A stretch of DNA of 64,000 nt from an uncultured Candidatus Saccharibacteria bacterium (GTDB lineage Bacteria; Patescibacteriota; Minisyncoccia; Phycocordibacterales; UBA2100): assembly GCA_964462785.1 (NCBI GenBank), contig CAYWZA010000003.1, forward strand, positions 1-64,000. The letters run 5' to 3'. Positions 1 through 64,000 of this stretch are shown in pieces. The first letter of the stretch is position 1. Each line of letters begins with the position of its first letter. The notes under the pieces are model-generated. The model was not told where the DNA came from. It searched no databases and saw only the letters and a program-made list of their open reading frames with translations. The position numbers and the translations under genes were made by a program.

Positions 1-50
1 ACACTAGGCTGGTAATGTACAAGGTTGGTGTTCAAAAATATGGGGGAGGG

Positions 51-392
51 TCAAAATTCCTCACCGAAATCCTTCAGAAGTTCGAAGTCGAACTCACCAA
101 GATTCTTGTTAAGTCGTACATTCAGTTCTTTCTCTTTCTCAATGTCAGGGATGTTCACGTAGACCACGGGCATCTCAGTGAAGCCGAGGTCTTTGGCGAC
201 CTTCAATCGGAAGTGTCCGCCGATAACAGTGTTCATCCGCTCCTTTGCGGAGTTACAAATGATAGGGTCAACCAATCCGAATCTAGTAATCGATTCTTTA
301 AGCGCATTAGTTTGCGCTTCATTCCACTTGCGTGGGTTGTATGTACTCGGGTTTAGAGAACCAACGGGTACATATGTAACTTTCATGTCCAT
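51..392 (-). CDS. ParB-like nuclease domain protein (ParB/Srx fold, of the kind often fused to DNA methylases)
   Basis: N-terminal motif KVTYVPVGSLNPSTYNPRKW is typical of ParB-like nuclease domains. It sits in the low-GC island next to the R-M genes. Confidence 0.55.
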   Translation of the reverse strand: MDMKVTYVPVGSLNPSTYNPRKWNEAQTNALKESITRFGLVDPIICNSAKERMNTVIGGHFRLKVAKDLGFTEMPVVYVNIPDIEKEKELNVRLNKNLGEFDFELLKDFGEEF

Positions 393-689
393 ATGTTTTT
401 TGTTGAGTTAAATTCATAAATCCGTTAGTTCTCAATTAGTTAAATAAAAAACGGCGCGCTTGTAGCGACATGAGATTTAGAATCGACCTATCTCAAGTCA
501 CTCAATCAGCTTCACCGTTAGTATCTTCTTTCGAAGTATTTTAAGTATGAGTGATTCTTTTTTTATCCGCAAATAGAGTTTTGCAACGATGGTAAATTAC
601 AAAAATGGCGACGAAATTTTTGCAGAATGCTCACCAAGAATCACCTGCAACTATCGTAAATTGGGGCTGTGGATATCTATGAAGGTTAG

Positions 690-1499
690 CTACCCCCTAA
701 CCTGATTAACAGTTTCAGCAATCACATCTAAAATTTCCTCCATTGTATTCTGTCCACCACTGAGAAAATCCCAAAATTCAGAAGCTATTAAAATTTCATC
801 ATGCGCAAAAAACTTTTTGAATTCGATTAGATAATCAAAAAATCTTGTTTTATCAAAACCTGTTGGTGTTGGAGAAGTGGGGTCAAAAGGAAAACCAACT
901 AAAAATCGTACCCTCTTACCGGAATGCTGTAATTTAAGCGCTGCTTTTCCATATAAAATCTTTTGCTTTTCTCCACGGCCCTCTCCTGAGTTTGGACGGA
1001 CAGACTTTAATTCTATCGCAATGATTTCATCATCCTCTTCAATAAAAGTATCGACAGTAAAAGGGAGAGAGTCAATTTCTGCGTCTTGTGGATCAAATGT
1101 AAGCACCAGATCATCTTCTCGAATCAAATCTGGTAAATGCGTCCCTGCCTTTAGGTCGCGAATAATGTTCTCAATGTGCTCTGCCTGAGTTCTTTTTACC
1201 TTAAGTCTATAAGAGTCTGTAAATTTACGCTTATACCCCCCTGATAAAATATGAGATATATTCTCAAAACCACTACCAAGTGAGGTATTTAGTCCGTGAA
1301 GCCAGCTGGCAATTGCAACAAGATACGGTGTCTCGATATTTAGCGAGCCGAGGCGCTCGTTGAAACATTCAAGAAAAGCCGTATGAAATGGGGCGTTACG
1401 AATTTCTGCACCGACTTCGGGAAAATTTTCTATTCTGCGCAAAAGAATATCTTTTACAACTTCGCTTATTCTATTTTTTTGATCTTGAGTTAAAGCCAT
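690..1499 (-). CDS. Putative Type II restriction endonuclease (PD-(D/E)xK fold)
   Basis: Candidate PD...ExK motif (TVD...IAIELK). It lies immediately downstream of, and on the same strand as, the DNA methyltransferase, with a 3-nt gap. Low GC. Confidence 0.5.
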   Translation of the reverse strand: MALTQDQKNRISEVVKDILLRRIENFPEVGAEIRNAPFHTAFLECFNERLGSLNIETPYLVAIASWLHGLNTSLGSGFENISHILSGGYKRKFTDSYRLKVKRTQAEHIENIIRDLKAGTHLPDLIREDDLVLTFDPQDAEIDSLPFTVDTFIEEDDEIIAIELKSVRPNSGEGRGEKQKILYGKAALKLQHSGKRVRFLVGFPFDPTSPTPTGFDKTRFFDYLIEFKKFFAHDEILIASEFWDFLSGGQNTMEEILDVIAETVNQVRG

Positions 1500-1502
1500 A
1501 AA

Positions 1503-3077
1503 TTATTTTGATTTAAAATGAAAAATTATTTCGGAATATGGATTCCTGTCTCGCTCCGTTCGATTCAAAACGGGTCTTTTAAATTGATTGACAATCTTCA
1601 TCCCAGATTTTTCCGCAATTTCTGGATAGAGATTATATTTATCATTTGCTACAAGGAAAATATCATAATCATCTTTTAGATATTTCTTACAGTTATTTAG
1701 CACATCGGCTATTCCTTGAGAATATGACCTGCGTGCCTCCTGTCCTTGTCCTTTGAAAAGAGGGCCAATTTCTAAATCATCTTTTCTTTTAAATCCTAAC
1801 AAATCGTAAGCATAGGCGTGTTGTTCGTGATAATCTATTTGCCCAACATACGGAGGAGAGCAAAATATACCCGAAATTTTTTGTTTTTTCAGAATCTTTG
1901 CAAATTCATGGTTTTGTTTCTCAACTTTTTCAAAAATATCAACAAACCTTGAGTCGCCAGTAATAGCCGAATAGTGAGCTGGTTTTCGCAACCTTTCAAA
2001 TTCTTTAATTCTTGAAACCGTGTCATATGCATAGCGATTAAGCATTGTTTTTATAGAAAACAACGGCTTGCAAATCTTTTTGTGCTTATAGCAATAATAT
2101 GTAGTTAATTGTGGCTCTTTTAGGGTAGCGAGATCACTGTGTGTCGTGGCTCGGCACGATCTAATTGTTCGACTCAAAATCAGAGCCAAAATCTTTTTTG
2201 TTTTTATGTCTTTTTCTTGTTTTATAGTATTAAAAACATGATCAATTTCTTTTCTCACATTATCCATAAACCAAGTATCTAAAAATGAATCGGTTTTATC
2301 CTGTTTCAGCTTTATTGAATATTTCTTTAGTAATTTCTGGTATATAGGTAAAAACTCTTTCTCTTTTTCAGAAGAGAATATTTTCTCATTAAAATTACCT
2401 TGATTTAATTTATATTTGAAATCTGAGCCGGGAAAATGCTTATTATTAAACTTTGCGAGCTCTGCCAACAGCTCTGTTTCAAATTCTTGAATTTTATTAT
2501 CGTGCTCAAAAGTATCTATTGCCGCGAGCATTTTTTTTATCGCTTTTTGCAGATAATCGTGATCATAGTTTGTTGCTTTGCAACTTGCAATCATGCAATT
2601 AAACTCAGACACATCAATACCAACGGAATGAATACCCATTTCTAGTGCTTGAATAATTGTTGTGCCTGAACCCAGAAAAGGATCAAGAACTATATCGCCA
2701 GTTTTAAAATAAACATCCTTTTTAAAATCATCAGTATGTGAATCAATAAAATATTCGACGAGTTGAGGAATGTATTTTCCTTTATAAGGGTGAAGTCGGT
2801 GGACATGCTTCGTGGTATCTTTCTCACGTAAATTATCAAAGGAAAGCGTCCAGTTTAAATCATTCCCCAAGTTCTTTTTCCAGCTGATTTCGCGTTTCCC
2901 GTTATATGATTCGTAATATTTTTTTAGATCACCCAAATCAACCATCGTGGAGCCATTTTCACCATGTTTTTTTACCTTGCCATATTGCACGAGGTAGGAA
3001 ATATTTGTCGGTGAAACCTCCTTTTCAAGGTAATCAGTAGCCCACTTTGATGCTTCGGGTATTGATACTAGTGACAT
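1503..3077 (-). CDS. DNA methyltransferase, N6-adenine/N4-cytosine family
   Basis: Motif I DPFLGSGTT and motif IV SPPY are present in alpha-class order. Low-GC region. Confidence 0.8.
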   Translation of the reverse strand: MSLVSIPEASKWATDYLEKEVSPTNISYLVQYGKVKKHGENGSTMVDLGDLKKYYESYNGKREISWKKNLGNDLNWTLSFDNLREKDTTKHVHRLHPYKGKYIPQLVEYFIDSHTDDFKKDVYFKTGDIVLDPFLGSGTTIIQALEMGIHSVGIDVSEFNCMIASCKATNYDHDYLQKAIKKMLAAIDTFEHDNKIQEFETELLAELAKFNNKHFPGSDFKYKLNQGNFNEKIFSSEKEKEFLPIYQKLLKKYSIKLKQDKTDSFLDTWFMDNVRKEIDHVFNTIKQEKDIKTKKILALILSRTIRSCRATTHSDLATLKEPQLTTYYCYKHKKICKPLFSIKTMLNRYAYDTVSRIKEFERLRKPAHYSAITGDSRFVDIFEKVEKQNHEFAKILKKQKISGIFCSPPYVGQIDYHEQHAYAYDLLGFKRKDDLEIGPLFKGQGQEARRSYSQGIADVLNNCKKYLKDDYDIFLVANDKYNLYPEIAEKSGMKIVNQFKRPVLNRTERDRNPYSEIIFHFKSK

Positions 3078-3095
3078 AAGTTTATTTTATCAGAT

Positions 3096-3731
3096 TTATT
3101 TGACTATTGGCTTCTTAATTACCTCAACTACTTTTCCATTGACTAAAATATTGTCATCTTCGTGAACAAAAATGGGAGAATATTCTTGTGTTGACTCAGA
3201 CATTAGAAGAATTTGTGAGTTCTTGCTGTCCCAAACATATTTTTTTATGTTTGCCATATTATCAATTATAGAAACAATGTAATCGCCGTCACGGGGCACC
3301 ACAGAACCACTGTCAACAATGACAAAATCTCCTTCCTCAATATTTTTTCCATTGATAGAAGCTTTATTCAAAGAATTTCCCTCGGCTCGAAGTGCAAAGA
3401 GATGTTCCTTTTTAGGTAAAAGTTTCTTAGATATCTTTAAGTACCCCTCTATGTTTTCTTCCGCATATATTGTCCGTGGCCCACAATTAGCTGAACCCAT
3501 AATTGGTACAGATATAAACAAATTTGAACTACTTACTTTGCCACTGACCCTACTTATTAAAGCTTTGTTTTTATCGACAACAATAAAACCCTTCCGTTCA
3601 AGTTGAAAAAGATGATGCTTTATTTTTTGGGGGAGCTTCTCGTCAATAAGTGCTCCTATATCCCGTAAGGTCATGCCACCTATATTTTTTGTCTCGATCA
3701 ATCGCAAGAGTTTTTCTTGTATTGGATGCAT
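3096..3731 (-). CDS. lexA: LexA-like repressor (N-terminal wHTH plus S24 peptidase domain)
   Basis: LexA_DNA_bind-like N-terminus (HLFQLERKGFIVV). S24 motifs GNSL (Ser) and ANIKKY (Lys), with the EGDFVIVD block. Confidence 0.7.
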   Translation of the reverse strand: MHPIQEKLLRLIETKNIGGMTLRDIGALIDEKLPQKIKHHLFQLERKGFIVVDKNKALISRVSGKVSSSNLFISVPIMGSANCGPRTIYAEENIEGYLKISKKLLPKKEHLFALRAEGNSLNKASINGKNIEEGDFVIVDSGSVVPRDGDYIVSIIDNMANIKKYVWDSKNSQILLMSESTQEYSPIFVHEDDNILVNGKVVEVIKKPIVK

Positions 3732-3735
3732 AGGT

Positions 3736-3753
3736 ACAGTATACGTGTTCTGT
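3736..3753. promoter_or_regulatory. Candidate SOS-box-like palindrome ACAG-N10-CTGT just upstream of the lexA-like start
   Basis: ACAGTATACGTGTTCTGT lies 5 nt upstream of the start codon, in the divergent region between the lexA-like and GIY-YIG genes. Confidence 0.25.
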
Positions 3754-3879
3754 CAAAAGTAATCAACAAGTTGTCCACAGATATGACAGAGTTGACAGGA
3801 TATATCTGCAGGTGAGAAAATATAGGCACGTCCTCGGTGTCGACGGGCTCTTAATAATAACGGTAGTCAGAACAACTTC

Positions 3880-4170
3880 ATGGCATTCGTACAACAAGCA
3901 CCAAGACTCTTCACGAAGCAAAACATCGAGGCAATAACCCCAAACCAATACGGTGTGTACGGCATATTCAGCCAAAATCGCTGGATTTACGTTGGTAAGG
4001 GTGATATTCGCACAAGACTCCTCTCTCACCTGAATGGTGATAACCCGCTCATTCTTAGAGCTGGTCCCACACATTGGGTAGATGAGGTTTGTGCAGATCC
4101 GCAGATGAGTGTTCGTGAGAAGCAATTAATACTGGAACTACAGCCAGTCTGTAACCAGAAAGTCGGTTAA
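3880..4170 (+). CDS. GIY-YIG nuclease domain protein
   Basis: Motifs YGVYGIF...IYVGKG...R...H match the GIY/YIG/Arg/His signature. Size is typical of stand-alone GIY-YIG proteins. Confidence 0.65.
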   Translation: MAFVQQAPRLFTKQNIEAITPNQYGVYGIFSQNRWIYVGKGDIRTRLLSHLNGDNPLILRAGPTHWVDEVCADPQMSVREKQLILELQPVCNQKVG

Positions 4171-4195
4171 ATTATTAGCACTAAGCAGTTTTCGC

Positions 4196-4402
4196 ATGGC
4201 AAAATATAATCGCAACGCGGGCAAACACTGGACACCACAAGAAGAGCACAAACTTGTCCAAATGGCTCACGGGAATACCCCAACCCGAGTTATCGGACTT
4301 AAACTTGGAAGACCTGCCGGTGGGGTAACTTCAAAGGCTCAAGAATTGAAAGTGAGTCTCAGACCAGTAAATCAGTCGCCCTACAACCGAAGAAAGAAAT
4401 AA
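4196..4402 (+). CDS. Small basic hypothetical protein
   Basis: 68-aa ORF in the low-GC island, followed by an intrinsic terminator. Confidence 0.3.
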   Translation: MAKYNRNAGKHWTPQEEHKLVQMAHGNTPTRVIGLKLGRPAGGVTSKAQELKVSLRPVNQSPYNRRKK

Positions 4403-4523
4403 CTTTCGTGGGTACTTGGAAAAAGCGACCTAGTAGTTAGAGCTTGATCGCCTGAGGTTGTCGGAATTGTCAAAACGGTAAATTGGCTTGGCTGAGATAG
4501 CGATCGAAAGGCGCACCTTCTCG

Positions 4524-4548
4524 AAACACCCCTTGATGGGGTGTTTTT
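4524..4548 (+). terminator. Rho-independent terminator (AAACACCCC-loop-GGGGTGTTT plus T-run)
   Basis: Perfect 9-bp stem followed by TTTTT, at the island boundary. Confidence 0.55.
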
Positions 4549-4745
4549 CGTTCACTAGACACTTTTCAATCCTTTTATAGTGTCTATCGTGTCTATTGAG
4601 ACCGACCCACATGCCTCAAATTCGCAAGTGGAGAAATCCCTCAAAAACCCTTACAATGATTGGTATGTACGGGCACTTAACCCAAATTCACCGCAGATAG
4701 AAACTTCGAGTTCGGACTGGCTGAACATCTTAAGAAAAAATCACT

Positions 4746-4994
4746 ATGAAATATGTCGCACTGCTGCGGGGTATCAACGTTGGCGGCAACAATATCATCA
4801 AGATGACAGCGCTCAAGGCATGTTTTGAAGACATGGGATTTAGTAATGTCCGGACCGTGATCGCGAGCGGCAATGTTCTTTTTGAATCCCGGGGCAGCGC
4901 CGCGACACTAATACCCGGCACAATATTCACCGTCAGATATACAGCAACTGCGAGCGCGAGCAAGCGGATGATGAAAGACATGTTTTTATCTTAA
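4746..4994 (+). pseudogene. Truncated DUF1697 family gene (N-terminal ~47 aa conserved, remainder lost)
   Basis: MKYVALLRGINVGGNNIIKM...SGNVLFES matches the DUF1697 N-terminus. Full-length members are about 180 aa; this ORF is 82 aa and diverges after residue 47. Confidence 0.45.
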
Positions 4995-5008
4995 CACGAT
5001 GTTATGCT

Positions 5009-5548
5009 GTGTTGATGAAGAAAGTCATTGTCGCAACTGCTGTGTTCATCCTTGTTATCGTCGGGCTCTTTGTGTTTAATGCATATACCTATACTGAAAA
5101 TCCTGCAGATGAGGGTCTTTTCACCGATTACAAAACCGGGCGCTATCTGATAAGTGGCACACCAATGCAACTTGGCATGAATGGCGTACGATATTTTGGT
5201 AACGAAGTACTGGCTGATATCGATAACGACGGGGATCAGGATGTTGCATTTTTAATAACGCAGGAGCGCGGTGAGGATGGGGTGCGCTTTTTCCTTGCGG
5301 GGGCACTTAAGGAGGAGGGTGGGTATCGCGGATCGCAAGCAATGATGATCGGTGACAACATCGCCCCACAAACCACCGAATGGCGCGATGGTTTGGTGCT
5401 TATCAATTTTGCGGAGCGCAGAGCCAATGAACCGCTCACCACGCCGCCACACATGGGCAGAAGCATCTACGCAAAGTACTCCCCCACCGCCAACGACTTT
5501 GGCGAGGTGGTGCAAAATTTCGAGGGCGAATCCGCAAACGGACGGTGA
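5009..5548 (+). CDS. Membrane-anchored hypothetical protein
   Basis: N-terminal TM helix followed by a soluble domain. Confidence 0.45.
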   Translation: MLMKKVIVATAVFILVIVGLFVFNAYTYTENPADEGLFTDYKTGRYLISGTPMQLGMNGVRYFGNEVLADIDNDGDQDVAFLITQERGEDGVRFFLAGALKEEGGYRGSQAMMIGDNIAPQTTEWRDGLVLINFAERRANEPLTTPPHMGRSIYAKYSPTANDFGEVVQNFEGESANGR

Positions 5549-5575
5549 ACACATTCAGACTGGTATCATATACAT

Positions 5576-5902
5576 ATGGATCTTACACAAAAACACTGCG
5601 TGCCATGCGAGGGTGGTGTGATGCCGCTTTTCAAACAGGACGCCGAGGAGATGCTGAAGCAGATACCGGAATGGACGCTCTGGCCTGATGCGAAAACAAT
5701 TTCGCGAGAGTTTTCTTTTAAGGATTTTAAGGGCGCATTTGCGTTTGCGACGAAAGTCGCCGAGCTTGCCGAAGCCGAGGGGCACCACCCCGATATGCTC
5801 ATTTCATGGGGCAAGGTCGGCATTGAGCTTTCGACACACGCGATCGGCGGTCTCTCGGAAAATGATTTCATACTTGCAGCGAAAATAGATGCAGTGGTAT
5901 AG
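5576..5902 (+). CDS. phhB: Pterin-4-alpha-carbinolamine dehydratase
   Basis: Conserved EGHHPD motif and PCD/DCoH-like sequence throughout. Confidence 0.85.
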   Translation: MDLTQKHCVPCEGGVMPLFKQDAEEMLKQIPEWTLWPDAKTISREFSFKDFKGAFAFATKVAELAEAEGHHPDMLISWGKVGIELSTHAIGGLSENDFILAAKIDAVV

Positions 5903-5950
5903 CCGCCGGTGCGGGTAAAAAAATTTTCTATCCACATCCCTCTCTAGCGC

Positions 5951-6250
5951 GTGCATGCAGAGCGCTATACTGAATGCATGATGTATAACAATGATTTCGG
6001 GGGCGGAGCAATGATGGGTCAGGAGGCGTTTAATCTGCCGTTCTTTGATCCGACGTGGTTCATTATTTTCCTGCTCTGGACGCTCGTCTGGAAAGGGCTC
6101 GCGCTCTGGCATGCCGCACAGCGCGAGGATAAGCTCTGGTTCATTGCCCTCCTCGTCATCAATACCGCCGGACTGCTTGAAATTATTTATTTGTTCTTCG
6201 TAGCGAAAAAGAAATTCACCGATTTGTTTCCGGTGGGAGAGATTAAATAG
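5951..6250 (+). CDS. Small two-TM membrane protein (hypothetical)
   Basis: Hydrophobic segments (WFIIFLLWTLVWKGLALW and WFIALLVINTAGLL). The start may be an internal Met. Confidence 0.45.
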   Translation: MHAERYTECMMYNNDFGGGAMMGQEAFNLPFFDPTWFIIFLLWTLVWKGLALWHAAQREDKLWFIALLVINTAGLLEIIYLFFVAKKKFTDLFPVGEIK

Positions 6251-6278
6251 GTACTCCAATTGAAAAACCACCCCATGT

Positions 6279-6821
6279 TCATGGGGTGGTTGGTTTTCTG
6301 CGTTCGCTGTTGTTTCTTCGCCGACTTTTTCGCTCATCTGGTACACTGCCAAGTCCGCCAGACAAATTCACCGGTCGAAAGCCGAGCTCGAGAAGTATCT
6401 CGCATGCGCGCTCACTACGCACACCACCAGCACACATAACCAATACTTCCCCTGTCCTATTTTTTTCCTCAGACACCCATTTGAGCTGCGAAGATGCTTT
6501 CACATCAGTCCGAAATTGCTCCTCGTTTTTATAATCAAACGGAATGTATGCTATGACAGTATTGCCTGAAAATCGCAGCCATACGTCCTGCGTCTCCGCA
6601 TCTGAGCGCACATCGAGTATGCACGGTGAGGAATGCCCATTGAGATACGTTCCCAGCGCGTCTGCTTCACTGCTGGGAAACGGTTTCCGTATTTTCAGGA
6701 CATTAGGGATTTTCGGAATATTGGGAACACGAACCGTGGGTGGCATATTGACACCTTTCCGTGCCATCCAAAGCGCGACACCGACAATGACTATTGTCAC
6801 TAGTGCCGAAACAAGCAGCAT
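6279..6821 (-). CDS. Rhodanese-domain protein (sulfurtransferase-like)
   Basis: Active-site loop CAGGVRS, an N-terminal TM helix and a C-terminal basic tail. Confidence 0.65.
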   Translation of the reverse strand: MLLVSALVTIVIVGVALWMARKGVNMPPTVRVPNIPKIPNVLKIRKPFPSSEADALGTYLNGHSSPCILDVRSDAETQDVWLRFSGNTVIAYIPFDYKNEEQFRTDVKASSQLKWVSEEKNRTGEVLVMCAGGVRSERACEILLELGFRPVNLSGGLGSVPDERKSRRRNNSERRKPTTP

Positions 6822-6905
6822 ATTCGCCTCCCTATGTAACGATCTGTTCCCATCCTAGCAGAACCGCGACTAGTGTACACACTGTGACATTGCTACAATC
6901 CTTCC

Positions 6906-9047
6906 ATGCACACAAGCGATCTGCTGGAGAATCTGTTTCGATTGGCGGCGCCGCAAAGATCGGCGCTGCGTCGACTCGGAATCCTAACGGTGCACGATCT
7001 GCTCTACCATTTCCCTGCGCGTTATGATGCCCCCGGAACGACAGGGACGGTGAGTAATTTGCGGCACGGCGAGAAAGTAACACTCTACGGCACACTCTCG
7101 AAAGTCGAAGCGAAGCGCCTCTGGAAAAGCCGCCGCCCCGCTGCTGAAGGTATGTTCGAAGACGGCACAGGGCGCGTGAAAGTACTGTGGTTCAACCAGC
7201 CCTATCTGGCAAAGATGGTTCCGCAGCAGGTGATGGTGAAGCTCACCGGCACCGTCGCAGGAAACGACCGCCCGTATATCACCAATCCTGAGATCGAGCC
7301 GATCGCGAATAGTGCTATTCCTGAAAGGCTGTTTTCGAGAGATGCGCCGACAAACAGCTCTGAGATCTTTCCGGTGTATCCGGAATCGCACGGCATCACA
7401 AGCCGCTGGATGTATCACGCGCTCAAGAAAATTTTTGAGAGCGGTGTGCTCAACGAGCTCGAGGATCCGCTGCCGGATAGTGCCCGCGAACGCTATCATT
7501 TACCTGATCTGAAGACTGCGCTCGTGTGGGTGCATATGCCTAAATCAAAGCGTGACGCTGAGGCGGCGCGTAAACGATTTTCGTTTGAAGAAATTTTCAC
7601 CATCCAGCTTGCCCGTGCGCTCGAGCGCAAAGAGAATGACACACAATCATCGTTTTCGATCACCGTCGATGATGCGCGTATCCGCGCGTTCATAGAAACA
7701 CTCCCCTTCCCGCTCACCACGGCGCAGGAGCGCGCCATCGCCGATATCCTTGCGGATTTTAAAAAGCCGCACCCGATGGCGCGCCTCCTTGAGGGCGATG
7801 TCGGCTCGGGTAAAACGGTAGTCGCTGCGGTAAGTGCGTACGCCGCCGTCACTTCTCGCCCCAAAAACCGCATGAGCGGCACACTGCAAGTCGCCTACAT
7901 GGCACCGACTGAAATCCTCGCTGCGCAGCACTTTCAATCGTTCATCGAATTCTTTAAGGAGCTCCCGATTAATATCGGGCTCATCACGGGGAGCGGCTGC
8001 TATAAATTTCCTTCGAAAGCCAATCGGGACAAGCCGACACCAATATCACGTGCACAGCTTTTGAAGTGGGTCGCGAACGGTGAAATTGCATTTCTGATCG
8101 GCACGCATGCGCTTATACAGAAAAGTGTGAAATTCGCGCACTTAGCGTACGCGATCGTTGATGAACAGCATCGCTTTGGCACCGCCCAGCGCAAAAAACT
8201 CGCACACAAAGGCGATGCGCCTCCGCATTTTCTTTCAATGACCGCAACACCTATTCCGCGCACGCTCGCGCTCACTATGTACGGCGATTTGGATCTCTCC
8301 ATTCTAGATGAGCTACCGAAAAATCGCGCGGGCGTCGAAACGCTCATTGTCCCCAAGGAGAAGCGCACTGGCGCATACGAAGCAATGCGTGCAGAAATCG
8401 CATCGGGCAGGCAGGCATATGTCATCTGCCCGCGCATTGACGAACCTGATCCGGAAAAAGAACTTGCCCTCCTCGTGAAATCGGCAAAGGCGGAGGCGGC
8501 TCGACTCAAAAAAGAAGTGTTTCCTGAATGTGCTGTCGGGCTCCTCCACGGTAAAATGAATCAGAAAGAAAAAGATGCGGCGATGCATGCGTTTGCATCA
8601 GGTGGCACACACATTCTCGTCGCCACATCGGTCGTCGAGGTCGGCGTAAATGTGCCAAACGCCACTATGATGATCATCGAGGGTGCGGAACGATTTGGAC
8701 TTGCACAGCTGCACCAGCTGCGCGGGCGCATATTGCGCAGTTCGCATCAGGCATATTGCTATCTCTTCCCCACTGGTGCTGCGGGAGTCAAAAATGAGCG
8801 GCTCAAGGCAGTCGCAAAAACACGCGATGGCTTTGCCCTTGCAGAAGCAGATTTGCAATTGCGCGGCGCAGGCGATTTATATGGTCGCGCGCAGTGGGGC
8901 ATGTCGGATCTTGGTATGGAAGCGCTCAAAAACCCTCGTCTCATCGAAGCTGCGCGCGAAACAGCGCAGTCCGTTGCCCAAGGTCCCCTGAATGACTCGC
9001 TGAGAGGACGGCTCGCGCACGTGTTAGAACAACTGCACGCTGAATAG
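6906..9047 (+). CDS. recG: ATP-dependent DNA helicase RecG
   Basis: Walker A GDVGSGKT, DEQH box (VDEQHRFG) and helicase motifs QLRGRILR. Confidence 0.9.
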   Translation: MHTSDLLENLFRLAAPQRSALRRLGILTVHDLLYHFPARYDAPGTTGTVSNLRHGEKVTLYGTLSKVEAKRLWKSRRPAAEGMFEDGTGRVKVLWFNQPYLAKMVPQQVMVKLTGTVAGNDRPYITNPEIEPIANSAIPERLFSRDAPTNSSEIFPVYPESHGITSRWMYHALKKIFESGVLNELEDPLPDSARERYHLPDLKTALVWVHMPKSKRDAEAARKRFSFEEIFTIQLARALERKENDTQSSFSITVDDARIRAFIETLPFPLTTAQERAIADILADFKKPHPMARLLEGDVGSGKTVVAAVSAYAAVTSRPKNRMSGTLQVAYMAPTEILAAQHFQSFIEFFKELPINIGLITGSGCYKFPSKANRDKPTPISRAQLLKWVANGEIAFLIGTHALIQKSVKFAHLAYAIVDEQHRFGTAQRKKLAHKGDAPPHFLSMTATPIPRTLALTMYGDLDLSILDELPKNRAGVETLIVPKEKRTGAYEAMRAEIASGRQAYVICPRIDEPDPEKELALLVKSAKAEAARLKKEVFPECAVGLLHGKMNQKEKDAAMHAFASGGTHILVATSVVEVGVNVPNATMMIIEGAERFGLAQLHQLRGRILRSSHQAYCYLFPTGAAGVKNERLKAVAKTRDGFALAEADLQLRGAGDLYGRAQWGMSDLGMEALKNPRLIEAARETAQSVAQGPLNDSLRGRLAHVLEQLHAE

Positions 9048-9076
9048 CGTTAGAGCCTGTCTAAAGTCTCGTGGTA

Positions 9077-9197
9077 CCCATCCCTGAAAAATGCAGGTTT
9101 TTGAGCGAAAAACGAGTCGGAGCACGAAGTGCAGCCCAAGCTGCATTGAGTGCGAGACGAGGTTTTGCAGCCAAAAACATAGCATTTTCAGGATGGG
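9077..9197. repeat. Long imperfect palindrome / nested hairpin element between convergent genes
   Basis: CCCATCCCTGAAAAATGC ... GCATTTTCAGGATGGG with inner hairpins. It contains the motif CGAGTCGGAGC, shared with the 39.1-kb element. Confidence 0.5.
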
Positions 9198-9220
9198 GGA
9201 AGACTTTGACAGGCTTTAGG

Positions 9221-10765
9221 TCATGGAGAACCGAGGATGGTCACGGAGGCGCTGCGGCTGCTCTGGCTTCCAGCGGGACCATATGTAAGTGTGGCGGAAT
9301 AATTTGCACTCGTCGTGTTTGTTGGGTAGGTGTGTGTGAGCGTTTGACGATCGACGGTTGCCGCGCAACCGCTTCCCTGTGCGCGCGATGCAGGTGTTGA
9401 TCCATCGCCCCAGTTGAATGTGAATGCGGTACACGCATCCGCCAGATCAAACGTTGCGCGCACGCGCTGGAATACGCCATCATACCCAGGAGTTAACACC
9501 AAATTGGGATTTACCGCGGAGCTCGTGGGTGATGAAGCAACAACATTTACACTCGCAGCGGGCGCAGTACTGCCGACACTCGCCGACGGCACCGCATAGA
9601 GGCGCACGGTATACGCACCGGCAGTGGTATATCGATGCGTCAGTGTCGAAGTAATGGCGGTACAAGCATTTGCCGGATAGGTGAGCGGCGCACGCTGACC
9701 ATCACCAAAATCAATCGTATACTCACCGCCTGTGCATGCGTTTCGGCTGTTGATGCGTGTCGTAAATACCACATCAAACGGCACGACACCACTTGCGGGA
9801 TGTGCGCTTACCGAGTCGGAGAGCGCGCTGCTGGTATTCGACTCGGTGTACGTAACACCGCCGACAGAACACGTGCGCGGAGTTGCGTTCGACACCACAC
9901 CGCCCGATGCAACGCATGCGGCAAAGCCGCTGGTCGGCTGCGTGGAGGATGGGTTGGATGAGCCGCTCAATACAGTAATGATGCTCGTTGTGTAGCTGGC
10001 ACCCACGCGCAGTGAGACAGTGTATGTTCCTGGATTGGCGTATACGTGAGGCACTACCTGCTCAAGCTCGGCACAGCGCCCCGCGGGGACTATGAGCGAC
10101 AGCGGTGCGGACCCGTCACCAAAATCAAGTGCGTAGGAACCATATTCACACGATCGAATGGTGTTTACTTTCGCAGTGATCATTGCGGTAAGCGGCGCAG
10201 CGCCAGTCGTTTTATTTACCCGCAATGAGCCACCCACAGATCCCGTTGTCGGTGCAGAGCCGCACCCATTCAAAAGTGCCAGTCGTGTCTTGGGGCCGAT
10301 GCGCCCATACCCCGATGACGCATAATCGCCTGCCGAGACAATTCCGCACGCAATTTGGAATTTTTGTACTGCTGCTTCGGTGAGTGGGCCATAGAAACCC
10401 GTACTCTGACCGTTCGGATATATTGAGGCATCGCGCGCAAGGAAAATCTGGAGCTTCGTCACATCAGCACCACTATCGCCTCGCCCGATATCGCGATCCA
10501 GCTGAAGCCCGCCCGTAAGAACGCTGCCTGTGGTCGCAATAACTGTGTTTGGCGCGGGGGTAGTAGTTGTGTAGGTAGGTGTGGATGCGGATGTTGCCGG
10601 AAGCTGATCGAGCTGCACACGCAGCGCAGCGAGTCGCGCGAGCAAAGCATTCACTTGTGCTTGCAGCTCATCGAGGGTTTGCGCATGCGCAAACATCGGG
10701 GTGCTTATTGAAAAAATTGCAGCAATAGCAAACAACACTCCCACCACTCTTACTGAAACCGCCAT
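9221..10765 (-). CDS. Secreted protein with a peptidoglycan-binding domain and PKD-like repeats
   Basis: Signal peptide, PG_binding_1-like segment (DVTKLQIFLARD...GPLTEAAVQKFQ) and repeated DFGDG-containing PKD-like modules. Confidence 0.55.
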   Translation of the reverse strand: MAVSVRVVGVLFAIAAIFSISTPMFAHAQTLDELQAQVNALLARLAALRVQLDQLPATSASTPTYTTTTPAPNTVIATTGSVLTGGLQLDRDIGRGDSGADVTKLQIFLARDASIYPNGQSTGFYGPLTEAAVQKFQIACGIVSAGDYASSGYGRIGPKTRLALLNGCGSAPTTGSVGGSLRVNKTTGAAPLTAMITAKVNTIRSCEYGSYALDFGDGSAPLSLIVPAGRCAELEQVVPHVYANPGTYTVSLRVGASYTTSIITVLSGSSNPSSTQPTSGFAACVASGGVVSNATPRTCSVGGVTYTESNTSSALSDSVSAHPASGVVPFDVVFTTRINSRNACTGGEYTIDFGDGQRAPLTYPANACTAITSTLTHRYTTAGAYTVRLYAVPSASVGSTAPAASVNVVASSPTSSAVNPNLVLTPGYDGVFQRVRATFDLADACTAFTFNWGDGSTPASRAQGSGCAATVDRQTLTHTYPTNTTSANYSATLTYGPAGSQSSRSASVTILGSP

Positions 10766-10817
10766 GCCTCCATTCTCTCACCCGCCCGCCCGCCCCACAA
10801 CCCGAAATCCCCATAAC

Positions 10818-10846
10818 TTGGGTCAATGCATAAGAGGGATTATAGT
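10818..10846 (+). promoter_or_regulatory. Candidate sigma70 promoter for the tRNA gene (TTGGGT-17-TATAGT)
   Basis: -35/-10 hexamers with 17-nt spacing; the -10 ends 9 nt upstream of the tRNA 5' end. Confidence 0.4.
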
Positions 10847-10855
10847 GAGGAATAC

Positions 10856-10928
10856 CCGCCTGTAGCTCAATGGTTAGAGCACGGAGCTTATACCTCCGGG
10901 GTTCCTGGTTCGAGTCCAGGCAGGCGGA
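10856..10928 (+). tRNA. tRNA-Ile with anticodon UAU (reads AUA)
   Basis: Manual fold: 7-bp acceptor stem CCGCCTG/CAGGCGG, D-arm GCTC/GAGC, anticodon stem CGGAG/CTCCG with loop CTTATAC, T-arm CCTGG-TTCGAGT-CCAGG, discriminator A, no encoded CCA. Confidence 0.75.
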
Positions 10929-10978
10929 CAAATTCGAGCAAAGCGAGAATTTTCCGTCAGGAAAAATACTCGTGACGA

Positions 10979-11671
10979 CTAAGCGTCATCGGCCCGAAAG
11001 GAAAAATAATCAGCCAAAAGATCGTCGATCAATGGGTCGCCCCACGAGTAGTCTCTAATGATTGCTTCCGTTAATTTTGCGAGCTCTTGCTTTGCCGCAT
11101 TGAGCCGGTGAACCTGCTCAGGGTCATACTCCAGATCTTCCACTGCACGTGCGGTAATATCGTATCGTACACGAATTGATTCCCACAGTGTTCTGATCGC
11201 GTCCGAACTGACTCTGTGCTCGTACCCGAAAAAAGTGATCTCCTGCGGCGTGATGAGCAGGCGCAGTTTATTTGGCTGCCCCTGCTCATTACAATAAGCA
11301 ACCGTCATTAAGTCACTGGCAGATGGCGGCGAATGAGTCACCCCTGCAATAATCGGGTGGTTATGCACGCAGTCAGGATGTTTCGATAAGCGTGTGTCTG
11401 CTTCGCCATCGAAATGATGCTTGGATTGTCCCCGCTCGCCGGTGGTCAATACCCACCGCTGTACCCGATCTTCGTAGCTGATCAAAAATTCATACGGCAA
11501 TTGTGCCAACCGCTGTAGCTGCGGGGTGAAATCGGTCATGCTCTCGGGTTTGCGTATGGCGAAACTCTGTGGGGACGCGAGAACACGCCCACCTTGCGCG
11601 AGTAGATGATCAGCGATACTACTCATGGGTACATCGAGTGTACGCGGCGCACTCTCCATACGTGCATGCAT
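10979..11671 (-). CDS. Hypothetical protein with a possible JAMM-like HxH...SxxD motif
   Basis: HNHPIIAGVTHSPPSASD resembles a JAMM/MPN motif, but the spacing is atypical. Confidence 0.35.
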   Translation of the reverse strand: MHARMESAPRTLDVPMSSIADHLLAQGGRVLASPQSFAIRKPESMTDFTPQLQRLAQLPYEFLISYEDRVQRWVLTTGERGQSKHHFDGEADTRLSKHPDCVHNHPIIAGVTHSPPSASDLMTVAYCNEQGQPNKLRLLITPQEITFFGYEHRVSSDAIRTLWESIRVRYDITARAVEDLEYDPEQVHRLNAAKQELAKLTEAIIRDYSWGDPLIDDLLADYFSFRADDA

Positions 11672-11686
11672 GCGATCACTATAGCA

Positions 11687-13639
11687 TTAGACTTGGTGTT
11701 CAATATCCTGCTTCTTTTTAGGAACGATGCTGTGGGCGATGAGAAGGTTTTCGAAATCAGCGCGCTCGATAGTTTCGTTTTCAATAAGCGCACGGGCGAT
11801 GGCGTCGAGCGCATCGCGGTGCTTCTTGATAACCGCCTCCGCTTTTTTATATGCACCATCGATAATATCCTGCACTTCTGCATCAATGCGCCCTGCCACG
11901 TCTTCGGAGTGTTCCCTCCCCTCGATACCCGATCCGAAAAGCGGCTTGCCACCGGAGGATTCAAGCGCGATCGGTCCGAATTTCTCCGACATGCCGAAGC
12001 GCGCAACCATATCACGCGCGAGCGCCGTCAGCACCTGCAAATCGTTTGATGCGCCGGTAGTGAGATCATCGAAGATGAGTTTCTCTGCGATGTAGCCACC
12101 GAGCGATACTGCAATGTCGTCAAGAAACTCTTTCTTGGATTGCATGCGGCGGTCTTCAAATGGAAGCTTCAATGTGTACCCAGCAGCGCGACCGCGCGAA
12201 ATAATCGAGACTTTGTGTACCGGGTCGGCGTACGGGAGTACTGACGCCACAATGGCATGCCCCGCTTCGTGATAGGCGGTGATTTCTTTTTCTTTGCTGT
12301 TCAAAATGTGCGAGCGGCGCTCAGGACCAAGCATGACTTTTTCAATGGAGCGAATGAGGTCGTATTGCGTGATCTCGGTGCGATCTTCACGCGCTGCAAG
12401 AATCGCGCCTTCATTCATGACGTTCGCAATGTCTGCACCGGAAAATCCCGGCGTGCGCTCCGCGATAATCAGCAAATTCACATCTGCGTGAAGCGGCTTC
12501 TTGCGCGCGTGGATCTTGAGAATCTCTTCGCGGTCTGATCTGTCAGGAAGGTCGATCATCACGCGCCTGTCGAAGCGCCCGGGGCGCAAAAGAGCAGGAT
12601 CGAGCACGTCGGGGCGATTCGTTGCCGCCATGACGATCACTTTTTCTGATGGCTCGAAACCATCGAGCTCAACGAGAATTTGATTGAGTGTTTGCTCGCG
12701 CTCATCGTTACCACCACCCACTCCCGTGCCACGTACACGCCCTACCGCATCGATTTCGTCGATGAACACAATGGCGGGCGCTTGGCGCTTTGCCGTCTGG
12801 AACAAATCACGCACGCGTGATGCGCCAACACCGACAAACATCTCAACGAATTCCGAACCGGAGATCGAGAAGAACGGCACCCCCGCCTCGCCTGCTACGG
12901 CGCGCGCAAGCAGCGTCTTTCCCGTGCCCGGTGCGCCCATGAGCATCACCCCCTTGGGGATGCGCGCGCCTATCGCAAGAAACTTTGCGGGATTCTTTAA
13001 GAAGTCGACAATTTCTGAGAGCTCCACTTTTGCCTCCTTCGCTCCGGCAATATCGTCAAACGTAATGCGCTCGGGGCCATCATCAAGCGAGAGCCGCGCG
13101 CGACTCTGCCCAAAGGTGAATGCCTGCATGCCGACGCCCTTCACCTGCCGCGAGAAATACCAGATGATACCGAAGAGAAGGAATATGGGGAGCAACAGCG
13201 GTGCGAGCTGGAAGAACCAGAAGCGGAAGCCACCCGGCTCCTCAATCTTGATTTCCACTTTTGCAAATTGTGCCGGTGTTACGCCGTAATTAAAGAGCGT
13301 TTCCGAAAGCGCAGCCTCAGATTCCTTCTTTGAAATTTTCTCACTCTCGTCTTTGTATATCGCGGTGATGTCGTCCCCGCTCACCACAATTGAGGTGATG
13401 GATCCTTCGGAAATGTCAGTAGCGATTTGTGAGAGCGACACCTCTGTAGTCTTCCCGAGAAATTCATCGGCGACGATGCCATAGCTCGCCAGCAAAAAAA
13501 GCATGATGAAAATCACCATGCCTGCCTGCATCCAGAAACTCATCGGTGCGGCCATCTGCGGCTTGTCTTTCTTGCCGCCCTTGCCATTCTCCTTTTTTTC
13601 ATCGTTCTTCATAGCAACACATCCTATCATCTGTATCAA
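11687..13639 (-). CDS. ftsH: ATP-dependent zinc metalloprotease FtsH
   Basis: Two N-terminal TM helices, AAA Walker A GAPGTGKT, second region of homology, HEAGH zinc motif. Confidence 0.9.
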
Positions 13640-13666
13640 GACGGCGCAATCCTAAGATTGCGCCGT

Positions 13667-14665
13667 CTATTCAACGATACTGACTAGAGCTTCTTGCATC
13701 AGTTGTTTTGCAAACACATACCCCCGCTCGCCCGCTTCTCGCACCACCTGTCGATTCGTAGAGAGATATGAAATATCTTCGTGCACTTCCGGCGCGATGA
13801 TGCACCAGCGGATTTTTTTGCGCTCGCGCGGTGCCGGTCGTGTGGATTTTTTGAAAAGACCAATGAAAAATTCTTTCCACGTAGTTGCCTTGCGACGCGT
13901 GAGCATCTGCAGCTCGTATGCCATCACACTATCCATAGCAGCGGCACGATCACGCAATGAGCGCGGCATGCCGCGCAGCCACATGTACAGACGTCCAAAC
14001 CAAGGAAACAAGTGTAATTCGATCCACCCCATGTGTTCCGGAAGTGGTCGGTTGAAGATGATGAGTATATCAGTCGGTCGATATTTTTTTGCGATGTGTC
14101 TGATGGGAAGCGGCATACCAAATGCGCCATCACAGACCTGCCTGCCATCAATATGCACCGTGCCGGAGCATAAATCAGGAATCATCATCGACGCTTGTAC
14201 TGCTTCCACTGGATCAGCGGCTTGTTTAACGTCAATAGCCAGATATTTTCCGGTACTGAATTCAGTCGCATACACGATGAAGTCGGAGCGGTTGTTACGG
14301 AGCGCAGTGTCACTGATCGCCCGCAGCACTGTGGTGACCTGATCGATATGCATCTTAATGCCCCAGTTTTTTCTTACGATGAAATTGTTCAGCGTAAGAC
14401 TGGCGAAAATAGATCGCGCGAGTTTCGGTCTGCCGCTCATCACGCCAAACTGAACCGCAGCCCCACCGGAGACCGCCGCGCGCGCATCTGGCGCGTCGGG
14501 GGCATGTTCTGCTATTGCTTCAGCAACACCAGCCCCGTGCACGCACGCCATACCCCCGCCAAGCATGAGCTCCACAATTTTAAATGGCGGTTTCTCACCT
14601 CTATCGAGAGCGCGCTGTTGCAGAATGTAATTGACGAGCACTTGTTTGTTACCGAGCACTTGCAT
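13667..14665 (-). CDS. Patatin-like phospholipase
   Basis: GGGxxG-like LGGGMACVHG, serine-motif region VSGGA, DGA(F) Asp motif. The ORF extends upstream to 14875, but the conserved domain starts near the internal Met. Confidence 0.5.
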   Translation of the reverse strand: MQVLGNKQVLVNYILQQRALDRGEKPPFKIVELMLGGGMACVHGAGVAEAIAEHAPDAPDARAAVSGGAAVQFGVMSGRPKLARSIFASLTLNNFIVRKNWGIKMHIDQVTTVLRAISDTALRNNRSDFIVYATEFSTGKYLAIDVKQAADPVEAVQASMMIPDLCSGTVHIDGRQVCDGAFGMPLPIRHIAKKYRPTDILIIFNRPLPEHMGWIELHLFPWFGRLYMWLRGMPRSLRDRAAAMDSVMAYELQMLTRRKATTWKEFFIGLFKKSTRPAPRERKKIRWCIIAPEVHEDISYLSTNRQVVREAGERGYVFAKQLMQEALVSIVE

Positions 14666-14759
14666 CGCTCCCTCCTTTCTTTTTGGGTATGAGTTTTTCC
14701 TTATACACTCTCTCAACTGTAGGGGGACAAGTGACTTATTGCACGGTATAGTTATCCAC

Positions 14760-15197
14760 ATGGTGTTGATAAGAAATAAAAAGGCACATCTGGAGTATGC
14801 TTTTCTTGAGAAATTCGAGGCGGGTTTGGAATTGCTGGGGCTTGAGGTGAAATCACTGCGTGCCGGCAGGGGCAATTTGGAGGGTGCGCGCGTCGTTGCG
14901 CGCGGCGGCGAAGCGTATTTGGTGGGAGCAACTATTCCCCCATATCAGGCAGGAAATACGCCAAAAGAGTACGATCCTGAGCGCACGCGGCGGCTATTGC
15001 TCTCAAAGCAAGAGATCGCGCAGGTGGCTTCCGCTGAGGGCGCAGAGGGCTTGACAGTAGTGCCTATTGCGGTGTATAATAAAGGGAGGAATTTAAAGCT
15101 TGAAGTCGCCATCGCGCGCGGCAAAAAGAAGTATGATAAAAGGCAGGATTTGAAGAAGCGCGACGAAGAGCGGCGTTTCAAGCGGAAAGAATTTTGA
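14760..15197 (+). CDS. smpB: SsrA-binding protein SmpB
   Basis: SmpB-like sequence (KKAHLEYAFLEKFEAGLELLGLEVKSLRAG...). True start is an internal ATG of the listed ORF. ssrA lies downstream. Confidence 0.85.
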   Translation: MVLIRNKKAHLEYAFLEKFEAGLELLGLEVKSLRAGRGNLEGARVVARGGEAYLVGATIPPYQAGNTPKEYDPERTRRLLLSKQEIAQVASAEGAEGLTVVPIAVYNKGRNLKLEVAIARGKKKYDKRQDLKKRDEERRFKRKEF

Positions 15198-15203
15198 AAA
15201 TTA

Positions 15204-15426
15204 ATTGTGAGTTGTGATGGGTCAACCATGGAGAAGATGGCTGGAGTTCCTGTTTATTCTCGGTGTTTTTGCGCTTGGATTTGGCGCAGGTATGATCCAC
15301 GGATTTAATCGTGGATACGACGAGGGTTTAATTGACGGAAAAGCTTCTATCAAACGAAACCCTACGTAGACCCCAGCACGAGCGCTGCTTAACCGCAACG
15401 CTCGCGCCCCCATCACAACTCACAAT
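15204..15426. repeat. Mini-cassette bounded by perfect 18-bp terminal inverted repeats (ATTGTGAGTTGTGATGGG / CCCATCACAACTCACAAT)
   Basis: Perfect inverted repeats seen directly. The left arm begins 7 nt after the smpB stop. Confidence 0.6.
15217..15369 (+). CDS. 50-aa hydrophobic small ORF inside the IR cassette (MGQPWRRWLEFLFILGVFALGFGAGMIHGF...)
   Basis: Manual translation: one predicted TM helix, start within the left IR. Below the ORF-track size cutoff. Confidence 0.3.
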   Translation: MGQPWRRWLEFLFILGVFALGFGAGMIHGFNRGYDEGLIDGKASIKRNPT

Positions 15427-15437
15427 CACAGTACAAA

Positions 15438-15460
15438 ATATCAAGGTTAAACCTTGATAT
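15438..15460. promoter_or_regulatory. Perfect 11-bp-arm palindrome ATATCAAGGTT-A-AACCTTGATAT
   Basis: Seen directly; between the IR cassette and ssrA. Could be an operator or a hairpin. Confidence 0.4.
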
Positions 15461-15915
15461 TAACGAGTGCTTGAGTGTGGCACTGAACTTTTATCACAAG
15501 GATGCCCACGCATGGGCAAAAAAACAGACTCACTAAAACAGTATCGGGAGTACCTTAACTCCCACAACGATCAGCTCGAGAGTTTCGAGCAATTGCATAT
15601 CGAGGCACGCGCAACCGCGCATTGCCGAGGGTCGCCTGAGCCAGAGATCGGTAGGGATGAGCTCTACTACCAAGGAGAGCTCGAATTCACCGATGGTCCC
15701 AGTGGTCCACTCACGCGGGCTTTTCGTTGACACTTCGGTGGGGAGAGCCACAACTCCCCGCCACACTTAAGCACTCGTTATGATGACGAAGGTCCGACCT
15801 TCGTCAGAAAAGCACAGCCAGTCCCCGTGAGATATTAAACATTCAGCAGAGTACACAATTCAGTAATTCAGTTACGAAAGCGACTCGGTAGCAGAAACGA
15901 TTTTGGTATCTCACG

Positions 15916-16302
15916 GGGGGTGACTTGGCTTCGACATTGAGTTACGTGTTTTGAAGTGCATGACAGAAGTGAGCGTCTTCTTAAAAAAGCTCAAAACCTA
16001 AGTGCAAATAAAACAGCACGGGGGATTCTTTCACCTATTCAGATGAAAGATCTCGGCTTCGTTTACGCTACGGCCTAAGCGACCGTGTGCCTGTCTGACA
16101 TCCGATGAGATAGAGCGCACGTCATACACTTCGGATCCGACTTTCTTGCGCACCAAAGAAAGTTTAAAGAAAGAGTGCTCGGCATTGTAGGATCTTGTGT
16201 GTTCCCTACCTACAGCGCTTAAACAAAACATGAACGCACTACGTCATGTAGACAGTTCCTAACATTCCTCTTTGGACTCGGGTTCAATTCCCGACACTTC
16301 CA
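15916..16302 (+). ncRNA. ssrA: tmRNA (ssrA)
   Basis: 5' end GGGGGUGACUUGGCUUCGAC parallels E. coli GGGGCUGAUUCUGGAUUCGAC. 3' tRNA-like end GGACUCGGGUUCAAUUCCCGACACUUCCAC-A with a G3-U70 pair. Candidate resume codon GCA at nt 89 (16004) in the context UAAAAAAGCUCAAAACCUAAGU-GCA. Adjacent smpB. Confidence 0.8.
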
Positions 16303-16304
16303 CA

Positions 16305-16352
16305 GGTAAAACAAAAACGCTGCACTCATTAGTGCAGCGTTTTTGTTTTACC
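16305..16352. terminator. 22-bp perfect palindrome (GGTAAAACAAAAACGCTGCACT-catt-AGTGCAGCGTTTTTGTTTTACC) directly 3' of ssrA
   Basis: Seen directly. Likely a bidirectional terminator. The stop codon of the LAGLIDADG gene lies in the loop. Confidence 0.6.
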
Positions 16353-16781
16353 TGGCTTGATTTGAAGAAACCTTTCTGCAAATTTCAAACGTTGCTTGAG
16401 TAAAGTTGGCGAATATTTGCCATTGCGGGGTGTTAGCGCAACATAACGATTGAGCGCGAACGTAGCCCTTCCCTTTTTATATCCGCGCAAGAAAGGTGTG
16501 ATTTGTCGAAGTACATCCAGGGCTTGTCTGCTGTAAATTTGATATGCAAAGGAAGGTGAGTGCTTATCTTTTGATCTGGTCTTTCTGGTGATTTTTCCCA
16601 CTCCAATGACACGACGTGCGTGTTCCAATAAACCATATTCAGTACTACTGATCGTTACAGCGAGATGCCGTTGGGCATTCTTCTGTTTATAAGTAAGAGT
16701 GATTGTGCCCTCACCATCAACCAACCCCGCCAGATATGCGGCGTCTGTTGTGCTCATATTTTTTGCGATTTTCTTACTCAT
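16329..16781 (-). CDS. LAGLIDADG homing endonuclease (single-motif, free-standing)
   Basis: LAGLVDGEG motif near the N-terminus; 150 aa is typical of homodimeric LAGLIDADG enzymes. Confidence 0.85.
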   Translation of the reverse strand: MSKKIAKNMSTTDAAYLAGLVDGEGTITLTYKQKNAQRHLAVTISSTEYGLLEHARRVIGVGKITRKTRSKDKHSPSFAYQIYSRQALDVLRQITPFLRGYKKGRATFALNRYVALTPRNGKYSPTLLKQRLKFAERFLQIKPGKTKTLH

Positions 16782-16800
16782 GACTACTATTATATAGGAG

Positions 16801-17481
16801 ATGGGGCTATCAGCAACCAGTCCACATCCAGAAAGAAAGGCAACTTCGATGCGCGCAAGCGTTTTTTGTTTGCTGAATTCCGTATTTCAGACTGTTTGTT
16901 TGTTGACACGCGCCTCTTTTTCACCGATGGTGAACGTAGAATATTGGAGAGACCCCATGCACCACGAGACTGATGCTGAGTGGCACCGGCTGGAGTGCCT
17001 GTGTGCAGACTCTTTCGCCGAGTTGGTGGCAATCGCGATTAATGAACTGCATAAATTTCCTACTGGGTGCGAGCTGGTATGCGGTCCCATCACGACCGGC
17101 GGGCGCGGTAGCGTCGCTGAAAATATCGCAGTCTTTAACGCGACCATCCAAGCTCTACAAGCGCAAGGCAGACCTATCTTCAGCCAGCTGCCGTACGAAG
17201 AGCGTATATTCTTCTTTCGAAAGCGCTGGCTCGATGCTGATCCTTTACGCAAGGGGCAATATTACATGCCCATCCTTGAAGATTTTTATCATCCGCTTAT
17301 TAAAACGGGTCATATAAAAAAGGGGTGGTTCATCCCTGGGTGGGAATCGTCGCTTGGCGCCACATGGGAGCGCCAACATCTGACAGAAACTGCTGTAGAA
17401 GTCTGCGATCTCTCCAGCGATTGGGTTGACGAGGTCTTGCGTTCTGCGCAGAGCGACGGCACTGGATACACCCCGCAATAA
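16801..17481 (+). CDS. DUF4406 / nucleoside 2-deoxyribosyltransferase-like domain protein (often phage-associated)
   Basis: LVCGPITTGGRGSVAENIAVFNATIQALQAQG resembles the DUF4406 core. The true start is probably an internal Met. Confidence 0.4.
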   Translation: MGLSATSPHPERKATSMRASVFCLLNSVFQTVCLLTRASFSPMVNVEYWRDPMHHETDAEWHRLECLCADSFAELVAIAINELHKFPTGCELVCGPITTGGRGSVAENIAVFNATIQALQAQGRPIFSQLPYEERIFFFRKRWLDADPLRKGQYYMPILEDFYHPLIKTGHIKKGWFIPGWESSLGATWERQHLTETAVEVCDLSSDWVDEVLRSAQSDGTGYTPQ

Positions 17482-17570
17482 CATGCGGGGTCTTTTTTAC
17501 ACCATTGTTACGCCTTGCACCACCATCGCACCGCTGTACAGTAGAAACAGAACAATCATAGGAGCATAGT

Positions 17571-18164
17571 GTGCAAAATGTCTTCGCGCTCGCGGCAGGC
17601 ATCCTGCTTTTTGTCTCACTGATCATATACATAGTAAGTATCGTGTGCGGCAAGACCGTGCCCACTCGAGGCAGCTGGGTCACATGGGCAACGGTCGATA
17701 CCGCTCTCATCATCGGTATGTATGCCGAGGGTACGGTAAATCCGCAAATCCTCGTCGGCGCGATGGGCACCATCATGGTTGCACTTCTGTCGTTCCGCTA
17801 CGGCACGCCCACCTGGACGTGGCTCGAGAAAACATCACTCAAGATTCTCCCCGTTGGATTATTGCTCTGGGGTGTGAGCGGCAATGCACGTTGGAATATC
17901 TCCATCAGTCTCATCCTCATTACTATTGGCTGCCTGCCCACCTATCAATCGATGTGGGAAAAGCCAGAATTGGAAGATCGTGTGGCGTGGACGACGGCAT
18001 TTGTCTCTTCGATTGCAATGGTGCTTGCGCTTCCCCCGATCACTTTCGCATGGGAGATGATAGAGGTGTCTGCGCAGCCGATCACATTCCTGCTGACACA
18101 GATACCCATCATGTATCTGCTGTGGGTGCGCCCAAAAAAGAAAGGAGCGGAACGATGTCCCTGA
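17571..18164 (+). CDS. Multi-pass membrane protein (paralog 1)
   Basis: Five to six hydrophobic helices. Shares blocks with the next ORF (PTYQSMWEKPE / PTWASAWEDPK; YLLWVRP). Confidence 0.5.
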   Translation: MQNVFALAAGILLFVSLIIYIVSIVCGKTVPTRGSWVTWATVDTALIIGMYAEGTVNPQILVGAMGTIMVALLSFRYGTPTWTWLEKTSLKILPVGLLLWGVSGNARWNISISLILITIGCLPTYQSMWEKPELEDRVAWTTAFVSSIAMVLALPPITFAWEMIEVSAQPITFLLTQIPIMYLLWVRPKKKGAERCP

Positions 18165-18736
18165 CATTTTCTGCATTGGCGGCGATATTTTCGATACTTG
18201 CATCAATCGTATACGTGCACGGTATTTTGTATCGAAATAAGCAGCCTGTTAAAGCAAGCTCTATTCTCGGAAAATTATTTACCATCGCGACATTTATCGG
18301 CATGTGGCAGAAAGATGCTGTGAACGGGCAGATACTTGTTTCAGTGCTGAGCATCTTCGTGAGCACTCCGCTCACATTGCTTTACGGACGACCCGGGTGG
18401 GCACCCATCGATATCGTGTGCTTTACGCTCGGCGTATGTGGATTGTTTGTGTGGACGTTCATACAAACACCTGAAGTAGCAATTTTTGTCGGTCTATTCG
18501 TGCTTTTTATCGGCAGTGCCCCTACATGGGCATCGGCATGGGAAGATCCGAAACGAGAAAACAAAATAAGCGTATCACTCGGTATTGTTGCTTCACTGTG
18601 TGCATTCGCATCTGCGACAGACATGTCGTTTGCACATATTGCGCAGCCGATCGCGTTTCTGATCATGCAATGCATCATGGTGTATCTGTTGTGGGTAAGA
18701 CCGTACTATCTGGCAAAAGGAAAAACCCCGCACTGA
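18155..18736 (+). CDS. Multi-pass membrane protein (paralog 2)
   Basis: Starts at an internal ATG (MSLTFSALAA) of the listed 363-aa ORF, whose first half is out of frame with paralog 1. Conserved C-terminal motif YLLWVRP. Confidence 0.5.
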   Translation: MSLTFSALAAIFSILASIVYVHGILYRNKQPVKASSILGKLFTIATFIGMWQKDAVNGQILVSVLSIFVSTPLTLLYGRPGWAPIDIVCFTLGVCGLFVWTFIQTPEVAIFVGLFVLFIGSAPTWASAWEDPKRENKISVSLGIVASLCAFASATDMSFAHIAQPIAFLIMQCIMVYLLWVRPYYLAKGKTPH

Positions 18737-18757
18737 AACAGTGCGGGGTTGTTTACA

Positions 18758-19888
18758 TTATGCGGGCATCAATACTTTTGCAGAATGTTTGTGCGAAAAG
18801 TATGCCATGCGCCGCGTGTGTTCGTTGAGATACCATTCGGTGTCGACGAATTCAGGCGGTGTTGCGAATCCCTTGGGCTTTCCCCTCACCACGATGTGAT
18901 TGGCAACGAGTGAGATACCGATTGACGTCATGATCTGCATCGCGGTGAAGCCGGTTTCCGGATCCTTGTACATATCATAGCGAATCGGCTCACCCTTATC
19001 GCCCGACACAGCAAGCACGACATGATCGGAGTCACGCTGCAGATTAAACTGCAACTCCGGATCATTGCGCAGCCTATCTGCAAGCTTTTCCGGTTGGCTC
19101 GTATAACGCCACCCTTCTTTTTTGAGTCGCGCTACATGACCCACATACCGCAGCGTCTCGTAGTTGTGCTCCTGCACGCCAAGCGCGAGCAATTGTTCCA
19201 CCATGAATCGCGAGTGATGCGAGGTTGGCGTCGATTCGAATTCATCGTCATTAAACGACGCGATAGTGCCCACGGCTGGTATTTCGACCAACTGTCCGTG
19301 GCGAATCTGCGGGCAAAATCCGGTGTATCCGCTCGCCGTACCTTCAGCGCTGTACATGAGTTTATACATAAGCGGATTCCTTGCCGGATCCGGACGCGGG
19401 TACGGATTGCCACCACAGCGCACATACACCTCTTTGCATCCATCGTGTTTCACTTTGTGCATCGTAGCGATGTTTGCACTGCCTGGTGAGAGACCGCATT
19501 CAGGAGCAATTAATGTTTCAGAGCCGCGAGCAAGCGCTGCTTGCTGCGCCACTACTTCACCACAGCCACCCAAATCGCACAGCGGCACTCTCCACTGCAG
19601 CGCATCTTTCGTGAGCTCGATGTTTTGCGCATGCGGTGCGCATGAAATTGCGACCTCAACACCTTCCCAGGTCAGCACACTTGGCTGTGCAAAATAGTGA
19701 ATCTTTTTTGCCAATTTTTCGCCAAGCAGCTCCTTAAAGCGGCGCATGCTTTCGTCCAGCGCGCTCTGTCTTTCCCAGCGCGGATCGATAGCTTTAACCG
19801 AATCCACCCTGCTGAACATCAGCTCGTTAAAGACAGTTGCTATTCCCATACCACCACCTGCGCCATAGACGGCAACACGATAGGTCAT
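18758..19888 (-). CDS. Saccharopine dehydrogenase-family NAD(P)-binding oxidoreductase
   Basis: N-terminal Rossmann motif VAVYGAGGGMG and overall similarity to saccharopine/carboxynorspermidine dehydrogenases. Start at an internal Met. Confidence 0.5.
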   Translation of the reverse strand: MTYRVAVYGAGGGMGIATVFNELMFSRVDSVKAIDPRWERQSALDESMRRFKELLGEKLAKKIHYFAQPSVLTWEGVEVAISCAPHAQNIELTKDALQWRVPLCDLGGCGEVVAQQAALARGSETLIAPECGLSPGSANIATMHKVKHDGCKEVYVRCGGNPYPRPDPARNPLMYKLMYSAEGTASGYTGFCPQIRHGQLVEIPAVGTIASFNDDEFESTPTSHHSRFMVEQLLALGVQEHNYETLRYVGHVARLKKEGWRYTSQPEKLADRLRNDPELQFNLQRDSDHVVLAVSGDKGEPIRYDMYKDPETGFTAMQIMTSIGISLVANHIVVRGKPKGFATPPEFVDTEWYLNEHTRRMAYFSHKHSAKVLMPA

Positions 19889-19962
19889 GTTTTCTACTCC
19901 TTTGAAAACTGTATGCACACTACACCCGTCAAATCGAGGGTGCAACGCGATATAATAAAAAA

Positions 19963-21240
19963 ATGATCAGCCAGAAATACGCCCTCACAGCGCTGCTGCT
20001 ATGTCTCGTGTGCAATACCCCATCCGCAGAGGCGGGCATCCAAGCCGCAACGGCAGACCAATGCGTCGCCATGATTGCAGCCGGCATCAAAAAAGAGGGC
20101 GAATGCATCGCGGGGAAAACCATCATCGATGACGCGACGGAAGCGCTCATTCACGCAAGCGCGGGAGCAAAATCCCCAGCTGCTTTTTTGGAAGATCACG
20201 CGTGCAAAAATACCCACATAGCGTGCCTTGATCCACAATTTTCAGCACTCGTGCAGCAATTTTATCTCGCTGGAGAAGCGGTGGGAAAACAGGAGGGTTG
20301 GCAAATGCCTCGCCTCACCGACGGTTGGCGATCGCCAGAGAGTCAGTTGAAAGCGGTGGTATCTGGGGCAAGCAAGGTGGGTCCCTGCGGCTCGCCACAC
20401 AATTATGGACTGGCTGTGGACTTTAACGATCCTCCGCTGAATAAAGGCCTCTCGCCGGCAATGAAATGGATGCGTGCGAACGCACGAAATTATGGACTTG
20501 AGGTTATTGGAGAATGGGACCCTGCACACTTTCAAATAAAGGGGTGGGCAAATCGTAGCGTGGCTCGAGGTCAGTGCATCACCGGCTGCACCGCTCCAGC
20601 TTCCGGAAAAATACAAAGCTGCACGGGAGGCGGCGGGGGTGGAGGCATTCTTGCAAACACCGGAAATGCACTCAGTAACGCATTCTCACAACTCACTCGC
20701 CCCTTCAGCAGCATGATGCAGCCAGAACCAGTAATTCCTCCCCCGCCTCCCCCAGCTGCGCTGCCGGTTGCAACAAGCACGATGCTGAAAGACGCGTTTA
20801 GAGCTCCAGCAACGCAATTCCCCACCTCCACATCTGCGCAATTCCCCTCCACACAAAATGCAAAACAGCCCGAGCCCAAAACATCTGAAGATATTTTGAC
20901 GCAGATTGCTGTCGGCAATCCAAATACTCCCCCCACCCCTGCGACGACCACTCGCCCGCTTACTGCGGAAGAACAGCAGCGCCTGCATGATCAGCAGGTA
21001 TTGCTGCAAGCCACCACTCCCGCATCCAACGTGGTGCCGACTTACACTCCCGTCATTCCTCCCGCATCCTCATTTGCCGGCTTCTCTCCTTCGGAATTCG
21101 CCGTCAGTGATATCAGCACTCGCGCGTGGTATGACCTCTATATCACCACGCTCACGCGCGTTGCGCTCGCGATCGGCGAGACAATCCGCATCATGAAGGG
21201 AGAACCGTCATCAAATACTATCGAGGGGTACTACGAATAG
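19963..21240 (+). CDS. Secreted VanY/M15-type D,D-carboxypeptidase-like protein with a Pro/Thr-rich linker and conserved C-terminal motif
   Basis: Signal peptide. SxHxxGxAxD motif (SPHNYGLAVDF) and WDPAHF second-His motif. Poly-Gly and PT-rich low-complexity region. Confidence 0.65.
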   Translation: MISQKYALTALLLCLVCNTPSAEAGIQAATADQCVAMIAAGIKKEGECIAGKTIIDDATEALIHASAGAKSPAAFLEDHACKNTHIACLDPQFSALVQQFYLAGEAVGKQEGWQMPRLTDGWRSPESQLKAVVSGASKVGPCGSPHNYGLAVDFNDPPLNKGLSPAMKWMRANARNYGLEVIGEWDPAHFQIKGWANRSVARGQCITGCTAPASGKIQSCTGGGGGGGILANTGNALSNAFSQLTRPFSSMMQPEPVIPPPPPPAALPVATSTMLKDAFRAPATQFPTSTSAQFPSTQNAKQPEPKTSEDILTQIAVGNPNTPPTPATTTRPLTAEEQQRLHDQQVLLQATTPASNVVPTYTPVIPPASSFAGFSPSEFAVSDISTRAWYDLYITTLTRVALAIGETIRIMKGEPSSNTIEGYYE

Positions 21241-21260
21241 AGGTTGTATAATTAAATGTC

Positions 21261-22595
21261 ATGAGGTTTGGTTTGATACTGAGTATTGTTGTAGTTGCGT
21301 TCACTTCTCCCGTTTACGCCGTTGATTGCCCCGCGGGATCAAGCCCTCCCACTGCAGACGATATCAAGCTCGGCATCGGACGAGAAGGTGGCTGTGTTCC
21401 TGATACTGCGCGCTTAGTCGCGCAGGTGAAAGATGCCTCTGGAGCCATTACATATCTTGAAAGTAAAGTTTGCCCAGGAATGCAGGTTGGCTATGACGCC
21501 AGCATTAACCCTGCAATTCTGAAAGAAACGCGAGTGTATTTTACTGCAGACAACCAATCCATGGATCCAAAATTCGTCGTCTGCGCCGCACGATTTGTGC
21601 AGGAGGCAGAAAAATCATTGCAATTCCCCATCTGTGTAAAAGCTGCCCTGCGAAGCATCGCGCATCAACGTGCCTCATGTTTAGACCCTAGCAATGGTGG
21701 AAAAGTTTGTGGCAACCGCGGTGGATGTAGTAGCTTCGGGCACTGTCCGCACGTAAATGGAGCTGCTCTGGACATCAATCCAACCGGTCACAAGCGTGGT
21801 ACACCAGAAGGCGACAGGAGATACAGGATGATGCATGCATTTGCGCGCACAAATGCATCACTGGGCGTTGCATTCACTGCAATGAACATCGATGATTGGC
21901 CTCATATCGGTCCCAACGGTCAATCAAATTGTTCAGACCCGAATTTTAAAGCGCGCGGTATCAGCGACAGCGACCTCACTCCTCCCGCTTCGCCGAGAGG
22001 CGTTCTGGATCGCATCATGCAACCGCTGCGCGACTTCATAAACCCACCGCAATCAATGATGCCCCCATCGCCAAGTTCCTCACTTCCTCCAGTGACCAAC
22101 ACCGGTACGGTACTGGATTCAATTCCTGCGCCAAAACAAAATCCTCCTCCCGCACAATTTCCTACTACCGATTTCCCGCCCACCTCAATCCCACCAAGAC
22201 CAAAAACTCCCGAAGATGTCTTGCGCGATATTGCCGTAGGCCCGCCAAAGACAAGCCCTGCAACGACAACAGCGACTTCAACACGACCGCTTACGGATGA
22301 AGAAAAAATCCGCCTCGCTGCGCAGCAGGTGGGTATTCCCGCGAATTTTCCAACAAACAACACGCCTCAACCGAGCAATACTGCCCCAACCGCCCCGACT
22401 TCTGAATTTGCCGGATTCAACGGATCGCCAGCGGTAATGCCCAATAACTCTTCAGACGAATTTTTACGCCTTTATGTGCAAACGCTCACACGCGTTGCGC
22501 TTGCTATTAATGAAATAATAAGGATTATGAAGGGTGAACCGAGATTAAACGCAAATATGCAGCCAGAGCAGCGCATTGAACTCTGGGTTGAATAA
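21261..22595 (+). CDS. Secreted VanY/M15-type peptidase paralog
   Basis: HCPHVNGAALDI (HxxGxAxD) and DDWPHI. C-terminal LYVQTLTRVALAINEIIRIMKGEP matches the upstream paralog. Confidence 0.65.
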   Translation: MRFGLILSIVVVAFTSPVYAVDCPAGSSPPTADDIKLGIGREGGCVPDTARLVAQVKDASGAITYLESKVCPGMQVGYDASINPAILKETRVYFTADNQSMDPKFVVCAARFVQEAEKSLQFPICVKAALRSIAHQRASCLDPSNGGKVCGNRGGCSSFGHCPHVNGAALDINPTGHKRGTPEGDRRYRMMHAFARTNASLGVAFTAMNIDDWPHIGPNGQSNCSDPNFKARGISDSDLTPPASPRGVLDRIMQPLRDFINPPQSMMPPSPSSSLPPVTNTGTVLDSIPAPKQNPPPAQFPTTDFPPTSIPPRPKTPEDVLRDIAVGPPKTSPATTTATSTRPLTDEEKIRLAAQQVGIPANFPTNNTPQPSNTAPTAPTSEFAGFNGSPAVMPNNSSDEFLRLYVQTLTRVALAINEIIRIMKGEPRLNANMQPEQRIELWVE

Positions 22596-22612
22596 CTTTA
22601 TTTCTCTTACGT

Positions 22613-23674
22613 ATGACCGACCACATATTTACCCGCGTACAACACCTTTCGTTTTTCGGCTTGCTCGCCGTAGTGACAGCCGGATTCCTCTACCTCATTT
22701 CTGATTTTATTTTGCCGATCATCTGGGCGGTCGTGCTCGCGATCATATTTGCACCCCTCTCATACCTCCTCACCCGCTATTTCGGCGGTCGCGCGACACT
22801 CGCTGCTCTTGCGACCATGCTCATAGCGATCGTGCTCGTCTTTTTGCCTGTCGCTCTCATTGGCGCTTTGCTCGCGTCGGAAACCGCTGATCTGTATCGC
22901 AGCGCCCTTTTTGCCGATCCTGCGGTGTATGATCGCGTCATCGCATCCGTTCCGCTCGCGCAGGAAGCGCTCTCGCTCTCCGGCATAGCGCCAAGCGAAG
23001 TGCATATTAAAATTGCGGAGCTGTTGCGCAACACCGGCGGCAACTTGGCAGCAGGAGCGTTCGAGGCAGGCACGAGCACCATTCGCTTCGTCGCGAAAAC
23101 ACTCGTGATGCTCTATCTACTATTCTTCTTTTTGCGCGACGGTGCACGCATCGGAGCAAAAATCATGCGCGCACTCCCTTTGGGCGATGCGAAAGAAATA
23201 TTTTTGTATGAACGCTTTGCGACAACCGTCCGCGCAACAGTAAAAGGCACGCTGGTGGTTTCAATCGCACAGGGTGCAATCGGCTCAATTCTCTTTGCGC
23301 TCGTCGGCATCCCGAGCCCAATTCTGTGGGGTATGGTGATGGCGCTCGCGGCGCTCGTCCCCGGCGTCGGCCCCGCCATCGTGTGGATCCCAGCGGCTAT
23401 CATCCTCTTTGCAATGGGAGAAAGCATACAGGCGCTTATCGTAGTGCTCGGCGGCGTACTCGTGCTCAGCACTATAGATAACTTCCTGCGCCCGATTCTT
23501 GTGGGGCGCGACACCGACATGCCCGATGCACTCATACTGCTCTCTGTCCTCGGTGGGCTCGGTGCATTTGGCATCTCCGGCATTATCCTTGGTCCCACCC
23601 TTGCGGCATTGTTCCTTGCATCGTGGCAGTTATTTGAAGAAGAATACCGCGTTCAGTTAACTGAACGCGGATAG
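22613..23674 (+). CDS. AI-2E family transporter (PerM/UPF0118)
   Basis: Eight hydrophobic helices and the characteristic ...VVSIAQGAIGSILFALVGIP... region. Confidence 0.75.
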   Translation: MTDHIFTRVQHLSFFGLLAVVTAGFLYLISDFILPIIWAVVLAIIFAPLSYLLTRYFGGRATLAALATMLIAIVLVFLPVALIGALLASETADLYRSALFADPAVYDRVIASVPLAQEALSLSGIAPSEVHIKIAELLRNTGGNLAAGAFEAGTSTIRFVAKTLVMLYLLFFFLRDGARIGAKIMRALPLGDAKEIFLYERFATTVRATVKGTLVVSIAQGAIGSILFALVGIPSPILWGMVMALAALVPGVGPAIVWIPAAIILFAMGESIQALIVVLGGVLVLSTIDNFLRPILVGRDTDMPDALILLSVLGGLGAFGISGIILGPTLAALFLASWQLFEEEYRVQLTERG

Positions 23675-23730
23675 CAGTGCGACAAAACGCATGGTACAGT
23701 AAGTAGGCGCTGAAAAGCGCCCTTTATCCT

Positions 23731-24381
23731 ATGGGATTCACTAAATACACGACTTCAAAAGAAAAGGAGCGCTTGCGCATCAATGATGCTATTCGTGCAC
23801 GCGAATTGCGCGTCGTCGGTCCCGAGGGGGAGAATTTTGGCGTGCTGTCATCCGATGAAGCACTCGCCAAGGCGCGGGAAATGGGGCTCGACCTCATCGA
23901 GGTGTCGGCAAACGCCACCCCCCCTGTCGCCCGCATCGCCGATTTGGGCAAGTATAAGTATGAGATGAAGAAAAAGGCCAAGGAAGTCAAGGCAAAAGCC
24001 CATGTCACCGAAACAAAAACGACGCAGGTCAAAATCGGCACCGGCGAGCGCGATATGCACCTTAAGGCATCTCAAGCGGCTGGCTGGCTCCGCGAGGGGC
24101 ATCGGGTCAAAGTGGATCTCTTTCTGTGGGGGCGATACAAGTACATGGAATTCAACTTCCTCAAGGAACGTCTCGAGCGGTTCCTTGCAATTATCCCAGA
24201 ATCATTTAAAATCGCGGACGACATCAAGAAGAGTCTAAAAGGCCTTTCTGTGGTGGTTGAGCGCGATAAATCGGGCAAAAGATGGGTCCCCAGCGCTCCA
24301 AAAGGTCCCTCGCTTGATGCCCCTCCCGAGGAAGAGGAGATGGCGGCAGAGGAAGAAGAGGCGGGAGACGAGGAAAAATAA
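23731..24381 (+). CDS. infC: Translation initiation factor IF-3 with an acidic C-terminal tail
   Basis: INDAIRARELRVVGPEGENFGVLS...LDLIEVSANATPPVARI is IF-3-like. infC-rpmI-rplT gene order. Confidence 0.85.
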   Translation: MGFTKYTTSKEKERLRINDAIRARELRVVGPEGENFGVLSSDEALAKAREMGLDLIEVSANATPPVARIADLGKYKYEMKKKAKEVKAKAHVTETKTTQVKIGTGERDMHLKASQAAGWLREGHRVKVDLFLWGRYKYMEFNFLKERLERFLAIIPESFKIADDIKKSLKGLSVVVERDKSGKRWVPSAPKGPSLDAPPEEEEMAAEEEEAGDEEK

Positions 24382-24390
24382 AAACATTCT

Positions 24391-24588
24391 ATGAAATCAA
24401 ATAAATCATTTTCTAAGCGCCTGCGCGTCACCCGCAACGGTAAAATCATCGCGCGCGTGCCGGGGCAAAATCATTTCAATGCAAAAGAGGGTCGCCGCCG
24501 CCAGATGCGGAGGCGCCGCATGGTCAGCTTTGGACTTAACAACAAATCCCGCCAGCAATTCTTGCAGGATGCAGGAAGCAAAAAATAA
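24391..24588 (+). CDS. rpmI: 50S ribosomal protein L35
   Basis: 65-aa basic protein in the conserved position between infC and rplT. Confidence 0.7.
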   Translation: MKSNKSFSKRLRVTRNGKIIARVPGQNHFNAKEGRRRQMRRRRMVSFGLNNKSRQQFLQDAGSKK

Positions 24589-24591
24589 TTT

Positions 24592-24939
24592 ATGTCACGC
24601 GTTAAAGGAGGAGTACAAGCACTGAAGCGCCGCCGCAACGTCCTTAAGCAGGTAAAGGGCTACCGCTTCTCACGCTCCACAAAAGAGCGCTCGGCACGCG
24701 ATGCTATCTTTAAGGCAGGTACCTACGCATTCCGCGATCGCCGCAAAAAGAAGAGCGGTTTCCGCGCACTGTGGAACATCCGCATCAATGCTGCCGTACG
24801 CGCAGCCGGCTTCCCTTCGTACAGCCGCTTCATCGACGCACTCAAAAAGCGCAACATCGCCCTCGATCGCAAAATTCTCGCGCAACTCGCAAAAGATCAT
24901 CCTGAGACTTTCAACCGCATCGTTGCGTTGGTGAAGTAG
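24592..24939 (+). CDS. rplT: 50S ribosomal protein L20
   Basis: MSRVKGGVQALKRRRNVLKQVKGYRFSRS... is L20-like. Confidence 0.9.
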   Translation: MSRVKGGVQALKRRRNVLKQVKGYRFSRSTKERSARDAIFKAGTYAFRDRRKKKSGFRALWNIRINAAVRAAGFPSYSRFIDALKKRNIALDRKILAQLAKDHPETFNRIVALVK

Positions 24940-24954
24940 TTTAAACCCAAGCAA

Positions 24955-24988
24955 AAAATGCGCTGAGTATCGATGCTCAGCGCATTTT
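24955..24988 (+). terminator. Rho-independent terminator after rplT (13-bp stem AAAATGCGCTGAG/CTCAGCGCATTTT)
   Basis: Perfect hairpin with U-tract, seen directly. Confidence 0.65.
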
Positions 24989-25006
24989 GCAATAACCTCC
25001 CTGACC

Positions 25007-25273
25007 CTAGCACGGAACAGCCTCAACAAGAGAGCGCTGTTTGATACGCACCCGCCAGTGATCACGCCGGTACGTTTGTATCCGGGCAACGATCGTACCA
25101 GCTTCGTCGGTCAACATATCTTGCGACACATCCTTGATGCGAACCCGCTTCCCCTCTCGTGGAGGCCAATCTTTAAGGGCGTCAGCGATGATAGTCCGCA
25201 CTTTCAAGCTAAGCTCCGGTCCCAGTTCACGCATCTTCATGGGATGCTCCTTGCATTTCCCCGAACTCCACAA
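25007..25273 (-). CDS. Hypothetical protein
   Basis: ORF only. Confidence 0.3.
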   Translation of the reverse strand: MWSSGKCKEHPMKMRELGPELSLKVRTIIADALKDWPPREGKRVRIKDVSQDMLTDEAGTIVARIQTYRRDHWRVRIKQRSLVEAVPC

Positions 25274-25356
25274 TGTACTCTACTACCAATCTACTAAAAA
25301 TAGAGCGAAAAAGAAACCGGCGGCACATGGTGGGCCGCCGGTAGTTTTGGTGGGAG

Positions 25357-25719
25357 TTACTCTACATCATTCCCATGACCTCGCTCGTCAGAGATGGTGT
25401 AGAGCCCATCTTCGTCGCAACACACCGTCGCCGCCTGCTCGCGGTAGAACCGTGCGATTGGGCACGCTTCTCGATGTGCTGCGAACGACACCGCGAAACT
25501 CTCATACGGATCCTCATCTGGACTGATTGCCCAGTCTTGGATACGCCCGAGAGCCTGCATGACTGCTGCCGCAATCGCCCCTGGAGACTCGTTGTGAGAA
25601 TTACCCCACTCGATCTCATTGGCGATTCTGCGGAAACACTCCGCTGCCGCGTGCCGCCCCCCGATGCCTTTCAGCATCAGTTCCCCGATTTCCTCGTGGA
25701 TACTCTTTTCTTTCGTCAT
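25357..25719 (-). CDS. Hypothetical protein
   Basis: ORF only. Confidence 0.3.
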   Translation of the reverse strand: MTKEKSIHEEIGELMLKGIGGRHAAAECFRRIANEIEWGNSHNESPGAIAAAVMQALGRIQDWAISPDEDPYESFAVSFAAHREACPIARFYREQAATVCCDEDGLYTISDERGHGNDVE

Positions 25720-26026
25720 GGGTCTTCCTCCTGCCCTCGGGCGCGGGATTGCGCTTCAAGGTCATATGAAGATTCCGATATATTTATCGGGTCTCCTTTG
25801 CGTTCGTAGTTGACCGAGTTCGGAGTTTTTCCCTGACGTGCCGAAAAGTATTATATGCCTATTTGATGTTCTGTCAAGGCACGAGCGCGCATGAGGTTTA
25901 AGCAAACATCGCGCAGCGCGCTTTCACACGTATGAATACGGCGCAGTAATGCAAACTGTTCATGTATGTTAGTCATCTCGTTTGCGAGAACCTGCATGCT
26001 CGCTCGTGCCGGTGCTGCGAAACTTG

Positions 26027-26674
26027 TCAGTGCATGTTGGCGCGGTCTTCGCCAATCCAGCCGGAGTCGTAATTTCTGTATACTGCGAGCGACTTCTGCT
26101 TGTTCTGCTTCGCCATGTCCATCAGACGCTCGATGAGTGCCTTTGGGTCTTTGTCGATAATCACATTATTCATCGGGCGATGACTCTCGCGCATGATGTG
26201 TTTTAAGACCTCATCGGTGTGCCATGAGCCTTCGAGAATACCAATTGGCTTTTTATCTTCATACGCCACAGTGAATTCGTGGATGGTGCCGACGCGCCCA
26301 CACCCGAGCACGACTGCATCCGCAGAGCGCGTGAGCAATAAATCCCGACCGGGAAACCCGAAGCCGGTGTACACCACAATATCCATGTAATCGAGTGGCA
26401 AACGAAACACTTCTACGTGCTCGCGCTCGCTCGCAGCCGGTGAGAAGCCTACTGAAAATCCACCCTCTTCTTTTGCGCCCACTGCTGCATAGAGCGGAAT
26501 GCCAGTGGTTGCACCAGTGATGAGGACGGCGCCTTGGCGCACTATTTGCCGCCCCATCTCTTTGCTCATTTCGTAGGCATCAAGACCGCAGTGCCCCGTC
26601 TCTGCTGCGCCCGAAACACATATTTTTATTTTCTCGTGCCCATGCTGCGCATGCCCAAAGCGGTTCGCGGGCAT
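26027..26674 (-). CDS. TIGR00725/LOG-like Rossmann-fold nucleotide-binding protein
   Basis: KIKICVSGAAETG...VLITGATTGIPLYAAVGA...GRVGTIHE pattern. Start at an internal Met. Confidence 0.55.
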   Translation of the reverse strand: MPANRFGHAQHGHEKIKICVSGAAETGHCGLDAYEMSKEMGRQIVRQGAVLITGATTGIPLYAAVGAKEEGGFSVGFSPAASEREHVEVFRLPLDYMDIVVYTGFGFPGRDLLLTRSADAVVLGCGRVGTIHEFTVAYEDKKPIGILEGSWHTDEVLKHIMRESHRPMNNVIIDKDPKALIERLMDMAKQNKQKSLAVYRNYDSGWIGEDRANMH

Positions 26675-26798
26675 GCGATCATGCGGATGCGATACGTGCA
26701 AAAAATCCCTCGCAAAAGCGGCGTCATGCGAATTCTGAACGACATCCTCTGGCATTACTTACAGTATACCGTGCTTTTGCAAGTGCCTTTCGCACATA

Positions 26799-28184
26799 TC
26801 ACCAGTCAAGCACAAACGCTTCGTTTGCATCCGGCGCAATCGCGTCAACCCCGAGAAAATCACGCAAACGCTGCGTGAGAAACAGCGCAGAACGCGGCTC
26901 CCCCATAGCCACAAACACCCGCTTGAGCGTTGCTGCAGTCTTTTCTATGAATGCAATGAGTCCGTCACGGTCTTTATGTGCCGAATATCCATGTAACTGC
27001 GCGATTCTAGCGCGCACGCGCACCCATTGCCCGTCAATACGCACCTTCGACGCTCCTTCGGCAAGCCGCCGCCCCAATGAACCGACTGACTGATATCCGG
27101 GAAATAAAATGGTGGTGTGCCGCTCGCTTAAAAACACGCGCTCGTGCGAGCGGATCCGCCCGCCTGATGACATGCCCGAACCGGCGATAATAACTTTTGG
27201 ATTTGGTGAATCATAGATGCCGCGAGAATCCGCCGCGCTCGCTGTTATCGTCAGACCATCAAAAGAAAACGGATCGCCTGACTTCAATTTTTTCTGTACT
27301 TCATCATTCAAATAGCTTGGGTACTTCCTATACACCGCCATCAGCTGGATGGCGAGCGGAGCATCCAGAAAAACTGGTATGGACTTAATAGCGCCGCTCC
27401 CGATCAGTGCGCTTATCTCGTACAGAAGAATTTGCGTCCGCTCGAGTGAGAATGCCGGGATGAGAAGGACGCCCGCGTGCTTGCGGGTGTATTCCACCGC
27501 TTCCTTAAGCGTCTCGCGGCGCGTGTCGGTCCCCTCATGATTGCGGTCTCCATAGACACTTTCCATAACGATGTATGTGGCATCTGAGATTTCTTCCGTC
27601 TTTCGCGCTATGGGTGCGTTGTCGTTTCCTAAATCACCTGTGAAAACAATTTTTTTGCCGCCGCGTGACAATTCCACCATTGCAGAGCCGAGTATGTGCC
27701 CCGCATCGCGTAGTCGCACCTGTACCCCATCAGCTAATTGCAAATCCTCGTGATACTCAATGGTCGACCACAATGACAGCGCGTGTTCGATATCTTCCTC
27801 GGTATAGAGCAGCGGTCGTGGATTTCCACGCTTAGCCAGCTCTTCCTTCAACACTTTGAGTGCATCTGCGAGCATGAGCTCAGTGATGTCTTTCGTGGGC
27901 GGTGTCGAATAGATTTTTCCCCTGAAACCCTGCGCTACTAAACGCGGTATGCGCCCAATATGATCGGTGTGCCCGTGCGTGACGATGAGCACATCAATTG
28001 ATGCGGGATTGTATCCGAAATCCGCCCAGTTTGCTTCAGCGCAAAAATCGCCATTTTGAATAAGACCGCAGTCGATGAGTATCTTTTGCGTGCCGGTTTC
28101 TAAAAGAAAATTGGCGCCGGTTACAGTTCCGGCGCCACTTTTAAAGGTGAGGGTTGCTTTTGTGTCGTCAGCGCGCTCTGCCAT
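26799..28184 (-). CDS. MBL-fold beta-CASP ribonuclease (CPSF/RNase J-like, RMMBL C-terminus)
   Basis: HGHTDH motif, beta-CASP region and C-terminal HGYSAHKDRDGL (RMMBL). Confidence 0.7.
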   Translation of the reverse strand: MAERADDTKATLTFKSGAGTVTGANFLLETGTQKILIDCGLIQNGDFCAEANWADFGYNPASIDVLIVTHGHTDHIGRIPRLVAQGFRGKIYSTPPTKDITELMLADALKVLKEELAKRGNPRPLLYTEEDIEHALSLWSTIEYHEDLQLADGVQVRLRDAGHILGSAMVELSRGGKKIVFTGDLGNDNAPIARKTEEISDATYIVMESVYGDRNHEGTDTRRETLKEAVEYTRKHAGVLLIPAFSLERTQILLYEISALIGSGAIKSIPVFLDAPLAIQLMAVYRKYPSYLNDEVQKKLKSGDPFSFDGLTITASAADSRGIYDSPNPKVIIAGSGMSSGGRIRSHERVFLSERHTTILFPGYQSVGSLGRRLAEGASKVRIDGQWVRVRARIAQLHGYSAHKDRDGLIAFIEKTAATLKRVFVAMGEPRSALFLTQRLRDFLGVDAIAPDANEAFVLDW

Positions 28185-28633
28185 ACCCCATATTGTACCT
28201 TATAGAACACTGCCCAGGCAGTGATTGCTCCCATAAGACCCATCGCCTCATCGAGTATGGTGTCTCCTATGTACCCTACGGGTACAGGGAATTGCAGAAA
28301 GGCAAGTAGAAATACCTCGAGCACTTCCCAGTGTGGAGCAACAATGGCAATGGCAACAAGAGTTACCAGAAACGTCCATAGCTGAAGAATTCGTGGACTA
28401 AACCTGATAGGCTCCATGTCCCGAAAACGAATCGTCAGAGACGACCCGTTTGGTAAAAGCCCCGCAAGTGAGGCGAGCCACAATCCAAAGAAAGCCGTCC
28501 CGACACCTCCAAAATAATGCATGGGTATATCAAACCACCATATTTCGTAGAATCGGTTCACATGCCCATATGTATGGGCTGCGATTGTGGTCCCTAAGAT
28601 TATCACCGCATACAAAAATAACCTTGTTGTCAT
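28121..28633 (-). CDS. Multi-pass membrane protein (hypothetical)
   Basis: Hydrophobic helices. The 3' end overlaps the MBL gene start by about 64 nt. Confidence 0.4.
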   Translation of the reverse strand: MTTRLFLYAVIILGTTIAAHTYGHVNRFYEIWWFDIPMHYFGGVGTAFFGLWLASLAGLLPNGSSLTIRFRDMEPIRFSPRILQLWTFLVTLVAIAIVAPHWEVLEVFLLAFLQFPVPVGYIGDTILDEAMGLMGAITAWAVFYKVQYGVWQSALTTQKQPSPLKVAPEL

Positions 28634-28925
28634 GTGTGCATCCTACCTTATTTTTCTCCTGCGCGCAGGTTACATCAAAAGCGGCTTAAACACAAAGGAC
28701 CCCGCACTCATATGCCTTTTTTAAAGCAGCTGAGTGCGGGGCCCTTCCGGCGCGAGCATGCAAAGCCTGGGAATTGGTCCAGGTGGGTGCCCAGGGTGCA
28801 CGCCAAGGCGTGCATCTTCCGTGATGGCTCCCTTAGTTTGCCAAGCAGGTTTAATGCCCGTGCCTACCGTAAATGATAGCACCTGCGTGTAGAGCGCAAG
28901 TGTGCATAAATAAGAAAATAATGAA

Positions 28926-28959
28926 CCCGACGAGAACGTGTTGTCTCATCGGGTTTTTT
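28926..28959. terminator. Bidirectional intrinsic terminator hairpin (CCCGACGAGA...TCTCATCGGG followed by TTTTTT)
   Basis: Stem of 9/10 bp with T-tracts on both strands, adjacent to the stop of the 28966-29172 gene. Confidence 0.5.
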
Positions 28960-28965
28960 GCTTCT

Positions 28966-29172
28966 CTATTCAGACAGGGTTTTTCGATTACGAAACAAAA
29001 ACGCTGTGCCGGACAGTATTGCACACACATAGCCAAAGCGCACCGCTATCACGCTATCCGCACTAAACATTCCGGCGACGAGTGCTCCGATCGCCAGCCC
29101 GAGTGCCATGACGGCAGCAAGTGCCACAGTGAGCTTCAGTGCTTTCCAAAATTGCGCTGCGATGTGTTCCAC
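28966..29172 (-). CDS. Small membrane protein (hypothetical)
   Basis: 68-aa ORF with two hydrophobic helices. Confidence 0.35.
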   Translation of the reverse strand: MEHIAAQFWKALKLTVALAAVMALGLAIGALVAGMFSADSVIAVRFGYVCAILSGTAFLFRNRKTLSE

Positions 29173-29211
29173 GATACACCTCTCTGGTTCTCTGCTGAAA
29201 ACACTATATCG

Positions 29212-29814
29212 CTACTCAAGTATGCCGTCGAGGTTTACGTCGTAGAGAATTGCCTCGGGAATCAGTCGATAATTGACTATGTCCTCGGCGGTGAGCCATA
29301 AAGCAATTTCGCGCTCTGCGTCCCCCACATTATCCGAACAGTGGATGAGGTTGCGCACCGCGCGGTCGTCCACGGCGGCAATCGCGTACGAATCGAGTGT
29401 GAGATCGCCACGAATGGTTCCCACGTCCGACGTGGAAGGTTCTGTCTCCCCCACCAACTTCTTTACCACCGCGACAGCCTGATTGCCCTGAAACGCCATC
29501 ATGACCGTGGGGCCTGCCATCATAAATTTCACCAGGGCGCGGATAATGTCCTTGCCGTATTCAAGCGGCTCCTTGTCCGCTTCAAGACCGGCTGCTTTTC
29601 TATCTTCAATAATCTTGGTTCCTTTCTTTAAAAACCACGCATCATCTTTGTTGTAGTGTTCCCAGAGCTTTTTCTCATTAAGCATGCCGAATTTCATGCT
29701 GATAAGCTTGAGCCCCGTGCGTTCAAAACGCTTTAAGATTTCACCGACAAGCGAACGCTGCACGCCATCGGGCTTCACGATCACAAATGTTCGTTCAGAT
29801 TTAAAATGAGCCAT
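29212..29814 (-). CDS. ndk: Nucleoside diphosphate kinase (with an insertion)
   Basis: ERTFVIVKPDGVQR and NLIHCSD (NxxHxSD) motifs. Confidence 0.85.
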   Translation of the reverse strand: MAHFKSERTFVIVKPDGVQRSLVGEILKRFERTGLKLISMKFGMLNEKKLWEHYNKDDAWFLKKGTKIIEDRKAAGLEADKEPLEYGKDIIRALVKFMMAGPTVMMAFQGNQAVAVVKKLVGETEPSTSDVGTIRGDLTLDSYAIAAVDDRAVRNLIHCSDNVGDAEREIALWLTAEDIVNYRLIPEAILYDVNLDGILE

Positions 29815-32605
29815 AACTGTTTGCTAAATTATCGGGTGGTAATGCGTTTGTACTATACCGCGCTTTTATCTCCGCCTCAACCTCTTCTCGCGGGCGACCA
29901 TACTGCTCGTACGAGCGTTGTTTGAGGTACTCAATGCGCGTATAGTCTGCGGTGTCTGGTTTGAGCGTCTGCATATTGAATGGCTTCACCGGTTTACCGT
30001 GGACCAAGAGCGACATGTAGGCATTGAAATTATCGAGGTGCATGATGTCGCTCGCGTTGAATTCCGGCATAAACATCTTCTCCAAAAACTCGGCGTCTTT
30101 TTCACCCACACGGAATACGCAGCGCGTACCCACGTTGCCAAACACCGAGTCGCGGATATCGTCGGTGAGCTGATCGATAAATTGATGCGCAATAGTAAGC
30201 ACCAATTTATATTTACGCGCCTCAGAAAGAATGGTGGAAATCGAAGGCGTGGTGAAATTTTGGAATTCATCTATGTAGAGATAGAAGGGATTCATTTCTT
30301 CGCGCCCCACCATATCAACGCGTGAAAATGCCGCATTCAATATCTTGCCGACGAAAATAAGTCCGAGGAGCGATGTGTTCATCTCGCCGAGTTTGCCTTT
30401 CGCAAGATTGATGAGCAAAATCTTCTTCTCATCCATTACCTTTCTGAAATCGAATGCCGAATGTTCCTGCGCAATAATAGGGCGCATAATTTCGTTGGCG
30501 AGAAAGATGTCGAATTTGTTGGTGACATACTGCGCGAAGTTCTCAAGCGACTGCTCGCCCTGCGTCTTGGTCGCAATATCGCGCCAAAACTGCACTAACA
30601 GAGGATTCTGACACTTCGAGAGCTTCAGATCCCGGAACTGCGGGTTTGCAAATATGCGTGTGATGTCCACCATGGTGTTCCCTGACGCAGGATCCTCCAT
30701 GACCAAGAGCGTGGAGTTTCTGAAATACTGCTCAAATGCCGGTCCAACAGCCCCCTCCACATGCCCGTATAACTTTTGGAATATGCCAAACAGCTCATCT
30801 ACGAGAAATGTTTTTTGTTCGGGGAAACGCGTATCGTATTCGAGCATGTTGAGCCCCATGGGGCGCGGATAGTAGCCCGGATCAAAGTAGATAAGATCCT
30901 TTTCCCGCTCGGGCGGTACGGCGGCAAGCACGTCTTGAATGTCAGATCCGTGCGGATCGATGTAGCACACCCCTTTCCCGCTGAGAATATCCTGAATGAT
31001 CATGTTCTTCATGAGCGTGGTCTTACCGGTGCCGGTCTGCCCCACTACATACATGTGACGAAGACGATCTTCTTCTGAAAAGAAGATTTTCTTTTCAGCC
31101 GCGCCAAATCGATTGCTGCCGAGGACGATGCCGTCTTCCGGCATATCCGTCGGCGGCGGTGATTGTTTGGAGCGCGATTGCTTGAGCTCGCGCGATGTGC
31201 GCACGCCTTCGGCAGTAAGATGATAAATGGAGGTGAGCTCGGCAAAATTGAGCGGGAGCGCGCGGGAAGCCTCGGGCAAGCGCATGACGAAATTGTGCAA
31301 TTCGCCCTTCGTCGCCCACCATGATGCTTCCTGAAAGACGATGCTGTTCCCCTGCGGGTCTTCAAACTGATTGAATGTGGAAGCGAGATTGGCGATGATA
31401 TCGCGCGCGCGTTCCTCGTGCCCCGCAGATGCGATGAGGCGGATGTTAACCGGCACAATGCGCGTCTTGAGCTTCTTTTGCACGCGCTCGGTCGCCTCTT
31501 GCTCGGGATTGTGCTCTTCTTTTTTCTTCTCACTCGTGAAGAGTGCTTTTGCAAAGTCATCAGCCACCTCGCCGATGCGACTTTCCGGCACCTTCACCGC
31601 TTTCTTGAACTTCTTTCCTTTGTGCAGCTCCTTGAGAATTTTTTTGTAATGCTTGCTGTACCGCTCCCCTTCGTTGCCAACGATGATCTGAATTGCAGCG
31701 CCTTCGCCATACTTTTTGAGTTTGCCGAATGCCGAAAGCAACACGTTCATCGGATCGTGTTTGAAATCCTCGTAGGTGCGTATGGGGAGCGACGGGTGCT
31801 CAGGTAATGTGGCATACGCAACGGCATGATACCCTTCGTTATTAAAAATATTGTAGTCACCGCGTGTTTCGGTTATTTTTGCATTCGGAAATATGGAGAG
31901 CACGTGCCTCTCAAACAAGTCGCGCTTCTTTGTCGGTACTGCCATGTAGAAAATAGCATCCTCAGTCCCCTGCGGCACGGCAATTTCCAGAGAAAACACA
32001 TTCTGCCTGCTATCGCTATTGCCGCTCGCAATTGCCAAAAGCCCCGCATAGAGCTGCTCCATCGAAGCGAGCAGGTGCTCAAGCCCTTGCTGATCTTCTT
32101 CGCGCTTGAAAGCGCCTTGCGGGTGTACTTCATAGAGCGTCATGTTGAGCGCACGCCATGTCTGACTCGATTCGAGATTGCGTGACACTATATTTCCTCC
32201 GACAGGAAGCCCCTCGGCAATATAGCGCACTAGCGCGCGATGCAGATCATCTTCGATGTGTGGGTTTTCCATTTTTGCGGCAACGGTAAGCGCATTTCTG
32301 ATGCCGCGCTCGGCAACTATCCGCAATAGTGCATCAATCTGCGTATCGTGCTCCTCGGGCTCAAGCCGCAAGGCTTCGCGCATAGCATCATGCTCAGGCA
32401 TCGCCACCGTCTCGTGAAGCACCGTCGTGGGAGACATATCCGCATAGCGCACAATCTCGCGTTTCGCGATACGCTCTTGCTCGAAGTTATTTTCAGGCAG
32501 CGATAGCTCCTTTTCTTTTTCCTCAATCCGCTCGCGCAAATACGCAATTTCCTCCTGCGGTGTGCGGAATTTCTGCGCTTCCGGCGCTCGTGTCCTCGGT
32601 TCCAT
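29801..32605 (-). CDS. VirD4/TraG-like (T4SS DNA-binding / DUF87-type) P-loop ATPase, 934 aa
   Basis: Walker A VGQTGTGKTT, IDPHG, Walker B YIDEFQNF and TIAHQ motifs in the C-terminal half. Long N-terminal extension. Confidence 0.55.
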   Translation of the reverse strand: MEPRTRAPEAQKFRTPQEEIAYLRERIEEKEKELSLPENNFEQERIAKREIVRYADMSPTTVLHETVAMPEHDAMREALRLEPEEHDTQIDALLRIVAERGIRNALTVAAKMENPHIEDDLHRALVRYIAEGLPVGGNIVSRNLESSQTWRALNMTLYEVHPQGAFKREEDQQGLEHLLASMEQLYAGLLAIASGNSDSRQNVFSLEIAVPQGTEDAIFYMAVPTKKRDLFERHVLSIFPNAKITETRGDYNIFNNEGYHAVAYATLPEHPSLPIRTYEDFKHDPMNVLLSAFGKLKKYGEGAAIQIIVGNEGERYSKHYKKILKELHKGKKFKKAVKVPESRIGEVADDFAKALFTSEKKKEEHNPEQEATERVQKKLKTRIVPVNIRLIASAGHEERARDIIANLASTFNQFEDPQGNSIVFQEASWWATKGELHNFVMRLPEASRALPLNFAELTSIYHLTAEGVRTSRELKQSRSKQSPPPTDMPEDGIVLGSNRFGAAEKKIFFSEEDRLRHMYVVGQTGTGKTTLMKNMIIQDILSGKGVCYIDPHGSDIQDVLAAVPPEREKDLIYFDPGYYPRPMGLNMLEYDTRFPEQKTFLVDELFGIFQKLYGHVEGAVGPAFEQYFRNSTLLVMEDPASGNTMVDITRIFANPQFRDLKLSKCQNPLLVQFWRDIATKTQGEQSLENFAQYVTNKFDIFLANEIMRPIIAQEHSAFDFRKVMDEKKILLINLAKGKLGEMNTSLLGLIFVGKILNAAFSRVDMVGREEMNPFYLYIDEFQNFTTPSISTILSEARKYKLVLTIAHQFIDQLTDDIRDSVFGNVGTRCVFRVGEKDAEFLEKMFMPEFNASDIMHLDNFNAYMSLLVHGKPVKPFNMQTLKPDTADYTRIEYLKQRSYEQYGRPREEVEAEIKARYSTNALPPDNLANSYGSF

Positions 32606-32631
32606 GTGATAAGTATAGCGCGAGAATGTGC

Positions 32632-33396
32632 CTATGCGGTCAGTATCTCCGCCCCATTCTTGCCGACAATAACCGTGTGTTCGACATGTACAGATTTTGA
32701 GCCGTCTTTGGTGCGATAAGTGTAACCGTCTTTGTCGAGATATATTTTGTTTCCGCCGAGCATAAACATCGGCTCGATGGCGATGACCATCCCCTCGACA
32801 AGCTCCTCCCCCGTTCCCGCCGGACCAAAATTGGCAATGAACGGCTCCTCATGCACCGCACGTCCAACGCTGTGCCCTCCCAACTCGCGTGGCGCGCCGT
32901 AGCCATACTTTTTCTGCACAGCTTCAATGGCGGCACCGATGTCGCCCACGTGATTCCCCGCTCGCGCAGCACGTATCCCCGCATCAAGCGCTTCATACGC
33001 GACTGCAATCAATTTCTTTTCCTCGACACTTCCCGATCCCGCGATCACACACAGCGCGGCATCGGTGATGAACCCCTGATAGGTAAAACCGCAATCAACA
33101 GACACGACATCTCCTTCCGCAAGGGTGACAGGTTCTTCGTTTGGTATGCCATGCACGATAGCGTCGTTGACTGAAACGCAGAGCGCTGCGGGGTATGGTC
33201 GGCGTGCACCTGCCGGTTTGTAATTGAGAAATGACGGGGTGCCCCCCATCTCTTCGATGAGCCGACGCGCCTCGTCTTCGAGTTCTTGTGTGGAAATGCC
33301 CGGCACCACCATTGCGGCAATCTGTTTTAAAATAGCAGCGTGCTTTTTACCACCCTCGCGGAGTGTTGCGCGCTCACCGTCGTTCTGCACTATCAT
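32632..33396 (-). CDS. map: Methionine aminopeptidase type I
   Basis: Conserved metal-ligand blocks (DAIVHGIP, VSVDCG, HSVG, IEPM). Confidence 0.9.
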   Translation of the reverse strand: MIVQNDGERATLREGGKKHAAILKQIAAMVVPGISTQELEDEARRLIEEMGGTPSFLNYKPAGARRPYPAALCVSVNDAIVHGIPNEEPVTLAEGDVVSVDCGFTYQGFITDAALCVIAGSGSVEEKKLIAVAYEALDAGIRAARAGNHVGDIGAAIEAVQKKYGYGAPRELGGHSVGRAVHEEPFIANFGPAGTGEELVEGMVIAIEPMFMLGGNKIYLDKDGYTYRTKDGSKSVHVEHTVIVGKNGAEILTA

Positions 33397-34013
33397 GAAG
33401 ACAAACCTAACACGGCTAGTATGTTTTTGTGAATCTCTGCGATTGAGGGGTTGCCGTCTACGACGTGAATGGTGCGCCCGCGACGACGCAATTCCTCAAG
33501 CGCCGGCAGTGTTTCAGATTTGTACCACTCGAAGCGTTTTTGGATTTGTTTTTCTGCATCATCATTCCGATGCCGCAGCGCCATGCGCTTGCGCGCCTCG
33601 TCTTCGGTGATGTCGAGCATGATGATGTGATAATCAAGCCGATCGTAAAAAGCGAGGGCATCATCAAGCACCATTGATTGCTCAATTCGGCGTGCTACCC
33701 CATCGAAAATGAGATGCTCACGGCCGGTAAATTCGCCGAGAAAGAATGAGGTGATGATATGTGAGGGGATGAAAGCGGGTAGCAGTGCCCCTGAGTTTAT
33801 GATGTTCCCCACGCGTTTATTTGCCTCGCCCGTCCCCGCCGCGAACCCGCGGAGCCGATCGCCCATTTCGAGCTTCAACACATTCTCATCGCTGTTGCGC
33901 ACCAAAAAATCATCGAGTGCCGCCGCCTGTGCGCCCTTGCCCGAACCCTGTATACCGAAAAAAACGACCGTGATTGGTCGTACCAGCTTCTCATCGAGAG
34001 TTTGTATCATCAC
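33393..34013 (-). CDS. adk: Adenylate kinase-family nucleoside monophosphate kinase
   Basis: P-loop GIQGSGKGAQA, RHRNDD and LID-like region, C-terminal VDGNPSIAEIH. Confidence 0.7.
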   Translation of the reverse strand: MMIQTLDEKLVRPITVVFFGIQGSGKGAQAAALDDFLVRNSDENVLKLEMGDRLRGFAAGTGEANKRVGNIINSGALLPAFIPSHIITSFFLGEFTGREHLIFDGVARRIEQSMVLDDALAFYDRLDYHIIMLDITEDEARKRMALRHRNDDAEKQIQKRFEWYKSETLPALEELRRRGRTIHVVDGNPSIAEIHKNILAVLGLSS

Positions 34014-34627
34014 TCTTGAAGATACCCCTCTTTTCTTAAAATTTCAATCACCTTATCAACCGTCTGCTCAAGCCTCCCCTCCTCGTTTACCACGCGATAA
34101 TCATACAGCGGCGCATCATCGGCAATTTCCCGCCGCGCAACAGTAAGGCGTTTCTCAAGTTCATCATGAGACATACCGGCATTACGCGCGCGAATACGGG
34201 CTTCAAGCGCCTCAAATGCCGGGGGAAGAATAAATATCGCCAGCGTATCGAAATGTGCTTTCAAAAAACGTACGCCTTCGATATTGAGATCACCCATAGC
34301 GATGTCGCCTCGTGCTATGCGCGTAGCTAAATCGGGCATATAGGTGCCGTATCGCGCCCTTGTCGTCGGGTGCACGCGAAATTCAGGAATGGTGCCATTC
34401 GCGACGTGAGTATCAAACTCACTGTCTGACATAAAATGGTAATCAACGCCGTTACGCTCTTGCGGACGTGGTGGGCGCGTTGTTGCGGTAACTATTTCAG
34501 AACACTGCGGGTACTTCGCAATAATGCTGCTGATAATGCTATTCTTGCCAACCCCGCTGGGACCAGCAATGACCACCACCTTACCTTTTGCATCAGAGGG
34601 CATATCCTTCCTCGCGCAGTTTTTCAA
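34010..34627 (-). CDS. gmk: Guanylate kinase
   Basis: GPSGVGKNS P-loop and TTRPPRPQERNGVDYHF motif. Confidence 0.85.
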   Translation of the reverse strand: MKNCARKDMPSDAKGKVVVIAGPSGVGKNSIISSIIAKYPQCSEIVTATTRPPRPQERNGVDYHFMSDSEFDTHVANGTIPEFRVHPTTRARYGTYMPDLATRIARGDIAMGDLNIEGVRFLKAHFDTLAIFILPPAFEALEARIRARNAGMSHDELEKRLTVARREIADDAPLYDYRVVNEEGRLEQTVDKVIEILRKEGYLQE

Positions 34628-35180
34628 TAATTTTTAGGATGGTGTCCGCAAATTCACCGTCATCATTAAACACCACGTAGTCGTAATGATGTTCCGCTTC
34701 GAGCATTTCTTGCGCGGCATTCAGCAATCGCGATATCACTTCGTCCTTCGCAATCGAGGGATCTCGCCTGATGATGCGATCGTACAGTGTGTTCATCGAT
34801 TTTGGTTTGATGAACACGGTAATGGCATCATATTTTTCCTTGAAGAACCGCGCGCCGGCAAGATCGGTGTTTACGATCACCGTCTTTCCCGATTGCAACC
34901 GCTTTTCAAGATCGGGAATATATGTGCCGTAGTGCGCGTCTCGATTCTTCACATACGTGTGCTCCGCGATGTTTCCCGACTGTACTTCCTCAAAAAATTT
35001 CTCTTTCGTCATGAAGTAGTAGTCCTCGCCTTCGCGCTCACCCGACCTCGGCGCACGCGTGGTCGCTGACACAGCGCGCGTGAAATTCGGGTATGCGAGC
35101 ATCAACTCCTCGGTGAATGTAGTTTCCCCCGATCCCGATGGTCCTGCGATGACGACGACTTGGCGTTTCTTCTGCATCAT
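34593..35180 (-). CDS. Guanylate kinase paralog
   Basis: GPSGSGETT P-loop and TTRAPRSGEREGEDYYF motif; tandem to gmk. Confidence 0.75.
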   Translation of the reverse strand: MMQKKRQVVVIAGPSGSGETTFTEELMLAYPNFTRAVSATTRAPRSGEREGEDYYFMTKEKFFEEVQSGNIAEHTYVKNRDAHYGTYIPDLEKRLQSGKTVIVNTDLAGARFFKEKYDAITVFIKPKSMNTLYDRIIRRDPSIAKDEVISRLLNAAQEMLEAEHHYDYVVFNDDGEFADTILKIIEKLREEGYAL

Positions 35181-35199
35181 ATACTAGCCATGATACCAG

Positions 35200-35733
35200 C
35201 TATTTCAGGAGCTCCTCAATTTTTTGCTTTACAGCATCTGCCGGCATAGGGCCATGCTGATGGAATACCACATCGCCCCAGCTGTTGATGAAAAGGGTTT
35301 CGGGCATAGCATACCCGCTCATTTGTTTATACAGCGCATCGTCAGGGTCGAGTAAGAATATGATCTTATTTGCGCCGCGCAGCTTATCAGAGAAAGCGCG
35401 GGCATCGGCATAGGGCTCTGCCCGATTGACCGCTACGATGTGCACATCGTCTCCAAATGTATCTTTCATTTCGGCGAGGCGCTCCAGCTCTGCCGCACAG
35501 TACGGGCACCACGATGCCCATATATACACGAGCAAAACCTTCCGCTTAAATTCGGAGAGTCGCACATCGTTGCCTCCATAATCTTTAAGCGTAATGCCGT
35601 ATTCCTCTTTGAAGGAGCTCTCACCCTGTGGCGTGCGCCAAAAGCCGAAATAGAAATGGAGTATCGCTCCGAGGGCGATCAGACATATCACTCCGCCAAT
35701 GACTATTCTTTTTTCATAAAATATACGCTGCAT
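35200..35733 (-). CDS. TlpA/ResA-like thiol-disulfide oxidoreductase (membrane-anchored thioredoxin fold)
   Basis: N-terminal TM helix and WASWCPYC CxxC motif. Confidence 0.75.
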   Translation of the reverse strand: MQRIFYEKRIVIGGVICLIALGAILHFYFGFWRTPQGESSFKEEYGITLKDYGGNDVRLSEFKRKVLLVYIWASWCPYCAAELERLAEMKDTFGDDVHIVAVNRAEPYADARAFSDKLRGANKIIFLLDPDDALYKQMSGYAMPETLFINSWGDVVFHQHGPMPADAVKQKIEELLK

Positions 35734-35807
35734 AAGTAGTTGGAGTCCCTATTATCTAGGAAAAATAGGTCTTATCAAGGATTCTGGCAACAGCGCTCCG
35801 CCAGCAC

Positions 35808-37583
35808 TTACCCAGTCCAGTTAAATAACAAGATCGAAAAATCCGCCAAATTCACCTTGCCATCTCCACTGAAATCAGCTCCGAGATCGTTCGTGCCCCA
35901 TGAGGACAACATAATTGAGAAGTCAACGAGGTTAACCTTTTGATCACCATTGATGTCGGTTTTGAGAGATGACGCGCTGCGTGCCGCAGATTCCCCAACA
36001 CCGATGAATGTCGGTCCGCTCAATTCGCTTTGCAATTGACTGCTGATAACTGTTCGTGCACGTATGTCGTATGTACCACGTGAGAAATCCTTCCCGTTCA
36101 CGGCAATGACCCAGCTGCCATCCGGCACCTGTGCCCCTCGCCCCTTTGAGGCGGTGGCGGTGAATTTCTTCGCTTCCGCCAAACTACTGCCCTGTCGTCG
36201 TATGAACACCTCGACAGTACTCCCCGGAACACTCTCCCCGACGATATCGAATGATTCTCCGACAGCAAGTGCTGTCTTGCTTGGCGCAAACGTCGGGGCG
36301 AGCACCACATTCGAAATGCTGTTACTCGTACCCGCAGCAATGGCAAGAGTTGAAGAAAACGACGCTGATCGTCGTTTACGCACATCGTCGGCATAGAGCA
36401 TAAATGTATACGTGCCACGCTCTATACTCGGCAATATTGCCTTAAAATTTCCGTCTATGCCTGCCTGTGTGGTCATTTGTATCTTGCCATCTCTCAAAAT
36501 GGTGACGGTGCTGAGTGGCGAGGACCACCCTGACACATTGACGGTAGATAGGTGGAGCAACGAACTCCCGCCCCGAAAGGTGCCAGCGCCACCCGGTCCG
36601 GCACTCGGAAGTGTTACCGAAGAATCAAATTCGGGTGTGGGATTTAACGTAAAAGTAATTGCGTAGTCAGTAGTATTTTTTGTCTGATCAACGGTAATGC
36701 ATCGCACGTAGTAGTTGTAGGTCGTGTTGTTTTGATGGTTGTCGATTGTCTTATGGTGAATGGTTGATGACGAATTGCCAACCGTAAAGGTATTCGTCAT
36801 CGAATCGTAGTCGACGCCGGTTGTCGTCGCGTAACGACACGTGGCTGTATTATCTGTATCGAGAGCAATTTCAATTGAGGGGTGATTGGCTTCGACAGCG
36901 CCGGACGGGCGCCCGTTGGAGCGTACCGGCGCAGTCGATACGATTGTTCCTGTTACGGTCACCTGGCTAATGATTGCAATCATGGCGGTTGCGGTATCTA
37001 TGGTGGCATCCAATTGATCTTTAGTCGCAAGCGCAATGCGATATGAACCAGTCGAAGCGGTGTTCGTAATGTTTTGATCCCCCGCGACTCCCGCTGTCGC
37101 AATAGTCCCCAGCTGTATTTCTACGACACTGCCCGCCCCAATGCCCGTAGTTGCATTGAGCGTGATGGTGATGGATCCGCTGCTGCCTGTCACCACAGCG
37201 ACCCCGTCGTTTGCTGCGCTAGCGCTCGCGGCGAGTGAGCGATCAGAGGATGAGACAGCGAGATCGACATCGGTGTAGTCAAACGCGGATGGAATGGTGA
37301 GCGCACCTGCCGCGGGAGTGATGAGTATTTTCCCCGAAGCGGGAATGGCATTGGTGGCGGTAAATTGAATGGTGTGCATCGTACTGGTTGCTGGAGCTGA
37401 ATTGCCGATCGTATCGCTCACCATGGTGAGTGATGCGGCATGCGTGTATGGAGCCCATGCCAAAAAGCACGCCAGAGAAAAAAGCACGCAACACAATCGT
37501 GCGGTCATCATCATTACTATTATAAGCCTATTATTGATACGGGCTCCGCGCACCTTACCCACGTCGCCGTAAATCAACCGCAA
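35808..37583 (-). CDS. Secreted Ser/Thr/Ala-rich surface protein with a C-terminal dockerin-like domain
   Basis: Signal peptide; the likely start is an internal Met near 37514. C-terminal duplicated DxNxDxxVNxxD repeats (DINGDQKVNLVDFSIML...DFSGDGKVNLADFSILL). Confidence 0.6.
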   Translation of the reverse strand: MRLIYGDVGKVRGARINNRLIIVMMMTARLCCVLFSLACFLAWAPYTHAASLTMVSDTIGNSAPATSTMHTIQFTATNAIPASGKILITPAAGALTIPSAFDYTDVDLAVSSSDRSLAASASAANDGVAVVTGSSGSITITLNATTGIGAGSVVEIQLGTIATAGVAGDQNITNTASTGSYRIALATKDQLDATIDTATAMIAIISQVTVTGTIVSTAPVRSNGRPSGAVEANHPSIEIALDTDNTATCRYATTTGVDYDSMTNTFTVGNSSSTIHHKTIDNHQNNTTYNYYVRCITVDQTKNTTDYAITFTLNPTPEFDSSVTLPSAGPGGAGTFRGGSSLLHLSTVNVSGWSSPLSTVTILRDGKIQMTTQAGIDGNFKAILPSIERGTYTFMLYADDVRKRRSASFSSTLAIAAGTSNSISNVVLAPTFAPSKTALAVGESFDIVGESVPGSTVEVFIRRQGSSLAEAKKFTATASKGRGAQVPDGSWVIAVNGKDFSRGTYDIRARTVISSQLQSELSGPTFIGVGESAARSASSLKTDINGDQKVNLVDFSIMLSSWGTNDLGADFSGDGKVNLADFSILLFNWTG

Positions 37584-38010
37584 ATGTCGCGGCGCTCACA
37601 CTCGCGAATGGAGCGTAACCCCTACGCCAGTCGAGGTAGAAATTTGCCCCCACAAGTGCCGCGAGCACCACGCTCATGGCAAAGCTCGCGAGCGCCAACA
37701 TCTCCGCATTCCTATCTCCACCGGTCATACGTTCCTCAAATGCGCGGACAGCGTCCTCCCTGGCACGAAGTTCTTCTTCTTTTGCTAACAGCTCTACTGC
37801 GGCTGTGTTGTAAGGGTTTGGATCAACCGATGCCGCTACCCCCACCACCGCACTCGCCACCATCGTGTGCGCGGTGCGCGCCAGCGTTTGTGGAGAAACA
37901 CTGGTCACTGCATATCCGAATAGCAATACAGACGCGATAATGCCCACTGCCTGAAAACTATGGCGCCGCGAGACATGTGCTTGTGTGTAGGATCTATGCA
38001 TCGTAATCAA
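37555..38010 (-). CDS. Membrane protein with a coiled-coil segment (hypothetical)
   Basis: Two to three hydrophobic helices. Confidence 0.4.
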   Translation of the reverse strand: MITMHRSYTQAHVSRRHSFQAVGIIASVLLFGYAVTSVSPQTLARTAHTMVASAVVGVAASVDPNPYNTAAVELLAKEEELRAREDAVRAFEERMTGGDRNAEMLALASFAMSVVLAALVGANFYLDWRRGYAPFASVSAATFAVDLRRRG

Positions 38011-38018
38011 TGCGAATA

Positions 38019-39095
38019 CTAAGCAAACAAAAGGAACAGAACGACGAGCAGCGCAACGCAGCAGATAAAGACTGAGAGTGCCACAAATACCAAGCGTGAC
38101 GATGAGCGCTGATATTTCTTTGCGTAGTATTCAGCTCCCCTATCTCCTGGAGTGACCCCCATGTCGGCAAGCTTCTTGCGGATATACAACTTGACTGACA
38201 TGTAGAGCGCGAGCACAACAAGGAGCAATGAACCGAGGGTAATTGCGATCAATTTGAGCGGCAGCACCCAAAACGACGTGCTTGCCGAAATGGTTTTACG
38301 AACTTGATCACCATAGACCAAGCTTGCAATGGCCTGATACCTTCCGAAAGCAAGATCTTCTGATTCCCAGGTGGCAGTATAGGTTCTTTCAGCGGCAGGA
38401 AATACCGCTCCTGCAGTTGCATTTACTTCGATCGAAGCGACCTGCTTCCCAAACATGTCGGTAATTTCAATAAGTCCGTGTGGTCGTAGGAGCACATTCC
38501 CGAGATTTTCAGTTCGCATATTGAATGTGACTGGCGGTGCGCCATACACAAGTCGTTCGGTGGAAAGCTCGCGCAAGCGCATCTCCTCCACTGCATCACC
38601 CGAAATTCTCAAACTTATGATATTACCCACACGAAATCCGACTCCCGCACCACTTTGTGTGAGTTTTGGCGGATCGCTGGCGAGCAGTATGCTGCCGAAA
38701 TGGGATCCTGGAGTCGCATCCGCGGGCACGCGCACAGTGAAAGGAACGGTGGTCTCTTCCCCCGGTTTGAGATTCAATGACCGCTTATTGAATGATATCC
38801 ATGTGCTCATCTCGTAGGGCGTCTTCTCGCCTTCTTCAGAAAATATTGGTCGTCCACCATCGTCAGCGCCCTTAATATCCTGCGCGACCAGATACAATAG
38901 CTTCTCAGTGTCTGCGATATTCCTCACCTGAATCGAGTAGTGGTACGTGCCGCCTGCATCGACTTGATCTTCAATAATCGCCGGTCGTATATCGACACCC
39001 TCACCCTGCTGTGCAAACACAAGCGATGCACTCAAGATCAGAGCAGACAAAAAAATAAAACCCAGTGCACATATCCTGTAAAGGCTTGTGGTCAT
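38019..39095 (-). CDS. Cell-surface protein, signal peptide + beta-sandwich + C-terminal TM anchor (DUF916/DUF3324-like), paralog A
   Basis: Signal peptide; VPFTVRVPADATPGSHFGSILL block shared with paralogs B-D; C-terminal TM followed by a basic tail. Confidence 0.5.
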   Translation of the reverse strand: MTTSLYRICALGFIFLSALILSASLVFAQQGEGVDIRPAIIEDQVDAGGTYHYSIQVRNIADTEKLLYLVAQDIKGADDGGRPIFSEEGEKTPYEMSTWISFNKRSLNLKPGEETTVPFTVRVPADATPGSHFGSILLASDPPKLTQSGAGVGFRVGNIISLRISGDAVEEMRLRELSTERLVYGAPPVTFNMRTENLGNVLLRPHGLIEITDMFGKQVASIEVNATAGAVFPAAERTYTATWESEDLAFGRYQAIASLVYGDQVRKTISASTSFWVLPLKLIAITLGSLLLVVLALYMSVKLYIRKKLADMGVTPGDRGAEYYAKKYQRSSSRLVFVALSVFICCVALLVVLFLLFA

Positions 39096-39131
39096 ATAAA
39101 AACGATAATCTAATAGGTATTTGCACTATAC

Positions 39132-39330
39132 CATACGTATACACCCCCGCACTCTTGCGGGGGTGCAGAGCTTGTTTCGAAACCTGGGTTCCCAAACCGA
39201 GCGGCGTGTGTTCGTCGCCGAGAACCCGAGTCGGAGCCCTCAATGTGCTGGCGGCACATTGAGGGCGAGACTCGTGGTTCACAGGCAGAACACACGCCGC
39301 GTAGGTAGGGAGGGGTTTCGAAACATGCTC
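39132..39330. repeat. Nested perfect-palindrome element (10-, 16/17-, 12- and 13-bp stems)
   Basis: CACCCCCGCA/TGCGGGGGTG; GAGCTTGTTTCGAAACC/GGTTTCGAAACATGCTC; CGGCGTGTGTTC/GAACACACGCCG; GCCCTCAATGTGC/GCACATTGAGGGC. Contains CGAGTCGGAGC. Confidence 0.6.
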
Positions 39331-39356
39331 TGAACCTGTTTCATGCTAAGACCGCT

Positions 39357-40547
39357 TTAGAAGACCGGCGTTGCAACGTAGGTGAGTGTTGCGGTGTAAT
39401 CATCGCCCGCTTCCTGGAAGGCGGTGGTCTGGATTGCATACGCAACTGTTGTCGAACCGATATTGGCAGTGGTGCCGTTTGCCGGTCCCGTGTGGCTGAA
39501 GACTGCGCGAGTTGATGTTGAGAAGTTACCGGCATACCGAGTATCGGAAGTTCCAAATTCATTGGCGTTGATATCGTCATCGCTGGTGAGACCCCAATGA
39601 CCGTAGGTATTCACGCTACCGAAAGTACCTGTTGGTGCCGTCCACGCTGACGGCGTTGTTGTGCCGTTGCCATCAGCGAACACATCAATGGTGTCGCCGT
39701 TCGATGACGTAAGTGTCTGGTCTGCCTTTACGGTCACGGTAAAGCCGTTGGATGCGTTGGTTGTGACGTTAAGGCGCTGACCCACGACTTTCGGCACACC
39801 TGAGGTAAGTGACCCGAATGGTAAGGTCTGCGCGGAGCCTGATGTATCAACCGATGTAGTCGTACCGTTGATACCCACACCTGACGGCAAACCAGCAATC
39901 GCAAAACTGAATGTCGTATCAACAGATGCCGTTACGACAACGTCATCGATGATTGCGACCTGGACATCGATTGTGTCTTTGTCGGTGCCCTGACCCTGGT
40001 CTCTCGATGAGATGTGAATGTCATAGGAGCCAGCAACACTCGGGTTGGTGATTGGGCCGCTGGTAGACGCGATGAAGAATGATACCCCCGCCGTCGAGGT
40101 TGCAATGAAGTTGTTAGCACACAGCGAAAGTGTGAGGAGTTCTGTGGTCGTGGAGACAAGAACTTTATTTGTCGCCGCGCCGCCGAGTGTACAGTTTGAA
40201 ACGACGGTGATGCTCGATGTCGCGCTAAAATCTTCTGCACCTAATTGACCGATTTCGAAACTGTTGCCGGATGGATCGAAATCGAATGCGATGGTGCCCG
40301 TAGCAGTACCACCCGCATTGGTGCTGATTCGACTGGGAACACTGAAGGTGAATGTGTGACCGGAAACCACGGACAAATCAGAATCAGTGAGCGTGTCGCT
40401 AGCATCATAGAAGGATGCCGCCTGGCTGCGATTGAGCATACTTGGTGCACCGGTCGCCCAGAAGAGAATTGAGAGCATGAGAATTGCTGCGAGCTTGCTT
40501 GAGCGTAGCGCGCGGAGCGATACTGTTAGTGCACCAAGTGGATTCAT
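39357..40547 (-). CDS. Secreted WxL-like surface protein 1
   Basis: Signal peptide, Ser/Thr-rich, internal YGHWGLTSDD (W-x-L-like) and C-terminal YTATLTYVATPVF resembling the WxL-domain terminus. Confidence 0.4.
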   Translation of the reverse strand: MNPLGALTVSLRALRSSKLAAILMLSILFWATGAPSMLNRSQAASFYDASDTLTDSDLSVVSGHTFTFSVPSRISTNAGGTATGTIAFDFDPSGNSFEIGQLGAEDFSATSSITVVSNCTLGGAATNKVLVSTTTELLTLSLCANNFIATSTAGVSFFIASTSGPITNPSVAGSYDIHISSRDQGQGTDKDTIDVQVAIIDDVVVTASVDTTFSFAIAGLPSGVGINGTTTSVDTSGSAQTLPFGSLTSGVPKVVGQRLNVTTNASNGFTVTVKADQTLTSSNGDTIDVFADGNGTTTPSAWTAPTGTFGSVNTYGHWGLTSDDDINANEFGTSDTRYAGNFSTSTRAVFSHTGPANGTTANIGSTTVAYAIQTTAFQEAGDDYTATLTYVATPVF

Positions 40548-40729
40548 ACGGTTGGTTAAATGTTTATGTAAATAAATTTATTACTATCGCTGCACATGCC
40601 ACAAGTTTCGACCCTTGCAACAGGTTTCGCAGCTACTATTTCCTATAGCAGAAATTATATAGGACATATTAGGCAACGAACTTCACCTGTTGTGGATAAC
40701 TGACTTCATGTCTCAGAGATTTCCTTATT

Positions 40730-42046
40730 TCACTGCTGATTTTGAGCATTTAGTTTTGCAACATCTTCGTCCGTAATCGGTCTTTCTTCTTGAATTTTCA
40801 CCTCCTTGATTTCAAAGTGCCGCTCGGGCGTAAGCACGCTGCCGAGAAACCACTGTATGCCATATAGAGCTGCACCTACGACTCCGAGAAATAGAAAGAA
40901 TGCGTAATATTTCTTTACAAACATGCCGCCGGTCATCTGCCGCTCGGTCGTAGATGCTCCACTGCCCACCGATGGTTGCTGTTTGGCAACACTGCGTAAG
41001 TCCACTACCCCCTCGCGCAGTGGCTGCATAAACACTGACGCGTACCCTGCCGACATCTTGCTGTGTTCGCCTATGCCTGCGTATTGCCGTTCGAGGACAA
41101 GCGCACGCCTGATGTAGCGCCTGATAAACCACACGATCAGGAGTACGAAGAACGCAATGCTCCCAATCGTGACCGCAACCGGCACGACAGGAACAATCCA
41201 GAAATAGGTTTTAGACGATATATTTTGCCTGCCATTTTCTCCGAACGTCAGTGTCACTTCTGCGCTATAGCGCCCGATATCGAAAATATCCTGCTCACCC
41301 TCCCAAGAAAATTGAAATTTTCTCGTACTCTCGGGAAGCACATTTCCAAAATTGCTCTGTTGATTGATGAGCACCTTGCCGCGCTCCTTTCCCCACATAT
41401 TAAAGAGCGTGATATATCCTTGCGGTTGCAAGTGCGCGTTGCCGGTATTTTCAAAACGCAAAATAAAATCAGCCTGCGGCTCTTGATAGAGTGTCTGCGT
41501 CGTCCTGAATTCCCGAATCCGCGCGCTTTCATACACATCCCCTTTCACCCGCACAAATAAGAGCGATGTGACGAAACTTGAAATGCGCATCGCCGCTCCG
41601 GCCTCGACTGTCTCCGGCGGCTTGGTGCCGACAAGAATCGCTGCATAGTGCCCGCCCGGCGACGCATCAGCTGGAATATGCACCGTGAGAGGAATTTCCC
41701 CGCTCCTCCCCTTCGGAATCGTTATGGGATCTTTTGGAATCTCGATCCATCCGGCGAGTGTGTGCGCACGCGCATCGGCATCATCCGCTGTAAGCGGAAT
41801 GAAAGTGCCCTGCCCCGCCTCGCCTTCTGCTTTGAAGTTAACTACCTCTGCATAATAGGTAACATCGTACGTATTGCTGTTCACCACCTTGAGAGAACTG
41901 TTCCACGTCTCACCTGGAATAATGGAGAGTTGAAAAAGCGGCGGTGTGACAGTCACCGACAGGGTGTCCGGTGCAGCATGTGCTGAGAGAGGCACAGTGG
42001 CAGCGACACCGGCGAGAAAAGCGGCAACTTTGAGAAAAATGCTCAT
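40730..42046 (-). CDS. DUF916/DUF3324-like cell-surface protein, paralog B
   Basis: Signal peptide, IPLTVHIPADASPGGHYAAILVGTKPP block, C-terminal TM segment. Confidence 0.5.
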   Translation of the reverse strand: MSIFLKVAAFLAGVAATVPLSAHAAPDTLSVTVTPPLFQLSIIPGETWNSSLKVVNSNTYDVTYYAEVVNFKAEGEAGQGTFIPLTADDADARAHTLAGWIEIPKDPITIPKGRSGEIPLTVHIPADASPGGHYAAILVGTKPPETVEAGAAMRISSFVTSLLFVRVKGDVYESARIREFRTTQTLYQEPQADFILRFENTGNAHLQPQGYITLFNMWGKERGKVLINQQSNFGNVLPESTRKFQFSWEGEQDIFDIGRYSAEVTLTFGENGRQNISSKTYFWIVPVVPVAVTIGSIAFFVLLIVWFIRRYIRRALVLERQYAGIGEHSKMSAGYASVFMQPLREGVVDLRSVAKQQPSVGSGASTTERQMTGGMFVKKYYAFFLFLGVVGAALYGIQWFLGSVLTPERHFEIKEVKIQEERPITDEDVAKLNAQNQQ

Positions 42047-42050
42047 GGTC

Positions 42051-43538
42051 CTATCTCCGCTTGAGGTTAATTACATGACTGTCAGTGTGCTCGGGGTTGG
42101 CGCGCTGCTGGTGCAGTTTCTTGAGATCAATCGTGCCGCGACGATCGACAATGGGAGACTCCGTGTTGCGCGGAGTATTAACCCGTGGAGCGGCATCGCT
42201 TTCAAACGCATCGCGCAGGCTGCGTGTAGCCGGCTTTGGTGCGGTGGCGGGCGGTGGCACAGGGGCAGCGACACTCTGCACTGCCGGTGGCGCCGCCCGC
42301 CGCGAAAATGAGACGCGCGGTATCATATCGCCGATGAATGTGAACGGGGTTGCAGCAAGCGACGCAAATGCCGCCAATCGTGAAGTGATGCCCGGCGTAT
42401 GCGCATCCACAATCGCGCTGATCTCATGCGGTTGGTGTTTCAGAAACCCTGCGAGTGCAAGCTTGCCCAAATGCCGATCCTCAAACCACTTGTGGAAGTA
42501 GAGCGCGAAGAAAATAATCGCGATCATGCTCACAATAAACAGCGTCAAGAGCTGCTTCCACGGCACTATCCAAAAATAAATCGTGTCTTGCACCGACGCA
42601 CCTTGCCCACGCCCGTAATCGACAGTCAGAAATGCTTTGTACCTGCCAAATCCATCAACCGCGCTCCACACGGAAGCAAGCTGTGCCACTTGATCCGGCG
42701 CATAGGATTTGCCCTCGCCGTTGATGCCCACCGCCGCGACCTCCTCCCCCTTTCTATTATAGATACGGATCTCGCCGCGCGGCGAAAGCTCTTGATTCCC
42801 GATATTTTCAAGCTGGTAATTAAAGAGCACATCGTCGCCCGAAAAATAAAAACTGTCAGTAAAGAATTTGTTGAGCTGCATTACCTCTTTCACATTCGCT
42901 TTAACCTCCACATTCACCATCAGGAATGCGAGCGGCGGACCTGACTCAGCTGCCGAGCGCGAGCTGCCATCCCCAAAGCTGATGCGCGCATGATATGAGC
43001 CGGCAATCGCATTCATATTGACGCGAATGACAAACGGAATAACCTTCTCCTCTCCAGGACCAAGCTCGACAACACCGCGCGATAGCTCGATCCAATTGGC
43101 GAGCGACGCCGCGCGATCACTGGAATCTGTTGCATTCACAAACTCCTGCTTGCCATCTTCGGCGCTCACATTATTGACCGATGGATAGAGCGTCAGTTTG
43201 CGATTACTGGTATTGACCAGCGTGATTGATTCTTTAAGAATGTCGCGCGCCTGTGCCGTTTCATCGATCACGACTGGCTCGATCGAGAGTTCGGCAGATT
43301 GCTGCTCAGCGGCATGCAGGGCAAGCGGTATGCAAAAAATTACAATGAGGTACAGAAGCGCAAATGCAGGTGCGCGCGAGCCTAATGACTTTTGGTCACT
43401 TCGGACTGTATCACCACTGCGCTGGAAAAACACGTGTGCATGCGCGCTGCGCGATGCTCGCTTACACCTCATTTGCGCTTCTGTGTACGCAGCTCGAATG
43501 CTCAGAGTCGAAAATTTTTCGTTCAGCCAATGTCGCAT
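42051..43538 (-). CDS. DUF916/DUF3324-like cell-surface protein, paralog C
   Basis: Start probably at an internal Met near 43472. VIPFVIRVNMNAIAGSYHARISFGDG block and C-terminal TM. Confidence 0.5.
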   Translation of the reverse strand: MRHWLNEKFSTLSIRAAYTEAQMRCKRASRSAHAHVFFQRSGDTVRSDQKSLGSRAPAFALLYLIVIFCIPLALHAAEQQSAELSIEPVVIDETAQARDILKESITLVNTSNRKLTLYPSVNNVSAEDGKQEFVNATDSSDRAASLANWIELSRGVVELGPGEEKVIPFVIRVNMNAIAGSYHARISFGDGSSRSAAESGPPLAFLMVNVEVKANVKEVMQLNKFFTDSFYFSGDDVLFNYQLENIGNQELSPRGEIRIYNRKGEEVAAVGINGEGKSYAPDQVAQLASVWSAVDGFGRYKAFLTVDYGRGQGASVQDTIYFWIVPWKQLLTLFIVSMIAIIFFALYFHKWFEDRHLGKLALAGFLKHQPHEISAIVDAHTPGITSRLAAFASLAATPFTFIGDMIPRVSFSRRAAPPAVQSVAAPVPPPATAPKPATRSLRDAFESDAAPRVNTPRNTESPIVDRRGTIDLKKLHQQRANPEHTDSHVINLKRR

Positions 43539-43558
43539 AAATAAAGTATACCGTTGAA

Positions 43559-44878
43559 TTAAAAGACGGGTGTCACGATATACACGATATTCGTGCTATA
43601 TGAACCGGAGCCCTGCTCATTGTGTGCTTCGACCTTGTAAACAATGTCTGTGGTCTTTTCGGTTGCAGGCCCGCTGTTAAATGCAACTTCTTTGGGGCTT
43701 CCGGTGAACTGTGCATACGTGTCATTTGCGGCAAATCGCGTCGATCCGTTTTCCAGCACGTCCTCACCGGCGTGGTATCCATAGCATCCGTAAGCTCCTC
43801 CCGAACACCCAGTCCCCCACGCAAGCGGACTCTCGTTGGTGCCTGTTACGGGGCTGATTTCAGATGAATCAGCAAGAAGCCCTTGCCGTTGAAATGCATA
43901 TATTTTGTAGCCGGAAACCGAGTTGGCGGAAACGGTGAGCCGGTGAGCCGCCTCAGTCGGCGTACCTATCGCAAGCGTCCCAAATGGGACCGATGTCGAT
44001 GTCGTTTCCACATCGGTCGTCACCCCTTCGGTTGCAGTCGATGCGGCGAGCCCATCTATAGAGAATGAGAGTGCCGCTCCTTCCACCACCAGACTTGGAT
44101 ACGATTCGCCGGTATTGAGCGGCACCGTGCTGCTACTCACGACATCAAAGAGACGGAAGAAATACACGGTGTTAGCGACAGCGCCCGACTGCTTGAGTGT
44201 GAATTCATATTCGGTGATTGCGCTCGCTGTGTGCGTAAAGGTGCTGGTGGTCGTGCCGATTTCATTGTGCGTGCCGCAGCCGTTTCCAATCTGCAACGCA
44301 CACGCATCCGCATCGGAAAGTACTTTCGTGGTGATGGTCACGTTATCAACACCCGCACCGTTTGCATAGCACCAGCCCGAACTGCCAGTGCACTCCCAAT
44401 CGGCGGCAAGTGTGCGCACGTACTCTGAGAAATCAGAGGATGTCGCATACTGCAGACGGAATTTTATGTTGCCGGATCCCACTCCCGCCGTTTCAGCAAC
44501 TGACACGCGCAGCTTGATCGTGTTGAGGTTCGCGATATTAGTTGGTGCAGTGTTTTCAGCCGCAAGCGCAGTACTCGGCGTCACACTATTCTCATCGTCA
44601 TACCAGCGCCAATTTTGCGTCTTCGGCGTGAATGATTCGAAAAACATCTCGCCACCGTTCAAGGTGAAATTGGCGCTGCTCGCCGCTTCATTTGAGATCT
44701 CTCCCCCGCCACTTACATGCGTAAAGTTTGTCGAAGTCGACGTGCCGCCGACGTCATTCGTATTCGGATCTTTCGCGGTAAAATTCGTACTCGTAAAATC
44801 AGCCGCAAACGCAAACGGCGCGAAAATAACACTGACGAGTGTTACCATCACGACGCTGCTTGGTACGACTTTCTGCAT
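43559..44878 (-). CDS. Secreted WxL-like surface protein 2
   Basis: Signal peptide; SPLAWGTGCSGG and C-terminal YSTNIVYIVTPVF, same terminus as protein 1. Confidence 0.4.
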   Translation of the reverse strand: MQKVVPSSVVMVTLVSVIFAPFAFAADFTSTNFTAKDPNTNDVGGTSTSTNFTHVSGGGEISNEAASSANFTLNGGEMFFESFTPKTQNWRWYDDENSVTPSTALAAENTAPTNIANLNTIKLRVSVAETAGVGSGNIKFRLQYATSSDFSEYVRTLAADWECTGSSGWCYANGAGVDNVTITTKVLSDADACALQIGNGCGTHNEIGTTTSTFTHTASAITEYEFTLKQSGAVANTVYFFRLFDVVSSSTVPLNTGESYPSLVVEGAALSFSIDGLAASTATEGVTTDVETTSTSVPFGTLAIGTPTEAAHRLTVSANSVSGYKIYAFQRQGLLADSSEISPVTGTNESPLAWGTGCSGGAYGCYGYHAGEDVLENGSTRFAANDTYAQFTGSPKEVAFNSGPATEKTTDIVYKVEAHNEQGSGSYSTNIVYIVTPVF

Positions 44879-44880
44879 GG

Positions 44881-45345
44881 TTATTGAACTTCGGTTGTAA
44901 TTGGCGCCACCTCGATCAGTTTATTTTGAGCCGGATCATAGAGGTACGCTTTGCGCGCCTGCGTATAAATGAGCACTTTATATCCGACTTTTGCATTCGC
45001 GAAAAATGCTTGATCTTTCAATTTTTCAGGATCGGATACAGTCGCCACGGTCGGCTCCTCGCCTTCTGGGAGCGCAATAAGCCTGCCGACTTTTTCAATG
45101 AGATCTTTTGCCTCAATCGTCGTCTCGACTTCCGGCGTTGCGCTCTTGGTGTCAGTGGAAATTTCTGCTCCGTCTGGTTTGAAAAAGAAAACATACATTG
45201 CCCCGGCGAGTACGGCGAGAGCCACGAGCCCGATCACTGCCGGCGGCACTCGCCTCGGCGCAGGCGGTCGCAGCGCTGGGCTGGGACTCTCTGCCGCCAC
45301 CTTTGCCGGTCGCTTCAAACTCACTATCAGTGATTCGTCGTTCAT
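44881..45345 (-). CDS. Membrane-anchored hypothetical protein
   Basis: N-terminal Pro/Ala-rich region and one TM helix; tight spacing within the operon. Confidence 0.4.
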   Translation of the reverse strand: MNDESLIVSLKRPAKVAAESPSPALRPPAPRRVPPAVIGLVALAVLAGAMYVFFFKPDGAEISTDTKSATPEVETTIEAKDLIEKVGRLIALPEGEEPTVATVSDPEKLKDQAFFANAKVGYKVLIYTQARKAYLYDPAQNKLIEVAPITTEVQ

Positions 45346-45351
45346 ATATTT

Positions 45352-48300
45352 TTATAATTCTGCACTACTAATAGCAGCCGCATCCCCCGTTTCAACCGCG
45401 GTTTCTGATGCCGGTTGTTCGCTTGGTGTTTCTGCTGCCGGTGTCGATTCGACAACCGAATCTTCCGACGCAGGCTCGGGATTTGCAGTTGTCTCCCCGG
45501 CCGGTGATTCTTGCGGCGCAGCCGGCTCACTGCTGCTTTCACCTTCCGCATCCACCGCTGTAACAGACATCATCGATTCATCAGCAGGGGGCATATCGGG
45601 CAGACCGTCTCCGACTACAACGACGCGCGTCACTTCAGCCACATGCCCATCAGAATCGACCGCGCGATACATAATCAAATATTCTGTGGATGAGCTGGTG
45701 TCGAGCATGACATGATCAACTTCCTCGCTATCGACAAACGTATAGATGCCGAGGTTTTGGTCTTTGTCGTCTGTCACGGTTGCGCCCAAGTCTATATACG
45801 TGTCCCCAATACCGATCTGCGCAGGATTGTTTCCGTTGAGCGTAATGACAGGGACTTCAATCGACGTCTTGGGAGCCGACGAATCTATTGTCGCCGTGAG
45901 ATCCTCTGCGCCACACTTCCCGGCAAATGTTTGCAGTATTCCCGAGACAACTTTTGCACAATACGGATCGCCGTTCATATCGTCATACATCGTGATGCCG
46001 GTCGGCTTCTCCGGAGAGCCGACTTCAAGACCGTTCGCCGTAAGCGCACCCGCGAAGAGTGCGTTGCCCAGCGCATCGACAGACACCAAAAGCGCCGCAT
46101 CCGAGCTTGATGCGTTTTCAAAGGTGAGCGTGAGATCATTTTCATTCACTCGTTCAATCAGTAGTCTTCCACCCTCCACGATCCGCATGCGAATATCTTT
46201 CTCGACCGGCTCGATGGCATTTACGACCAGCGTGTCTGCAATCACGCGCGGCGAAATAATTTCAAGTCCTGCCGCAAGACGATCAGTGAATACTTCGGAG
46301 AGCGTAGTTGCGACAGTGATCTCCTTTTTTTCTTGCAGCATGCCAGCAAGAATAATACGCCCGTAATCAAGATCCGACGTAATCACATCCATGTTGATTC
46401 CCGAGTCGCGCAGTGCTACTTTGAGAAGTGCCCCAGTGGAATATGATGTATTCACCATCACCAAGACGCTGCATTTCCCACTGTCGTCGCAGATAGCATC
46501 CTCAAGCGCGTGCCCGACAGTGACACCCGCCTTGGTAGCGCGCATGGCGACGCCCGGCTCGGATGAGACCGTGAGCAGATCCCCTGCTTTAATTTCACCG
46601 TTTTCTTTATTTGCCTTCACGGGCACGCGCCCGGCGAGCGCGATGGCGCGGGGATGCTTTGCTTTGCTGAATATGTCATACCCCATCGTCTCGTACGGCA
46701 CACTTGAAACTACACCGACCGCACTACTACCTTGCGTAGCCTTTTCAAGAACCGACGATTTCTGCAATCCGAGTTTCGAATCATATTCATAAGATGCTGT
46801 ACTGATAGCGACCACATCGCCGTGTTCGACATCATCTTTAGTCTCATACCACTCCGCCAAGTCAGCACCGCTCGATGTGTAGTTCATGGTGACAACGACA
46901 CCCTGTCCACCTTTCCCTCCTTGGGCTGCGGTGGTTGACTCTTCAACAATGCCACCACCCCCCCCTGAGCCATAGGCGAGACCCGCCTCGCCTTGCACTG
47001 ACTGAAGAGCGGCTGTGACGTGCCCGCCAGCCCCTCCCCCTCCCCAATAACTTGCGCCCCCGTTACCGCCAGTTCCCTCACCACCACTCAAGGCATTTGC
47101 TGCGCCGCCATTGCCACCCGCGAGACGGAGCTGCCCGACTGCCGTGGATGTCGCACCACCCGACCCACCCGCCAATCCTTCTGTGGCATTCGTATCGACT
47201 GAACTGTCTCCAAGCCCTCCCTGCCCTGCAAGCGCGACGACAAGCGAACCGAATGATGAATTGTTCCCCGCTGCGCCGGTGCCCGCAACACTCGTGGTGG
47301 CACCACCGTTGCCGACAGTAACCGTTTCAGTTGACCCCATGCTTTCTGCAGGAAGAATCGAAATTGAAGTACCTCCTGAACCCCCGCCTCCAGCGGCATC
47401 TTCACACGTCGTCGTATCTGAACAATCCGCTGCCCCACCCGCGCCACCTCCTGCAGTGACGATTATTTGTGTGAACGACAAGCCCGGATAATCTGCCTTG
47501 GTCCATGTGTCATTTAAAGTGAAGACCTCAACCGTGACTGCATCGACGCCTGTGTCCGAGCCACATACAACGGTGCCATTCGCATCGGTTTCAAGTGCCT
47601 TGGTGCAGTTCGTCAGCCCCGTGAGCTGCATCCGATTCGCTGCGATCCCGCCTGAAAATGTCGACGTCGAGTTTGTTCCTACGACATTCAAGAATCCCTG
47701 CAAGGTGGATGTGCCCGTCGTGCCGCCCTGAATCGTCGTCGTTGCGGTGCGACCGACTGTAATGTAATCGAGCCCGGAGATCGCGGTTGAGGACGCGTTC
47801 GTGATTGCAAGCAGCGCGGGAAGTGAGAGTGTCACCGCTCCCGTCGCGCCTGATGCAGAAATCTGATTCGTCGTACCAGTGATGGAGGTGACCCCACTGT
47901 TGGTTACGGCACCATCTGCATACGTGAGCCCGCCGGAGAAGGTGGTGGTCGCTGTCCATGTTGGTATGCCATTTAATAGTGCGAGTACCTGCCCTGCAGT
48001 GCCCGCCGTTGTCGTCGCAAGTGCGCTCGTGCCGTTACCATAGAGAATCGTGCCCGCGACAACACTCGCCCAGCCGGTGCCGCCATTACTCACACCAAGA
48101 ATACCTGCCACATCATTCGCCAGATCAACGAGCGTTGCCGTCACCACCCCGGCAACTGCTTTCAATATTCCTCCGGCAGTTCCGAAAGTGAATCCGTTTG
48201 AAACGACGAGATTCGAAGTGGAAGCATTGCCAGTAACCGCGAGTGTCGTTGATGTGGCATTGGTAATTGTAGATGTTGAAAACGAGGCACCGGATGCGGA

Positions 48301-48897
48301 GACCGCGCCGGTAAGCGCCATGCTTCCGCCGGAGAGCACAGGAATATTATTGCCCGTCGGTGTTTGTGACGGGGTGAACCCGCCCACAGTGCCCGCGTTG
48401 ATTGCGTACGCGGAAGAGAGGATGCGCTGACGCGGAGAAAGTGTCTCGTATGTTTCGACTCCATCCCCCGTCGCGCATGTCGCGCCCACCTTATCAGCAA
48501 CTTGCACGTTTAAATACACTTCATCGCTGTCTTGAAAATTGTAATCGAGCGTATCACCGCCAACGCTCGTGTCGCCGATGCCGACAGTAAACACTCCATT
48601 GATAACTGATACCGTCGAAGTTGATGGTCCTGAGGATGGCCACAGCTTCACATCACCCCCTCCCACCACCGCATCATCGTAAAGCGAGAAGGTGAAGCAA
48701 TAATCGGTCCCCGCACCACCGAGCAGCGTGCCGCTTTCATCCATGAGCCGCCCTTGATAGTTGAGAATTTTTGGCACACCGGTTGCGGCAAACGCCGGCG
48801 CAACAAAAATCACCATGAACACCACACCAAGGATGAATGCGATCATGCGCGAAGCATGAGCATGGGTGCGGCTACGTCGATACGCGCGTGCATTCAT
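45352..48897 (-). CDS. Giant secreted protein (~1180 aa) with tail-fibre-like repeats, a collagen/Gly-rich tract, a peptidase S74 intramolecular-chaperone domain, Ig-like regions and an acidic tail
   Basis: Signal peptide from the internal Met MNARAY... Gly-rich GGAGG repeats. S74 motif block ADLAEWYETKDDVEHGDVVAIS...AIALAGRVPVKANKENGEIKAGDLLTVSSEPGVAMRATKAG. The ATGA overlap couples its start to the upstream HTH gene stop. Confidence 0.6.
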   Translation of the reverse strand: MNARAYRRSRTHAHASRMIAFILGVVFMVIFVAPAFAATGVPKILNYQGRLMDESGTLLGGAGTDYCFTFSLYDDAVVGGGDVKLWPSSGPSTSTVSVINGVFTVGIGDTSVGGDTLDYNFQDSDEVYLNVQVADKVGATCATGDGVETYETLSPRQRILSSAYAINAGTVGGFTPSQTPTGNNIPVLSGGSMALTGAVSASGASFSTSTITNATSTTLAVTGNASTSNLVVSNGFTFGTAGGILKAVAGVVTATLVDLANDVAGILGVSNGGTGWASVVAGTILYGNGTSALATTTAGTAGQVLALLNGIPTWTATTTFSGGLTYADGAVTNSGVTSITGTTNQISASGATGAVTLSLPALLAITNASSTAISGLDYITVGRTATTTIQGGTTGTSTLQGFLNVVGTNSTSTFSGGIAANRMQLTGLTNCTKALETDANGTVVCGSDTGVDAVTVEVFTLNDTWTKADYPGLSFTQIIVTAGGGAGGAADCSDTTTCEDAAGGGGSGGTSISILPAESMGSTETVTVGNGGATTSVAGTGAAGNNSSFGSLVVALAGQGGLGDSSVDTNATEGLAGGSGGATSTAVGQLRLAGGNGGAANALSGGEGTGGNGGASYWGGGGAGGHVTAALQSVQGEAGLAYGSGGGGGIVEESTTAAQGGKGGQGVVVTMNYTSSGADLAEWYETKDDVEHGDVVAISTASYEYDSKLGLQKSSVLEKATQGSSAVGVVSSVPYETMGYDIFSKAKHPRAIALAGRVPVKANKENGEIKAGDLLTVSSEPGVAMRATKAGVTVGHALEDAICDDSGKCSVLVMVNTSYSTGALLKVALRDSGINMDVITSDLDYGRIILAGMLQEKKEITVATTLSEVFTDRLAAGLEIISPRVIADTLVVNAIEPVEKDIRMRIVEGGRLLIERVNENDLTLTFENASSSDAALLVSVDALGNALFAGALTANGLEVGSPEKPTGITMYDDMNGDPYCAKVVSGILQTFAGKCGAEDLTATIDSSAPKTSIEVPVITLNGNNPAQIGIGDTYIDLGATVTDDKDQNLGIYTFVDSEEVDHVMLDTSSSTEYLIMYRAVDSDGHVAEVTRVVVVGDGLPDMPPADESMMSVTAVDAEGESSSEPAAPQESPAGETTANPEPASEDSVVESTPAAETPSEQPASETAVETGDAAAISSAEL

Positions 48898-49295
48898 ACG
48901 GCTTGTGATCGCAATTCCCATTTTTCGAGATTGTTGCGCTCTATTTTGTGATCCACACTGACCGCAAATATATATCCGAGCATGAGGAGAAATATCGCAA
49001 ACACGCCCACCGCAAACCACACCACAGCCGTATATACCGACGTCATTCCTTCGGCGGAAAACAGCCATGCCGTAAACGATGCTGACTCTTCCTTGGATCC
49101 ATCCTGCCTTTTCTTGTTCTTATCTATATATTCACGAATAGCGCTTTCGGTCGTCACCCACACTACATTTGAAAACACCTGCTTGCCCGACAGCTTCCCC
49201 GCCCTGATAAGCTGCCCAATATAATCAGCGCTGTATCCGGATATCTCGGATGCCTCCTTAAGCGATATATAGTCATTTTCCTTTGTCATAGCCAT
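48894..49295 (-). CDS. Membrane-tethered HTH DNA-binding protein (MerR/excisionase-type HTH plus C-terminal TM)
   Basis: N-terminal SLKEASEISGYSADYIGQLIRAGKL HTH and C-terminal hydrophobic helix VVWFAVGVFAIFLLMLGYIFAV. Confidence 0.5.
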   Translation of the reverse strand: MAMTKENDYISLKEASEISGYSADYIGQLIRAGKLSGKQVFSNVVWVTTESAIREYIDKNKKRQDGSKEESASFTAWLFSAEGMTSVYTAVVWFAVGVFAIFLLMLGYIFAVSVDHKIERNNLEKWELRSQAV

Positions 49296-49303
49296 TTCTC
49301 GAC

Positions 49304-49336
49304 CCCCGAGATTGCCAATATAGGCAATCTCGGGGC
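49304..49336. promoter_or_regulatory. 13-bp perfect palindrome CCCCGAGATTGCC-aatata-GGCAATCTCGGGG immediately 5' of the HTH gene (candidate operator)
   Basis: Seen directly in the divergent intergenic region. Coordinates are approximate (+/-1). Confidence 0.45.
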
Positions 49337-49377
49337 ACGAGATTATTGACTTTCATTATAAGTCTGCTTTACAGAAG

Positions 49378-50241
49378 GTGCGCCAGACCCTGTGGACAAC
49401 TAAAGTGTGTTATGCTCTAGCAATGGCATGGCGTGATTATATCTTCAATATGAAGTATCTGGTCGGGGTTGCTCTTTTTTCAGTCATTCTCCTGCTTGGT
49501 GGTATATATTGGTACTTTTTCTTCGGGAAACCCCATTTTGACGAACTCACGCTGCGGGCTTTCGAGCAAGCACGCCTGATCGAGACATACCGACATGCAG
49601 TGGAGACGGATATAGACATCGCGGGGCGGCATCTGCACATAGCGGGGGTGTATGCGCTTGATCACAAAAAAGGGCACTTTTCCTCCATATCAACAACCAC
49701 GCTCACCATCCCCGATATGCCTGCGGGGAATCGTGAACATTCGTTTACCCTTGAAAACATCGCCGTCGAGCATGACGTGTTCACCCGTATCCAAACCAGC
49801 AGCTCGCACTTCAAAAAAACCATCCCCCATGGAAAGGAGTGGTTGCATTTTACGCCCGGGAATATTCCTGAAGAATTTCAAAACATTGCAGTGCATGGAC
49901 CCATTCTTGATAACCTTGGCTTATTTAGAGACGGTGAGCATCTGCTACTTCCTGCCGGCGCACCACGCGCTGACACACGTGATGGCAAAGCGCTGCAGCA
50001 ATACACATTCACACTGCAAAGCGGTGCTGCGAATAAAGTATCCGGCGCACTTGCGGCGGTGATCGAGCACATCGGCGCGGGCACCGTCAACGCATGGATT
50101 GATCCTGAAAGCGCCCAGCTCTACGCGCTCGCCTTCCACAATGCCACGTACCAATCAAAAACCATCATCATCGCCACCAGCACAGCAATAACAATCGAGC
50201 CTCCCGTTGATTTTGCTATTTCGCAACCTTTTCAACAGTGA
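49378..50241 (+). CDS. Membrane-anchored hypothetical protein
   Basis: N-terminal TM helix (YLVGVALFSVILLLGGIYWYFFF); transcribed divergently from the HTH gene. Confidence 0.4.
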   Translation: MRQTLWTTKVCYALAMAWRDYIFNMKYLVGVALFSVILLLGGIYWYFFFGKPHFDELTLRAFEQARLIETYRHAVETDIDIAGRHLHIAGVYALDHKKGHFSSISTTTLTIPDMPAGNREHSFTLENIAVEHDVFTRIQTSSSHFKKTIPHGKEWLHFTPGNIPEEFQNIAVHGPILDNLGLFRDGEHLLLPAGAPRADTRDGKALQQYTFTLQSGAANKVSGALAAVIEHIGAGTVNAWIDPESAQLYALAFHNATYQSKTIIIATSTAITIEPPVDFAISQPFQQ

Positions 50242-50279
50242 CGTCCTGACGCAGCGCACCCCAATGCTACACTGAATAC

Positions 50280-51008
50280 ATGCGCAGACTGCTGCGGAAA
50301 CACGCCCGAAGAATCACCCCTGGGCACGGCATCATCATTGCTGTGTTTCTCATATCGAGTGTGCTGGTACTTGATCAATCGGGTACTCCTTCCCTCTCAT
50401 TTATTTCTGATCGTCCCTCATTTTCCATCGGTGAAGTCGGAAATGTTGCTGTGCACATTGAAACCCCTACCCCGATAAATGCGACCGGCATGATCATCAC
50501 CTATTCTTCGGAGCTCGTGCGTATCGTCGATATTGAAACGAAAGGGTCATTCATCGATTTGTGGACGCAAGAGCCTATTGTGCGCGCAGATGGTGAGATA
50601 CACCTGAGCGGCGGCACGCTCATCGCGGGCGGACTCACGGGCACAAGCACCGTGCTTGATATTGAAATTGAGGCGAAGCAGGCTGGCACTGCAGTATTTG
50701 CGTTTAAAAACTCGGAAATTATCGCAAGCGACGGCAGCGGCACGGCGCTCAAGCACACTGCAGATCCATTGAGCATCCAGATTGTTGAAAAAAGCGCTGC
50801 ACCTCAGAAGGGCGGAGGGGGAAGCAGCGCAACAGCAACACCCACCACTCCGATATTTGATCTTAACGCCGACGGCAGAGTCACCCTCGTCGACGTCTCG
50901 ATCCTTCTGGTGCATATGTTTGCTGCATACGATCGAGCATACGATTTTGATACCGATGGCTCCATCGGTCTCTCCGATCTCTCCGCTCTGTTGGCGCGTG
51001 TTCAATAG
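50280..51008 (+). CDS. Membrane-anchored protein with a cohesin-like domain and a C-terminal dockerin-like repeat pair (adaptor)
   Basis: N-terminal TM. Cohesin-like block (...GTAVFAFKNSEIIASDGSGTAL...). C-terminal FDLNADGRVTLVDVSILL...DFDTDGSIGLSDLSALL. Confidence 0.5.
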   Translation: MRRLLRKHARRITPGHGIIIAVFLISSVLVLDQSGTPSLSFISDRPSFSIGEVGNVAVHIETPTPINATGMIITYSSELVRIVDIETKGSFIDLWTQEPIVRADGEIHLSGGTLIAGGLTGTSTVLDIEIEAKQAGTAVFAFKNSEIIASDGSGTALKHTADPLSIQIVEKSAAPQKGGGGSSATATPTTPIFDLNADGRVTLVDVSILLVHMFAAYDRAYDFDTDGSIGLSDLSALLARVQ

Positions 51009-51145
51009 ATTGTGCGTGACATCCCACCATCTTAAGTGTGTCTTGAAAATCGATGCAATGCGCGAAGCGGACGAGCACCGAGCCGAGCCGTATTGAATAT
51101 ACGGTGAGGGAGGCGCGGAGTCCGCGACAAAGCAGTGCGCGATTT

Positions 51146-52132
51146 TCAAGACACACTATCCATACGATAGCGGTGCAGCATATAGGCGGCGCCAAATCCT
51201 GCGATGAAGAGCAGCACAAGAAACGGGATAAGTGCTGAGGCGACTCCTGCAATGGACGCAAGCGCGGCGGCTGCTCCTTCGGCACGAATATCAAATTTGA
51301 TGCGTTTGGACGGCTCACTTTCCACGCCACTTGCGTCAACTGCCTGCGCCCAGAGGCGGTAGACGCCCGTCTCAAGATCCATATCAGAGACAAACGTGAA
51401 CGATCCGTCTGCCGCGCTCGTCACGCGTGTCAACACTTTCGGCTCATCGCCCCGTGCGAGCCAGATGTGGATGGCTGCGTCGGGAATCGCTGTCCCACGG
51501 ACTATCACGCGTTCTCCAAGCGGGACCGTCCCAAATGGATACTCCACGAGTGCCGGGGCTGGCGGAAGTGCCGGCTGATCAATTGACGCCCCCAGGACCT
51601 GCCCCTCTTCCACTATCTCTTCTTCAGGTAGTGCTGCAATGACTTGTTTCGGCTCTATGCCATAGATACCTGAGCGCATTGCGGTGATGATATTCGACCC
51701 CTTGCCGTCTGCAGAGAGCAGCGCACCGGAGGTGAGGCGTGCGGTGCTCAACGTGGTTCGTAATGCACGGAACGTGATCGTCGCCAAGAGTCCGTCAGTA
51801 CCGGCATACTTGCTATTCGTCCAACCGGAGAATCGGATCGTGCCTTCTTCATTTGAAAATTTAGGCGGCGTAGGCCAGAGCGAGAGAATCGAGCCGTATG
51901 TCGATACGTCTTCGACAACGAGCTCGTTAGGATCGAATAGGATCTCGGCTTCGGCTGCATTGATCGCAGTATCGCCCGTATCGGCGAGCACCTGCACATC
52001 AAAAAAATCGCCCACCGCGTACGTCCCGCGCTCGGGTGACACGTAAAGAACCGCATCTGCCGCAGCTACAAACGGGAGCGACACACATAACGCGCTGAGA
52101 AAAAATGAGACGCGAACGACGGACCGGTTCAT
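51146..52132 (-). CDS. Cohesin-like domain protein with a C-terminal TM anchor
   Basis: Signal peptide, a cohesin-like region (...ILFDPNELVV...GLLATITFRAL...) and a C-terminal TM helix. Confidence 0.5.
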   Translation of the reverse strand: MNRSVVRVSFFLSALCVSLPFVAAADAVLYVSPERGTYAVGDFFDVQVLADTGDTAINAAEAEILFDPNELVVEDVSTYGSILSLWPTPPKFSNEEGTIRFSGWTNSKYAGTDGLLATITFRALRTTLSTARLTSGALLSADGKGSNIITAMRSGIYGIEPKQVIAALPEEEIVEEGQVLGASIDQPALPPAPALVEYPFGTVPLGERVIVRGTAIPDAAIHIWLARGDEPKVLTRVTSAADGSFTFVSDMDLETGVYRLWAQAVDASGVESEPSKRIKFDIRAEGAAAALASIAGVASALIPFLVLLFIAGFGAAYMLHRYRMDSVS

Positions 52133-53073
52133 GGTGTGGGCGGGTTCTCAACATGTGCAGCGCGCCTATGAAGACCCATACCAATAATGACCAAAAATAC
52201 CAGTAGCACAGCAACGAATGGCGCAAAATCCCAGAGTGTCCATTGACGCGGCGGCGCAGAGCCTTCTTTGTATATCCCCAACCGCTCATTCCCCGCCTTA
52301 TCTATCGCGCGAATGCGAATGTCGGAGAGTGTCTGATCGCGCAGCGCATACGGGCTCGTGATGGTTTTCCATGCGCCGTTTTCACGTATTTCAAAGTGAT
52401 CAATGCCACTTTGCTTATCCTGAGTTGCAAATACCGCATAGTAGCGACCGCTGAAAATGCCGCGCGTCGATTGCACTTCGATTTCAAACGCATCGGGTGA
52501 TGTCTCATCAGACTGCACCTCCGCTATCCAAGGATTCTCCGGCACCGTCGGCTGCGCGGTGGTCATGATGGTGGCACTTCCCGTCTTGATGGCAGCCTGC
52601 GTGCCCAAGCCGTCGTTTACGTATGCGCGTGACGCGTCGGTAATCACAATAGGGGCACTGTGAGCGTCGTCAATGACCATGAAAATGATTCTGCCGAGCG
52701 TGTTGCTGAGTGCAGGATCCCCGTGAATACGTCCGCAGTAGCCTCCCGGCACTCCGCCCGCAAAGGAAACAATTCCTTTTTCTATATCGATCTTCGGCTC
52801 CTCCGCCCACAGGGTGAGGATTGAATTGCCGCGGCTGAAATCCACTGCCTTGAGTACGTCGACGGGATACTGCACCGATACTTGCATCGCATTCAAACAC
52901 TCTTCTTCGTTATCAATACGCACACTCATGATGAAGGTATCCCCCACCCCATAGAGCGCCTCGGATGGATCAAGATACAGATACGCGGCGTGCGCAGAAA
53001 ACGGCGCGAACAATAACACGCATAGGAAAAAACTTCTGGCAAACCACTGCATGTTATTAGTATACATTGTCAT
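52129..53073 (-). CDS. Cohesin-like domain protein with a C-terminal TM anchor (paralog)
   Basis: Signal peptide, a cohesin-like region (...VSVQYPVDVLKAV...GRIIFMVI...) and a C-terminal TM helix. Confidence 0.5.
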   Translation of the reverse strand: MTMYTNNMQWFARSFFLCVLLFAPFSAHAAYLYLDPSEALYGVGDTFIMSVRIDNEEECLNAMQVSVQYPVDVLKAVDFSRGNSILTLWAEEPKIDIEKGIVSFAGGVPGGYCGRIHGDPALSNTLGRIIFMVIDDAHSAPIVITDASRAYVNDGLGTQAAIKTGSATIMTTAQPTVPENPWIAEVQSDETSPDAFEIEVQSTRGIFSGRYYAVFATQDKQSGIDHFEIRENGAWKTITSPYALRDQTLSDIRIRAIDKAGNERLGIYKEGSAPPRQWTLWDFAPFVAVLLVFLVIIGMGLHRRAAHVENPPTP

Positions 53074-53078
53074 ACGCT

Positions 53079-54206
53079 CTAGCCGGTCCAGTTAAAGAGG
53101 AGTATGGAGAAGTCTGCCAAATTCACTGTCCCATCAAGATTAAAGTCATGTTTGATATCCTTACCCCCCCAACTCAAAAGAAAGATCGAGAAGTCCACGA
53201 GATTGACGCGCTTGTCGCCATTCACATCGGCAGAGGAAGCACCTCCGGAGGCAACTCCGTCCCCGATAGTAAAGCTGACCGAGCGTCCGAATCCGCTCTT
53301 CACCGTATCACTCAACTCGAAGAGGGCTTTTGCGGAGTGCGCGCCCGCTGAAAGTGTGGATGTATCGAGACGAAGCGCCCATTTTCCCGAACCGTCCGCT
53401 TGTGCGTTGAGTATCGCCTCAGCTTGCGGGTTTATCTGCGCTTCTATACCTGCGTTTGGCACTGCATATCCCGACACGGTGAGATCATCACCAGGAGCAA
53501 CGGTACGACTGCTCACCGCGGTGGTGGGTGGAAGAAAAATATTTGCGACGGTGGTAACAGCGCTTTGTACAACCTCGAATACCACCGAGTTGATTGTCGA
53601 ATCCGCCCCCGCCGGATCTTTGGCCCACACGCCAAACGTCGCCGTCCCCGGCGTAATATCAGTCGTACTGAAAATAAAATCTGCCTGCGCATCCGCCTTT
53701 GCAGTCCCTTTGAGTTTTCCATCGAGCAGAATGTTGACGGTGCTGTTAGGATACGCCTTGCCGCGCAAAACTACCTTCGTCGCTATCTCAGAGAGGATGG
53801 AGCCGAGCGGCGCACCGGGCACAAACGGTGTGCTCCCCACCGCGGGTGCCCCACCACCACCTGGCGGCACCGGAGTGAGCGGCGTGCACATCACATCGCA
53901 CAGATCCCCTGCTTCATTGTCGCCATCGTCGCATTGCTCGCCAAATCGCACTTGCAACGTGCTGTCGCCGCAGTACGGACCCCAGCTGATACAATCTGCA
54001 GCGCAGATGCGACCTGTTGTCGACGAAGCATACGAGCCGACGTTGTTGCCTGTCCCTAAATCACATATCTCTGTGCCCGTCACCAAACCGTCACCGCATA
54101 CCGCAACGGTCACGAATGGTCGCATCGCAATTGCCTCGACGCGACCGGTGCTATTCCCAATGGCGATCAGTGAAAGCGCTATGAGAATGGACGCGATAAT
54201 CTGCAT
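53079..54206 (-). CDS. Secreted Cys-rich-repeat protein with a C-terminal dockerin-like domain
   Basis: Signal peptide, CGDGxVTGTEICD / CGDSTLQVRFGEQCDDGD Cys-rich repeats, a Pro/Gly linker, and C-terminal DVNGDKRVNLVDFSIFL...DFNLDGTVNLADFSILL. Confidence 0.55.
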   Translation of the reverse strand: MQIIASILIALSLIAIGNSTGRVEAIAMRPFVTVAVCGDGLVTGTEICDLGTGNNVGSYASSTTGRICAADCISWGPYCGDSTLQVRFGEQCDDGDNEAGDLCDVMCTPLTPVPPGGGGAPAVGSTPFVPGAPLGSILSEIATKVVLRGKAYPNSTVNILLDGKLKGTAKADAQADFIFSTTDITPGTATFGVWAKDPAGADSTINSVVFEVVQSAVTTVANIFLPPTTAVSSRTVAPGDDLTVSGYAVPNAGIEAQINPQAEAILNAQADGSGKWALRLDTSTLSAGAHSAKALFELSDTVKSGFGRSVSFTIGDGVASGGASSADVNGDKRVNLVDFSIFLLSWGGKDIKHDFNLDGTVNLADFSILLFNWTG

Positions 54207-54228
54207 GAAGGTATGTACATGAGTGGCG

Positions 54229-55239
54229 TTATAGAAGCTGCGTCGTCTTTGGGTAAACTCGCATGCGAGCGCGCCTACGCCTGCGCACGACCACAGCGCC
54301 GCCCATAGTGCCGACGAGCGCGACCGGCATACCCAGATAGCTCAGTGCTTTCAATTTGTCTTGGAGCGACAGACCGGAGAATCCATACCCCTCGTAGCCG
54401 GCAACAGTGCCCAGAGGATTGATACTCACGGTGATTTGGTTCTGCTGGGCGATCTCATCGCCTCTGTAGATGGTGTATTTCGCTGCGTATCGCCCCGGAG
54501 GGAGGCGGGTCGGCAATTCGGCTATCACTTCTTTTGTGCCGAAGGGCGAAATCCGCTCGATATCATTTGTATTTTCGATGGACTCAAGGAGTGTCTCCAT
54601 TTCGCTGTCATACATATCAAAGGTCACCTTGCTGGGACCATATTCCGTGTTGCCGGTGTTCTCAATTGTCATGAGGAACTTGATTTTCCCGGGGAAGAAG
54701 AGGCCCCAACGCGTACGCCCCTCTTCCAAGTCAAGCACGCCTATTTTGCGCACGCTGAAATCATAGATTTTGTCGACAACGGTCACATCCACATCGATCT
54801 GTGCGCCGAGTGCGATCGATACGCCGCCTGATGGTTGCGGCGAATTGGGTGATGTGCGGACACGAATCGCACCTTTGTATTGCTTATATTCGGCGTCATC
54901 GGGCACGCGCACGGTGACCACCATAGAGATCTGCGACGCACCCTTAGGGATGATAAATTCGCGCCCGCGATCAATAGAGAACCAGCTTTCGATGCCGGGG
55001 ATGTTCATCGTAACCTCCACCTTGAGATCCTCATTCGGATCGGAGCGCACCAAGCCGATGCGCTGCTCGTATACAGTACCGCGCGTGAGACGATCATTGA
55101 AAACATATGGCGGCGTGATGCCGAAACCAGCGTCCGCGACGGGCGCGAATGTGAAAAAAGCCGCTGCAGTGGCAATACCAAATAAAAAATGCCCGTACAA
55201 AATCCTCGTTCTCTCTGTGTTGTTAAGTAAAAATTGCAT
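54229..55239 (-). CDS. DUF916/DUF3324-like cell-surface protein, paralog D
   Basis: Signal peptide, two beta-sandwich-like regions, C-terminal TM plus an Arg-rich tail. Confidence 0.45.
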   Translation of the reverse strand: MQFLLNNTERTRILYGHFLFGIATAAAFFTFAPVADAGFGITPPYVFNDRLTRGTVYEQRIGLVRSDPNEDLKVEVTMNIPGIESWFSIDRGREFIIPKGASQISMVVTVRVPDDAEYKQYKGAIRVRTSPNSPQPSGGVSIALGAQIDVDVTVVDKIYDFSVRKIGVLDLEEGRTRWGLFFPGKIKFLMTIENTGNTEYGPSKVTFDMYDSEMETLLESIENTNDIERISPFGTKEVIAELPTRLPPGRYAAKYTIYRGDEIAQQNQITVSINPLGTVAGYEGYGFSGLSLQDKLKALSYLGMPVALVGTMGGAVVVRRRRRARMRVYPKTTQLL

Positions 55240-55304
55240 ATGCCATGCGGGTAGATTGTATTGTGTCTACTACCCTTTCCATTACGATTCCCACACTCAT
55301 CAGA

Positions 55305-57248
55305 TTACCAGAATGATGAGTTGCTTTTCTTTCCCGTAATGGTGTTTTGTCCGGTGTAGCTGCCGGCAAGCGTGATGGCACTCGGGATGTTGATACCCCA
55401 ATAGTTGTATTTCGTCTGCGGAGAGCTGGTGGAGGTTGTTTTCGGCACGCGAATTTCAAACGATAGTGGCGAGGTGGAGGCGGTAATGGAATATGCCTCG
55501 GCATGGGAGTATGCGACTGATGTGGTAGCAACCTTCTGATTGGAGATCGGGATTTCGCGTGTGGAATCAATACCCCCTGCATCGCACGAATCCGCTACGG
55601 TCCAGTCCGTACACATGGTGTCGCCGTAAATATCTTCATCGAGGCCGACGTTACCCTGCGCGATCAGATCAGACGTGGTGGAAACGGCGAGCTGCTGCCC
55701 CGGCTCCAAGCTGCCGTAGAGAACCGAAGTGCTGGAGACATTGAACGCAAGGAAACTTTCGACGTCTCTGCTGTCGTCGGTGGTATCTGCCGTGAGTGTA
55801 CTCGAAGCGGCGTTGTCATCCTGAATACGCACCGATGCTTCCCATCGCTCGGATGTCCATGGAGTGGAGGCGTCTGTCGGATCGGCAATATACCAGAGCG
55901 GGAATGTACACTCCCAATCCACTGTGGGATCGGAGGCGCCACTGCATGCGCCGGAGCCCGTAGTCGTCGCAGCACAGGTCATGCCCGAGGGAAAACCGGT
56001 AAATAGTGTCGAAGTAGCTGCGTAGCAGTTGTTGGCATTGTATTCAGATGCCGTATCGCATCCGGTTTGCCCAACACCACTGCGATACACGGCGGTCACT
56101 GCAAAGGTCGTCTCGGCGCCGCCTGAGGAATTGAGGCAGCTGTTGTTGTCGGTCGCGGTGAAATGGACACGATACGGGCCCGAGGTGGAGACGGCTTGCC
56201 AGAGCGTGAGGCTGCCACCGGGGACGGGGTTGCTGCTGCTGTAGCTGTCGATAAGGGTGATCGTTGATCCATCAACAGCCGGAGCGACGTTATTGACGGA
56301 GAAGGTTGAATTGGAGCCGTAAATGGTCGATGTCGCCACTAGCCCGTGGCTGTCTATCATATACACGTATGCATTGTAGGATTTATCCTGAAGCGGAGTG
56401 GTGAGTGTGGTCGTTGTCGCTGCGTTTGAGGCAGCGAACGTGGACGTCGCCCATGAGCCACCCGCGCCGCAATAGGTTCCGTTGAAGTCGTTTGATTTAC
56501 AGACGAATAACTGCACCGTATCTGGCGTGCCTGTCGCGTCATTATCATACGCTGTGGATGTCCATGTGACCGTGCCACCCGGATCCTCCGGTCCGTCGTT
56601 AACGACGGCGGAAAATACCGGCGGGTGGTTCATCACGAATGGCGAGAATCTGCCATACGTCGATCTCCCCTGCTTCATTGCTCCGTTGCATCGCGCAAGC
56701 GACGCGTTTGCGTCGCACACATACGCGTACCATGCGTTGCCCTCTTGATCGAATGGAAAATATTCAATAGTGGATGTCGATGCTGTGGCATCTGAAGCGC
56801 TCGTAGTTGTTGCCGAGCGTGCCCAGCGATTTGATACACCACCGCCACACTCAGGTGGTGCATTTGAAGTCGCGGTCGGGGTGCTGCTTGCTTTGCAAAT
56901 CAATAAGAAATAATCGTCGTTGTTGGAATCAGTCGCACGTGCAGTCCATGAGATCGTGGCCCCTGCGTTCGTGGGAGTTGAGGTGGATGACTCTGCGGTT
57001 TCCTCTGCGTCGAGCGTCCATTGCGGCGGTGTGTTGAGCACGGTGACAGAGGTCGATACGTCGTCCGCGCGTGCTTCCGGCACACGCACTTCGAACATCA
57101 CGAAAAATATGAGCGCGGCAAGCGCAGTGGTGCCGAGCACGGTGGCAACGGCAATTTTTCCTGAATTGAAATGTGCATCGGAAAAATCTTCTGTGTCAAA
57201 AAATGAGAGCCGTGCGCGCATAGCAAAAAAGACTTCCCTCAATCTCAT
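55305..57248 (-). CDS. Large Thr/Ser-rich surface protein with repeated Ig/cadherin-like modules (adhesin-like)
   Basis: N-terminal TM/signal anchor. Repeated module starts NTPPQWT / NHPPVFS / NNVAPAV. Confidence 0.5.
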   Translation of the reverse strand: MRLREVFFAMRARLSFFDTEDFSDAHFNSGKIAVATVLGTTALAALIFFVMFEVRVPEARADDVSTSVTVLNTPPQWTLDAEETAESSTSTPTNAGATISWTARATDSNNDDYFLLICKASSTPTATSNAPPECGGGVSNRWARSATTTSASDATASTSTIEYFPFDQEGNAWYAYVCDANASLARCNGAMKQGRSTYGRFSPFVMNHPPVFSAVVNDGPEDPGGTVTWTSTAYDNDATGTPDTVQLFVCKSNDFNGTYCGAGGSWATSTFAASNAATTTTLTTPLQDKSYNAYVYMIDSHGLVATSTIYGSNSTFSVNNVAPAVDGSTITLIDSYSSSNPVPGGSLTLWQAVSTSGPYRVHFTATDNNSCLNSSGGAETTFAVTAVYRSGVGQTGCDTASEYNANNCYAATSTLFTGFPSGMTCAATTTGSGACSGASDPTVDWECTFPLWYIADPTDASTPWTSERWEASVRIQDDNAASSTLTADTTDDSRDVESFLAFNVSSTSVLYGSLEPGQQLAVSTTSDLIAQGNVGLDEDIYGDTMCTDWTVADSCDAGGIDSTREIPISNQKVATTSVAYSHAEAYSITASTSPLSFEIRVPKTTSTSSPQTKYNYWGINIPSAITLAGSYTGQNTITGKKSNSSFW

Positions 57249-57319
57249 ACAGTAAATAGTACCATTGAGCCGATTTTTCAGTTTTCAACACGTGTTGATA
57301 AGTGCTTCGCTCGGGTGTC

Positions 57320-57652
57320 CGCACACCTCTATCGGGGTACGAGTCTCGCCCCAGCGGGGCTCGCTCTGAAGTCTCGGCGCGCGGCCGCCTCTTTCAGGGC
57401 GGACCGTGCCCGCGCACCTGCGAACCCCCCGATAGAGGTGTGCGAACCCCCTCGCTCCGTTCGCCGGAAAGCGAGGGGCGCCCGCATGTATTTTTGAGGA
57501 TTGCGAAAGCGGGCTAGAGATACAAGGTGACGGAGCAGAAAAACTCAACCGTCCAAGCCGGAGGGCGCGTTTTGCGTTTTTCGTCGCGGAGGTGCCTATG
57601 TATCTCAGTACGCGAAGCATTCTCCTCAAAAATGCATGCGGGCGAACCGAGC
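57320..57652. ncRNA. Candidate structured RNA: two domains closed by long-range helices of 17-18 bp and 19 bp (one G-U), plus an outer 12-bp helix
   Basis: GCACACCTCTATCGGGG(57320-57336) pairs with CCCCGATAGAGGTGTGC(57426-57442). CCGCATGTATTTTTGAGGA(57481-57499) pairs with TCCTCAAAAATGCATGCGG(57622-57640). CGCTCCGTTCGC(57452-57463) pairs with GCGAACCGAGCG(57641-57652). Family unassigned. Confidence 0.4.
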
Positions 57653-57656
57653 GACA

Positions 57657-58865
57657 CTATTTGTATCTAATGGCGTCTAGGGGGTTGATTTTAGCGGCGC
57701 GGCGCGCAGGAAAGAGACCGGTGAGAAAGCCAACCCCCGCAGAGAATACTGCAATGAAAGTGATGAATGATAGCGGATATCTGAACAGGCTCACTGCTTC
57801 ACCACCGAAATTGCCTGCGGCAACGGCAAGCAATCCGTTGAGTATCACCCCGATGCCAACCCCGATACCGATACCGACAACACCTCCGAGGAATCCCACA
57901 ATAAGTGCTTCGGAAACGAACAGGATGACGATATCGCGTGACGACGCGCCGATGGTACGCATGACGCCGATTTCCGCAGTACGTTCAAGAAGTGTCACCG
58001 TCATTGTGTTGAACATGCCGATTGCAGAGACGGTAAGCGCGATCCCACCAAAGACCGCGAGCACCGCTTGAATGCCTTGGAAAATTTTGTTTGCTTGCTC
58101 GACTGTTTTTGAAAGCGCGGTCACGACGAATCCCTGTGCGATGATGCTATCTTGCACCGGTACTAATGAGTCGCTATCGAGGACGCGCACCTGCACGCGC
58201 TCATAAAATGGAATCTGGAAGTATGTCGAAAATTCATCGAGCGGAATGATGGATACGAGCGACGCCTCGTCGCTGGTCACCGCTTTAATTTTATATTCTT
58301 TATTGATCGGCACTTCAGTGACATCTTCGCTCCCCTCTTGCTTTACGAACACCCGAAACGTGATGCGTTTACCAATTGCATCTTCGGGATTTTCCAATCC
58401 AAAGAGTTTGAGCATCGCGATGGAGATAATTGCGGTGTCGCGATCTTCGAATGCAGTGTCAATCGAGAATAATTCCCCCGCCGATGCCTTGCCTCCAGTG
58501 TAGAGAAAGTAGGAAGGCTTCATGCCCTGCAGCGTGGTGTTGCCGGTGAGTCCTTCAAACGTCACTAAGGCGGGAAAACTTGCCATAGGCGAGATATCTT
58601 TCACCAACTCATTTGCAGCTATGGCGTCCACGGTCGCCTGGTCAAGCTTCACCGTAAGCGACGGCGGGTTTGCCACATTCAAGCTGAGGAGTGTCTCACC
58701 AAAGACGATGCGCTCAAGGATGATCCCTTGCAAACCAAAGCCCAAACCCACCAACGTGACCACCGCGCCCGTGCCGACGCCCATGCCCAAAATCGTGAGC
58801 CAAGTACGCGACGGGTTTGTCTTAAACATGCGCGTCGAGAGCATCAAAATATCCTTCATTTGCAT
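57657..58865 (-). CDS. ABC transporter permease, FtsX/MacB-like
   Basis: N-terminal TM, large extracytoplasmic domain and three C-terminal TM helices with the FtsX-like pattern. Confidence 0.75.
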   Translation of the reverse strand: MQMKDILMLSTRMFKTNPSRTWLTILGMGVGTGAVVTLVGLGFGLQGIILERIVFGETLLSLNVANPPSLTVKLDQATVDAIAANELVKDISPMASFPALVTFEGLTGNTTLQGMKPSYFLYTGGKASAGELFSIDTAFEDRDTAIISIAMLKLFGLENPEDAIGKRITFRVFVKQEGSEDVTEVPINKEYKIKAVTSDEASLVSIIPLDEFSTYFQIPFYERVQVRVLDSDSLVPVQDSIIAQGFVVTALSKTVEQANKIFQGIQAVLAVFGGIALTVSAIGMFNTMTVTLLERTAEIGVMRTIGASSRDIVILFVSEALIVGFLGGVVGIGIGVGIGVILNGLLAVAAGNFGGEAVSLFRYPLSFITFIAVFSAGVGFLTGLFPARRAAKINPLDAIRYK

Positions 58866-58871
58866 ACTGTT

Positions 58872-60218
58872 TTACGAATGAGCGCCCAAGAGTTCGTTAG
58901 GCTTAATGACATATCCTCCCTGCGCAATTAATTTCTCAAGATATCGGGAAATGAGGTACGCCTTATCGGTATCGAACGCCATGCCGCCCAAATGGAGCGG
59001 GAGTGAGAGCCGCCTTTCAAAATCGTCCCCCGTGATGATGCCGCCGACGCGCTCAGCAACGCTCTCCTGCAAGACCTTAAGCTGATCCGCGGATGCATGT
59101 AATTCAATTTCCCCTTTGATATACGTTAAAACGCTTTCAATAAATTTCTGTTGATGCAGAAACATATCGTCGTGGTGCATTTCCTCGCGAAACTTTGCGA
59201 CATCGCGCGAGTAATTCACCAACGTAAAAAGATTTTTTGCGATGCGACTCACCTCTTCCGCATGCATACCCACTCCCCCGTTCACGATAGGTTTCAACAA
59301 ATATTCTGCAAACATCTCCTCATCCATAGTGCCTTTGATAACTTCAAGCACTGCTTTTTCGAGCCGCTCGATTTGCGTGAAGCCAATACTCTGCGTCGCA
59401 AAGTTCACCAAACTTTTCACTTTGAGTTCAATCGGCTCGGCATAGGGATAGAGACGTGCGAGCTGTTCAATCTCAGTAACGATGGTCTCGCCGGGCTTTA
59501 CGCGTTTGATCTGCGGCTTTTCCGGATTCACCACAATGCGACGCAACACCCCATCGCGCATATAAAAGACGCGGTGTGCATACGGCAAATATTTGGCATC
59601 GTGCGTGACGAGAATCACCGTCTTTCTATCTTTCTCGTTAATCTCCTCGAAACTGTCCATAACGTGCTCGGCGGAGATACTGTCGAGGTTTCCCACCGGC
59701 TCATCAGCAAGCAAAATCTCGGGGTCGTTCACCAACGCGCGCGCCACGGCGACGCGCTGCTGCTGCCCACCGGACATGAGGATGGGAAGCTTCTTTTCGA
59801 GCATGTCATTGATGCCAAAACGCCGCAGCAATACCCGCGCGCGATCATTACGCTCCGCAACGGTTTTGTTCAAAAACACCATGGGGAGCGCCACGTTGTC
59901 GAGCACGGTGATTGAGGAAATGAGGTTGAACTGCTGGTACACGATGCCGATAGTGGTTTGCTGGTAGGCGTTCATTTCTGCGGGCGTATAGCGATAAATA
60001 TCTTCGCCGCGCACCAGCATGCGCCCATCCGCAGGCGGCACACCACCAAGAATCGTATAGAGCAGTGTCGATTTCCCACAGCCTGAGGGACCGAACAGAA
60101 TAATGTATTCGCGCGGATAAATTTCTACATTGATATTCTTGAGTGCATTGAATTCATTCGCCAAACCCTTGTTGTAGGTGATGAACATTTTATCCGTCTG
60201 CACTGATGTCTTCGACAT
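58872..60218 (-). CDS. ABC transporter ATP-binding protein (MacB-type) with a ~220-aa C-terminal extension
   Basis: Walker A GPSGCGKSTLL, signature LSGGQQQRVAVARAL, Walker B LLADEP. Start at an internal Met. Confidence 0.8.
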   Translation of the reverse strand: MSKTSVQTDKMFITYNKGLANEFNALKNINVEIYPREYIILFGPSGCGKSTLLYTILGGVPPADGRMLVRGEDIYRYTPAEMNAYQQTTIGIVYQQFNLISSITVLDNVALPMVFLNKTVAERNDRARVLLRRFGINDMLEKKLPILMSGGQQQRVAVARALVNDPEILLADEPVGNLDSISAEHVMDSFEEINEKDRKTVILVTHDAKYLPYAHRVFYMRDGVLRRIVVNPEKPQIKRVKPGETIVTEIEQLARLYPYAEPIELKVKSLVNFATQSIGFTQIERLEKAVLEVIKGTMDEEMFAEYLLKPIVNGGVGMHAEEVSRIAKNLFTLVNYSRDVAKFREEMHHDDMFLHQQKFIESVLTYIKGEIELHASADQLKVLQESVAERVGGIITGDDFERRLSLPLHLGGMAFDTDKAYLISRYLEKLIAQGGYVIKPNELLGAHS

Positions 60219-60252
60219 ACATACAGTGTAGCAAACCAAATGCTCTGCATGA

Positions 60253-61194
60253 TTATGTTATTCGTATGCCGCTCGTACTCGGCACCACAGTCACTTCTTC
60301 GGTGAGTGTAATTCCATCTGTGGCTTCCACCGCCCTCTTAGAGAGCCGCGCGAGCTCGCACACGTGCGCCGCTGTTGCACCGCCGGTATTCAAAAAATAA
60401 TTTGCATGGTGCATGCTTGATTGCGCTCCGCCGACATGCATCCCGCGCACATTGGCACGATCCAAAAGCCATCCTGCCGGCACGCGACCCTCACGACTCG
60501 TCTGCCCTTCACGCTCATACACCGCACGTATCTGATCGGGCACAACTGGATTCACAAAAAATGATCCGGCGCTTTGTATGTCTTGTATATGCTTGCGCTC
60601 GCGCGCAGCGATGGTTTCCGCAGCGATGCGTTCTATCTCAGGAGCAGAGCCGTGCGTAAGACGCAATGTCACTTGTGTAATGACCCATTCGGGATGCGCC
60701 TTGAATATACTTTCCCGATACCCGAATGCGCATGCCGCTGTATTGAACATGCGCTCAGTGTTCGCAGCCCCATCATAGACGCGCACCGACTCCACAATAT
60801 CTTTCATTTCGATGCCAAATGCGCCAGCATTGCCGCGCACTGCGCCGCCGATTGATCCGGGTATGCCCGCGAATTTCTCGAGCCCAGATAGACCAGCGGC
60901 CGCAGACGCTTCTACGACTCGCATAAGCGGGGCGCCTGCAGCGCTCGTGATTGTTTCGCCCTGCGTGCTGACGCGATCGTCCTTCATGAGAACAACCAGT
61001 CCGTTAAAACCCTCATCGGGAAACAGCGTATTGCTTCCGCCTCCGAGCACAAAACTCTCAATGCCGCGTTCGTGCGCGAACCGCAGCGCGGCAATGAGTT
61101 CATCTTCGTTGCTCACCTCGGCAAGCCACTGTGCTGCACCGCCGATATTGAACGTCGTGAGTGGAGCCAGCGCTACGTGTTCTCGTATCTGCAT
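60253..61194 (-). CDS. murB: UDP-N-acetylenolpyruvoylglucosamine reductase
   Basis: FAD-binding N-terminus (TTFNIGGAAQWLAEV) and MurB C-terminal domain. Confidence 0.85.
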   Translation of the reverse strand: MQIREHVALAPLTTFNIGGAAQWLAEVSNEDELIAALRFAHERGIESFVLGGGSNTLFPDEGFNGLVVLMKDDRVSTQGETITSAAGAPLMRVVEASAAAGLSGLEKFAGIPGSIGGAVRGNAGAFGIEMKDIVESVRVYDGAANTERMFNTAACAFGYRESIFKAHPEWVITQVTLRLTHGSAPEIERIAAETIAARERKHIQDIQSAGSFFVNPVVPDQIRAVYEREGQTSREGRVPAGWLLDRANVRGMHVGGAQSSMHHANYFLNTGGATAAHVCELARLSKRAVEATDGITLTEEVTVVPSTSGIRIT

Positions 61195-61201
61195 GAGTAT
61201 G

Positions 61202-62500
61202 TTATTCGTACTCTTCTATATGAGCACCGAGCTCTTTGAGCCGCTCATGTAAATTCTCATAGCCGCGATTGATGAGATACGTATTACGCAAATGCGATTC
61301 GCCCTTTGCGGCGAGCATGCCAATGAGGAGCATCGAGGCGGGGCGTAGCGCGGGCGGCGAATCGATATGCGCGGGGCGTAGCGGCGTCGGCCCGCGCACT
61401 GAGACGCGATGCGGGTCATAGAGTGTTATGTTTGCTCCCAGTTTGTTCATCTCCGTAAAATACAGCGCACGATTTTCATACACCCAATCGTGAATGAGTG
61501 TTTTGCCATCAGCCTGCGTCGCGACTGGCACAAAGAGCGGTAGATTATCAATATTGAGTCCCGGATACGGCATGGGGGCAATTTTTTCGTCTACCGCAAC
61601 GAGCGCTGATGGCTTCACGGTGATATCGACGAGCTGCACGCGACCATTGTTGCCAGTACTCCGTTCAGTACGGGAAAAGGCGAGCCCCATTTTAGCGAGT
61701 CGCACAAGCTCGAGATCGAGAAAATCTATCGGCGCGCGGCGAATCGTTATTTCTGCGCCGGCGGTCGCCGCAAGCGAAAGGAAAAACATCGCCTCAATAG
61801 GATCTTCGCTAGGCTCTCCTTCTGCGCGCATATCTATATGATCAACGCCGCGCACAATGAGTGTGGACGTACCAATACCCTCAATGCGTACACCGAGTTT
61901 TTCTAAAAACACACACAGATCCTGCACCATGTAATTCGCCGAAGCGAAACGAATGGTCGTGACGCCGGGAATAAGCGCCGCTGCCATGAGTGCATTTTCA
62001 ACACCGGTGTCACTCGCCTCATACATCACGATATCTGCGGGATGTTTTTTCTTTGCCTCAACATACCAGCCTTCTTTCGTGCCGCGCATCTCAATACCAA
62101 GCGCTTTGAGTGCATCGATGTGCGCTGTGAGTGAACGATTGCCCAATACGCATCCTCCGGGAACCGGTACCACAAAACTTTCTTCCCAATGCGAAAGCGC
62201 CCCCACGAGCATGGCAATAGAGCGTGTGCGTCCCGCGGCCTTTTTATCGATGCGATCAAGCCGCAATCGCTCCGGCGGCGTGATGGTGAGTGTATTATGC
62301 CTCCCCCACTTCACCGATACGCCAATGCTGCGCAGTACTTCGATAAGGCGATTCACTTCTTCGATGCGCGGCATGCGCATGAGTGTGGTCGTACCACGAT
62401 TCAAGAGCGATGCGCACAGGAGCGCCACCGCAGCATTTTTAGAAGTATTCACGGCAATCGAGCCGCTCAATTTTCTGCCGCCGTGTACTTTGTAGTTCAT
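61202..62500 (-). CDS. murA: UDP-N-acetylglucosamine 1-carboxyvinyltransferase
   Basis: MurA-like throughout. The start is set at the internal MNYKVHGGRKLSG, because the listed ORF extends over the adjacent tRNA-Leu gene. Confidence 0.85.
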   Translation of the reverse strand: MNYKVHGGRKLSGSIAVNTSKNAAVALLCASLLNRGTTTLMRMPRIEEVNRLIEVLRSIGVSVKWGRHNTLTITPPERLRLDRIDKKAAGRTRSIAMLVGALSHWEESFVVPVPGGCVLGNRSLTAHIDALKALGIEMRGTKEGWYVEAKKKHPADIVMYEASDTGVENALMAAALIPGVTTIRFASANYMVQDLCVFLEKLGVRIEGIGTSTLIVRGVDHIDMRAEGEPSEDPIEAMFFLSLAATAGAEITIRRAPIDFLDLELVRLAKMGLAFSRTERSTGNNGRVQLVDITVKPSALVAVDEKIAPMPYPGLNIDNLPLFVPVATQADGKTLIHDWVYENRALYFTEMNKLGANITLYDPHRVSVRGPTPLRPAHIDSPPALRPASMLLIGMLAAKGESHLRNTYLINRGYENLHERLKELGAHIEEYE

Positions 62501-62518
62501 GGTTTGTGCATTTTTGTG

Positions 62519-62602
62519 TGGGCACGAGAAGACTCGAACTTCCAAGAGGTTGCCCTCACTAGCTCCTGAAGCTAGCGCGTCTACCAATTCCGCCACGTGC
62601 CC
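62519..62602 (-). tRNA. tRNA-Leu (anticodon CAG)
   Basis: Manual fold of the reverse complement: acceptor GGGCACG/CGTGCCC, anticodon stem CTAGC/GCTAG with loop TTCAGGA, long variable arm, T-loop TTCGAGT. Confidence 0.8.
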
Positions 62603-62631
62603 TTACTTCTGCATTGTATATGCTGGCAACG

Positions 62632-62659
62632 AAAAAGAGGAGGGCTTGTGACCCTCCTC
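62632..62659 (-). terminator. Rho-independent terminator downstream of the cold-shock gene (GAGGAGGG/CCCTCCTC stem plus T5 on the minus strand)
   Basis: Seen directly. Confidence 0.6.
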
Positions 62660-62680
62660 CAGTAATGTCCGCTTGTGGAC

Positions 62681-62950
62681 CTAAGCGAGGACGACTTTCG
62701 TCGCCTTGAGTCCCGGCTTACCCGTCTTCGGGTTGACATCCTCTTCGAACGCCACCTGGACTTTCTGCCCCACCTTTAGAGGCTCGACGCCGAGGGTCGG
62801 TCCGTGTGCGAACACGTCCTTCCCGCCAACGTCGATAAAGCCCCAACTGTACGAGCCCTTCTCGCTCGTACCGCTGTTCCACTTCTTGACTGTCCCCGGC
62901 GCCATCTTGGGTGCAGTTTCGGTCGTAGCGGTTTTATTACGTCCAAACAT
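62681..62950 (-). CDS. Cold-shock domain protein (CspA family) with a short N-terminal extension
   Basis: GTVKKWNSGTSEKGYSWGFIDVGGKDVFAH matches the CSD RNP motifs. The true start may be Met-16. Confidence 0.8.
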   Translation of the reverse strand: MFGRNKTATTETAPKMAPGTVKKWNSGTSEKGSYSWGFIDVGGKDVFAHGPTLGVEPLKVGQKVQVAFEEDVNPKTGKPGLKATKVVLA

Positions 62951-62998
62951 TCTTTTCTTCCTTTTTCAATTACCGTCAATCTATTCGACGGCATCAAT

Positions 62999-63027
62999 AT
63001 TATATCACATTCAAACTTTTGTGCAAA
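62999..63027 (-). promoter_or_regulatory. Sigma70 promoter for csp: -35 TTTGCA, 17-nt spacer with TG, -10 TATAAT
   Basis: Read on the minus strand as GATTTGCACAAAAGTTTGAATGTGATATAAT. Implies a long 5' UTR, typical of csp genes. Confidence 0.6.
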
Positions 63028-63083
63028 TCGCTCTGTGGGTCTTTGTTTTGTGCCTGTGAAATAAGAGTTGGTACCGCCCTGCG

Positions 63084-63157
63084 TGCGCGTGATAGGACTC
63101 GAACCTATGACCTCGTCATTATCAGTGACGTGCTCTAACCAGCTGAGCTACACGCGC
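63084..63157 (-). tRNA. tRNA-Ile (anticodon GAU)
   Basis: Manual fold of the reverse complement: acceptor GCGCGTG/CACGCGC, D-arm GCTC-AGCTGGTTA-GAGC, anticodon stem CGTCA/TGACG with loop CTGATAA, T-arm ATAGG-TTCGAGT-CCTAT. Confidence 0.8.
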
Positions 63158-63220
63158 ACGCAAAGTACTACAAAGACTCTTATTCTCCCCCGAGCGACAG
63201 GTTTATATGCTGCGCATATT

Positions 63221-63258
63221 CAGTGACGTGCTCTAACCAGCTGAGCTACACACGCAGC
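63221..63258 (-). pseudogene. Duplicated 5' half of tRNA-Ile(GAU) (acceptor through the start of the anticodon loop), 32 nt identical
   Basis: GTGTAGCTCAGCTGGTTAGAGCACGTCACTGA is repeated about 65 nt upstream (in tRNA orientation) of the intact gene. Confidence 0.6.
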
Positions 63259-63334
63259 TTCTGCAATATAGCAAAAACTCTTGCATTTGTGTAGTTTTTG
63301 TCCTCCCTACACTTTTTGCCTTATGCGGTAAAAA

Positions 63335-63955
63335 GTGTGCGGGCGTGTACCTGACGCAGAGCTGCTGTACACTATAGACGTGGCTTTGTACGAAAAAATT
63401 CCCGCATGGGCATATGCAACCGGCATTGCAGGTGTGTTTGTGGTGCTGGTGGGAAGTATGTACGCAATGGGTCATGTACCGATATGCAAATGCGGATACA
63501 TAAAACTGTGGCATGGGATTGTGGTGAGCTCGGAGAATTCGCAGCATATCTCCGATTGGTATTCTTTCTCGCACATCATCCATGGATTTATTTTTTACTG
63601 GATCGCATGGCTTCTCTTTCCAAAATCTCCAGTGCTCTTTCGCCTGTTACTCGCACTGTCCGTCGAAGTGGCGTGGGAATTGTTTGAAAACACTGATTTC
63701 ATCATCAATCGCTACCGTGAAGCAACCATCTCGCTCGATTACTACGGTGACAGCATCATCAATTCAGTGATGGACACCGCATTTGCGCTGCTGGGTTTTC
63801 TGATGGCGTGGCGGCTGCCGATCGTAATCACGATAGCGCTCATGCTCGCGATGGAAATATGTGTCGGCTGGTATATCCACGACAACCTGCTGCTCAACAT
63901 CATTATGCTCATCCATCCGTTTCAATTTATCCTAGATTGGCAAGCGAGCACCTGA
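63335..63955 (+). CDS. UPF0314/DUF2585-like multi-pass membrane protein
   Basis: Four to five TM helices with conserved-looking blocks KCGYIKLWHGIVVSSENSQHISDWYSFSHIIHGFIFYW. Confidence 0.45.
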   Translation: MCGRVPDAELLYTIDVALYEKIPAWAYATGIAGVFVVLVGSMYAMGHVPICKCGYIKLWHGIVVSSENSQHISDWYSFSHIIHGFIFYWIAWLLFPKSPVLFRLLLALSVEVAWELFENTDFIINRYREATISLDYYGDSIINSVMDTAFALLGFLMAWRLPIVITIALMLAMEICVGWYIHDNLLLNIIMLIHPFQFILDWQAST

Positions 63956-64000
63956 ATTCAACTTCGAAGTGCAACACTCCATGCTTGTAATGGCGTCTTA

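What the first reader, a model, noticed from the sequence alone, without database searches (positions are those of the whole stretch)
35808..57248. Cellulosome-like cohesin-dockerin surface assembly combined with DUF916/WxL-like proteins in one ~21-kb locus
Seen in sequence:
- Two membrane-anchored proteins carry cohesin-like modules (51146-52132, 52129-53073).
- Two secreted proteins end in canonical duplicated dockerin repeats, DxNxDGxVNxxD (35808-37583, 53079-54206).
- One protein (50280-51008) carries both a cohesin-like module and a dockerin-like pair, the layout of an adaptor scaffoldin.
- Four paralogous signal-peptide + beta-sandwich + C-terminal-TM proteins are interleaved, together with two secreted proteins whose termini resemble WxL domains.
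- The locus also holds a giant Gly-rich protein, a thiol-disulfide oxidoreductase and a MacB-type exporter.
- Almost all of these genes lie on one strand with tight spacing.

Established knowledge: WxL + DUF916 + DUF3324 loci are described in Firmicutes (Csc clusters), and cohesin-dockerin pairing is described in cellulosomes.

Inference: I know of no described system with both in one operon-like locus of a small-genome, probably episymbiotic, bacterium. If real, this points to a modular, non-covalent cell-surface complex, perhaps for host attachment. No glycoside hydrolase cargo is visible.
Basis: partly seen in the sequence, partly recalled or inferred. Interest (0 to 1): 0.85.

Follow-up and report, generated by a model that had tools for sequence, protein, structure and literature searches.

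The report
CPR pilus operon with cohesin-dockerin tether
This locus of a tiny, probably symbiotic bacterium (Candidate Phyla Radiation, CPR) encodes a recently described kind of thin surface filament (a Pam-type pilus) with its membrane-bound assembly chaperones, and it also carries "plug-and-socket" (dockerin-cohesin) proteins that may clip the filament's base to the cell membrane, which would be a new job for a module best known from cellulose-degrading complexes.

Summary
The sequence observation holds. Pfam and profile comparisons confirm:
- three cohesin modules: 51146-52132, 52129-53073 and 50280-51008
- three dockerins: 35808-37583, 53079-54206 and 50280-51008
- four paralogous DUF916-like membrane proteins
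- a giant tail-fibre-like protein, a redoxin and a MacB/ABC pair

The interpretation needs changing. The core is not a cellulosome. It is a divergent Pam-type pilus cluster, a CPR system described in a 2026 preprint.
- The two "WxL-like" proteins are two-domain pilins. 33 of 36 orthologues match NCBIfam CPR_Pam_pilin_C, and none match Pfam WxL.
- The DUF916-like proteins are membrane-anchored PapD-like chaperones. Their best structural and sequence relative is Enterococcus faecium WxLIP.

Two results go beyond the preprint.
- The chaperones tie Pam pili to the WxL/WxLIP clusters of Firmicutes.
- Cohesin and dockerin genes are a conserved part of these operons in Paceibacteria: 26 of 30 fully flanked loci carry a dockerin gene and 19 of 30 carry both. 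At least 18 species have a fusion in which a pilin N-terminal domain plus linker strand is followed by a dockerin in place of the strand-accepting C-terminal domain.

I infer, without a test, that this fusion (35808-37583) ends the pilus and docks it onto the membrane cohesins.

Verdict: new variant of a known kind, interest about 0.65.

The parts
35200..35733 (-). Membrane-anchored thiol-disulfide oxidoreductase (Redoxin/TlpA-like), last gene of the pilus operon
   Evidence: Redoxin 65 bits and AhpC-TSA 56 bits. N-terminal TM segment. It sits at the operon end in 35 of 79 related loci. The pilin family has six invariant Cys.
35808..37583 (-). Pilin-NTD1 + linker strand + Ig-like stalk + C-terminal dockerin; no acceptor CTD. 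Proposed pilus terminator and tether subunit. Likely true start is 37514.
   Evidence: Dockerin_1 27.2 bits, above threshold. hhalign aligns residues 43-234 with residues 37-229 of pilin g39357 (99.6%, E 6e-25). No CTD hit. The NTD1-DOC architecture occurs in 18 other loci.
37555..38010 (-). Small protein with two TM segments, function unknown, conserved in the operon
   Evidence: TM segments. Present in 23 related loci at the same position.
38019..39095 (-). Membrane-anchored PapD-like / WxLIP-like chaperone, paralogue 1 (PamC/D-like)
   Evidence: WxLIP_PGBD 23.5 bits. AF2 model pLDDT 82: two beta-sandwich domains plus C-terminal helices. Foldseek top hits are E. faecium WxLIP 9i25_C and 9i1y (E 1e-12), then CsuC, Caf1M, CfaA, FimC and PapD. 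The family profile hits EfmWxLIP1 at E 1.6e-5.
39357..40547 (-). Pilin, NTD1-linker-CTD type
   Evidence: The CTD is homologous to the g43559 CTD (hhalign 99.8%, E 4e-29). Signal peptide present. The NTD1-CTD architecture occurs in 31 loci.
40730..42046 (-). Chaperone paralogue 2 (WxLIP/PamC/D-like) with C-terminal TM
   Evidence: blastp to g38019 E 4e-52. WxLIP_PGBD 19.5 bits. TM segments.
42051..43538 (-). Chaperone paralogue 3 with C-terminal TM and a Pro-rich tail
   Evidence: blastp to g38019 E 2e-30. WxLIP_PGBD 17.3 bits.
43559..44878 (-). Pilin, NTD2-linker-CTD type, with three conserved Cys pairs
44881..45345 (-). Small single-TM protein, function unknown, conserved between the giant protein and the pilin
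   Evidence: TM at residues 37-55. Present in 24 loci.
45352..49068 (-). Giant tail-fibre-like, Gly-rich surface protein. Likely start is 48921.
   Evidence: Gly_rich_2 and Bact_surface_Ig-like. phrog_863 tail fiber assembly E 2e-32 and phrog_6202 tail fiber protein E 6e-9. Bdello_MAT_N is weak. The preprint reports a tail-fibre-like gene at the centre of pam neighbourhoods.
48894..49295 (-). HTH + C-terminal TM protein, directly upstream of the giant gene; possible membrane-bound regulator
   Evidence: HTH_17 is weak at 19.4 bits. TM at residues 94-112. Present in 22 loci.
49378..50241 (+). N-terminally anchored protein of unknown function, paired with the cohesin-dockerin gene
   Evidence: No family hit. 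Syntenic in L002, L012, L017, L026 and L055.
50280..51008 (+). N-terminal TM/signal + cohesin + Gly linker + dockerin (adaptor layout)
   Evidence: Cohesin at residues 37-171 (hhalign 99.5% to the g51146 family). Dockerin at residues 189-239 (97.9% to the g35808 dockerin). Dockerin_1 18.7 bits. The COH-DOC architecture, at 241-288 aa, occurs in 24 loci.
51146..52132 (-). Signal peptide + cohesin + Big_13 Ig-like domain + C-terminal TM anchor
   Evidence: Cohesin 35.5 bits, above threshold; Big_13 22.6 bits. TM at residues 294-312. Most orthologues carry PF00963.
52129..53073 (-). Signal peptide + cohesin + OmpL47-type beta domain + C-terminal TM anchor
   Evidence: hhalign 99.8% to the g51146 cohesin. 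barrel_OmpL47 33 bits. TM at residues 283-301.
53079..54206 (-). Secreted Cys-rich (DUF4215) head + Big_6 stalk + dockerin; candidate docked adhesin
   Evidence: Big_6 31.6 bits, DUF4215 25.9 bits, Dockerin_1 24.7 bits. myxo_disulf_rpt and Ca_tandemer. Shares a 250-aa stalk plus dockerin with g35808 (E 2e-36).
54229..55239 (-). Chaperone paralogue 4, the most divergent
   Evidence: hmmsearch with the A2 family profile (which includes this sequence) E 2e-57. blastp to g40730 E 4e-5. The C-terminus is a hydrophobic segment followed by RRRRR.
55305..57248 (-). Large secreted protein with repeated Ig-like N-terminal units and a conserved C-terminal module; possible third pilin-like or tip adhesin subunit (unproven)
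   Evidence: 600 relatives; the conserved module is always C-terminal, including in proteins of 2,000-3,000 aa. hhalign against the pilin CTD is colinear but not significant (probability 6%). It is immediately followed by a chaperone paralogue.
57657..60239 (-). MacB/FtsX permease (57657-58865) and ABC ATPase (58872-60239), adjacent; role in the system unknown
   Evidence: FtsX, MacB_PCD and ABC_tran. They hold the same position in two relatives.

Best explanation
Window 35.2-57.2 kb is the surface-filament locus of a Paceibacteria (Parcubacteria/Kaiserbacteria-like) CPR bacterium. It is a divergent Pam-type pilus system.

Shown or well supported:
- Two secreted two-domain pilins (g39357 and g43559). 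[quoted passage not shown]
- Four paralogous two-domain, PapD-like chaperones held in the membrane by C-terminal helices. These are homologous to the WxLIP (DUF916) proteins of Firmicutes WxL clusters.
- A tail-fibre-like giant protein and a membrane thiol-disulfide oxidoreductase that travel with them.
- Cohesin- and dockerin-bearing proteins that are a conserved, integral part of this operon family.

Inferred:
- The chaperones cap the open C-terminal domain of each pilin after Sec export. Subunits then polymerise by donor-strand exchange, as proposed for PamA/B.
- g35808 has the pilin N-terminal domain and linker (donor) strand but a dockerin in place of the strand-accepting domain. It can therefore add to the cell-proximal end but cannot be extended.
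- g35808 would thus terminate the filament. Its dockerin would plug, in a Ca2+-dependent way, into the cohesins of the membrane-anchored g51146 and g52129, directly or through the cohesin-dockerin adaptor g50280. That tethers the pilus non-covalently to the membrane.
- Functionally this is a split version of the PamR tether.
- g53079 (Cys-rich head plus dockerin) would be displayed on the same sockets as an adhesin.
For: Pilins:
- The g43559 C-terminus matches NCBIfam CPR_Pam_pilin_C end to end. 33 of 36 orthologues match it and 7 also match the PamT model.
- g39357 shares that domain (hhalign 99.8%).

Chaperones:
- AF2 model with pLDDT 82.
- Foldseek top hits are WxLIP 9i25_C and 9i1y (E 1e-12), followed by about 30 chaperone-usher chaperones.
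- The family profile's only significant PDB hit is EfmWxLIP1 (E 1.6e-5).
- 35 of 37 members hit PF06030. NCBI names some orthologues 'DUF916 domain-containing protein [Minisyncoccia]'.
- C-terminal TM helices are present.

System definition and neighbours:
- The Pam system, its membrane-anchored PamC/D chaperones, the PamR tether, the paired cysteines and the tail-fibre-like neighbour are described in the preprint.
- g45352 is tail-fibre-like.

Cohesin-dockerin linkage:
- Synteny is conserved in GCA_022842645.1 and JGI 3300043331.
- Of 30 related loci with full 10-kb flanks, 26 carry a dockerin gene and 19 carry both cohesin and dockerin.
- In a Harrisonbacteria locus (L019), a minimal 281-aa protein (pilin NTD, Pro/Ala/Gly linker, dockerin) is followed directly by two cohesin-TM genes.
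- The NTD1-DOC fusion occurs in 18 loci, COH-DOC in 24 and COH-TM in 19.
- g35808 residues 43-234 align with g39357 residues 37-229, that is the NTD plus linker (99.6%), and g35808 has no CTD.
Against: - The window pilin scores 26.9 bits against a curated cutoff of 55 for the Pam model. NCBI's rule would not call it a Pam pilin.
- No direct comparison with the M. amalyticus PamA-T or PamR sequences was possible.
- Filament formation, donor-strand exchange and any cohesin-dockerin binding are untested here. No multimer modelling was available.
- Compact related loci (L054, L059, L064) keep COH-TM and COH-DOC but have no NTD1-DOC fusion within 10 kb. The tether role therefore cannot be the only role of the cohesin-dockerin genes.
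- No CTD-only tip pilin (PamT-like) was found in the window.
- ATP synthase genes, reported as typical neighbours, were not seen among the window ORFs scanned.
Confidence: 0.7

Rival explanations
1. WxL/Csc-type static surface complex. The DUF916-like membrane proteins are not assembly chaperones. They are permanent anchors (WxLIP) that hold the two secreted proteins as monomers on the cell surface, and the cohesin-dockerin pairs add further cargo. No filament is made. This is essentially the first reader's model.
For: - The closest solved relative of the membrane proteins is WxLIP. It was crystallised bound to a WxL protein (9i25).
- The published WxLIP model is stabilisation of WxL on the surface through a strand inserted by DUF916.
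Against: - The secreted proteins match the Pam pilin C-terminal model, not WxL.
- Pam pilins were seen as filaments by cryo-EM in another CPR bacterium.
- Pilins with 2-5 tandem N-terminal domains and one C-terminal domain (42 loci), and a donor-only NTD-dockerin protein, fit a polymer with defined ends better than a 1:1 anchor.
- Four chaperone paralogues for two or three clients is typical of assembly systems.
Confidence: 0.15
2. Two independent systems that merely sit side by side. A Pam-type pilus operon lies next to a separate, non-cellulosomal cohesin-dockerin surface-display module, with no physical connection between them.
For: - Non-cellulosomal cohesin and dockerin modules are widespread (my own knowledge: Peer et al. 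2009).
- In the window the cohesin genes lie in a second transcription unit (51-57 kb), separated from the pilin operon by a divergent gene pair.
- Compact loci lack the NTD1-DOC fusion.
Against: - The pilin N-terminal domain is covalently fused to a dockerin in at least 18 species.
- Cohesin and dockerin genes stay next to pilin and chaperone genes across several different gene orders (window, L019, L036, L054 types).
- The second unit has its own chaperone paralogue (g54229).
Confidence: 0.1
3. A true cellulosome-like polysaccharide-degrading complex.
For: Cohesin and dockerin modules are present, including an adaptor-like COH-DOC protein.
Against: - No dockerin is attached to a glycoside hydrolase, lyase, esterase or CBM.
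- Each cohesin protein carries a single cohesin.
- The cargo consists of pilin-like and Cys-rich or Ig-like domains.
Confidence: 0.02

Closest known systems
Pam pilus system of CPR bacteria (Ca. Mycosynbacter amalyticus; Troman et al., bioRxiv 10.64898/2026.03.03.709456)
   Same: - Secreted two-domain pilins with a C-terminal Pam-pilin domain.
- Several pilin paralogues in one operon.
- PapD-like chaperones with C-terminal TM helices.
- No usher or trans-envelope machine.
- Conserved cysteines.
- A tail-fibre-like neighbour gene.
- A CPR host.
   Different: - The lineage is Paceibacteria; the preprint stresses Saccharimonadia and Microgenomatia.
- Sequence similarity is below NCBIfam's cutoff.
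- There are four chaperone paralogues rather than two.
- A dedicated redoxin is present.
- No CTD-only tip pilin was found.
- Above all, there are cohesin-TM, cohesin-dockerin and pilin-NTD-dockerin genes that the preprint never mentions. These may replace or split the PamR tether.
WxL / Csc cell-surface clusters of Firmicutes (Siezen 2006; Hassan et al. 2023, PMC10599100; PDB 9I1Y and 9I25)
   Same: - One or more membrane-anchored two-Ig-domain proteins (WxLIP = DUF916 + DUF3324 + TM) are encoded next to small and large secreted partner proteins, whose fold they complete with an inserted strand.
- The chaperone family here is a sequence and structure homologue of WxLIP.
   Different: - The partner proteins do not match the WxL domain HMM.
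- DUF3324 is not detected by HMM.
- The host is a CPR bacterium, not a Firmicute.
- WxL clusters are described as peptidoglycan-bound complexes, not pili.
- Cohesin and dockerin are not described in them in the papers read here or to my knowledge.
Chaperone-usher pili (Pap, Fim, Csu, Caf1)
   Same: - The chaperone has a two-domain PapD-like fold.
- The implied logic is the same: donor-strand complementation, then exchange, with a donor-only terminator.
   Different: - There is no outer membrane and no usher.
- The chaperones are membrane-anchored.
- The pilins have an extra N-terminal domain and an internal rather than N-terminal donor strand (according to the preprint).
- No sequence-level homology is detectable.
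Cellulosomal and non-cellulosomal cohesin-dockerin systems
   Same: - Type-I-like dockerins with duplicated DxNxDGxVN Ca2+ loops.
- Cohesin beta-sandwich modules, membrane or cell anchoring of the cohesin partner, and an adaptor protein with both modules.
   Different: - There are no enzymes and no multi-cohesin scaffoldin.
- Anchoring is by TM helix rather than SLH or sortase.
- The cargo includes a pilin-like module, so the presumed purpose is pilus or adhesin tethering rather than enzyme assembly.

Membership tests
Pam pilus system (CPR) | [quoted passage not shown] | tested here: inconclusive
   g43559 scores 26.9 bits with E 4e-6 over the full model length, but the curated cutoff is 55. 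33 of 36 orthologues match at E<=0.01, best 8e-11. g39357 is linked only transitively (hhalign 99.8%).
Pam pilus system (CPR) | Two-domain pilin: N-terminal beta-sandwich, single linker strand, C-terminal domain | tested here: met
   The AF2 model of g43559 has beta domains at 85-265 and about 300-439, joined by strands 262-276. NTD-CTD architectures were recovered by domain HMMs in 71 simple and 42 multi-NTD pilins.
Pam pilus system (CPR) | PapD/FimC-like chaperones with a C-terminal TM helix (PamC/PamD) | tested here: met
   AF2 pLDDT 82, two beta-sandwich domains plus C-terminal helices. Foldseek hits CsuC, Caf1M, CfaA, FimC and PapD at E 1e-9 to 2e-7.
Pam pilus system (CPR) | Assembly by donor-strand exchange into helical filaments | not testable with these tools
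   This needs multimer modelling, cryo-EM or biochemistry.
Pam pilus system (CPR) | CTD-only tip pilin (PamT) | tested here: not met
   No window protein consists of a CTD alone. 7 of 36 g43559 orthologues weakly match the PamT model NF058579.
Pam pilus system (CPR) | PamR tether: two beta-sandwich domains + C-terminal TM + N-terminal donor strand (32.8 kDa) | tested here: inconclusive
   g51146 and g52129 are cohesin + second beta domain + TM proteins of 328 and 314 aa, similar in size and layout. No PamR sequence or model was available to compare.
Pam pilus system (CPR) | CPR host and a tail-fibre-like gene in the neighbourhood | tested here: met
   Orthologues are named Kaiserbacteria, Paceibacterota or Minisyncoccia. 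g45352 hits phrog_863 and phrog_6202 tail-fibre families.
WxL / Csc cluster (Firmicutes) | WxLIP N-terminal domain DUF916 (PF06030) | tested here: met
   The window paralogues score 23.5, 19.5 and 17.3 bits (GA 27.3). At family level, 35 of 37 members match, best 9e-12. The profile hits EfmWxLIP1 at E 1.6e-5, and the structure's top hit is WxLIP.
WxL / Csc cluster (Firmicutes) | WxLIP second domain DUF3324 (PF11797) | tested here: not met
   PF11797 is absent from the 12 families matched by the 37 members at E<=0.01; the second domain draws fn3_5 hits instead. The Foldseek alignment to WxLIP nevertheless spans about 260 columns, covering both domains.
WxL / Csc cluster (Firmicutes) | At least two WxL-domain proteins (PF13731) next to the WxLIP | tested here: not met
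Cellulosome / cohesin-dockerin system | Cohesin module (PF00963) | tested here: met
   g51146 scores 35.5 bits, above GA 24.1. g52129 and g50280 are linked by hhalign at 99.8% and 99.5%. Orthologues carry PF00963.
Cellulosome / cohesin-dockerin system | Dockerin module (PF00404) with duplicated Ca2+-binding loop and helix | tested here: met
   g35808 scores 27.2 bits and g53079 24.7 bits, both above GA 22.9. g50280 scores 18.7 bits and is linked by hhalign at 97.9%. The duplicated motifs DINGDQKVN/DFSGDGKVN and DVNGDKRVN/DFNLDGTVN are visible.
Cellulosome / cohesin-dockerin system | Dockerins borne by carbohydrate-active enzymes, and a multi-cohesin scaffoldin | tested here: not met
   No GH, PL, CE or CBM hit in any locus protein. 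Each protein has one cohesin.
Cellulosome / cohesin-dockerin system | Specific Ca2+-dependent cohesin-dockerin binding | not testable with these tools
   This needs AF-Multimer or recombinant binding assays.
Chaperone-usher pili | Outer-membrane usher | tested here: not met
   No usher-like protein among the locus ORFs. The chaperones are TM-anchored.

The most novel reading that the evidence does not exclude
In Paceibacteria, a donor-strand-exchange pilus is ended by a pilin-like subunit whose strand-accepting domain has been replaced by a dockerin. That dockerin plugs into cohesins on membrane-anchored proteins. Cohesin-dockerin pairing would then act as the non-covalent membrane tether, and an adhesin display socket, of a pilus. 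In addition, the CPR Pam pili and the enigmatic WxL/WxLIP clusters of Firmicutes would be two branches of one ancient monoderm 'membrane-anchored chaperone' fibre and adhesin assembly system.
Probability: 0.35. Interest if true: 0.8.

Novelty: new variant of a known kind. Interest (0 to 1): 0.65.

Why it matters
CPR/Patescibacteria make up a large share of bacterial diversity and appear to live attached to host cells. How they attach is largely unknown. If the reading here is right, three things follow.

1. Pam-type pili extend to the large Paceibacteria/Parcubacteria radiation. 172 GTDB species representatives encode relatives of this pilin.
2. Non-cellulosomal cohesin-dockerin pairs gain a concrete and testable role: clipping a pilus or adhesin to a membrane that has no sortase or outer-membrane usher. 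The function of these pairs has been an open question since they were catalogued.
3. The homology between the chaperones and WxLIP suggests that the WxL clusters of Enterococcus, Listeria and Lactobacillus, which are linked to virulence and adhesion, may work by the same chaperone and strand-complementation logic. That can be tested in tractable organisms.

Tried and rejected
- **PDB by sequence, pilins.** g43559, g39357 and a CTD profile found nothing meaningful. PamA/B structures are either not released or too distant.
- **Pfam WxL on pilin CTDs.** Negative. The 'WxL-like' label was rejected as a membership claim.
Not detected.
- **g55305 as a third pilin.** A search of the representative library gave 600 relatives, but hhalign of its C-terminal module against the pilin CTD reached only 6% probability. 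Left open.
- **Direct comparison with the M. amalyticus Pam proteins.** The sequences could not be obtained.
- **Literature searches.** Searches for Pam + WxL, WxL + donor strand, and dockerin + CPR or Parcubacteria found nothing relevant.
- **Promoter and terminator scan of the divergent region 48.8-51.3 kb.** Nothing above the shuffle controls.
- **Cellulosome reading.** Rejected for lack of any CAZyme cargo.

Full report
**1. What is in the sequence**

The region 35.2-60.2 kb holds about twenty tightly spaced genes. All but two are on the minus strand.

Cohesin and dockerin calls:
- Pfam finds Dockerin_1 above its gathering score in g35808 (35808-37583) and g53079 (53079-54206), and below it in g50280 (50280-51008).
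- Pfam finds Cohesin above threshold in g51146 (51146-52132) and weakly in g52129 (52129-53073).
- Family-level profile-profile comparison removes the doubt about the weak calls:
  - The g52129 N-terminal module is homologous to the g51146 cohesin (99.8%).
  - The g50280 module at residues 37-171 is homologous to the g51146 cohesin (99.5%).
  - The g50280 C-terminus is homologous to the g35808 dockerin (97.9%).

Other components:
- Four proteins (g38019, g40730, g42051, g54229) are paralogues with a signal peptide, two beta-rich domains and C-terminal hydrophobic helices.
- Two secreted proteins (g39357, g43559) share a C-terminal domain of about 175 aa that ends in a conserved ...Y(V/I)(A/V)TPVF.

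**2. Whose genome this is**

Orthologues of the pilin, the chaperone and the cohesin protein come from metagenome-assembled genomes labelled Candidatus Kaiserbacteria, Paceibacterota, Minisyncoccia, Adlerbacteria, Harrisonbacteria, Sungbacteria and similar names. This is the Parcubacteria/Paceibacteria part of the Candidate Phyla Radiation (CPR). The rest of the window holds housekeeping genes typical of such small genomes: RecG, FtsH, tmRNA, adenylate and guanylate kinases, and a VirD4-like coupling protein.

**3. The core is a Pam-type pilus cluster**

- NCBIfam gave the decisive lead. The C-terminal 147 residues of g43559 align end to end with NF058581, 'CPR_Pam_pilin_C, Pam pilus system pilin subunit' (E 4e-6, 26.9 bits, below the curated cutoff of 55).
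- At family level, 33 of 36 orthologues match this model (best 8e-11). Seven also match the PamT model.
- The system is described in a 2026 preprint (10.64898/2026.03.03.709456). According to it:
  - In Ca. Mycosynbacter amalyticus, cryo-EM showed filaments of PamA and PamB.
  - These are two-domain pilins that polymerise by donating the inter-domain linker strand to the open C-terminal domain of the neighbouring subunit.
  - PamC and PamD are PapD/FimC-like chaperones with C-terminal TM helices.
  - PamT is a tip pilin made of the C-terminal domain only.
  - PamR is a membrane tether that donates an N-terminal strand.
  - A tail-fibre-like gene sits at the centre of pam neighbourhoods.
- The window matches this anatomy:
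  - The AF2 model of g43559 has two beta domains joined by a strand (pLDDT 72).
  - g45352 is clearly tail-fibre-like (phrog_863, E 2e-32).
  - The operon ends with a membrane redoxin. This fits the six invariant cysteines of the pilin family and the paired cysteines reported for PamA/B.

**4. The 'DUF916-like' proteins are both PapD-like chaperones and WxLIP homologues**

- The AF2 model of g38019 (pLDDT 82) was searched against the PDB. The best hits are E. faecium WxLIP, alone (9I1Y) and bound to a long WxL protein (9I25), at E about 1e-12.
- These are followed by some thirty chaperone-usher chaperones, including CsuC, Caf1M, CfaA, FimC, PapD, SafB and DraB.
- A sequence profile of the family finds EfmWxLIP1 as its only significant PDB hit (E 1.6e-5).
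- 35 of 37 family members match Pfam WxLIP_PGBD/DUF916 (best 9e-12). NCBI already names some orthologues 'DUF916 domain-containing protein'.
- Hassan et al. (PMC10599100) describe WxLIP as DUF916 + DUF3324 + TM helix, and predict that a DUF916 hairpin strand inserts into the WxL domain. That is exactly the geometry of chaperone donor-strand complementation.
- The Pam preprint never mentions WxL, DUF916 or WxLIP.
- The link is one-sided. The pilin C-terminal domains do not match the WxL HMM or any PDB sequence. DUF3324 is not detected by HMM.
- I therefore claim homology for the chaperone/WxLIP component only.

**5. Cohesin and dockerin genes belong to the operon family**

- Two relatives keep the whole order: ABC, MacB, g55305-like, chaperone, DUF4215-dockerin, cohesin-TM, cohesin-TM, (divergent) cohesin-dockerin and unknown, HTH-TM, giant protein, small TM, pilin, chaperones.
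- A scan of GTDB species representatives found 172 genomes with relatives of the pilin, and 79 loci were fetched.
- The most frequent order is: giant, small TM, pilin NTD2-CTD, chaperone, chaperone, pilin NTD1-CTD, chaperone, 2-TM protein, NTD1-dockerin, redoxin.
- Among the 30 loci with full 10-kb flanks, 26 have a dockerin gene and 19 have both cohesin and dockerin genes within 10 kb of the pilin.
- The linkage survives rearrangement:
  - In a Harrisonbacteria genome (L019), a minimal NTD-dockerin gene is followed directly by two cohesin-TM genes.
  - In a compact form (L054, L059, L064), the order is cohesin-TM, a small gene, cohesin-dockerin, a large gene, a giant pilin of about 2,050 aa, two chaperones and the redoxin.
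- Domain HMMs built here give these architecture counts:

| Architecture | Loci |
|---|---|
| NTD2-CTD | 40 |
| NTD1-CTD | 31 |
| (NTD2)2-5-CTD | 42 |
| NTD1-DOC | 18 |
| COH-DOC | 24 |
| COH(-TM) | 19 |

**6. The key anatomical fact**

- g35808 is not just any dockerin protein. Its residues 43-234 are homologous to residues 37-229 of pilin g39357 (hhalign 99.6%, E 6e-25).
- That stretch runs from the signal-peptide cleavage region through the whole N-terminal domain and the strand that precedes the C-terminal domain.
- After this point g35808 has Ig-like stalk domains (shared with g53079) and a dockerin. It has no pilin C-terminal domain.
- The 281-aa L019 version is simply pilin NTD + strand + Pro/Ala/Gly linker + dockerin.

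**7. Proposed mechanism (inference)**

In the Pam model, each subunit's C-terminal groove receives the strand of the next, more cell-proximal subunit. A protein that can donate a strand but has no groove ends the filament at the cell side, which is the role assigned to PamR. On that basis:
- g35808 fits the terminator role, but it carries a dockerin instead of a TM helix.
- The TM helices sit on the cohesin proteins g51146 and g52129. These proteins (328 and 314 aa) are close in size to PamR (32.8 kDa).
- I propose that the pilus base is clipped to the membrane by dockerin-cohesin pairing, possibly through the COH-DOC adaptor g50280.
- The Cys-rich dockerin protein g53079 would be displayed on the same sockets.
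- g55305, a large secreted protein with a conserved C-terminal module and its own chaperone paralogue directly downstream, may be a further pilin-like or tip subunit. Its similarity to the pilin CTD is not significant.

Limits of the proposal:
- No binding or polymerisation was tested.
- The compact loci keep cohesin-dockerin genes without an NTD1-dockerin fusion nearby. Tethering of this particular subunit therefore cannot be the whole story.

**8. Comparison with known systems, and novelty**

- **Pam pilus:** the same kind of system, but a divergent branch in a different CPR class, below NCBIfam's naming cutoff, and with extra components.
- **WxL/Csc clusters:** the chaperone/WxLIP component is homologous. 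The WxL criterion is not met.
- **Cellulosome:** the modules are present, but the defining enzyme cargo and multi-cohesin scaffoldin are absent.
- **Chaperone-usher pili:** the chaperone fold and the logic are shared, but there is no usher.
- No paper in the held library connects cohesin or dockerin with CPR pili, or Pam with WxL.
- I rate this a new variant of a known kind.

**9. Confidence**

| Claim | Confidence |
|---|---|
| The locus is a Pam-like, WxLIP-related pilus or adhesin assembly cluster with conserved cohesin-dockerin genes | about 0.8 |
| The package stated as the best explanation, including donor-strand polymerisation | 0.7 |
| The specific terminator and tether mechanism | about 0.35-0.45 |

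Noticed in passing
window 690-3731 (-): A low-GC island (0.36-0.38 against about 0.52 elsewhere) encodes a TdeIII-type restriction endonuclease, an N6/N4 DNA methylase and a Peptidase_S24 (LexA-like) protein. It is probably a horizontally acquired restriction-modification module.
   Followed up: partly
window 48894-49295 (-): A small protein with an HTH_17-like N-terminus and a C-terminal TM helix lies directly upstream of, and overlaps, the maximal ORF of the giant tail-fibre-like gene. It is conserved at that position in 22 related loci and may be a membrane-tethered regulator of the locus.
   Followed up: partly
L054 5417-11650, L059 5483-11641, L064 4916-11107, L057, L065: In other Paceibacteria, the Pam-type pilin C-terminal domain sits at the end of proteins of about 2,050-2,470 aa that carry 4-5 tandem copies of the NTD2 domain. 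A single subunit is then itself a long fibre segment.
   Followed up: partly
L019 16349-19450: Harrisonbacteria locus: a minimal 281-aa protein (pilin NTD, Pro/Ala/Gly linker, dockerin) is immediately followed by two cohesin proteins with TM helices. One of them also has a cytoplasmic tail that looks like a coiled coil.
   Followed up: yes
window 43559-44878 (-), residues 20-80 of the protein: The mature N-terminus of pilin g43559 is a low-confidence Ser/Thr-rich stretch with three repeats of an (S/T)xNF(T) motif, conserved in the family consensus. It could be a glycosylation region or an extra donor strand.
   Followed up: no
window 34010-35180 (-): Two tandem, overlapping guanylate kinase paralogues lie next to adenylate kinase and methionine aminopeptidase. 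This is unusual redundancy for a reduced genome.
   Followed up: no
window 29801-32605 (-): A 934-aa VirD4/TraG-like coupling protein with DUF8128 may belong to the Patescibacteria type IV secretion or conjugation-like machinery.
   Followed up: no
window 9221-10765 (-): A secreted protein with two PKD domains and a PG_binding_1 domain; another candidate surface or cell-wall-interacting protein outside the locus.
   Followed up: no
window 57285-57629 (-): A 114-aa Arg/Pro-rich ORF lies between the MacB gene and g55305. It has no features of a real protein and is probably a spurious ORF in an intergenic region of about 400 bp.
   Followed up: no
record titles (e.g. L003, L005, L007): Many related contigs from TPA assemblies are titled 'uncultured Candidatus Saccharibacteria bacterium'. 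Their pilin operons are nevertheless 55-61% identical to the window pilin, like those of loci titled Kaiserbacteria or Paceibacterota. These labels look generic or wrong and should not be used for taxonomic counts.
   Followed up: no

What the first reader, a model, noticed from the sequence alone, without database searches (positions are those of the whole stretch)
38019..44878. Four paralogous SP-beta-sandwich-TM proteins interleaved with two secreted proteins ending in ...Y-x-x-x-[LI]-[TV]-Y-[VI]-x-T-P-V-F
- Paralogs A-D (38019-39095, 40730-42046, 42051-43538, 54229-55239) share a block around [VI]P[FL]TV[RH][VI]PADA[TS]PG..[HY], a C-terminal TM helix and a basic cytoplasmic tail.
- This architecture matches DUF916 + DUF3324 cell-surface proteins of Gram-positive WxL loci.
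- The two secreted proteins (39357-40547, 43559-44878) share a distinctive C-terminus (…LTYVATPVF / …IVYIVTPVF) and an internal W-G-[LT] motif.
- These features resemble the two conserved WxL motifs, which mediate non-covalent cell-wall binding.
- Family expansion within one operon suggests diversification of a surface module.
Basis: partly seen in the sequence, partly recalled or inferred. Interest (0 to 1): 0.6.

Follow-up and report, generated by a model that had tools for sequence, protein, structure and literature searches.

The report
Pam-type pilus operon with WxLIP-like chaperones
This is a candidate-phyla-radiation (Parcubacteria-type) version of the recently described Pam pilus operon, and its membrane-anchored chaperone-like proteins are clear relatives of the DUF916/DUF3324 "WxL-interacting" proteins of Gram-positive bacteria, so it ties together two surface systems that the literature I could search treats separately.

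Summary
The ORFs are real and the paralogy holds. A, B and C are clear paralogs (102-170 bits); D is a weak outlier (about 35 bits). S1 and S2 share a roughly 180-aa C-terminal domain (30% identity) ending in Y-x3-[LI]-[TV]-Y-[VI]-x-T-P-V-F.

A family profile matches Firmicutes WxLIP (DUF916+DUF3324+TM) at 96.8-97.7% hhalign probability. The best solved-structure match of an AlphaFold model of A is E. faecium WxLIP bound to a WxL protein (9i25_C, E 4.7e-13). Chaperone-usher chaperones come next.

No WxL signal appears in Pfam, in a local HMM or in profile-profile comparison (P 0.03-0.08, at noise level). The internal W-G-[LT] motif is not positionally homologous between S1 and S2. Their C-terminal domain instead matches NCBIfam "Pam pilus system pilin subunit", below cut-off.

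The best reading is a Pam-type donor-strand pilus of a Paceibacteria genome, with membrane-anchored chaperones. The cassette is conserved: about 20 of 80 species carry the 3-chaperone + 2-pilin form and 53 carry a 1+1 core. A dockerin protein carrying an S1-like N-terminal domain accompanies most loci (59 of 80). A cohesin/TM protein follows in the same operon in 34 loci. This is a new variant of a known kind.

The parts
38019..39095 (-). A: signal peptide, two Ig-like beta-sandwich domains (aa ~34-164 and 172-277), then a TM hairpin (277-295 and 335-353). It is a WxLIP (DUF916/DUF3324) homolog and the candidate membrane-anchored pilus chaperone. It is the member present in every related locus.
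   Evidence: AF2 model with pLDDT 83.8. Foldseek top hits are 9i25_C and 9i1y, followed by CsuC, CfaA, Caf1M and FimC. PF06030 E 6e-5. hhalign 97.7%. TM scan. Census of related loci.
39357..40547 (-). S1: secreted pilin-like protein. It has an N-terminal beta domain (aa ~40-200), a conserved linker strand (VAIIDDVVVTASVDTTFSF) and a C-terminal Pam-pilin-like domain (208-396) ending in TLTYVATPVF. It is the 'core' pilin found in nearly all related loci.
   Evidence: BLASTP to the S2 C-terminal domain, 64 bits. The C-terminal-domain HMM, built on the S2 family plus S1 itself, gives 90-116 bits on independent S1 orthologs and 141 bits on S1. 6 of 39 orthologs hit NF058581. More than 1000 homologs, all unannotated. 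Census.
40730..42046 (-). B: paralog of A (WxLIP-like two-domain ectodomain, TM 287-305, second hydrophobic segment 383-401). It is part of the S2-C-B expansion module.
   Evidence: PF06030 E 1e-3. hhalign of B alone against the WxLIP ectodomain gives P 1.7e-4 over 218 colinear columns.
42051..43538 (-). C: paralog of A and B (TM 330-348, about 145-aa cytoplasmic tail). The listed start is probably about 45 codons too far upstream.
   Evidence: Orthologs are 441-446 aa.
43559..44878 (-). S2: secreted two-domain pilin-like protein. It has a disordered N-terminal extension with three repeats of about 19 aa (aa 27-80), an N-terminal beta domain (82-261), a linker, and a C-terminal domain (262-439) that matches the Pam pilin C-terminal domain.
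   Evidence: NF058581 E 4.4e-6 covering profile positions 2-148 of 148 at aa 293-439. 34 of 39 orthologs match, best E 8.4e-11. AF2 pLDDT 74 overall and 85-90 in the C-terminal domain.
44881..45345 (-). Small N-terminally anchored protein (154 aa). A small protein occupies the same position between the giant protein and the S2-like gene in relatives.
45352..49068 (-). Giant surface protein (1238 aa) with a glycine-rich 'tail-fibre-like' domain and an Ig-like domain. It heads the cassette.
   Evidence: Pfam Gly_rich_2 at 37.6 bits and Bact_surface_Ig-like at 39.2 bits. A giant gene occupies the same place in L014-L016 and L089. The Pam paper reports a conserved tail-fibre-like neighbour.
37555..38010 (-). 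Small two-TM protein (151 aa), always found directly downstream of the A-type gene.
35808..37583 (-). Dockerin protein. It has an S1-like N-terminal domain plus linker strand (aa 46-229), then Ig-like domains and a C-terminal dockerin, and no pilin C-terminal domain. It is a candidate terminating/anchoring subunit (inferred).
   Evidence: Dockerin_1 at 27.2 bits, above cut-off. hhalign of the S1 family against the dockerin family gives 97.2%, P 3.7e-11 over 170 columns. A dockerin protein was detected next to the chaperone gene in 59 of the 80 related loci, many of the rest being cut by contig ends.
35200..35733 (-). Membrane-anchored thioredoxin-fold (Redoxin/TlpA-like) protein, conserved at the end of the cassette. 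It possibly handles disulfides for the cysteine-paired pilins (inferred).
   Evidence: Pfam Redoxin at 65 bits. Same position in L012, L014 and L015. Invariant cysteines in the S2 family.
54229..55239 (-). D: divergent fourth paralog with a weak C-terminal TM and an RRRRRARMR tail. It lies outside the cassette, in a cohesin/dockerin cluster.
   Evidence: 24.4 bits against the chaperone HMM. 35-36 bits to A and B. No PF06030 hit. Not significant against WxLIP on its own.
51146..53073 (-). Two cohesin-domain proteins with C-terminal TM anchors (51146-52132 and 52129-53073). They are candidate membrane receptors for the dockerin proteins.
   Evidence: Pfam Cohesin at 35.5 bits, above cut-off, for the first and 15.7 bits for the second. 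TM scan. A cohesin/TM gene lies inside the pilin-chaperone-dockerin operon in 34 of 80 related loci.

Best explanation
The region 35200-49068 (minus strand) is a conserved surface-filament cassette of a Paceibacteria/Parcubacteria (CPR) genome. It is a divergent relative of the Pam pilus operon described in 2026 for Ca. Mycosynbacter amalyticus.

Proposed mechanism:
1. [quoted passage not shown]
2. A, B and C are membrane-anchored two-domain chaperones.
3. Each chaperone caps the open groove of a pilin's C-terminal domain with one of its own strands, at the outer face of the membrane.
4. The chaperone then hands the pilin over by donor-strand exchange to the linker strand of the next subunit. 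The fibre therefore grows from its base, and no usher is needed because there is no outer membrane.

What is shown:
- The paralogy of A-C and of the S1/S2 C-terminal domains.
- The two-domain folds.
- Homology of A-C to WxLIP, and their structural likeness to chaperone-usher chaperones.
- The Pam-pilin C-domain match.
- The conserved gene order.

What is inferred:
- Polymerisation and strand exchange, by analogy with the cryo-EM Pam filaments and with the solved WxLIP-WxL complex.
- The idea that the neighbouring dockerin protein ends the fibre and docks it on cohesin/TM proteins. That protein has an S1-type N-terminal domain and linker but no acceptor domain.
For: - NCBIfam NF058581 'Pam pilus system pilin subunit' matches the S2 C-terminal domain over the whole profile, E 4.4e-6. 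It matches 34 of 39 S2 orthologs, best E 8.4e-11, and 7 of 39 also hit the PamT model. It matches 6 of 39 S1 orthologs.
- The S1 and S2 C-terminal domains are homologous.
- AF2 gives two beta domains for S2, and two Ig-like domains plus TM helices for A.
- Foldseek with A ranks WxLIP bound to WxL first (9i25_C, E 4.7e-13). CsuC, CfaA, Caf1M, SafB, DraB, CupB2 and FimC follow at E 1e-10 to 1e-7.
- hhalign of the A/B/C family against WxLIP gives 97.7%, or 96.8% for the ectodomain alone.
- The Pam paper describes the same architecture: SP pilins with N-terminal domain, linker and truncated Ig-like C-terminal domain; FimC/PapD-like chaperones with a C-terminal TM helix; all in one operon; and a tail-fibre-like neighbour.
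- Hassan et al. 2023 report that a WxLIP strand fills a gap in the WxL beta-sandwich.
- Gene order is conserved in 3 fully read relatives and across 80 species representatives.
- Only S1 and S2 carry the C-terminal pilin domain in this window.
Against: - The Pam-pilin match is below NCBIfam's curated cut-off (26.9 against 55 bits), and S1 itself gives no hit.
- No CTD-only 'tip' pilin (PamT-like) is present in the window.
- No ATP-synthase neighbour is present, although the Pam paper reports one as conserved.
- PamA-D sequences and structures could not be obtained, so there is no direct comparison.
- Foldseek of the S2 model found only generic tandem-Ig matches.
- No complex was modelled, so strand donation in this locus is untested.
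- It is not known which of A, B and C is a chaperone and which might be a PamR-like anchor. RbmA also appears among A's structural hits.
Confidence: 0.7

Rival explanations
1. WxL-type static surface complex. S1 and S2 are non-polymerising surface proteins, and their C-terminal domain binds peptidoglycan non-covalently. A-D are WxLIP-type partners that bind and stabilise them 1:1 at the cell surface, as currently proposed for Enterococcus and Lactobacillus WxL clusters.
For: - A-C are true WxLIP homologs.
- The cluster logic is similar: one WxLIP plus secreted proteins sharing a C-terminal domain.
- The C-terminal strand motif DY-x-T-x-L-T-Y-[IV]-A-T-P resembles WxL motif 2 (Y-T-T-T-L-T-W-x-L-x-x-x-P).
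- 'NGFxVTV' lines up with WxL motif 1 'GWxLxV' in a colinear extended hhalign alignment.
- The genome makes peptidoglycan: MurA and MurB are in the window.
Against: - No WxL signal in Pfam at E<=1 for S1, S2 or the S1 family, and no precomputed Pfam domain on the listed S2 homologs.
- The local WxL HMM scores below 6 bits.
- hhalign gives P 0.03-0.08, probability 1.5% or less, within the control range. 12 of 120 block shuffles do as well.
- Both tryptophans that name the family are absent.
- The C-terminal domain matches a family shown by cryo-EM to form filaments.
Confidence: 0.2
2. Cohesin-dockerin surface scaffold. The main function of the region is a cellulosome-like display system. S1, S2 and A-D are merely co-located, unrelated Ig-fold surface proteins.
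For: - Three dockerin proteins and two cohesin/TM proteins lie in the window.
- A cohesin gene lies inside the operon in 34 of 80 relatives.
Against: - S1, S2 and A-C carry no cohesin or dockerin domains.
- The pilin-chaperone pair is present in the large majority of related loci, whether or not a cohesin gene is nearby.
- The dockerin protein shares its N-terminal domain and linker with S1, which argues for one integrated system rather than co-location.
Confidence: 0.05

Closest known systems
Pam pilus system of Ca. Mycosynbacter amalyticus (Troman et al., bioRxiv 10.64898/2026.03.03.709456; NCBIfam NF058581, NF058579)
   Same: - It is a CPR system.
- The pilins are Sec-exported and built from an N-terminal beta-sandwich, a linker and a C-terminal Ig-like domain that ends at the protein's C-terminus.
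- Several SP + two-beta-domain + TM proteins lie in the same operon.
- The pilins carry paired cysteines.
- A tail-fibre-like giant protein is a neighbour.
- There is no usher.
   Different: - It comes from a different class: Paceibacteria/Parcubacteria rather than Saccharimonadia/Microgenomatia.
- The pilin match is below the family cut-off, and S1 is not detected at all.
- There is no CTD-only tip pilin.
- There is no ATP-synthase or CorB/MFS neighbourhood.
- The A family has a TM hairpin rather than a single TM helix.
- A dockerin-bearing protein with a pilin N-terminal domain, and cohesin/TM proteins, stand where the Pam model has the RbmA-like anchor PamR.
- S2 has a repeat-bearing disordered N-terminal extension.
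WxL gene clusters of Firmicutes: WxLIP (DUF916/PF06030 + DUF3324/PF11797 + TM) with small and large WxL proteins (Hassan et al. 2023, PMC10599100; PDB 9i1y, 9i25)
   Same: - The TM-anchored two-Ig-domain protein is homologous: hhalign 97%, and it is the top structural hit.
- It is encoded next to secreted proteins that share a C-terminal domain of about 150-190 aa ending the protein.
- In both systems a strand from the TM-anchored partner completes the partner's beta-sandwich. This is solved/predicted for WxL and predicted for Pam.
   Different: - The secreted partners do not test as WxL domains.
- W is replaced by F or Y at the two motif positions.
- There is no LPxTG protein.
- The lineage is CPR, not Bacilli.
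- The literature interprets WxL clusters as peptidoglycan-bound adhesin platforms, not as filaments.
Classical and archaic chaperone-usher pili (Pap/Fim, Csu, CFA/I, Caf1)
   Same: - The chaperone has a two-Ig-domain fold. The A model matches CsuC, CfaA, Caf1M, SafB and FimC at E 1e-10 to 1e-7, with TM-score 0.5-0.6 per target.
- Donor-strand complementation and exchange is the likely assembly principle.
   Different: - There is no outer membrane and no usher.
- The chaperones are membrane-anchored rather than soluble.
- The pilins have two domains, and the donor is an inter-domain linker rather than an N-terminal extension.
- No sequence-level relationship was detected.

Membership tests
Pam pilus system (CPR) | The pilin C-terminal domain belongs to the Pam pilin C family (NCBIfam NF058581). 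| tested here: inconclusive
   S2 matches at E 4.4e-6 and 26.9 bits over the full profile, but the curated cut-off is 55 bits. 34 of 39 S2 orthologs match, best E 8.4e-11. S1 gives no hit, and 6 of 39 S1 orthologs match weakly.
Pam pilus system (CPR) | [quoted passage not shown] | tested here: met
   The AF2 model of S2 shows two all-beta domains (85-265 and 270-439) joined by a strand. A signal-like N-terminus is present. S1 has the same layout by alignment. The missing-strand ('truncated') state itself could not be inspected.
Pam pilus system (CPR) | FimC/PapD-like two-domain chaperones with a C-terminal TM helix, encoded in the same operon. | tested here: met
   AF2 model of A. Foldseek hits to chaperone-usher chaperones. 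TM segments. The genes are adjacent. Direct comparison with PamC/PamD was not possible.
Pam pilus system (CPR) | Filament assembled by donor-strand exchange. | not testable with these tools
Pam pilus system (CPR) | Accessory set: CTD-only tip pilin PamT, RbmA-like TM anchor PamR, and an ATP-synthase neighbourhood. | tested here: not met
   Only S1 and S2 carry the C-terminal pilin domain in the window. No ATP synthase was seen among the ORFs scanned. A tail-fibre-like Gly_rich_2 neighbour is present. One of A, B or C could be PamR-like, since RbmA is among the structural hits, but this is unresolved.
WxL gene cluster (Firmicutes) | A WxLIP protein: DUF916 (PF06030) + DUF3324 (PF11797) + TM helix. 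| tested here: met
   PF06030 is sub-threshold in A, B and C but recorded for about half of the orthologs. The family profile hits PDB EfmWxLIP1 at E 1.8e-5. hhalign gives 97.7% for the whole protein, 96.8% for the ectodomain and 97.1% for domain 1. Domain 2 alone is weak: P 0.0016, probability 16%. Foldseek ranks WxLIP first. D on its own is not significant.
WxL gene cluster (Firmicutes) | Secreted partners carry a C-terminal WxL domain (PF13731) with two Trp-x-Leu motifs. | tested here: not met
   No PF13731 hit at E<=1 in S1, S2 or 39 S1-family members, and no precomputed Pfam domain on the 120 listed S2 homologs. The local WxL HMM scores below 6 bits. hhalign gives P 0.076 and 0.033, probability 1.5% or less, and a shuffle control gives 12 of 120. 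The motif positions hold F and Y instead of W.
WxL gene cluster (Firmicutes) | [quoted passage not shown] | tested here: not met
   The cluster shape is analogous (3 WxLIP-like plus 2 secreted partners), but the partners are not WxL proteins and no LPxTG protein was seen.
Chaperone-usher pili | An outer-membrane usher and a soluble periplasmic PapD-like chaperone. | tested here: not met
   No usher-like ORF lies in the cassette. The chaperone-like proteins are TM-anchored. Similarity is at fold level only.

The most novel reading that the evidence does not exclude
The WxL clusters of Firmicutes and the Pam pili of CPR bacteria are two branches of one ancient, usher-less, membrane-anchored-chaperone donor-strand system of single-membrane bacteria. 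This Paceibacteria cassette would be a bridging form: its chaperones still carry a recognisable DUF916 signature, and its pilins still match the Pam pilin C domain. On this reading the WxL domain is a diverged pilin acceptor domain, and WxLIP is a pilus chaperone rather than a host-binding adhesin. In Paceibacteria the fibre would also be ended and tethered by a subunit that has a pilin N-terminal domain and donor linker but a dockerin instead of an acceptor domain, plugged into a cohesin/TM protein.
Probability: 0.3. Interest if true: 0.75.

Novelty: new variant of a known kind. Interest (0 to 1): 0.55.

Why it matters
- Pam pili were reported in 2026 as a CPR-only system, found mainly in Saccharimonadia and Microgenomatia and distinct from all known filaments. 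This locus suggests that a related cassette is widespread in Paceibacteria/Parcubacteria. S1 has more than 1000 unannotated homologs, and 80 of 80 retrieved species representatives carry the chaperone.
- The chaperone component is homologous to the DUF916/DUF3324 WxLIP proteins of Enterococcus, Listeria, Lactobacillus and Bacillus. The Pam preprint does not mention this link, and a full-text search found no paper that makes it.
- That link gives a concrete, testable idea for WxL clusters, whose mechanism is still debated: WxLIP acts as a strand-donating chaperone for an incomplete Ig-like domain.
- The conserved dockerin and cohesin genes suggest a way of anchoring such a fibre that has not been described.

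Tried and rejected
- PDB sequence searches with S1, S2 and the S2-family profile found no Pam pilin or WxL chain. The PamA/PamB entries (25PZ, 25QA) are not in the copies available, and the paper's supplement holds no sequences.
- Foldseek of the S2 model against PDB gave only generic tandem-Ig hits with low TM-scores.
- I built WxL and WxLIP alignments from 11 Firmicutes plasmid loci. The WxL HMM and hhalign comparisons with the pilin C-terminal domain are not significant, even with a 159-sequence profile. A block-shuffle control confirms this.
- NCBIfam has no model that recognises A-D as Pam chaperones.
- The promoter/terminator scan of the cassette was no better than shuffles.
- The per-window conservation profile of the S2 family was flat and did not single out the linker.
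- Cluster look-ups and contig look-ups did not yield the source organism's name. Taxonomy rests on the names of relatives.
- I rejected the idea of a recent local paralog expansion, because the 3+2 order is conserved across species.

Full report
**What is in the sequence**

- All-against-all BLASTP shows that A (38019-39095), B (40730-42046) and C (42051-43538) are clear paralogs. A-B are 30% identical over 286 aa (170 bits), A-C score 112 bits and B-C score 102 bits.
- D (54229-55239) is a distant fourth member, at 35-36 bits. It scores 24.4 bits against the A/B/C family HMM, colinear over aa 84-262.
- Each protein has a signal-like N-terminus and a TM segment after the ectodomain. A and B have a second hydrophobic segment, forming a TM hairpin that is conserved in A's orthologs. 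C has a 145-aa tail.
- S1 (39357-40547) and S2 (43559-44878) share only their C-terminal ~180 residues: 30% identity, 64 bits, pair E 1e-15.
- The ending Y-x3-[LI]-[TV]-Y-[VI]-x-T-P-V-F is conserved across both ortholog families.
S2 W354 aligns with S1 W302, not with the W of 'HWGL', and that W is not conserved in the S1 family.

**Identity of the TM proteins**

- Pfam gives sub-threshold PF06030 (WxLIP_PGBD = DUF916) hits for A, B and C.
- About half of A's ~50%-identical orthologs carry a recorded PF06030 hit, and NCBI names some of them 'DUF916 domain-containing protein'.
- A profile of A's family hits the PDB sequence of E. faecium WxLIP1 at E 1.8e-5.
- An AlphaFold2 model of A (pLDDT 83.8) has two beta-sandwich domains followed by TM helices.
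- Its best Foldseek matches in the PDB are 9i25_C ('WxLIP from E. faecium locus A bound to long WxL', E 4.7e-13) and 9i1y.
- Next come the chaperones of chaperone-usher pili (CsuC, CfaA, Caf1M, DraB, SafB, CupB2, FimC) and RbmA.
- I fetched eleven Firmicutes WxL loci from plasmids and built WxLIP and WxL alignments.
- hhalign of the A/B/C family against WxLIP gives 97.7% (P 1.9e-12, 278 colinear columns). The ectodomain alone gives 96.8%, domain 1 alone gives 97.1%, and domain 2 alone is weak (P 0.0016). Cross-domain controls are at P 0.3-0.5.
- A six-way alignment shows the shared landmarks.

**Identity of the secreted proteins**

- No WxL (PF13731) signal appears at E<=1 in S1, S2 or 39 S1-family members. 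None of the 120 listed S2 homologs carries a precomputed Pfam domain.
- A local WxL HMM run without filters scores below 6 bits.
- hhalign gives P 0.076, or P 0.033 with a 159-sequence profile. Probability is 1.5% or less, unrelated controls reach P 0.015, and 12 of 120 block shuffles score as well.
- By eye there is a colinear resemblance. An 'FG' motif matches, 'NGFxVTV' sits opposite WxL motif 1 'GWxLxV', and the terminal 'DYxTTLTY[IV]ATP' sits opposite motif 2 'YTTTLTWxLxxxP'. This remains a lead, not a result.
- NCBIfam NF058581 'Pam pilus system pilin subunit' does match. It aligns to the S2 C-terminal domain over its whole length (E 4.4e-6, 26.9 bits, cut-off 55).
- It matches 34 of 39 S2 orthologs (best E 8.4e-11), and 7 of those also touch the PamT model. 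It matches 6 of 39 S1 orthologs.
- The AF2 model of S2 shows a disordered N-terminal extension, an N-terminal beta domain and a well-predicted C-terminal beta domain.

**What is known about the two reference systems**

- The Pam system comes from a 2026 preprint (10.64898/2026.03.03.709456). Cryo-EM of Ca. Mycosynbacter amalyticus filaments identified the pilins PamA and PamB. [quoted passage not shown]
- The same operon encodes the FimC/PapD-like chaperones PamC and PamD, which have a C-terminal TM helix. It also encodes a tip pilin PamT and an RbmA-like TM anchor PamR. A tail-fibre-like protein and ATP synthase are conserved neighbours.
- The preprint calls the system CPR-exclusive and places it mostly in Saccharimonadia and Microgenomatia. 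It does not mention WxL, DUF916, DUF3324, Paceibacteria or Parcubacteria.
- Hassan et al. [quoted passage not shown] They interpreted WxLIP as an adhesin-like linker.
- I found no paper connecting WxL/WxLIP with chaperone-usher or Pam systems.

**Context and conservation**

- The cassette runs on the minus strand in this order:
  1. giant Gly_rich_2 protein (45352-49068)
  2. small anchored protein (44881-45345)
  3. S2
  4. C
  5. B
  6. S1
  7. A
  8. small two-TM protein (37555-38010)
  9. dockerin protein (35808-37583)
  10. Redoxin (35200-35733)

- The same ten-gene order occurs in three relatives that were read in full.
- A scan of GTDB species representatives returned 80 loci, all labelled as CPR/Patescibacteria. 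About half are named Paceibacterota, Parcubacteria, Kaiser-, Adler- or Nomurabacteria, and the rest carry generic labels.
- A local HMM census of those loci found 53 with a minimal form: one S1-like pilin and one A-like chaperone, usually with a dockerin protein. Another 18 carry all five genes of the expanded form seen here (S2-like, C-like, B-like, S1-like, A-like), and two more are cut by a contig end.
- The paralog set is therefore an old, conserved module, not a local expansion.
- In 34 loci a cohesin/TM protein sits in the same operon, 3-6 kb downstream. In this window the cohesin/TM genes (51146-53073) lie next to D.
- The N-terminal 46-229 of the dockerin protein is homologous to the N-terminal domain plus linker of S1 (hhalign 97.2%, P 3.7e-11). 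It lacks the pilin C-terminal domain.

**Mechanism**

The most likely reading, at 0.7, is a Pam-type fibre.
- S1 and S2 are exported by Sec.
- Their incomplete C-terminal domains are capped by a strand of the membrane-anchored chaperones A, B and C.
- Subunits are joined by exchanging that strand for the linker strand of the next subunit.
- Folds, homologies and synteny are shown. Strand exchange and polymerisation are inferred from the Pam cryo-EM structures and the WxLIP-WxL complex.
- It is also an inference that the dockerin protein acts as a terminating, cohesin-docked base subunit, since it can donate a linker but cannot accept one.

The main rival, at 0.2, is a static WxL-like 1:1 surface complex. 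A pure cohesin-dockerin scaffold with unrelated neighbours is unlikely, at 0.05.

**Verdict**

- The locus is a new variant of a known kind (Pam pilus). It comes from a different CPR class, falls below family cut-offs and has different accessory genes.
- Its most useful by-product is solid evidence that the chaperone-like component is homologous to Firmicutes WxLIP. That suggests, but does not prove, that WxL clusters and Pam pili are related systems.
- The decisive tests could not be run here. They are multimer modelling, structural superposition on 25PZ/25QA and the 9I25 WxL chain, and scanning PamC/PamD for DUF916.

Noticed in passing
window 35808-37583 (-), with 51146-53073 (-), 53079-54206 (-), 50280-51008 (+); L089 8723-15586: A cohesin-dockerin pair is tied to the pilin/chaperone genes. 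The dockerin protein has an S1-like N-terminal domain and linker but no pilin C-terminal domain. In 34 of 80 related loci a cohesin/TM protein lies in the same operon. This may be a fibre terminator and anchor.
   Followed up: partly
window 43559-44878 (-), S2 aa 27-80: There are three repeats of about 19 aa centred on [ST]-S-x-[NS]-F. F33, F52 and F71 are conserved in 39 orthologs. The stretch is predicted disordered (pLDDT 33-38). It could be an N-terminal extension offering extra donor strands. Unexplained.
   Followed up: no
window 35200-35733 (-): A membrane-anchored Redoxin/TlpA-like thioredoxin-fold protein is conserved at the end of the cassette in relatives. The S2 family has six invariant cysteines and the S1 family has two nearly invariant ones, so it may handle pilin disulfides.
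   Followed up: partly
window 38019-39095 (-), A aa 277-353: The A family ends in a conserved TM hairpin: two TM segments with a basic loop containing conserved Y, K and M residues. Firmicutes WxLIP and the described PamC/PamD have a single TM helix.
   Followed up: partly
window 42051-43538 (-): The C ORF has an N-terminal extension of about 45 aa that its orthologs (441-446 aa) lack. The real start is probably an alternative start codon near 43406.
   Followed up: partly
window 690-3731 (-): A low-GC stretch (0.36-0.38, against about 0.52 elsewhere) encodes a TdeIII-type restriction endonuclease, an N6/N4 DNA methylase and an S24/LexA-like peptidase. It is probably a horizontally acquired restriction-modification island.
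   Followed up: partly
window 29801-32605 (-): A 934-aa protein has a TraG/TraD-type coupling-protein C-terminal domain, which may belong to the conjugation-like type IV secretion system reported in Patescibacteria.
   Followed up: no
L012 9312-9944 (GCA_009924895.1): In one relative the S1-type gene is reduced to a 210-aa ORF that starts at the linker strand and has no signal peptide (C-terminal domain only, ending ...ITYVATPVF). It lies next to an intact A-type gene. It may be a decayed cassette or a start-site or assembly artefact.
   Followed up: no
window 54229-57248 (-): Paralog D sits between a 647-aa N-terminally anchored, Thr/Ser-rich beta protein with no family match (55305-57248) and the dockerin/cohesin genes. 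No pilin C-terminal domain is nearby, so D's partner is unknown.
   Followed up: partly

Follow-up and report, generated by a model that had tools for sequence, protein, structure and literature searches.

The window, the 64-kb stretch of Patescibacteria DNA analysed here, probably carries a non-cellulosomal cohesin-dockerin surface-display locus of the Paceibacterota/Minisyncoccia type, with pairing between its cohesins and dockerins predicted. A motif scan and purpose-built HMMs find three cohesin modules and three dockerins in the 64 kb, and no further copy of either. All five open reading frames of the original prediction are present, and the identities it assigned to them, two anchored cohesins, a cohesin-dockerin adaptor and two dockerin cargo proteins, were borne out by Pfam, profile-profile comparison, AF2 models searched with Foldseek, and Ca ligands. 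Their topology, membrane-anchored cohesins and secreted dockerin cargo, is as claimed, based for all five proteins on hydropathy.

Membrane-anchored cohesins

The two anchored cohesin genes lie on the minus strand and overlap by 4 nt at the cohB stop. cohA (51146..52132) encodes a signal peptide, a cohesin at residues ~27-160, an Ig-like Big_13 stalk at 213-280 (22.6 bits, Pfam), a C-terminal TM helix at 294-312 and a basic tail. It matches Pfam Cohesin (PF00963) with 35.5 bits against a gathering score of 24.1, and 30 homologues share an identical architecture, most of them carrying a precomputed PF00963 assignment. The cohesin is the slowest-evolving part of the protein, with a distance of 0.78 vs 1.36. 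cohB (52129..53073) encodes a signal peptide, a cohesin at ~30-172 with invariant C59 and C113, an OmpL47-type beta domain at 215-263 and a C-terminal TM helix at 283-301. By hydropathy both proteins have the predicted layout, a signal-peptide-like segment at the N-terminus and a single C-terminal TM helix with basic residues behind it.

The cohesin identity of cohB rests on comparison of profiles and folds. Its Pfam Cohesin score is only 15.7 bits, under the 24.1 threshold, and its NCBIfam match is NF047446; among its >722 homologues, some are named by NCBI "cohesin domain-containing protein [Minisyncoccia]". Aligned by hhalign, the cohA and cohB families match at 99.9%, while unrelated neighbours used as controls stay <5%. 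The AF2 model of cohB has a pLDDT of 91.3 and the expected series of strands, and its best 48 Foldseek matches in the PDB are all cohesins, with TM scores up to 0.82 and rmsd of 2.7-2.9 Å. The OlpC and OlpA cohesins are among these matches. The nine-stranded jelly-roll expected of a cohesin is thus present in the predicted structures of cohB and of the cohesin part of the adaptor. Cohesins bind dockerins via their 8-3-6-5 sheet, and the most-conserved columns of cohB map to strands assigned β3, 5, 6 and 8, a placement that is suggestive only.

Dockerins and their cargo

In the two cargo proteins a common cassette, two Ig-like domains plus a C-terminal dockerin, lies under differing heads. In cysDoc (53079..54206, minus strand, 5 nt from cohB), a signal peptide is followed by two DUF4215 repeats (residues 37-107), a Pro/Gly linker, two Ig-like (Big_6) domains and a dockerin at 324-375. 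In doc591 (35808..37583, minus strand), a signal peptide precedes a head of ~300 aa, which is followed by two Ig-like domains and, at 542-591, a dockerin of the cysDoc subtype; judged from the sequence and an orthologue alignment, the ATG at 37514 is the more probable start of translation. Residues ~340-591 of doc591 are homologous to cysDoc 145-375. In both proteins a Gly/Ser linker of ~12 residues joins the Ig-like domains to the dockerin, and the only hydrophobic segment found by hydropathy in either protein is N-terminal and signal-like. The doc591 family is large, accounting for 53 of the best 150 representative clusters.

The Cys-rich repeats of cysDoc had been described as EGF-like, which proved incorrect: no EGF model matched them, and all 17 of 17 orthologues match DUF4215 (PF13948) and also Dockerin_1. 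The DUF4215 region contains eight invariant Cys. The repeats also match TIGR02232 (myxo_disulf_rpt) with 28.2 bits against a threshold of 20.8, as well as a pappalysin module in the PDB; DUF4215 occurs in pappalysins.

A type I dockerin consists of two ~22-residue repeats, each built of an EF-hand-like loop, with Asp or Asn at positions 1, 3, 5, 9 and 12, and a helix behind the loop. The repeats in the window are in register with those of solved type I dockerins (DocCel5 and the GH48 dockerin), and the EF-hand Ca ligands D1, N/D/S3, D5 and D12 are found in all six of them, as the original prediction required. Position 9 of the adaptor repeats is T or G. Across the 17 cysDoc orthologues the Ca-ligand columns are invariant. 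Against a gathering score of 22.9, Dockerin_1 (PF00404) scores 24.7 bits on cysDoc and 27.2 on doc591, and all three dockerins match this type I family either in the window or through their orthologues. Two subtypes can be distinguished, a cargo type that ends in ...DFSI[LM]LFNWTG-COOH and a more variable adaptor type. The cargo dockerins are less alike than the "near-identical" first ascribed to them, sharing 36 of 50 residues (72%), with complete identity over the final 15 residues only.

Conservation of the gene couple

The organization of the locus points to joint function of the two modules. The order ABC-FtsX-p647-p336-cargo-cohB-cohA, with the adaptor on the opposite strand, recurs in ~17 Paceibacterota-type genome loci. 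A further 80 metagenome loci were retrieved through the cargo family alone; they include 50 cargo genes with sufficient downstream DNA, and for 44 of these the same strand carries a cohesin gene no more than 3 kb downstream of the dockerin-cargo gene. A single downstream cohesin is of the cohA type, and a double one is cohB followed by cohA. In most lineages a cohA-type gene directly follows doc591; in the clade of the window doc591 does not adjoin a cohesin gene. The adjacency is kept through reshuffling of the locus, which yields doc591-cohA alone, doc591-cohB-cohA-cohA and cysDoc-cohB-cohA. Because adjacency is so deeply conserved, the dockerin and cohesin genes are expected to work together. 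Since a dockerin-cargo gene followed by a cohA-type gene is the minimal couple in most lineages, the most likely partner of the cargo-type dockerin, on this genomic evidence, is the cohA-type cohesin.

These observations bear on a reading in which nothing docks at all: the dockerin-like ends would be Ca-stabilised EF-hand tails, the cohesin-like modules generic beta-sandwich spacers or ligand-binding domains, and their proximity the result of a shared envelope locus. The mirror-trees agree with it. Over 58 pairs of cargo dockerin and cohA there is no co-evolution beyond phylogeny (partial r 0.08, p ~0.12), and a smaller mirror-tree of 11 non-independent genomes likewise gives no clear dockerin-cohesin signal beyond phylogeny. 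Moreover, the dockerin repeats match EF-hand models too, and cohesin-like folds exist outside dockerin binding, one of which, the CLIPPER domain (9ifr), is among the weaker fold matches. Three features speak against this reading: the adjacency outlasts rearrangements of the remaining locus, the dockerin evolves by far the most slowly of all parts of the cargo (a distance of 0.44, against 1.14 in the Ig cassette), and one protein family, Coh-Doc, fuses exactly the two module types. An absence of pairing is accordingly judged unlikely, and a docking system remains the preferred interpretation.

The genes around the core are similarly conserved. A MacB-type ABC pair (57657..60239, minus strand; FtsX/MacB_PCD permease at 57657-58865 and ABC ATPase at 58872-60239, by Pfam) heads the cluster with synteny in 15 of 17 loci, and is kept in one locus (L030) despite rearrangement. 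Between FtsX and p336 lies the conserved p647 (55305..57248, minus strand), an extracellular protein with an N-terminal TM and 14 Cys, for which no Pfam match was found. p336 itself (54229..55239, minus strand) immediately precedes cysDoc in every genome locus and has a signal peptide, a two-domain ectodomain, a C-terminal TM and a poly-Arg tail. It is a paralogue of p358, p438 and p495, and hhalign relates it to the p358 family at 98.4%. The unit p396-p358-p151 (37555..40547, minus strand), directly upstream of doc591, encodes a secreted protein, a WxLIP_PGBD-like TM protein (a weak Pfam match of 23.5 bits) and a small 2-TM protein; the order p396-p358-(p151)-doc591 is found in >25 metagenome loci.

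On the other side of doc591 is the TlpA-like oxidoreductase (35200..35733, minus strand) that had been proposed to service the disulfides of the adjacent Cys-rich cargo. Its identity stands: it is a thioredoxin-fold protein with a Pfam Redoxin score of 65 bits, a WCPYC motif read from the sequence and an N-terminal TM by hydropathy. The adjacency does not, as the gene adjoins doc591 and is ~17 kb from cysDoc. Even the TlpA-doc591 adjacency is conserved only in four close relatives (loci L024, L026, L028 and L041), and in more distant lineages a cohesin gene occupies the TlpA position next to doc591. A link to cargo disulfides is therefore at best a weak suggestion.

The Coh-Doc protein and partner choice

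The third cohesin and the third dockerin belong to a single protein, the Coh-Doc protein or adaptor (50280..51008, plus strand). Its predicted architecture holds up by hydropathy, hhalign, AF2 and Foldseek, and the Pfam matches of orthologues: an N-terminal TM or signal anchor at residues 12-30, which is its single hydrophobic segment, a cohesin at ~36-170, a Gly-rich linker and a C-terminal dockerin with two Ca loops at 192-242. Pfam Cohesin finds no match in the adaptor of the window, and 6 of 17 orthologues match it, at best with 3e-8. hhalign aligns the adaptor with cohA at 99.6% (E 5e-25) and with cohB at 99.4%. In the AF2 model the cohesin part reaches a pLDDT of 70-90, with cohesins as its best Foldseek matches, and the dockerin falls below 45. 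The Dockerin_1 score of 18.7 bits is under the 22.9 threshold, and 13 of 17 orthologues match that family; the family profile matches solved dockerins, the best being the C. perfringens NagH dockerin (2jnk/2ozn). Directly upstream and co-oriented is r287 (49378..50241, plus strand), an N-terminal TM protein conserved alongside the adaptor in 9 loci, for which no family match was found.

The original prediction envisaged two orthogonal specificities, as in type I/II cellulosome pairs, with Coh-Doc bridging cargo to anchor. The two clearly different dockerin subtypes fit such a network, as do the three paralogous cohesin classes, which class-specific HMMs separate cleanly with margins of 30-119 bits. 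In addition, the pair of cohB cohesin and adaptor dockerin gives the top partial correlation of the small mirror-tree, 0.59, a value that comes from its 11 non-independent genomes. On the other hand, no X-module family is detected with any of the three dockerins, all of which match the type I model. Coh-Doc has its own membrane segment and need not bridge anything. It is also confined to the clade of the window (0 of 80 metagenome loci) and missing from most lineages that keep cargo-cohB-cohA, which indicates that the system works without it. The Foldseek matches of cohB and the adaptor favour no type, as cohesins of types I, II and III all occur among them. Two orthogonal specificities joined by a bridging Coh-Doc are possible but doubtful. 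Because of its N-terminal membrane segment, the adaptor may instead be a third anchor or a cross-linker rather than a soluble bridge, and cohB can tentatively be named as the partner of its dockerin.

Comparison with cellulosomes and other surface systems

The cellulosome anchoring scaffoldins OlpA and OlpC of C. thermocellum (3ul4, 4dh2) likewise hold a single cohesin at the surface, which captures the two-repeat Ca2+ dockerin at the C-terminus of type I dockerin enzymes, an interaction predicted here, and the A. cellulolyticus DocCel5 repeats (5nrk/5nrm) align residue by residue with the dockerins of the window. Here, however, the anchor is a C-terminal TM helix in place of SLH domains or sortase, and there is no multi-cohesin scaffoldin, CBM or CAZyme cargo.

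Could the locus nevertheless belong to a true polysaccharide-degrading complex whose dockerins recruit CAZymes from genes at other places in the genome? Cellulosomes are defined by their cohesin and dockerin modules, the visible part of the genome is 64 kb, and the dockerin search gave 2337 matches, many of them unclassified. Yet Pfam/NCBIfam-type searches find no GH, CE, PL or CBM domain in either cargo family or in the neighbouring genes. Each cohesin protein of the window carries a single module. Both dockerin-bearing CAZymes and a multi-cohesin scaffoldin with CBM, the marks of a cellulosome, are absent from it. The two non-enzymatic cargo families account for 80 of the best 150 proteins with this dockerin subtype, and the remainder are fragments or tandem repeat proteins. 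A cellulosome-like complex is therefore highly improbable.

The display system favoured here also has counterparts outside cellulosomes. The non-cellulosomal toxin/glycosidase complexes of C. perfringens (NagH/NagJ; 2ozn, 2jnk, 2vo8, 2w1n, 2jh2) use single cohesins and dockerins outside cellulose degradation. The NagH dockerin is the best PDB sequence match of the adaptor-family profile, and the cohesins 2vo8, 2w1n and 2jh2 are the best fold matches of the adaptor model. There the modules sit on secreted glycoside hydrolases, in contrast to the TM-anchored stalk cohesins and enzyme-free cargo of the window.

Non-cellulosomal proteins with cohesins and dockerins are also known from Archaea that do not degrade cellulose and are in part syntrophic or cell-associated; a role in fixing functional proteins to the envelope and in contact between cells has been proposed for them (PMC9012536, on ANME archaea, which also cites a survey of non-cellulosomal cohesins and dockerins by Peer et al. 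2009). Archaeoglobus fulgidus 2xdh is among the fold matches of the adaptor. Archaeal sets vary between close relatives, whereas a fixed syntenic operon is found here across many Patescibacteria, with cargo families that have a common 2-Ig-plus-dockerin cassette. Finally, the locus recalls the WxL/Csc loci of Gram-positive bacteria (DUF916/WxLIP): p336, p358, p438 and p495 form one paralogous membrane-anchored ectodomain family with weak WxLIP_PGBD matches, and their genes lie beside those of secreted partners in surface loci of several genes. All WxLIP matches are under the Pfam threshold, which makes this a resemblance only, and no WxL domain is detected in p396 or p439.

A model for surface display

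These features are consistent with a model in which cohA and cohB would be single-pass membrane proteins, each carrying one cohesin on the outward end of its Ig-like stalk. The cargo would be exported by Sec and would present a variable N-terminal head above the shared two-Ig cassette, and the Ca-binding dockerin would close the chain at its C-terminus. As its head, cysDoc would carry the disulfide-rich DUF4215 module, and doc591 an unrelated one of ~300 aa. Non-covalent plugging of cargo into cohesins would then show interchangeable, probably adhesive heads on the cell, and these may contribute to host attachment. The Coh-Doc protein, tethered at its N-terminus, would keep its cohesin near the membrane and its divergent dockerin on the flexible Gly-rich linker; most likely it would cross-link to cohB or cohA, or provide a third docking site. 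The plug-and-socket modules of the cellulosome are thus found in an ultra-small CPR bacterium, where they apparently display adhesin-like proteins, not enzymes.

Organization of the Locus

Four tightly packed genes occupy 50280-54206. On the minus strand, cysDoc (53079-54206), which encodes a secreted cargo protein with a C-terminal dockerin, is separated by a 5-nt gap from cohB (52129-53073), which overlaps cohA (51146-52132, minus strand) by 4 nt. The gene of the Coh-Doc protein (50280-51008, plus strand), which combines a cohesin with a dockerin, is convergent with these three. The second dockerin cargo gene, doc591 (35808-37583, minus strand), lies ~15 kb from the cluster. A census of the 64-kb window with HMMs made from these modules counts three cohesins and three dockerins and no others, and the original prediction of such proteins at these loci is confirmed. 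A promoter and terminator scan of 48.8-57.8 kb gave counts at or below shuffle expectation.

Hydropathy profiles show an N-terminal signal-like segment in cohA and cohB and a C-terminal TM helix with basic residues after it, placing their cohesins at the distal end of an Ig-like stalk (a Big_13 domain in cohA, an OmpL47-type domain in cohB). By the same measure, the cargo proteins have a signal-like N-terminus and no other hydrophobic segment, while Coh-Doc has a single N-terminal hydrophobic segment with a strongly basic stretch ahead of it. Because this segment lacks a clear Ala-x-Ala site, it is probably a signal anchor, in which case the cohesin would lie at the membrane surface and the dockerin on a Gly-rich tether. 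Coh-Doc had been described as an adaptor with an N-terminal TM segment, a cohesin and a dockerin. The cohesin and the dockerin are borne out, and the probable signal anchor makes a soluble bridge in the cellulosomal sense doubtful.

Cohesin and Dockerin Modules

The Pfam Cohesin model scores 35.5 bits in cohA, above threshold, and just 15.7 bits in cohB; a Pfam scan of the window's Coh-Doc protein gave no cohesin match, though 6 of 17 orthologues match the model directly. Profile-profile comparison of family alignments built from syntenic loci joins all three: the values for the Coh-Doc family are 99.6% against cohA (E 5e-25) and 99.4% against cohB, and cohA and cohB reach 99.9% with each other, compared with <5% for two unrelated neighbour families used as a control. 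An AlphaFold2 model of cohB built from 109 homologues has a pLDDT of 91.3, and its first 48 Foldseek matches in the PDB are all cohesins (TM up to 0.82, rmsd 2.7-2.9 Å). In the Coh-Doc model, built from four sequences, the cohesin part is the sole confident region (pLDDT 70-90), and a fold search with it ranks cohesins first, led by non-cellulosomal cohesins of C. perfringens. Checked for intramolecular cohesin-dockerin docking, this four-sequence model has a dockerin part with pLDDT <45. The expected cohesin jelly-roll is thus present in the predicted structures of cohB and Coh-Doc; for cohA the assignment is based on the Pfam match, and a phmmer search of PDB sequences returned matches at chance level only. 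The domain annotation has a precedent at NCBI, where "cohesin domain-containing protein" is already the name of some cohB homologues.

The cargo dockerins pass the Dockerin_1 threshold (24.7 bits in cysDoc, 27.2 bits in doc591); that of Coh-Doc scores 18.7 bits, and 13 of 17 orthologues match the model. Each dockerin has two repeats with Asp, Asn or Ser at loop positions 1, 3, 5 and 12, aligned in register with solved type I dockerins, and the calcium-ligand columns are invariant among 17 cysDoc orthologues. The calcium-coordinating residues named in the original prediction as a check are found in both repeats of each of the three dockerins. A HMMER search with a 56-aa cargo dockerin over 1.84 billion representatives gave 2337 matches; among the best 150, 27 belong to the cysDoc family and 53 to the doc591 family, and the remainder are tandem-repeat proteins, fragments and a small number of other proteins with one dockerin. 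Concerted evolution of the cargo dockerins within a genome is rejected, since the window pair (72% identical) is no closer than orthologues in other genomes (60-78%).

Cargo Proteins

From its N-terminus, cysDoc comprises two cysteine-rich acidic repeats, a Pro/Gly linker, two Ig-like domains and the dockerin. The repeats, in which eight Cys are invariant, had been called EGF-like; they are instead DUF4215/TIGR02232 repeats, and the earlier interpretation is supported in its cohesin and dockerin modules and corrected in this label. Among PDB sequences, human pappalysin-1 and pappalysin-2 contain a module that the repeat at residues 37-107 (53886-54098) matches with E values from 1e-5 to 8e-5 (CGDG...CDDGN...C...C). 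The head of doc591, ~300 aa with an unrelated sequence, precedes a region (residues ~340-591) homologous to cysDoc 145-375, so a two-Ig-plus-dockerin cassette is common to both families. Neither the cargo nor the neighbour genes showed a carbohydrate-active domain.

The listed TTG start of doc591 is likely too far upstream (window 37514-37583). Judged from the sequence, translation probably begins at the ATG at 37514 (MMMTARLCC...), which yields a normal signal peptide, agrees with orthologue starts and leaves no overlap with the gene upstream. The protein collection does not contain the exact 591-aa sequence.

Conservation of Gene Order

The cluster proteins have relatives in metagenome-assembled genomes of Paceibacterota, Minisyncoccia and Adlerbacteria type, all Patescibacteria/CPR. 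About 17 genome loci share the order ABC ATPase, FtsX/MacB permease, p647, p336, cysDoc, cohB, cohA, with the Coh-Doc gene and its upstream neighbour r287 on the opposite strand, then a small HTH-TM protein and a giant Gly-rich protein. Among 80 metagenome loci retrieved through the doc591 family alone, p396-p358-(p151)-doc591 is conserved, with a cohesin gene directly after doc591 in most lineages. Where at least 2.5 kb of downstream DNA is available within these loci, a cohesin gene starts on the same strand within 3 kb of 44 of 50 cargo genes. Class-specific HMMs assign this cohesin to the cohA type when it is single and to cohB followed by cohA when there are two, and never to the Coh-Doc type.

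The six exceptions are the window's own clade, and in four of them (L024, L026, L028 and L041) a TlpA-like gene takes the cohesin position. In the window this gene (35200-35733, minus strand) lies downstream of doc591, and it had been proposed to service the disulfides of the Cys-rich cargo. Its product is a real membrane-anchored CxxC oxidoreductase (motif WCPYC), but it adjoins doc591, which has two invariant Cys, rather than the Cys-rich protein, and the adjacency is kept in four close relatives only; the link to cargo disulfides is weak.

The Coh-Doc fusion is confined to the window's clade (14 distinct loci) and occurs in none of the 80 metagenome loci. This distribution bears on the type I/II-like model first proposed, in which two cohesin-dockerin specificities operate. 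The model is possible, as two dockerin subtypes and three cohesin classes exist; it is superfluous, however, in lineages without Coh-Doc. The cargo dockerin and the cohA-type cohesin, being the minimal and most widespread couple, are taken here as the likely primary pair.

The protein p336 is a paralogue of p358, p438 and p495 (98.4-95.6%, hhalign), giving the window two parallel units of p358-family protein, dockerin cargo and an optional cohesin. A duplicated cassette in which p647 would be the homologue of p396 or p439 was ruled out (hhalign 1% or less). Unit duplication is seen in L092 (Ga0315312_1000997, 26-13057), where two complete cargo-cohesin-cohesin units lie ~7 kb apart; the first encodes a dockerin protein of 911 aa. 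The unit can therefore be duplicated, with different cargo, within one genome. In L030 the ABC-FtsX-p647 trio remains with the cohesin-dockerin unit after rearrangement. The ABC ATPase at the cluster head (58872-60239, 455 aa) matches ABC_tran at residues 33-182 only, and its C-terminal extension of ~220 aa has no family match.

Constraint and Co-evolution

Across 58 cargo-cohA gene pairs, the cargo evolves most slowly in its dockerin (mean distance 0.44 versus 1.14 for the Ig cassette) and cohA in its cohesin (0.78 versus 1.36), which places both putative interaction modules under the strongest selection. The same pairs give no co-evolution signal (partial Mantel r = 0.08, p about 0.12). An 11-genome mirror-tree analysis, using partial correlation to control for FtsX, p336 and p647 distances, reached its top value of 0.59 between the cohB cohesin and the Coh-Doc dockerin, in a set of genomes too small and too interdependent to weigh for or against co-evolution. 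The lack of a signal beyond phylogeny fits a conserved, possibly universal interface between the putative partners but is no proof that they interact.

Other Features of the Window

The paralogues p336, p358, p438 and p495 (38019-45345 and 54229-55239) form one family of ectodomain proteins that carry a C-terminal TM helix and match WxLIP_PGBD weakly, and p396 and p439 have a C-terminal domain in common (hhalign 99.7%) that ends ...Y[IV]xTPVF. This layout recalls the WxL/Csc surface loci of Gram-positive bacteria, although no WxL domain was detected: p396 and p439 gave no Pfam match to it even at E up to 5. Within 45352-49295, a small protein that has an HTH at its N-terminus and a TM helix at its C-terminus (48894-49295) is encoded directly ahead of a large Gly-rich protein (1238 aa, Gly_rich_2/Bact_surface_Ig-like). 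The N-terminus of the large protein bears a weak resemblance to the N-domain of the Bdellovibrio mosaic adhesive trimer fibre, at a score of 16.9 bits that falls well short of the cutoff. Most relatives keep both genes in synteny with the cohesin cluster, and the large protein there reaches lengths above 2600 aa.

Outside the main cluster, 9221-10765 encodes a predicted envelope protein of 514 aa with a PG_binding_1 domain and two PKD domains. Positions 1-4000 form a low-GC island (0.36-0.38 versus ~0.53 elsewhere) encoding a TdeIII-type restriction endonuclease (690-1499), an N6/N4 DNA methylase (1503-3077) and an S24 LexA/repressor-like peptidase (3096-3731), probably a horizontally acquired restriction-modification cassette. 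ARAGORN places a tmRNA gene (tag ANKTARGILSPIQMKDLGFVYATA), two tRNA-Ile genes (anticodons TAT and GAT) and a tRNA-Leu gene (CAG) at 15916-16303, 10856-10929, 62518-62602 and 63083-63157.

A Probable Display System in Patescibacteria

C. perfringens and Archaeoglobus have established cohesin-dockerin pairs outside cellulosomes, and such pairs have been proposed in ANME archaea (PMC9012536). The present locus differs from these in its anchoring by TM helices, in having one cohesin per cohesin protein, in a common cargo cassette under different heads, and in keeping its operon fixed and syntenic over a large radiation of uncultured bacteria. With no scaffoldin and no CAZymes, it lacks the defining features of a cellulosome. 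Literature searches on cohesin or dockerin in Patescibacteria, CPR or Parcubacteria yielded no description of this locus; only CAZyme surveys and Omnitrophota or ANME papers were found.

The best-supported reading of these sequences is a calcium-dependent cohesin-dockerin display system. Dockerin cargo, with non-enzymatic and probably adhesive heads, would hang on TM-anchored cohesins through calcium-dependent docking, while cohB and the clade-specific Coh-Doc may provide a second docking site, a cross-linker or a partner for the divergent dockerin.

A bolder and rather doubtful proposal places the unit in a ~24-kb supercluster (35.8-60.2 kb), together with a MacB-type ABC transporter, membrane proteins of WxLIP-like type and a giant Gly-rich protein read as a fibre. 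The unit would be what couples the parts of a modular organelle for host attachment throughout the Patescibacteria, with interchangeable adhesin heads on the common two-Ig-plus-dockerin cassette swapped onto TM-anchored cohesins. To our knowledge, the mechanism by which CPR/Patescibacteria cells attach to hosts is largely unknown, and almost none of these organisms have been cultured. A conserved, operon-level display with non-enzymatic, head-swappable cargo offers concrete hypotheses for recombinant protein, on nine module pairs and their calcium dependence, and the locus is a possible marker when host range is compared across genomes. With it, the cohesin-dockerin principle reaches a major radiation of uncultured bacteria, in a form held by TM helices instead of SLH domains or sortase. 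If the host-attachment proposal is true, episymbiotic ultra-small bacteria could retarget their surface while leaving the anchor unchanged.
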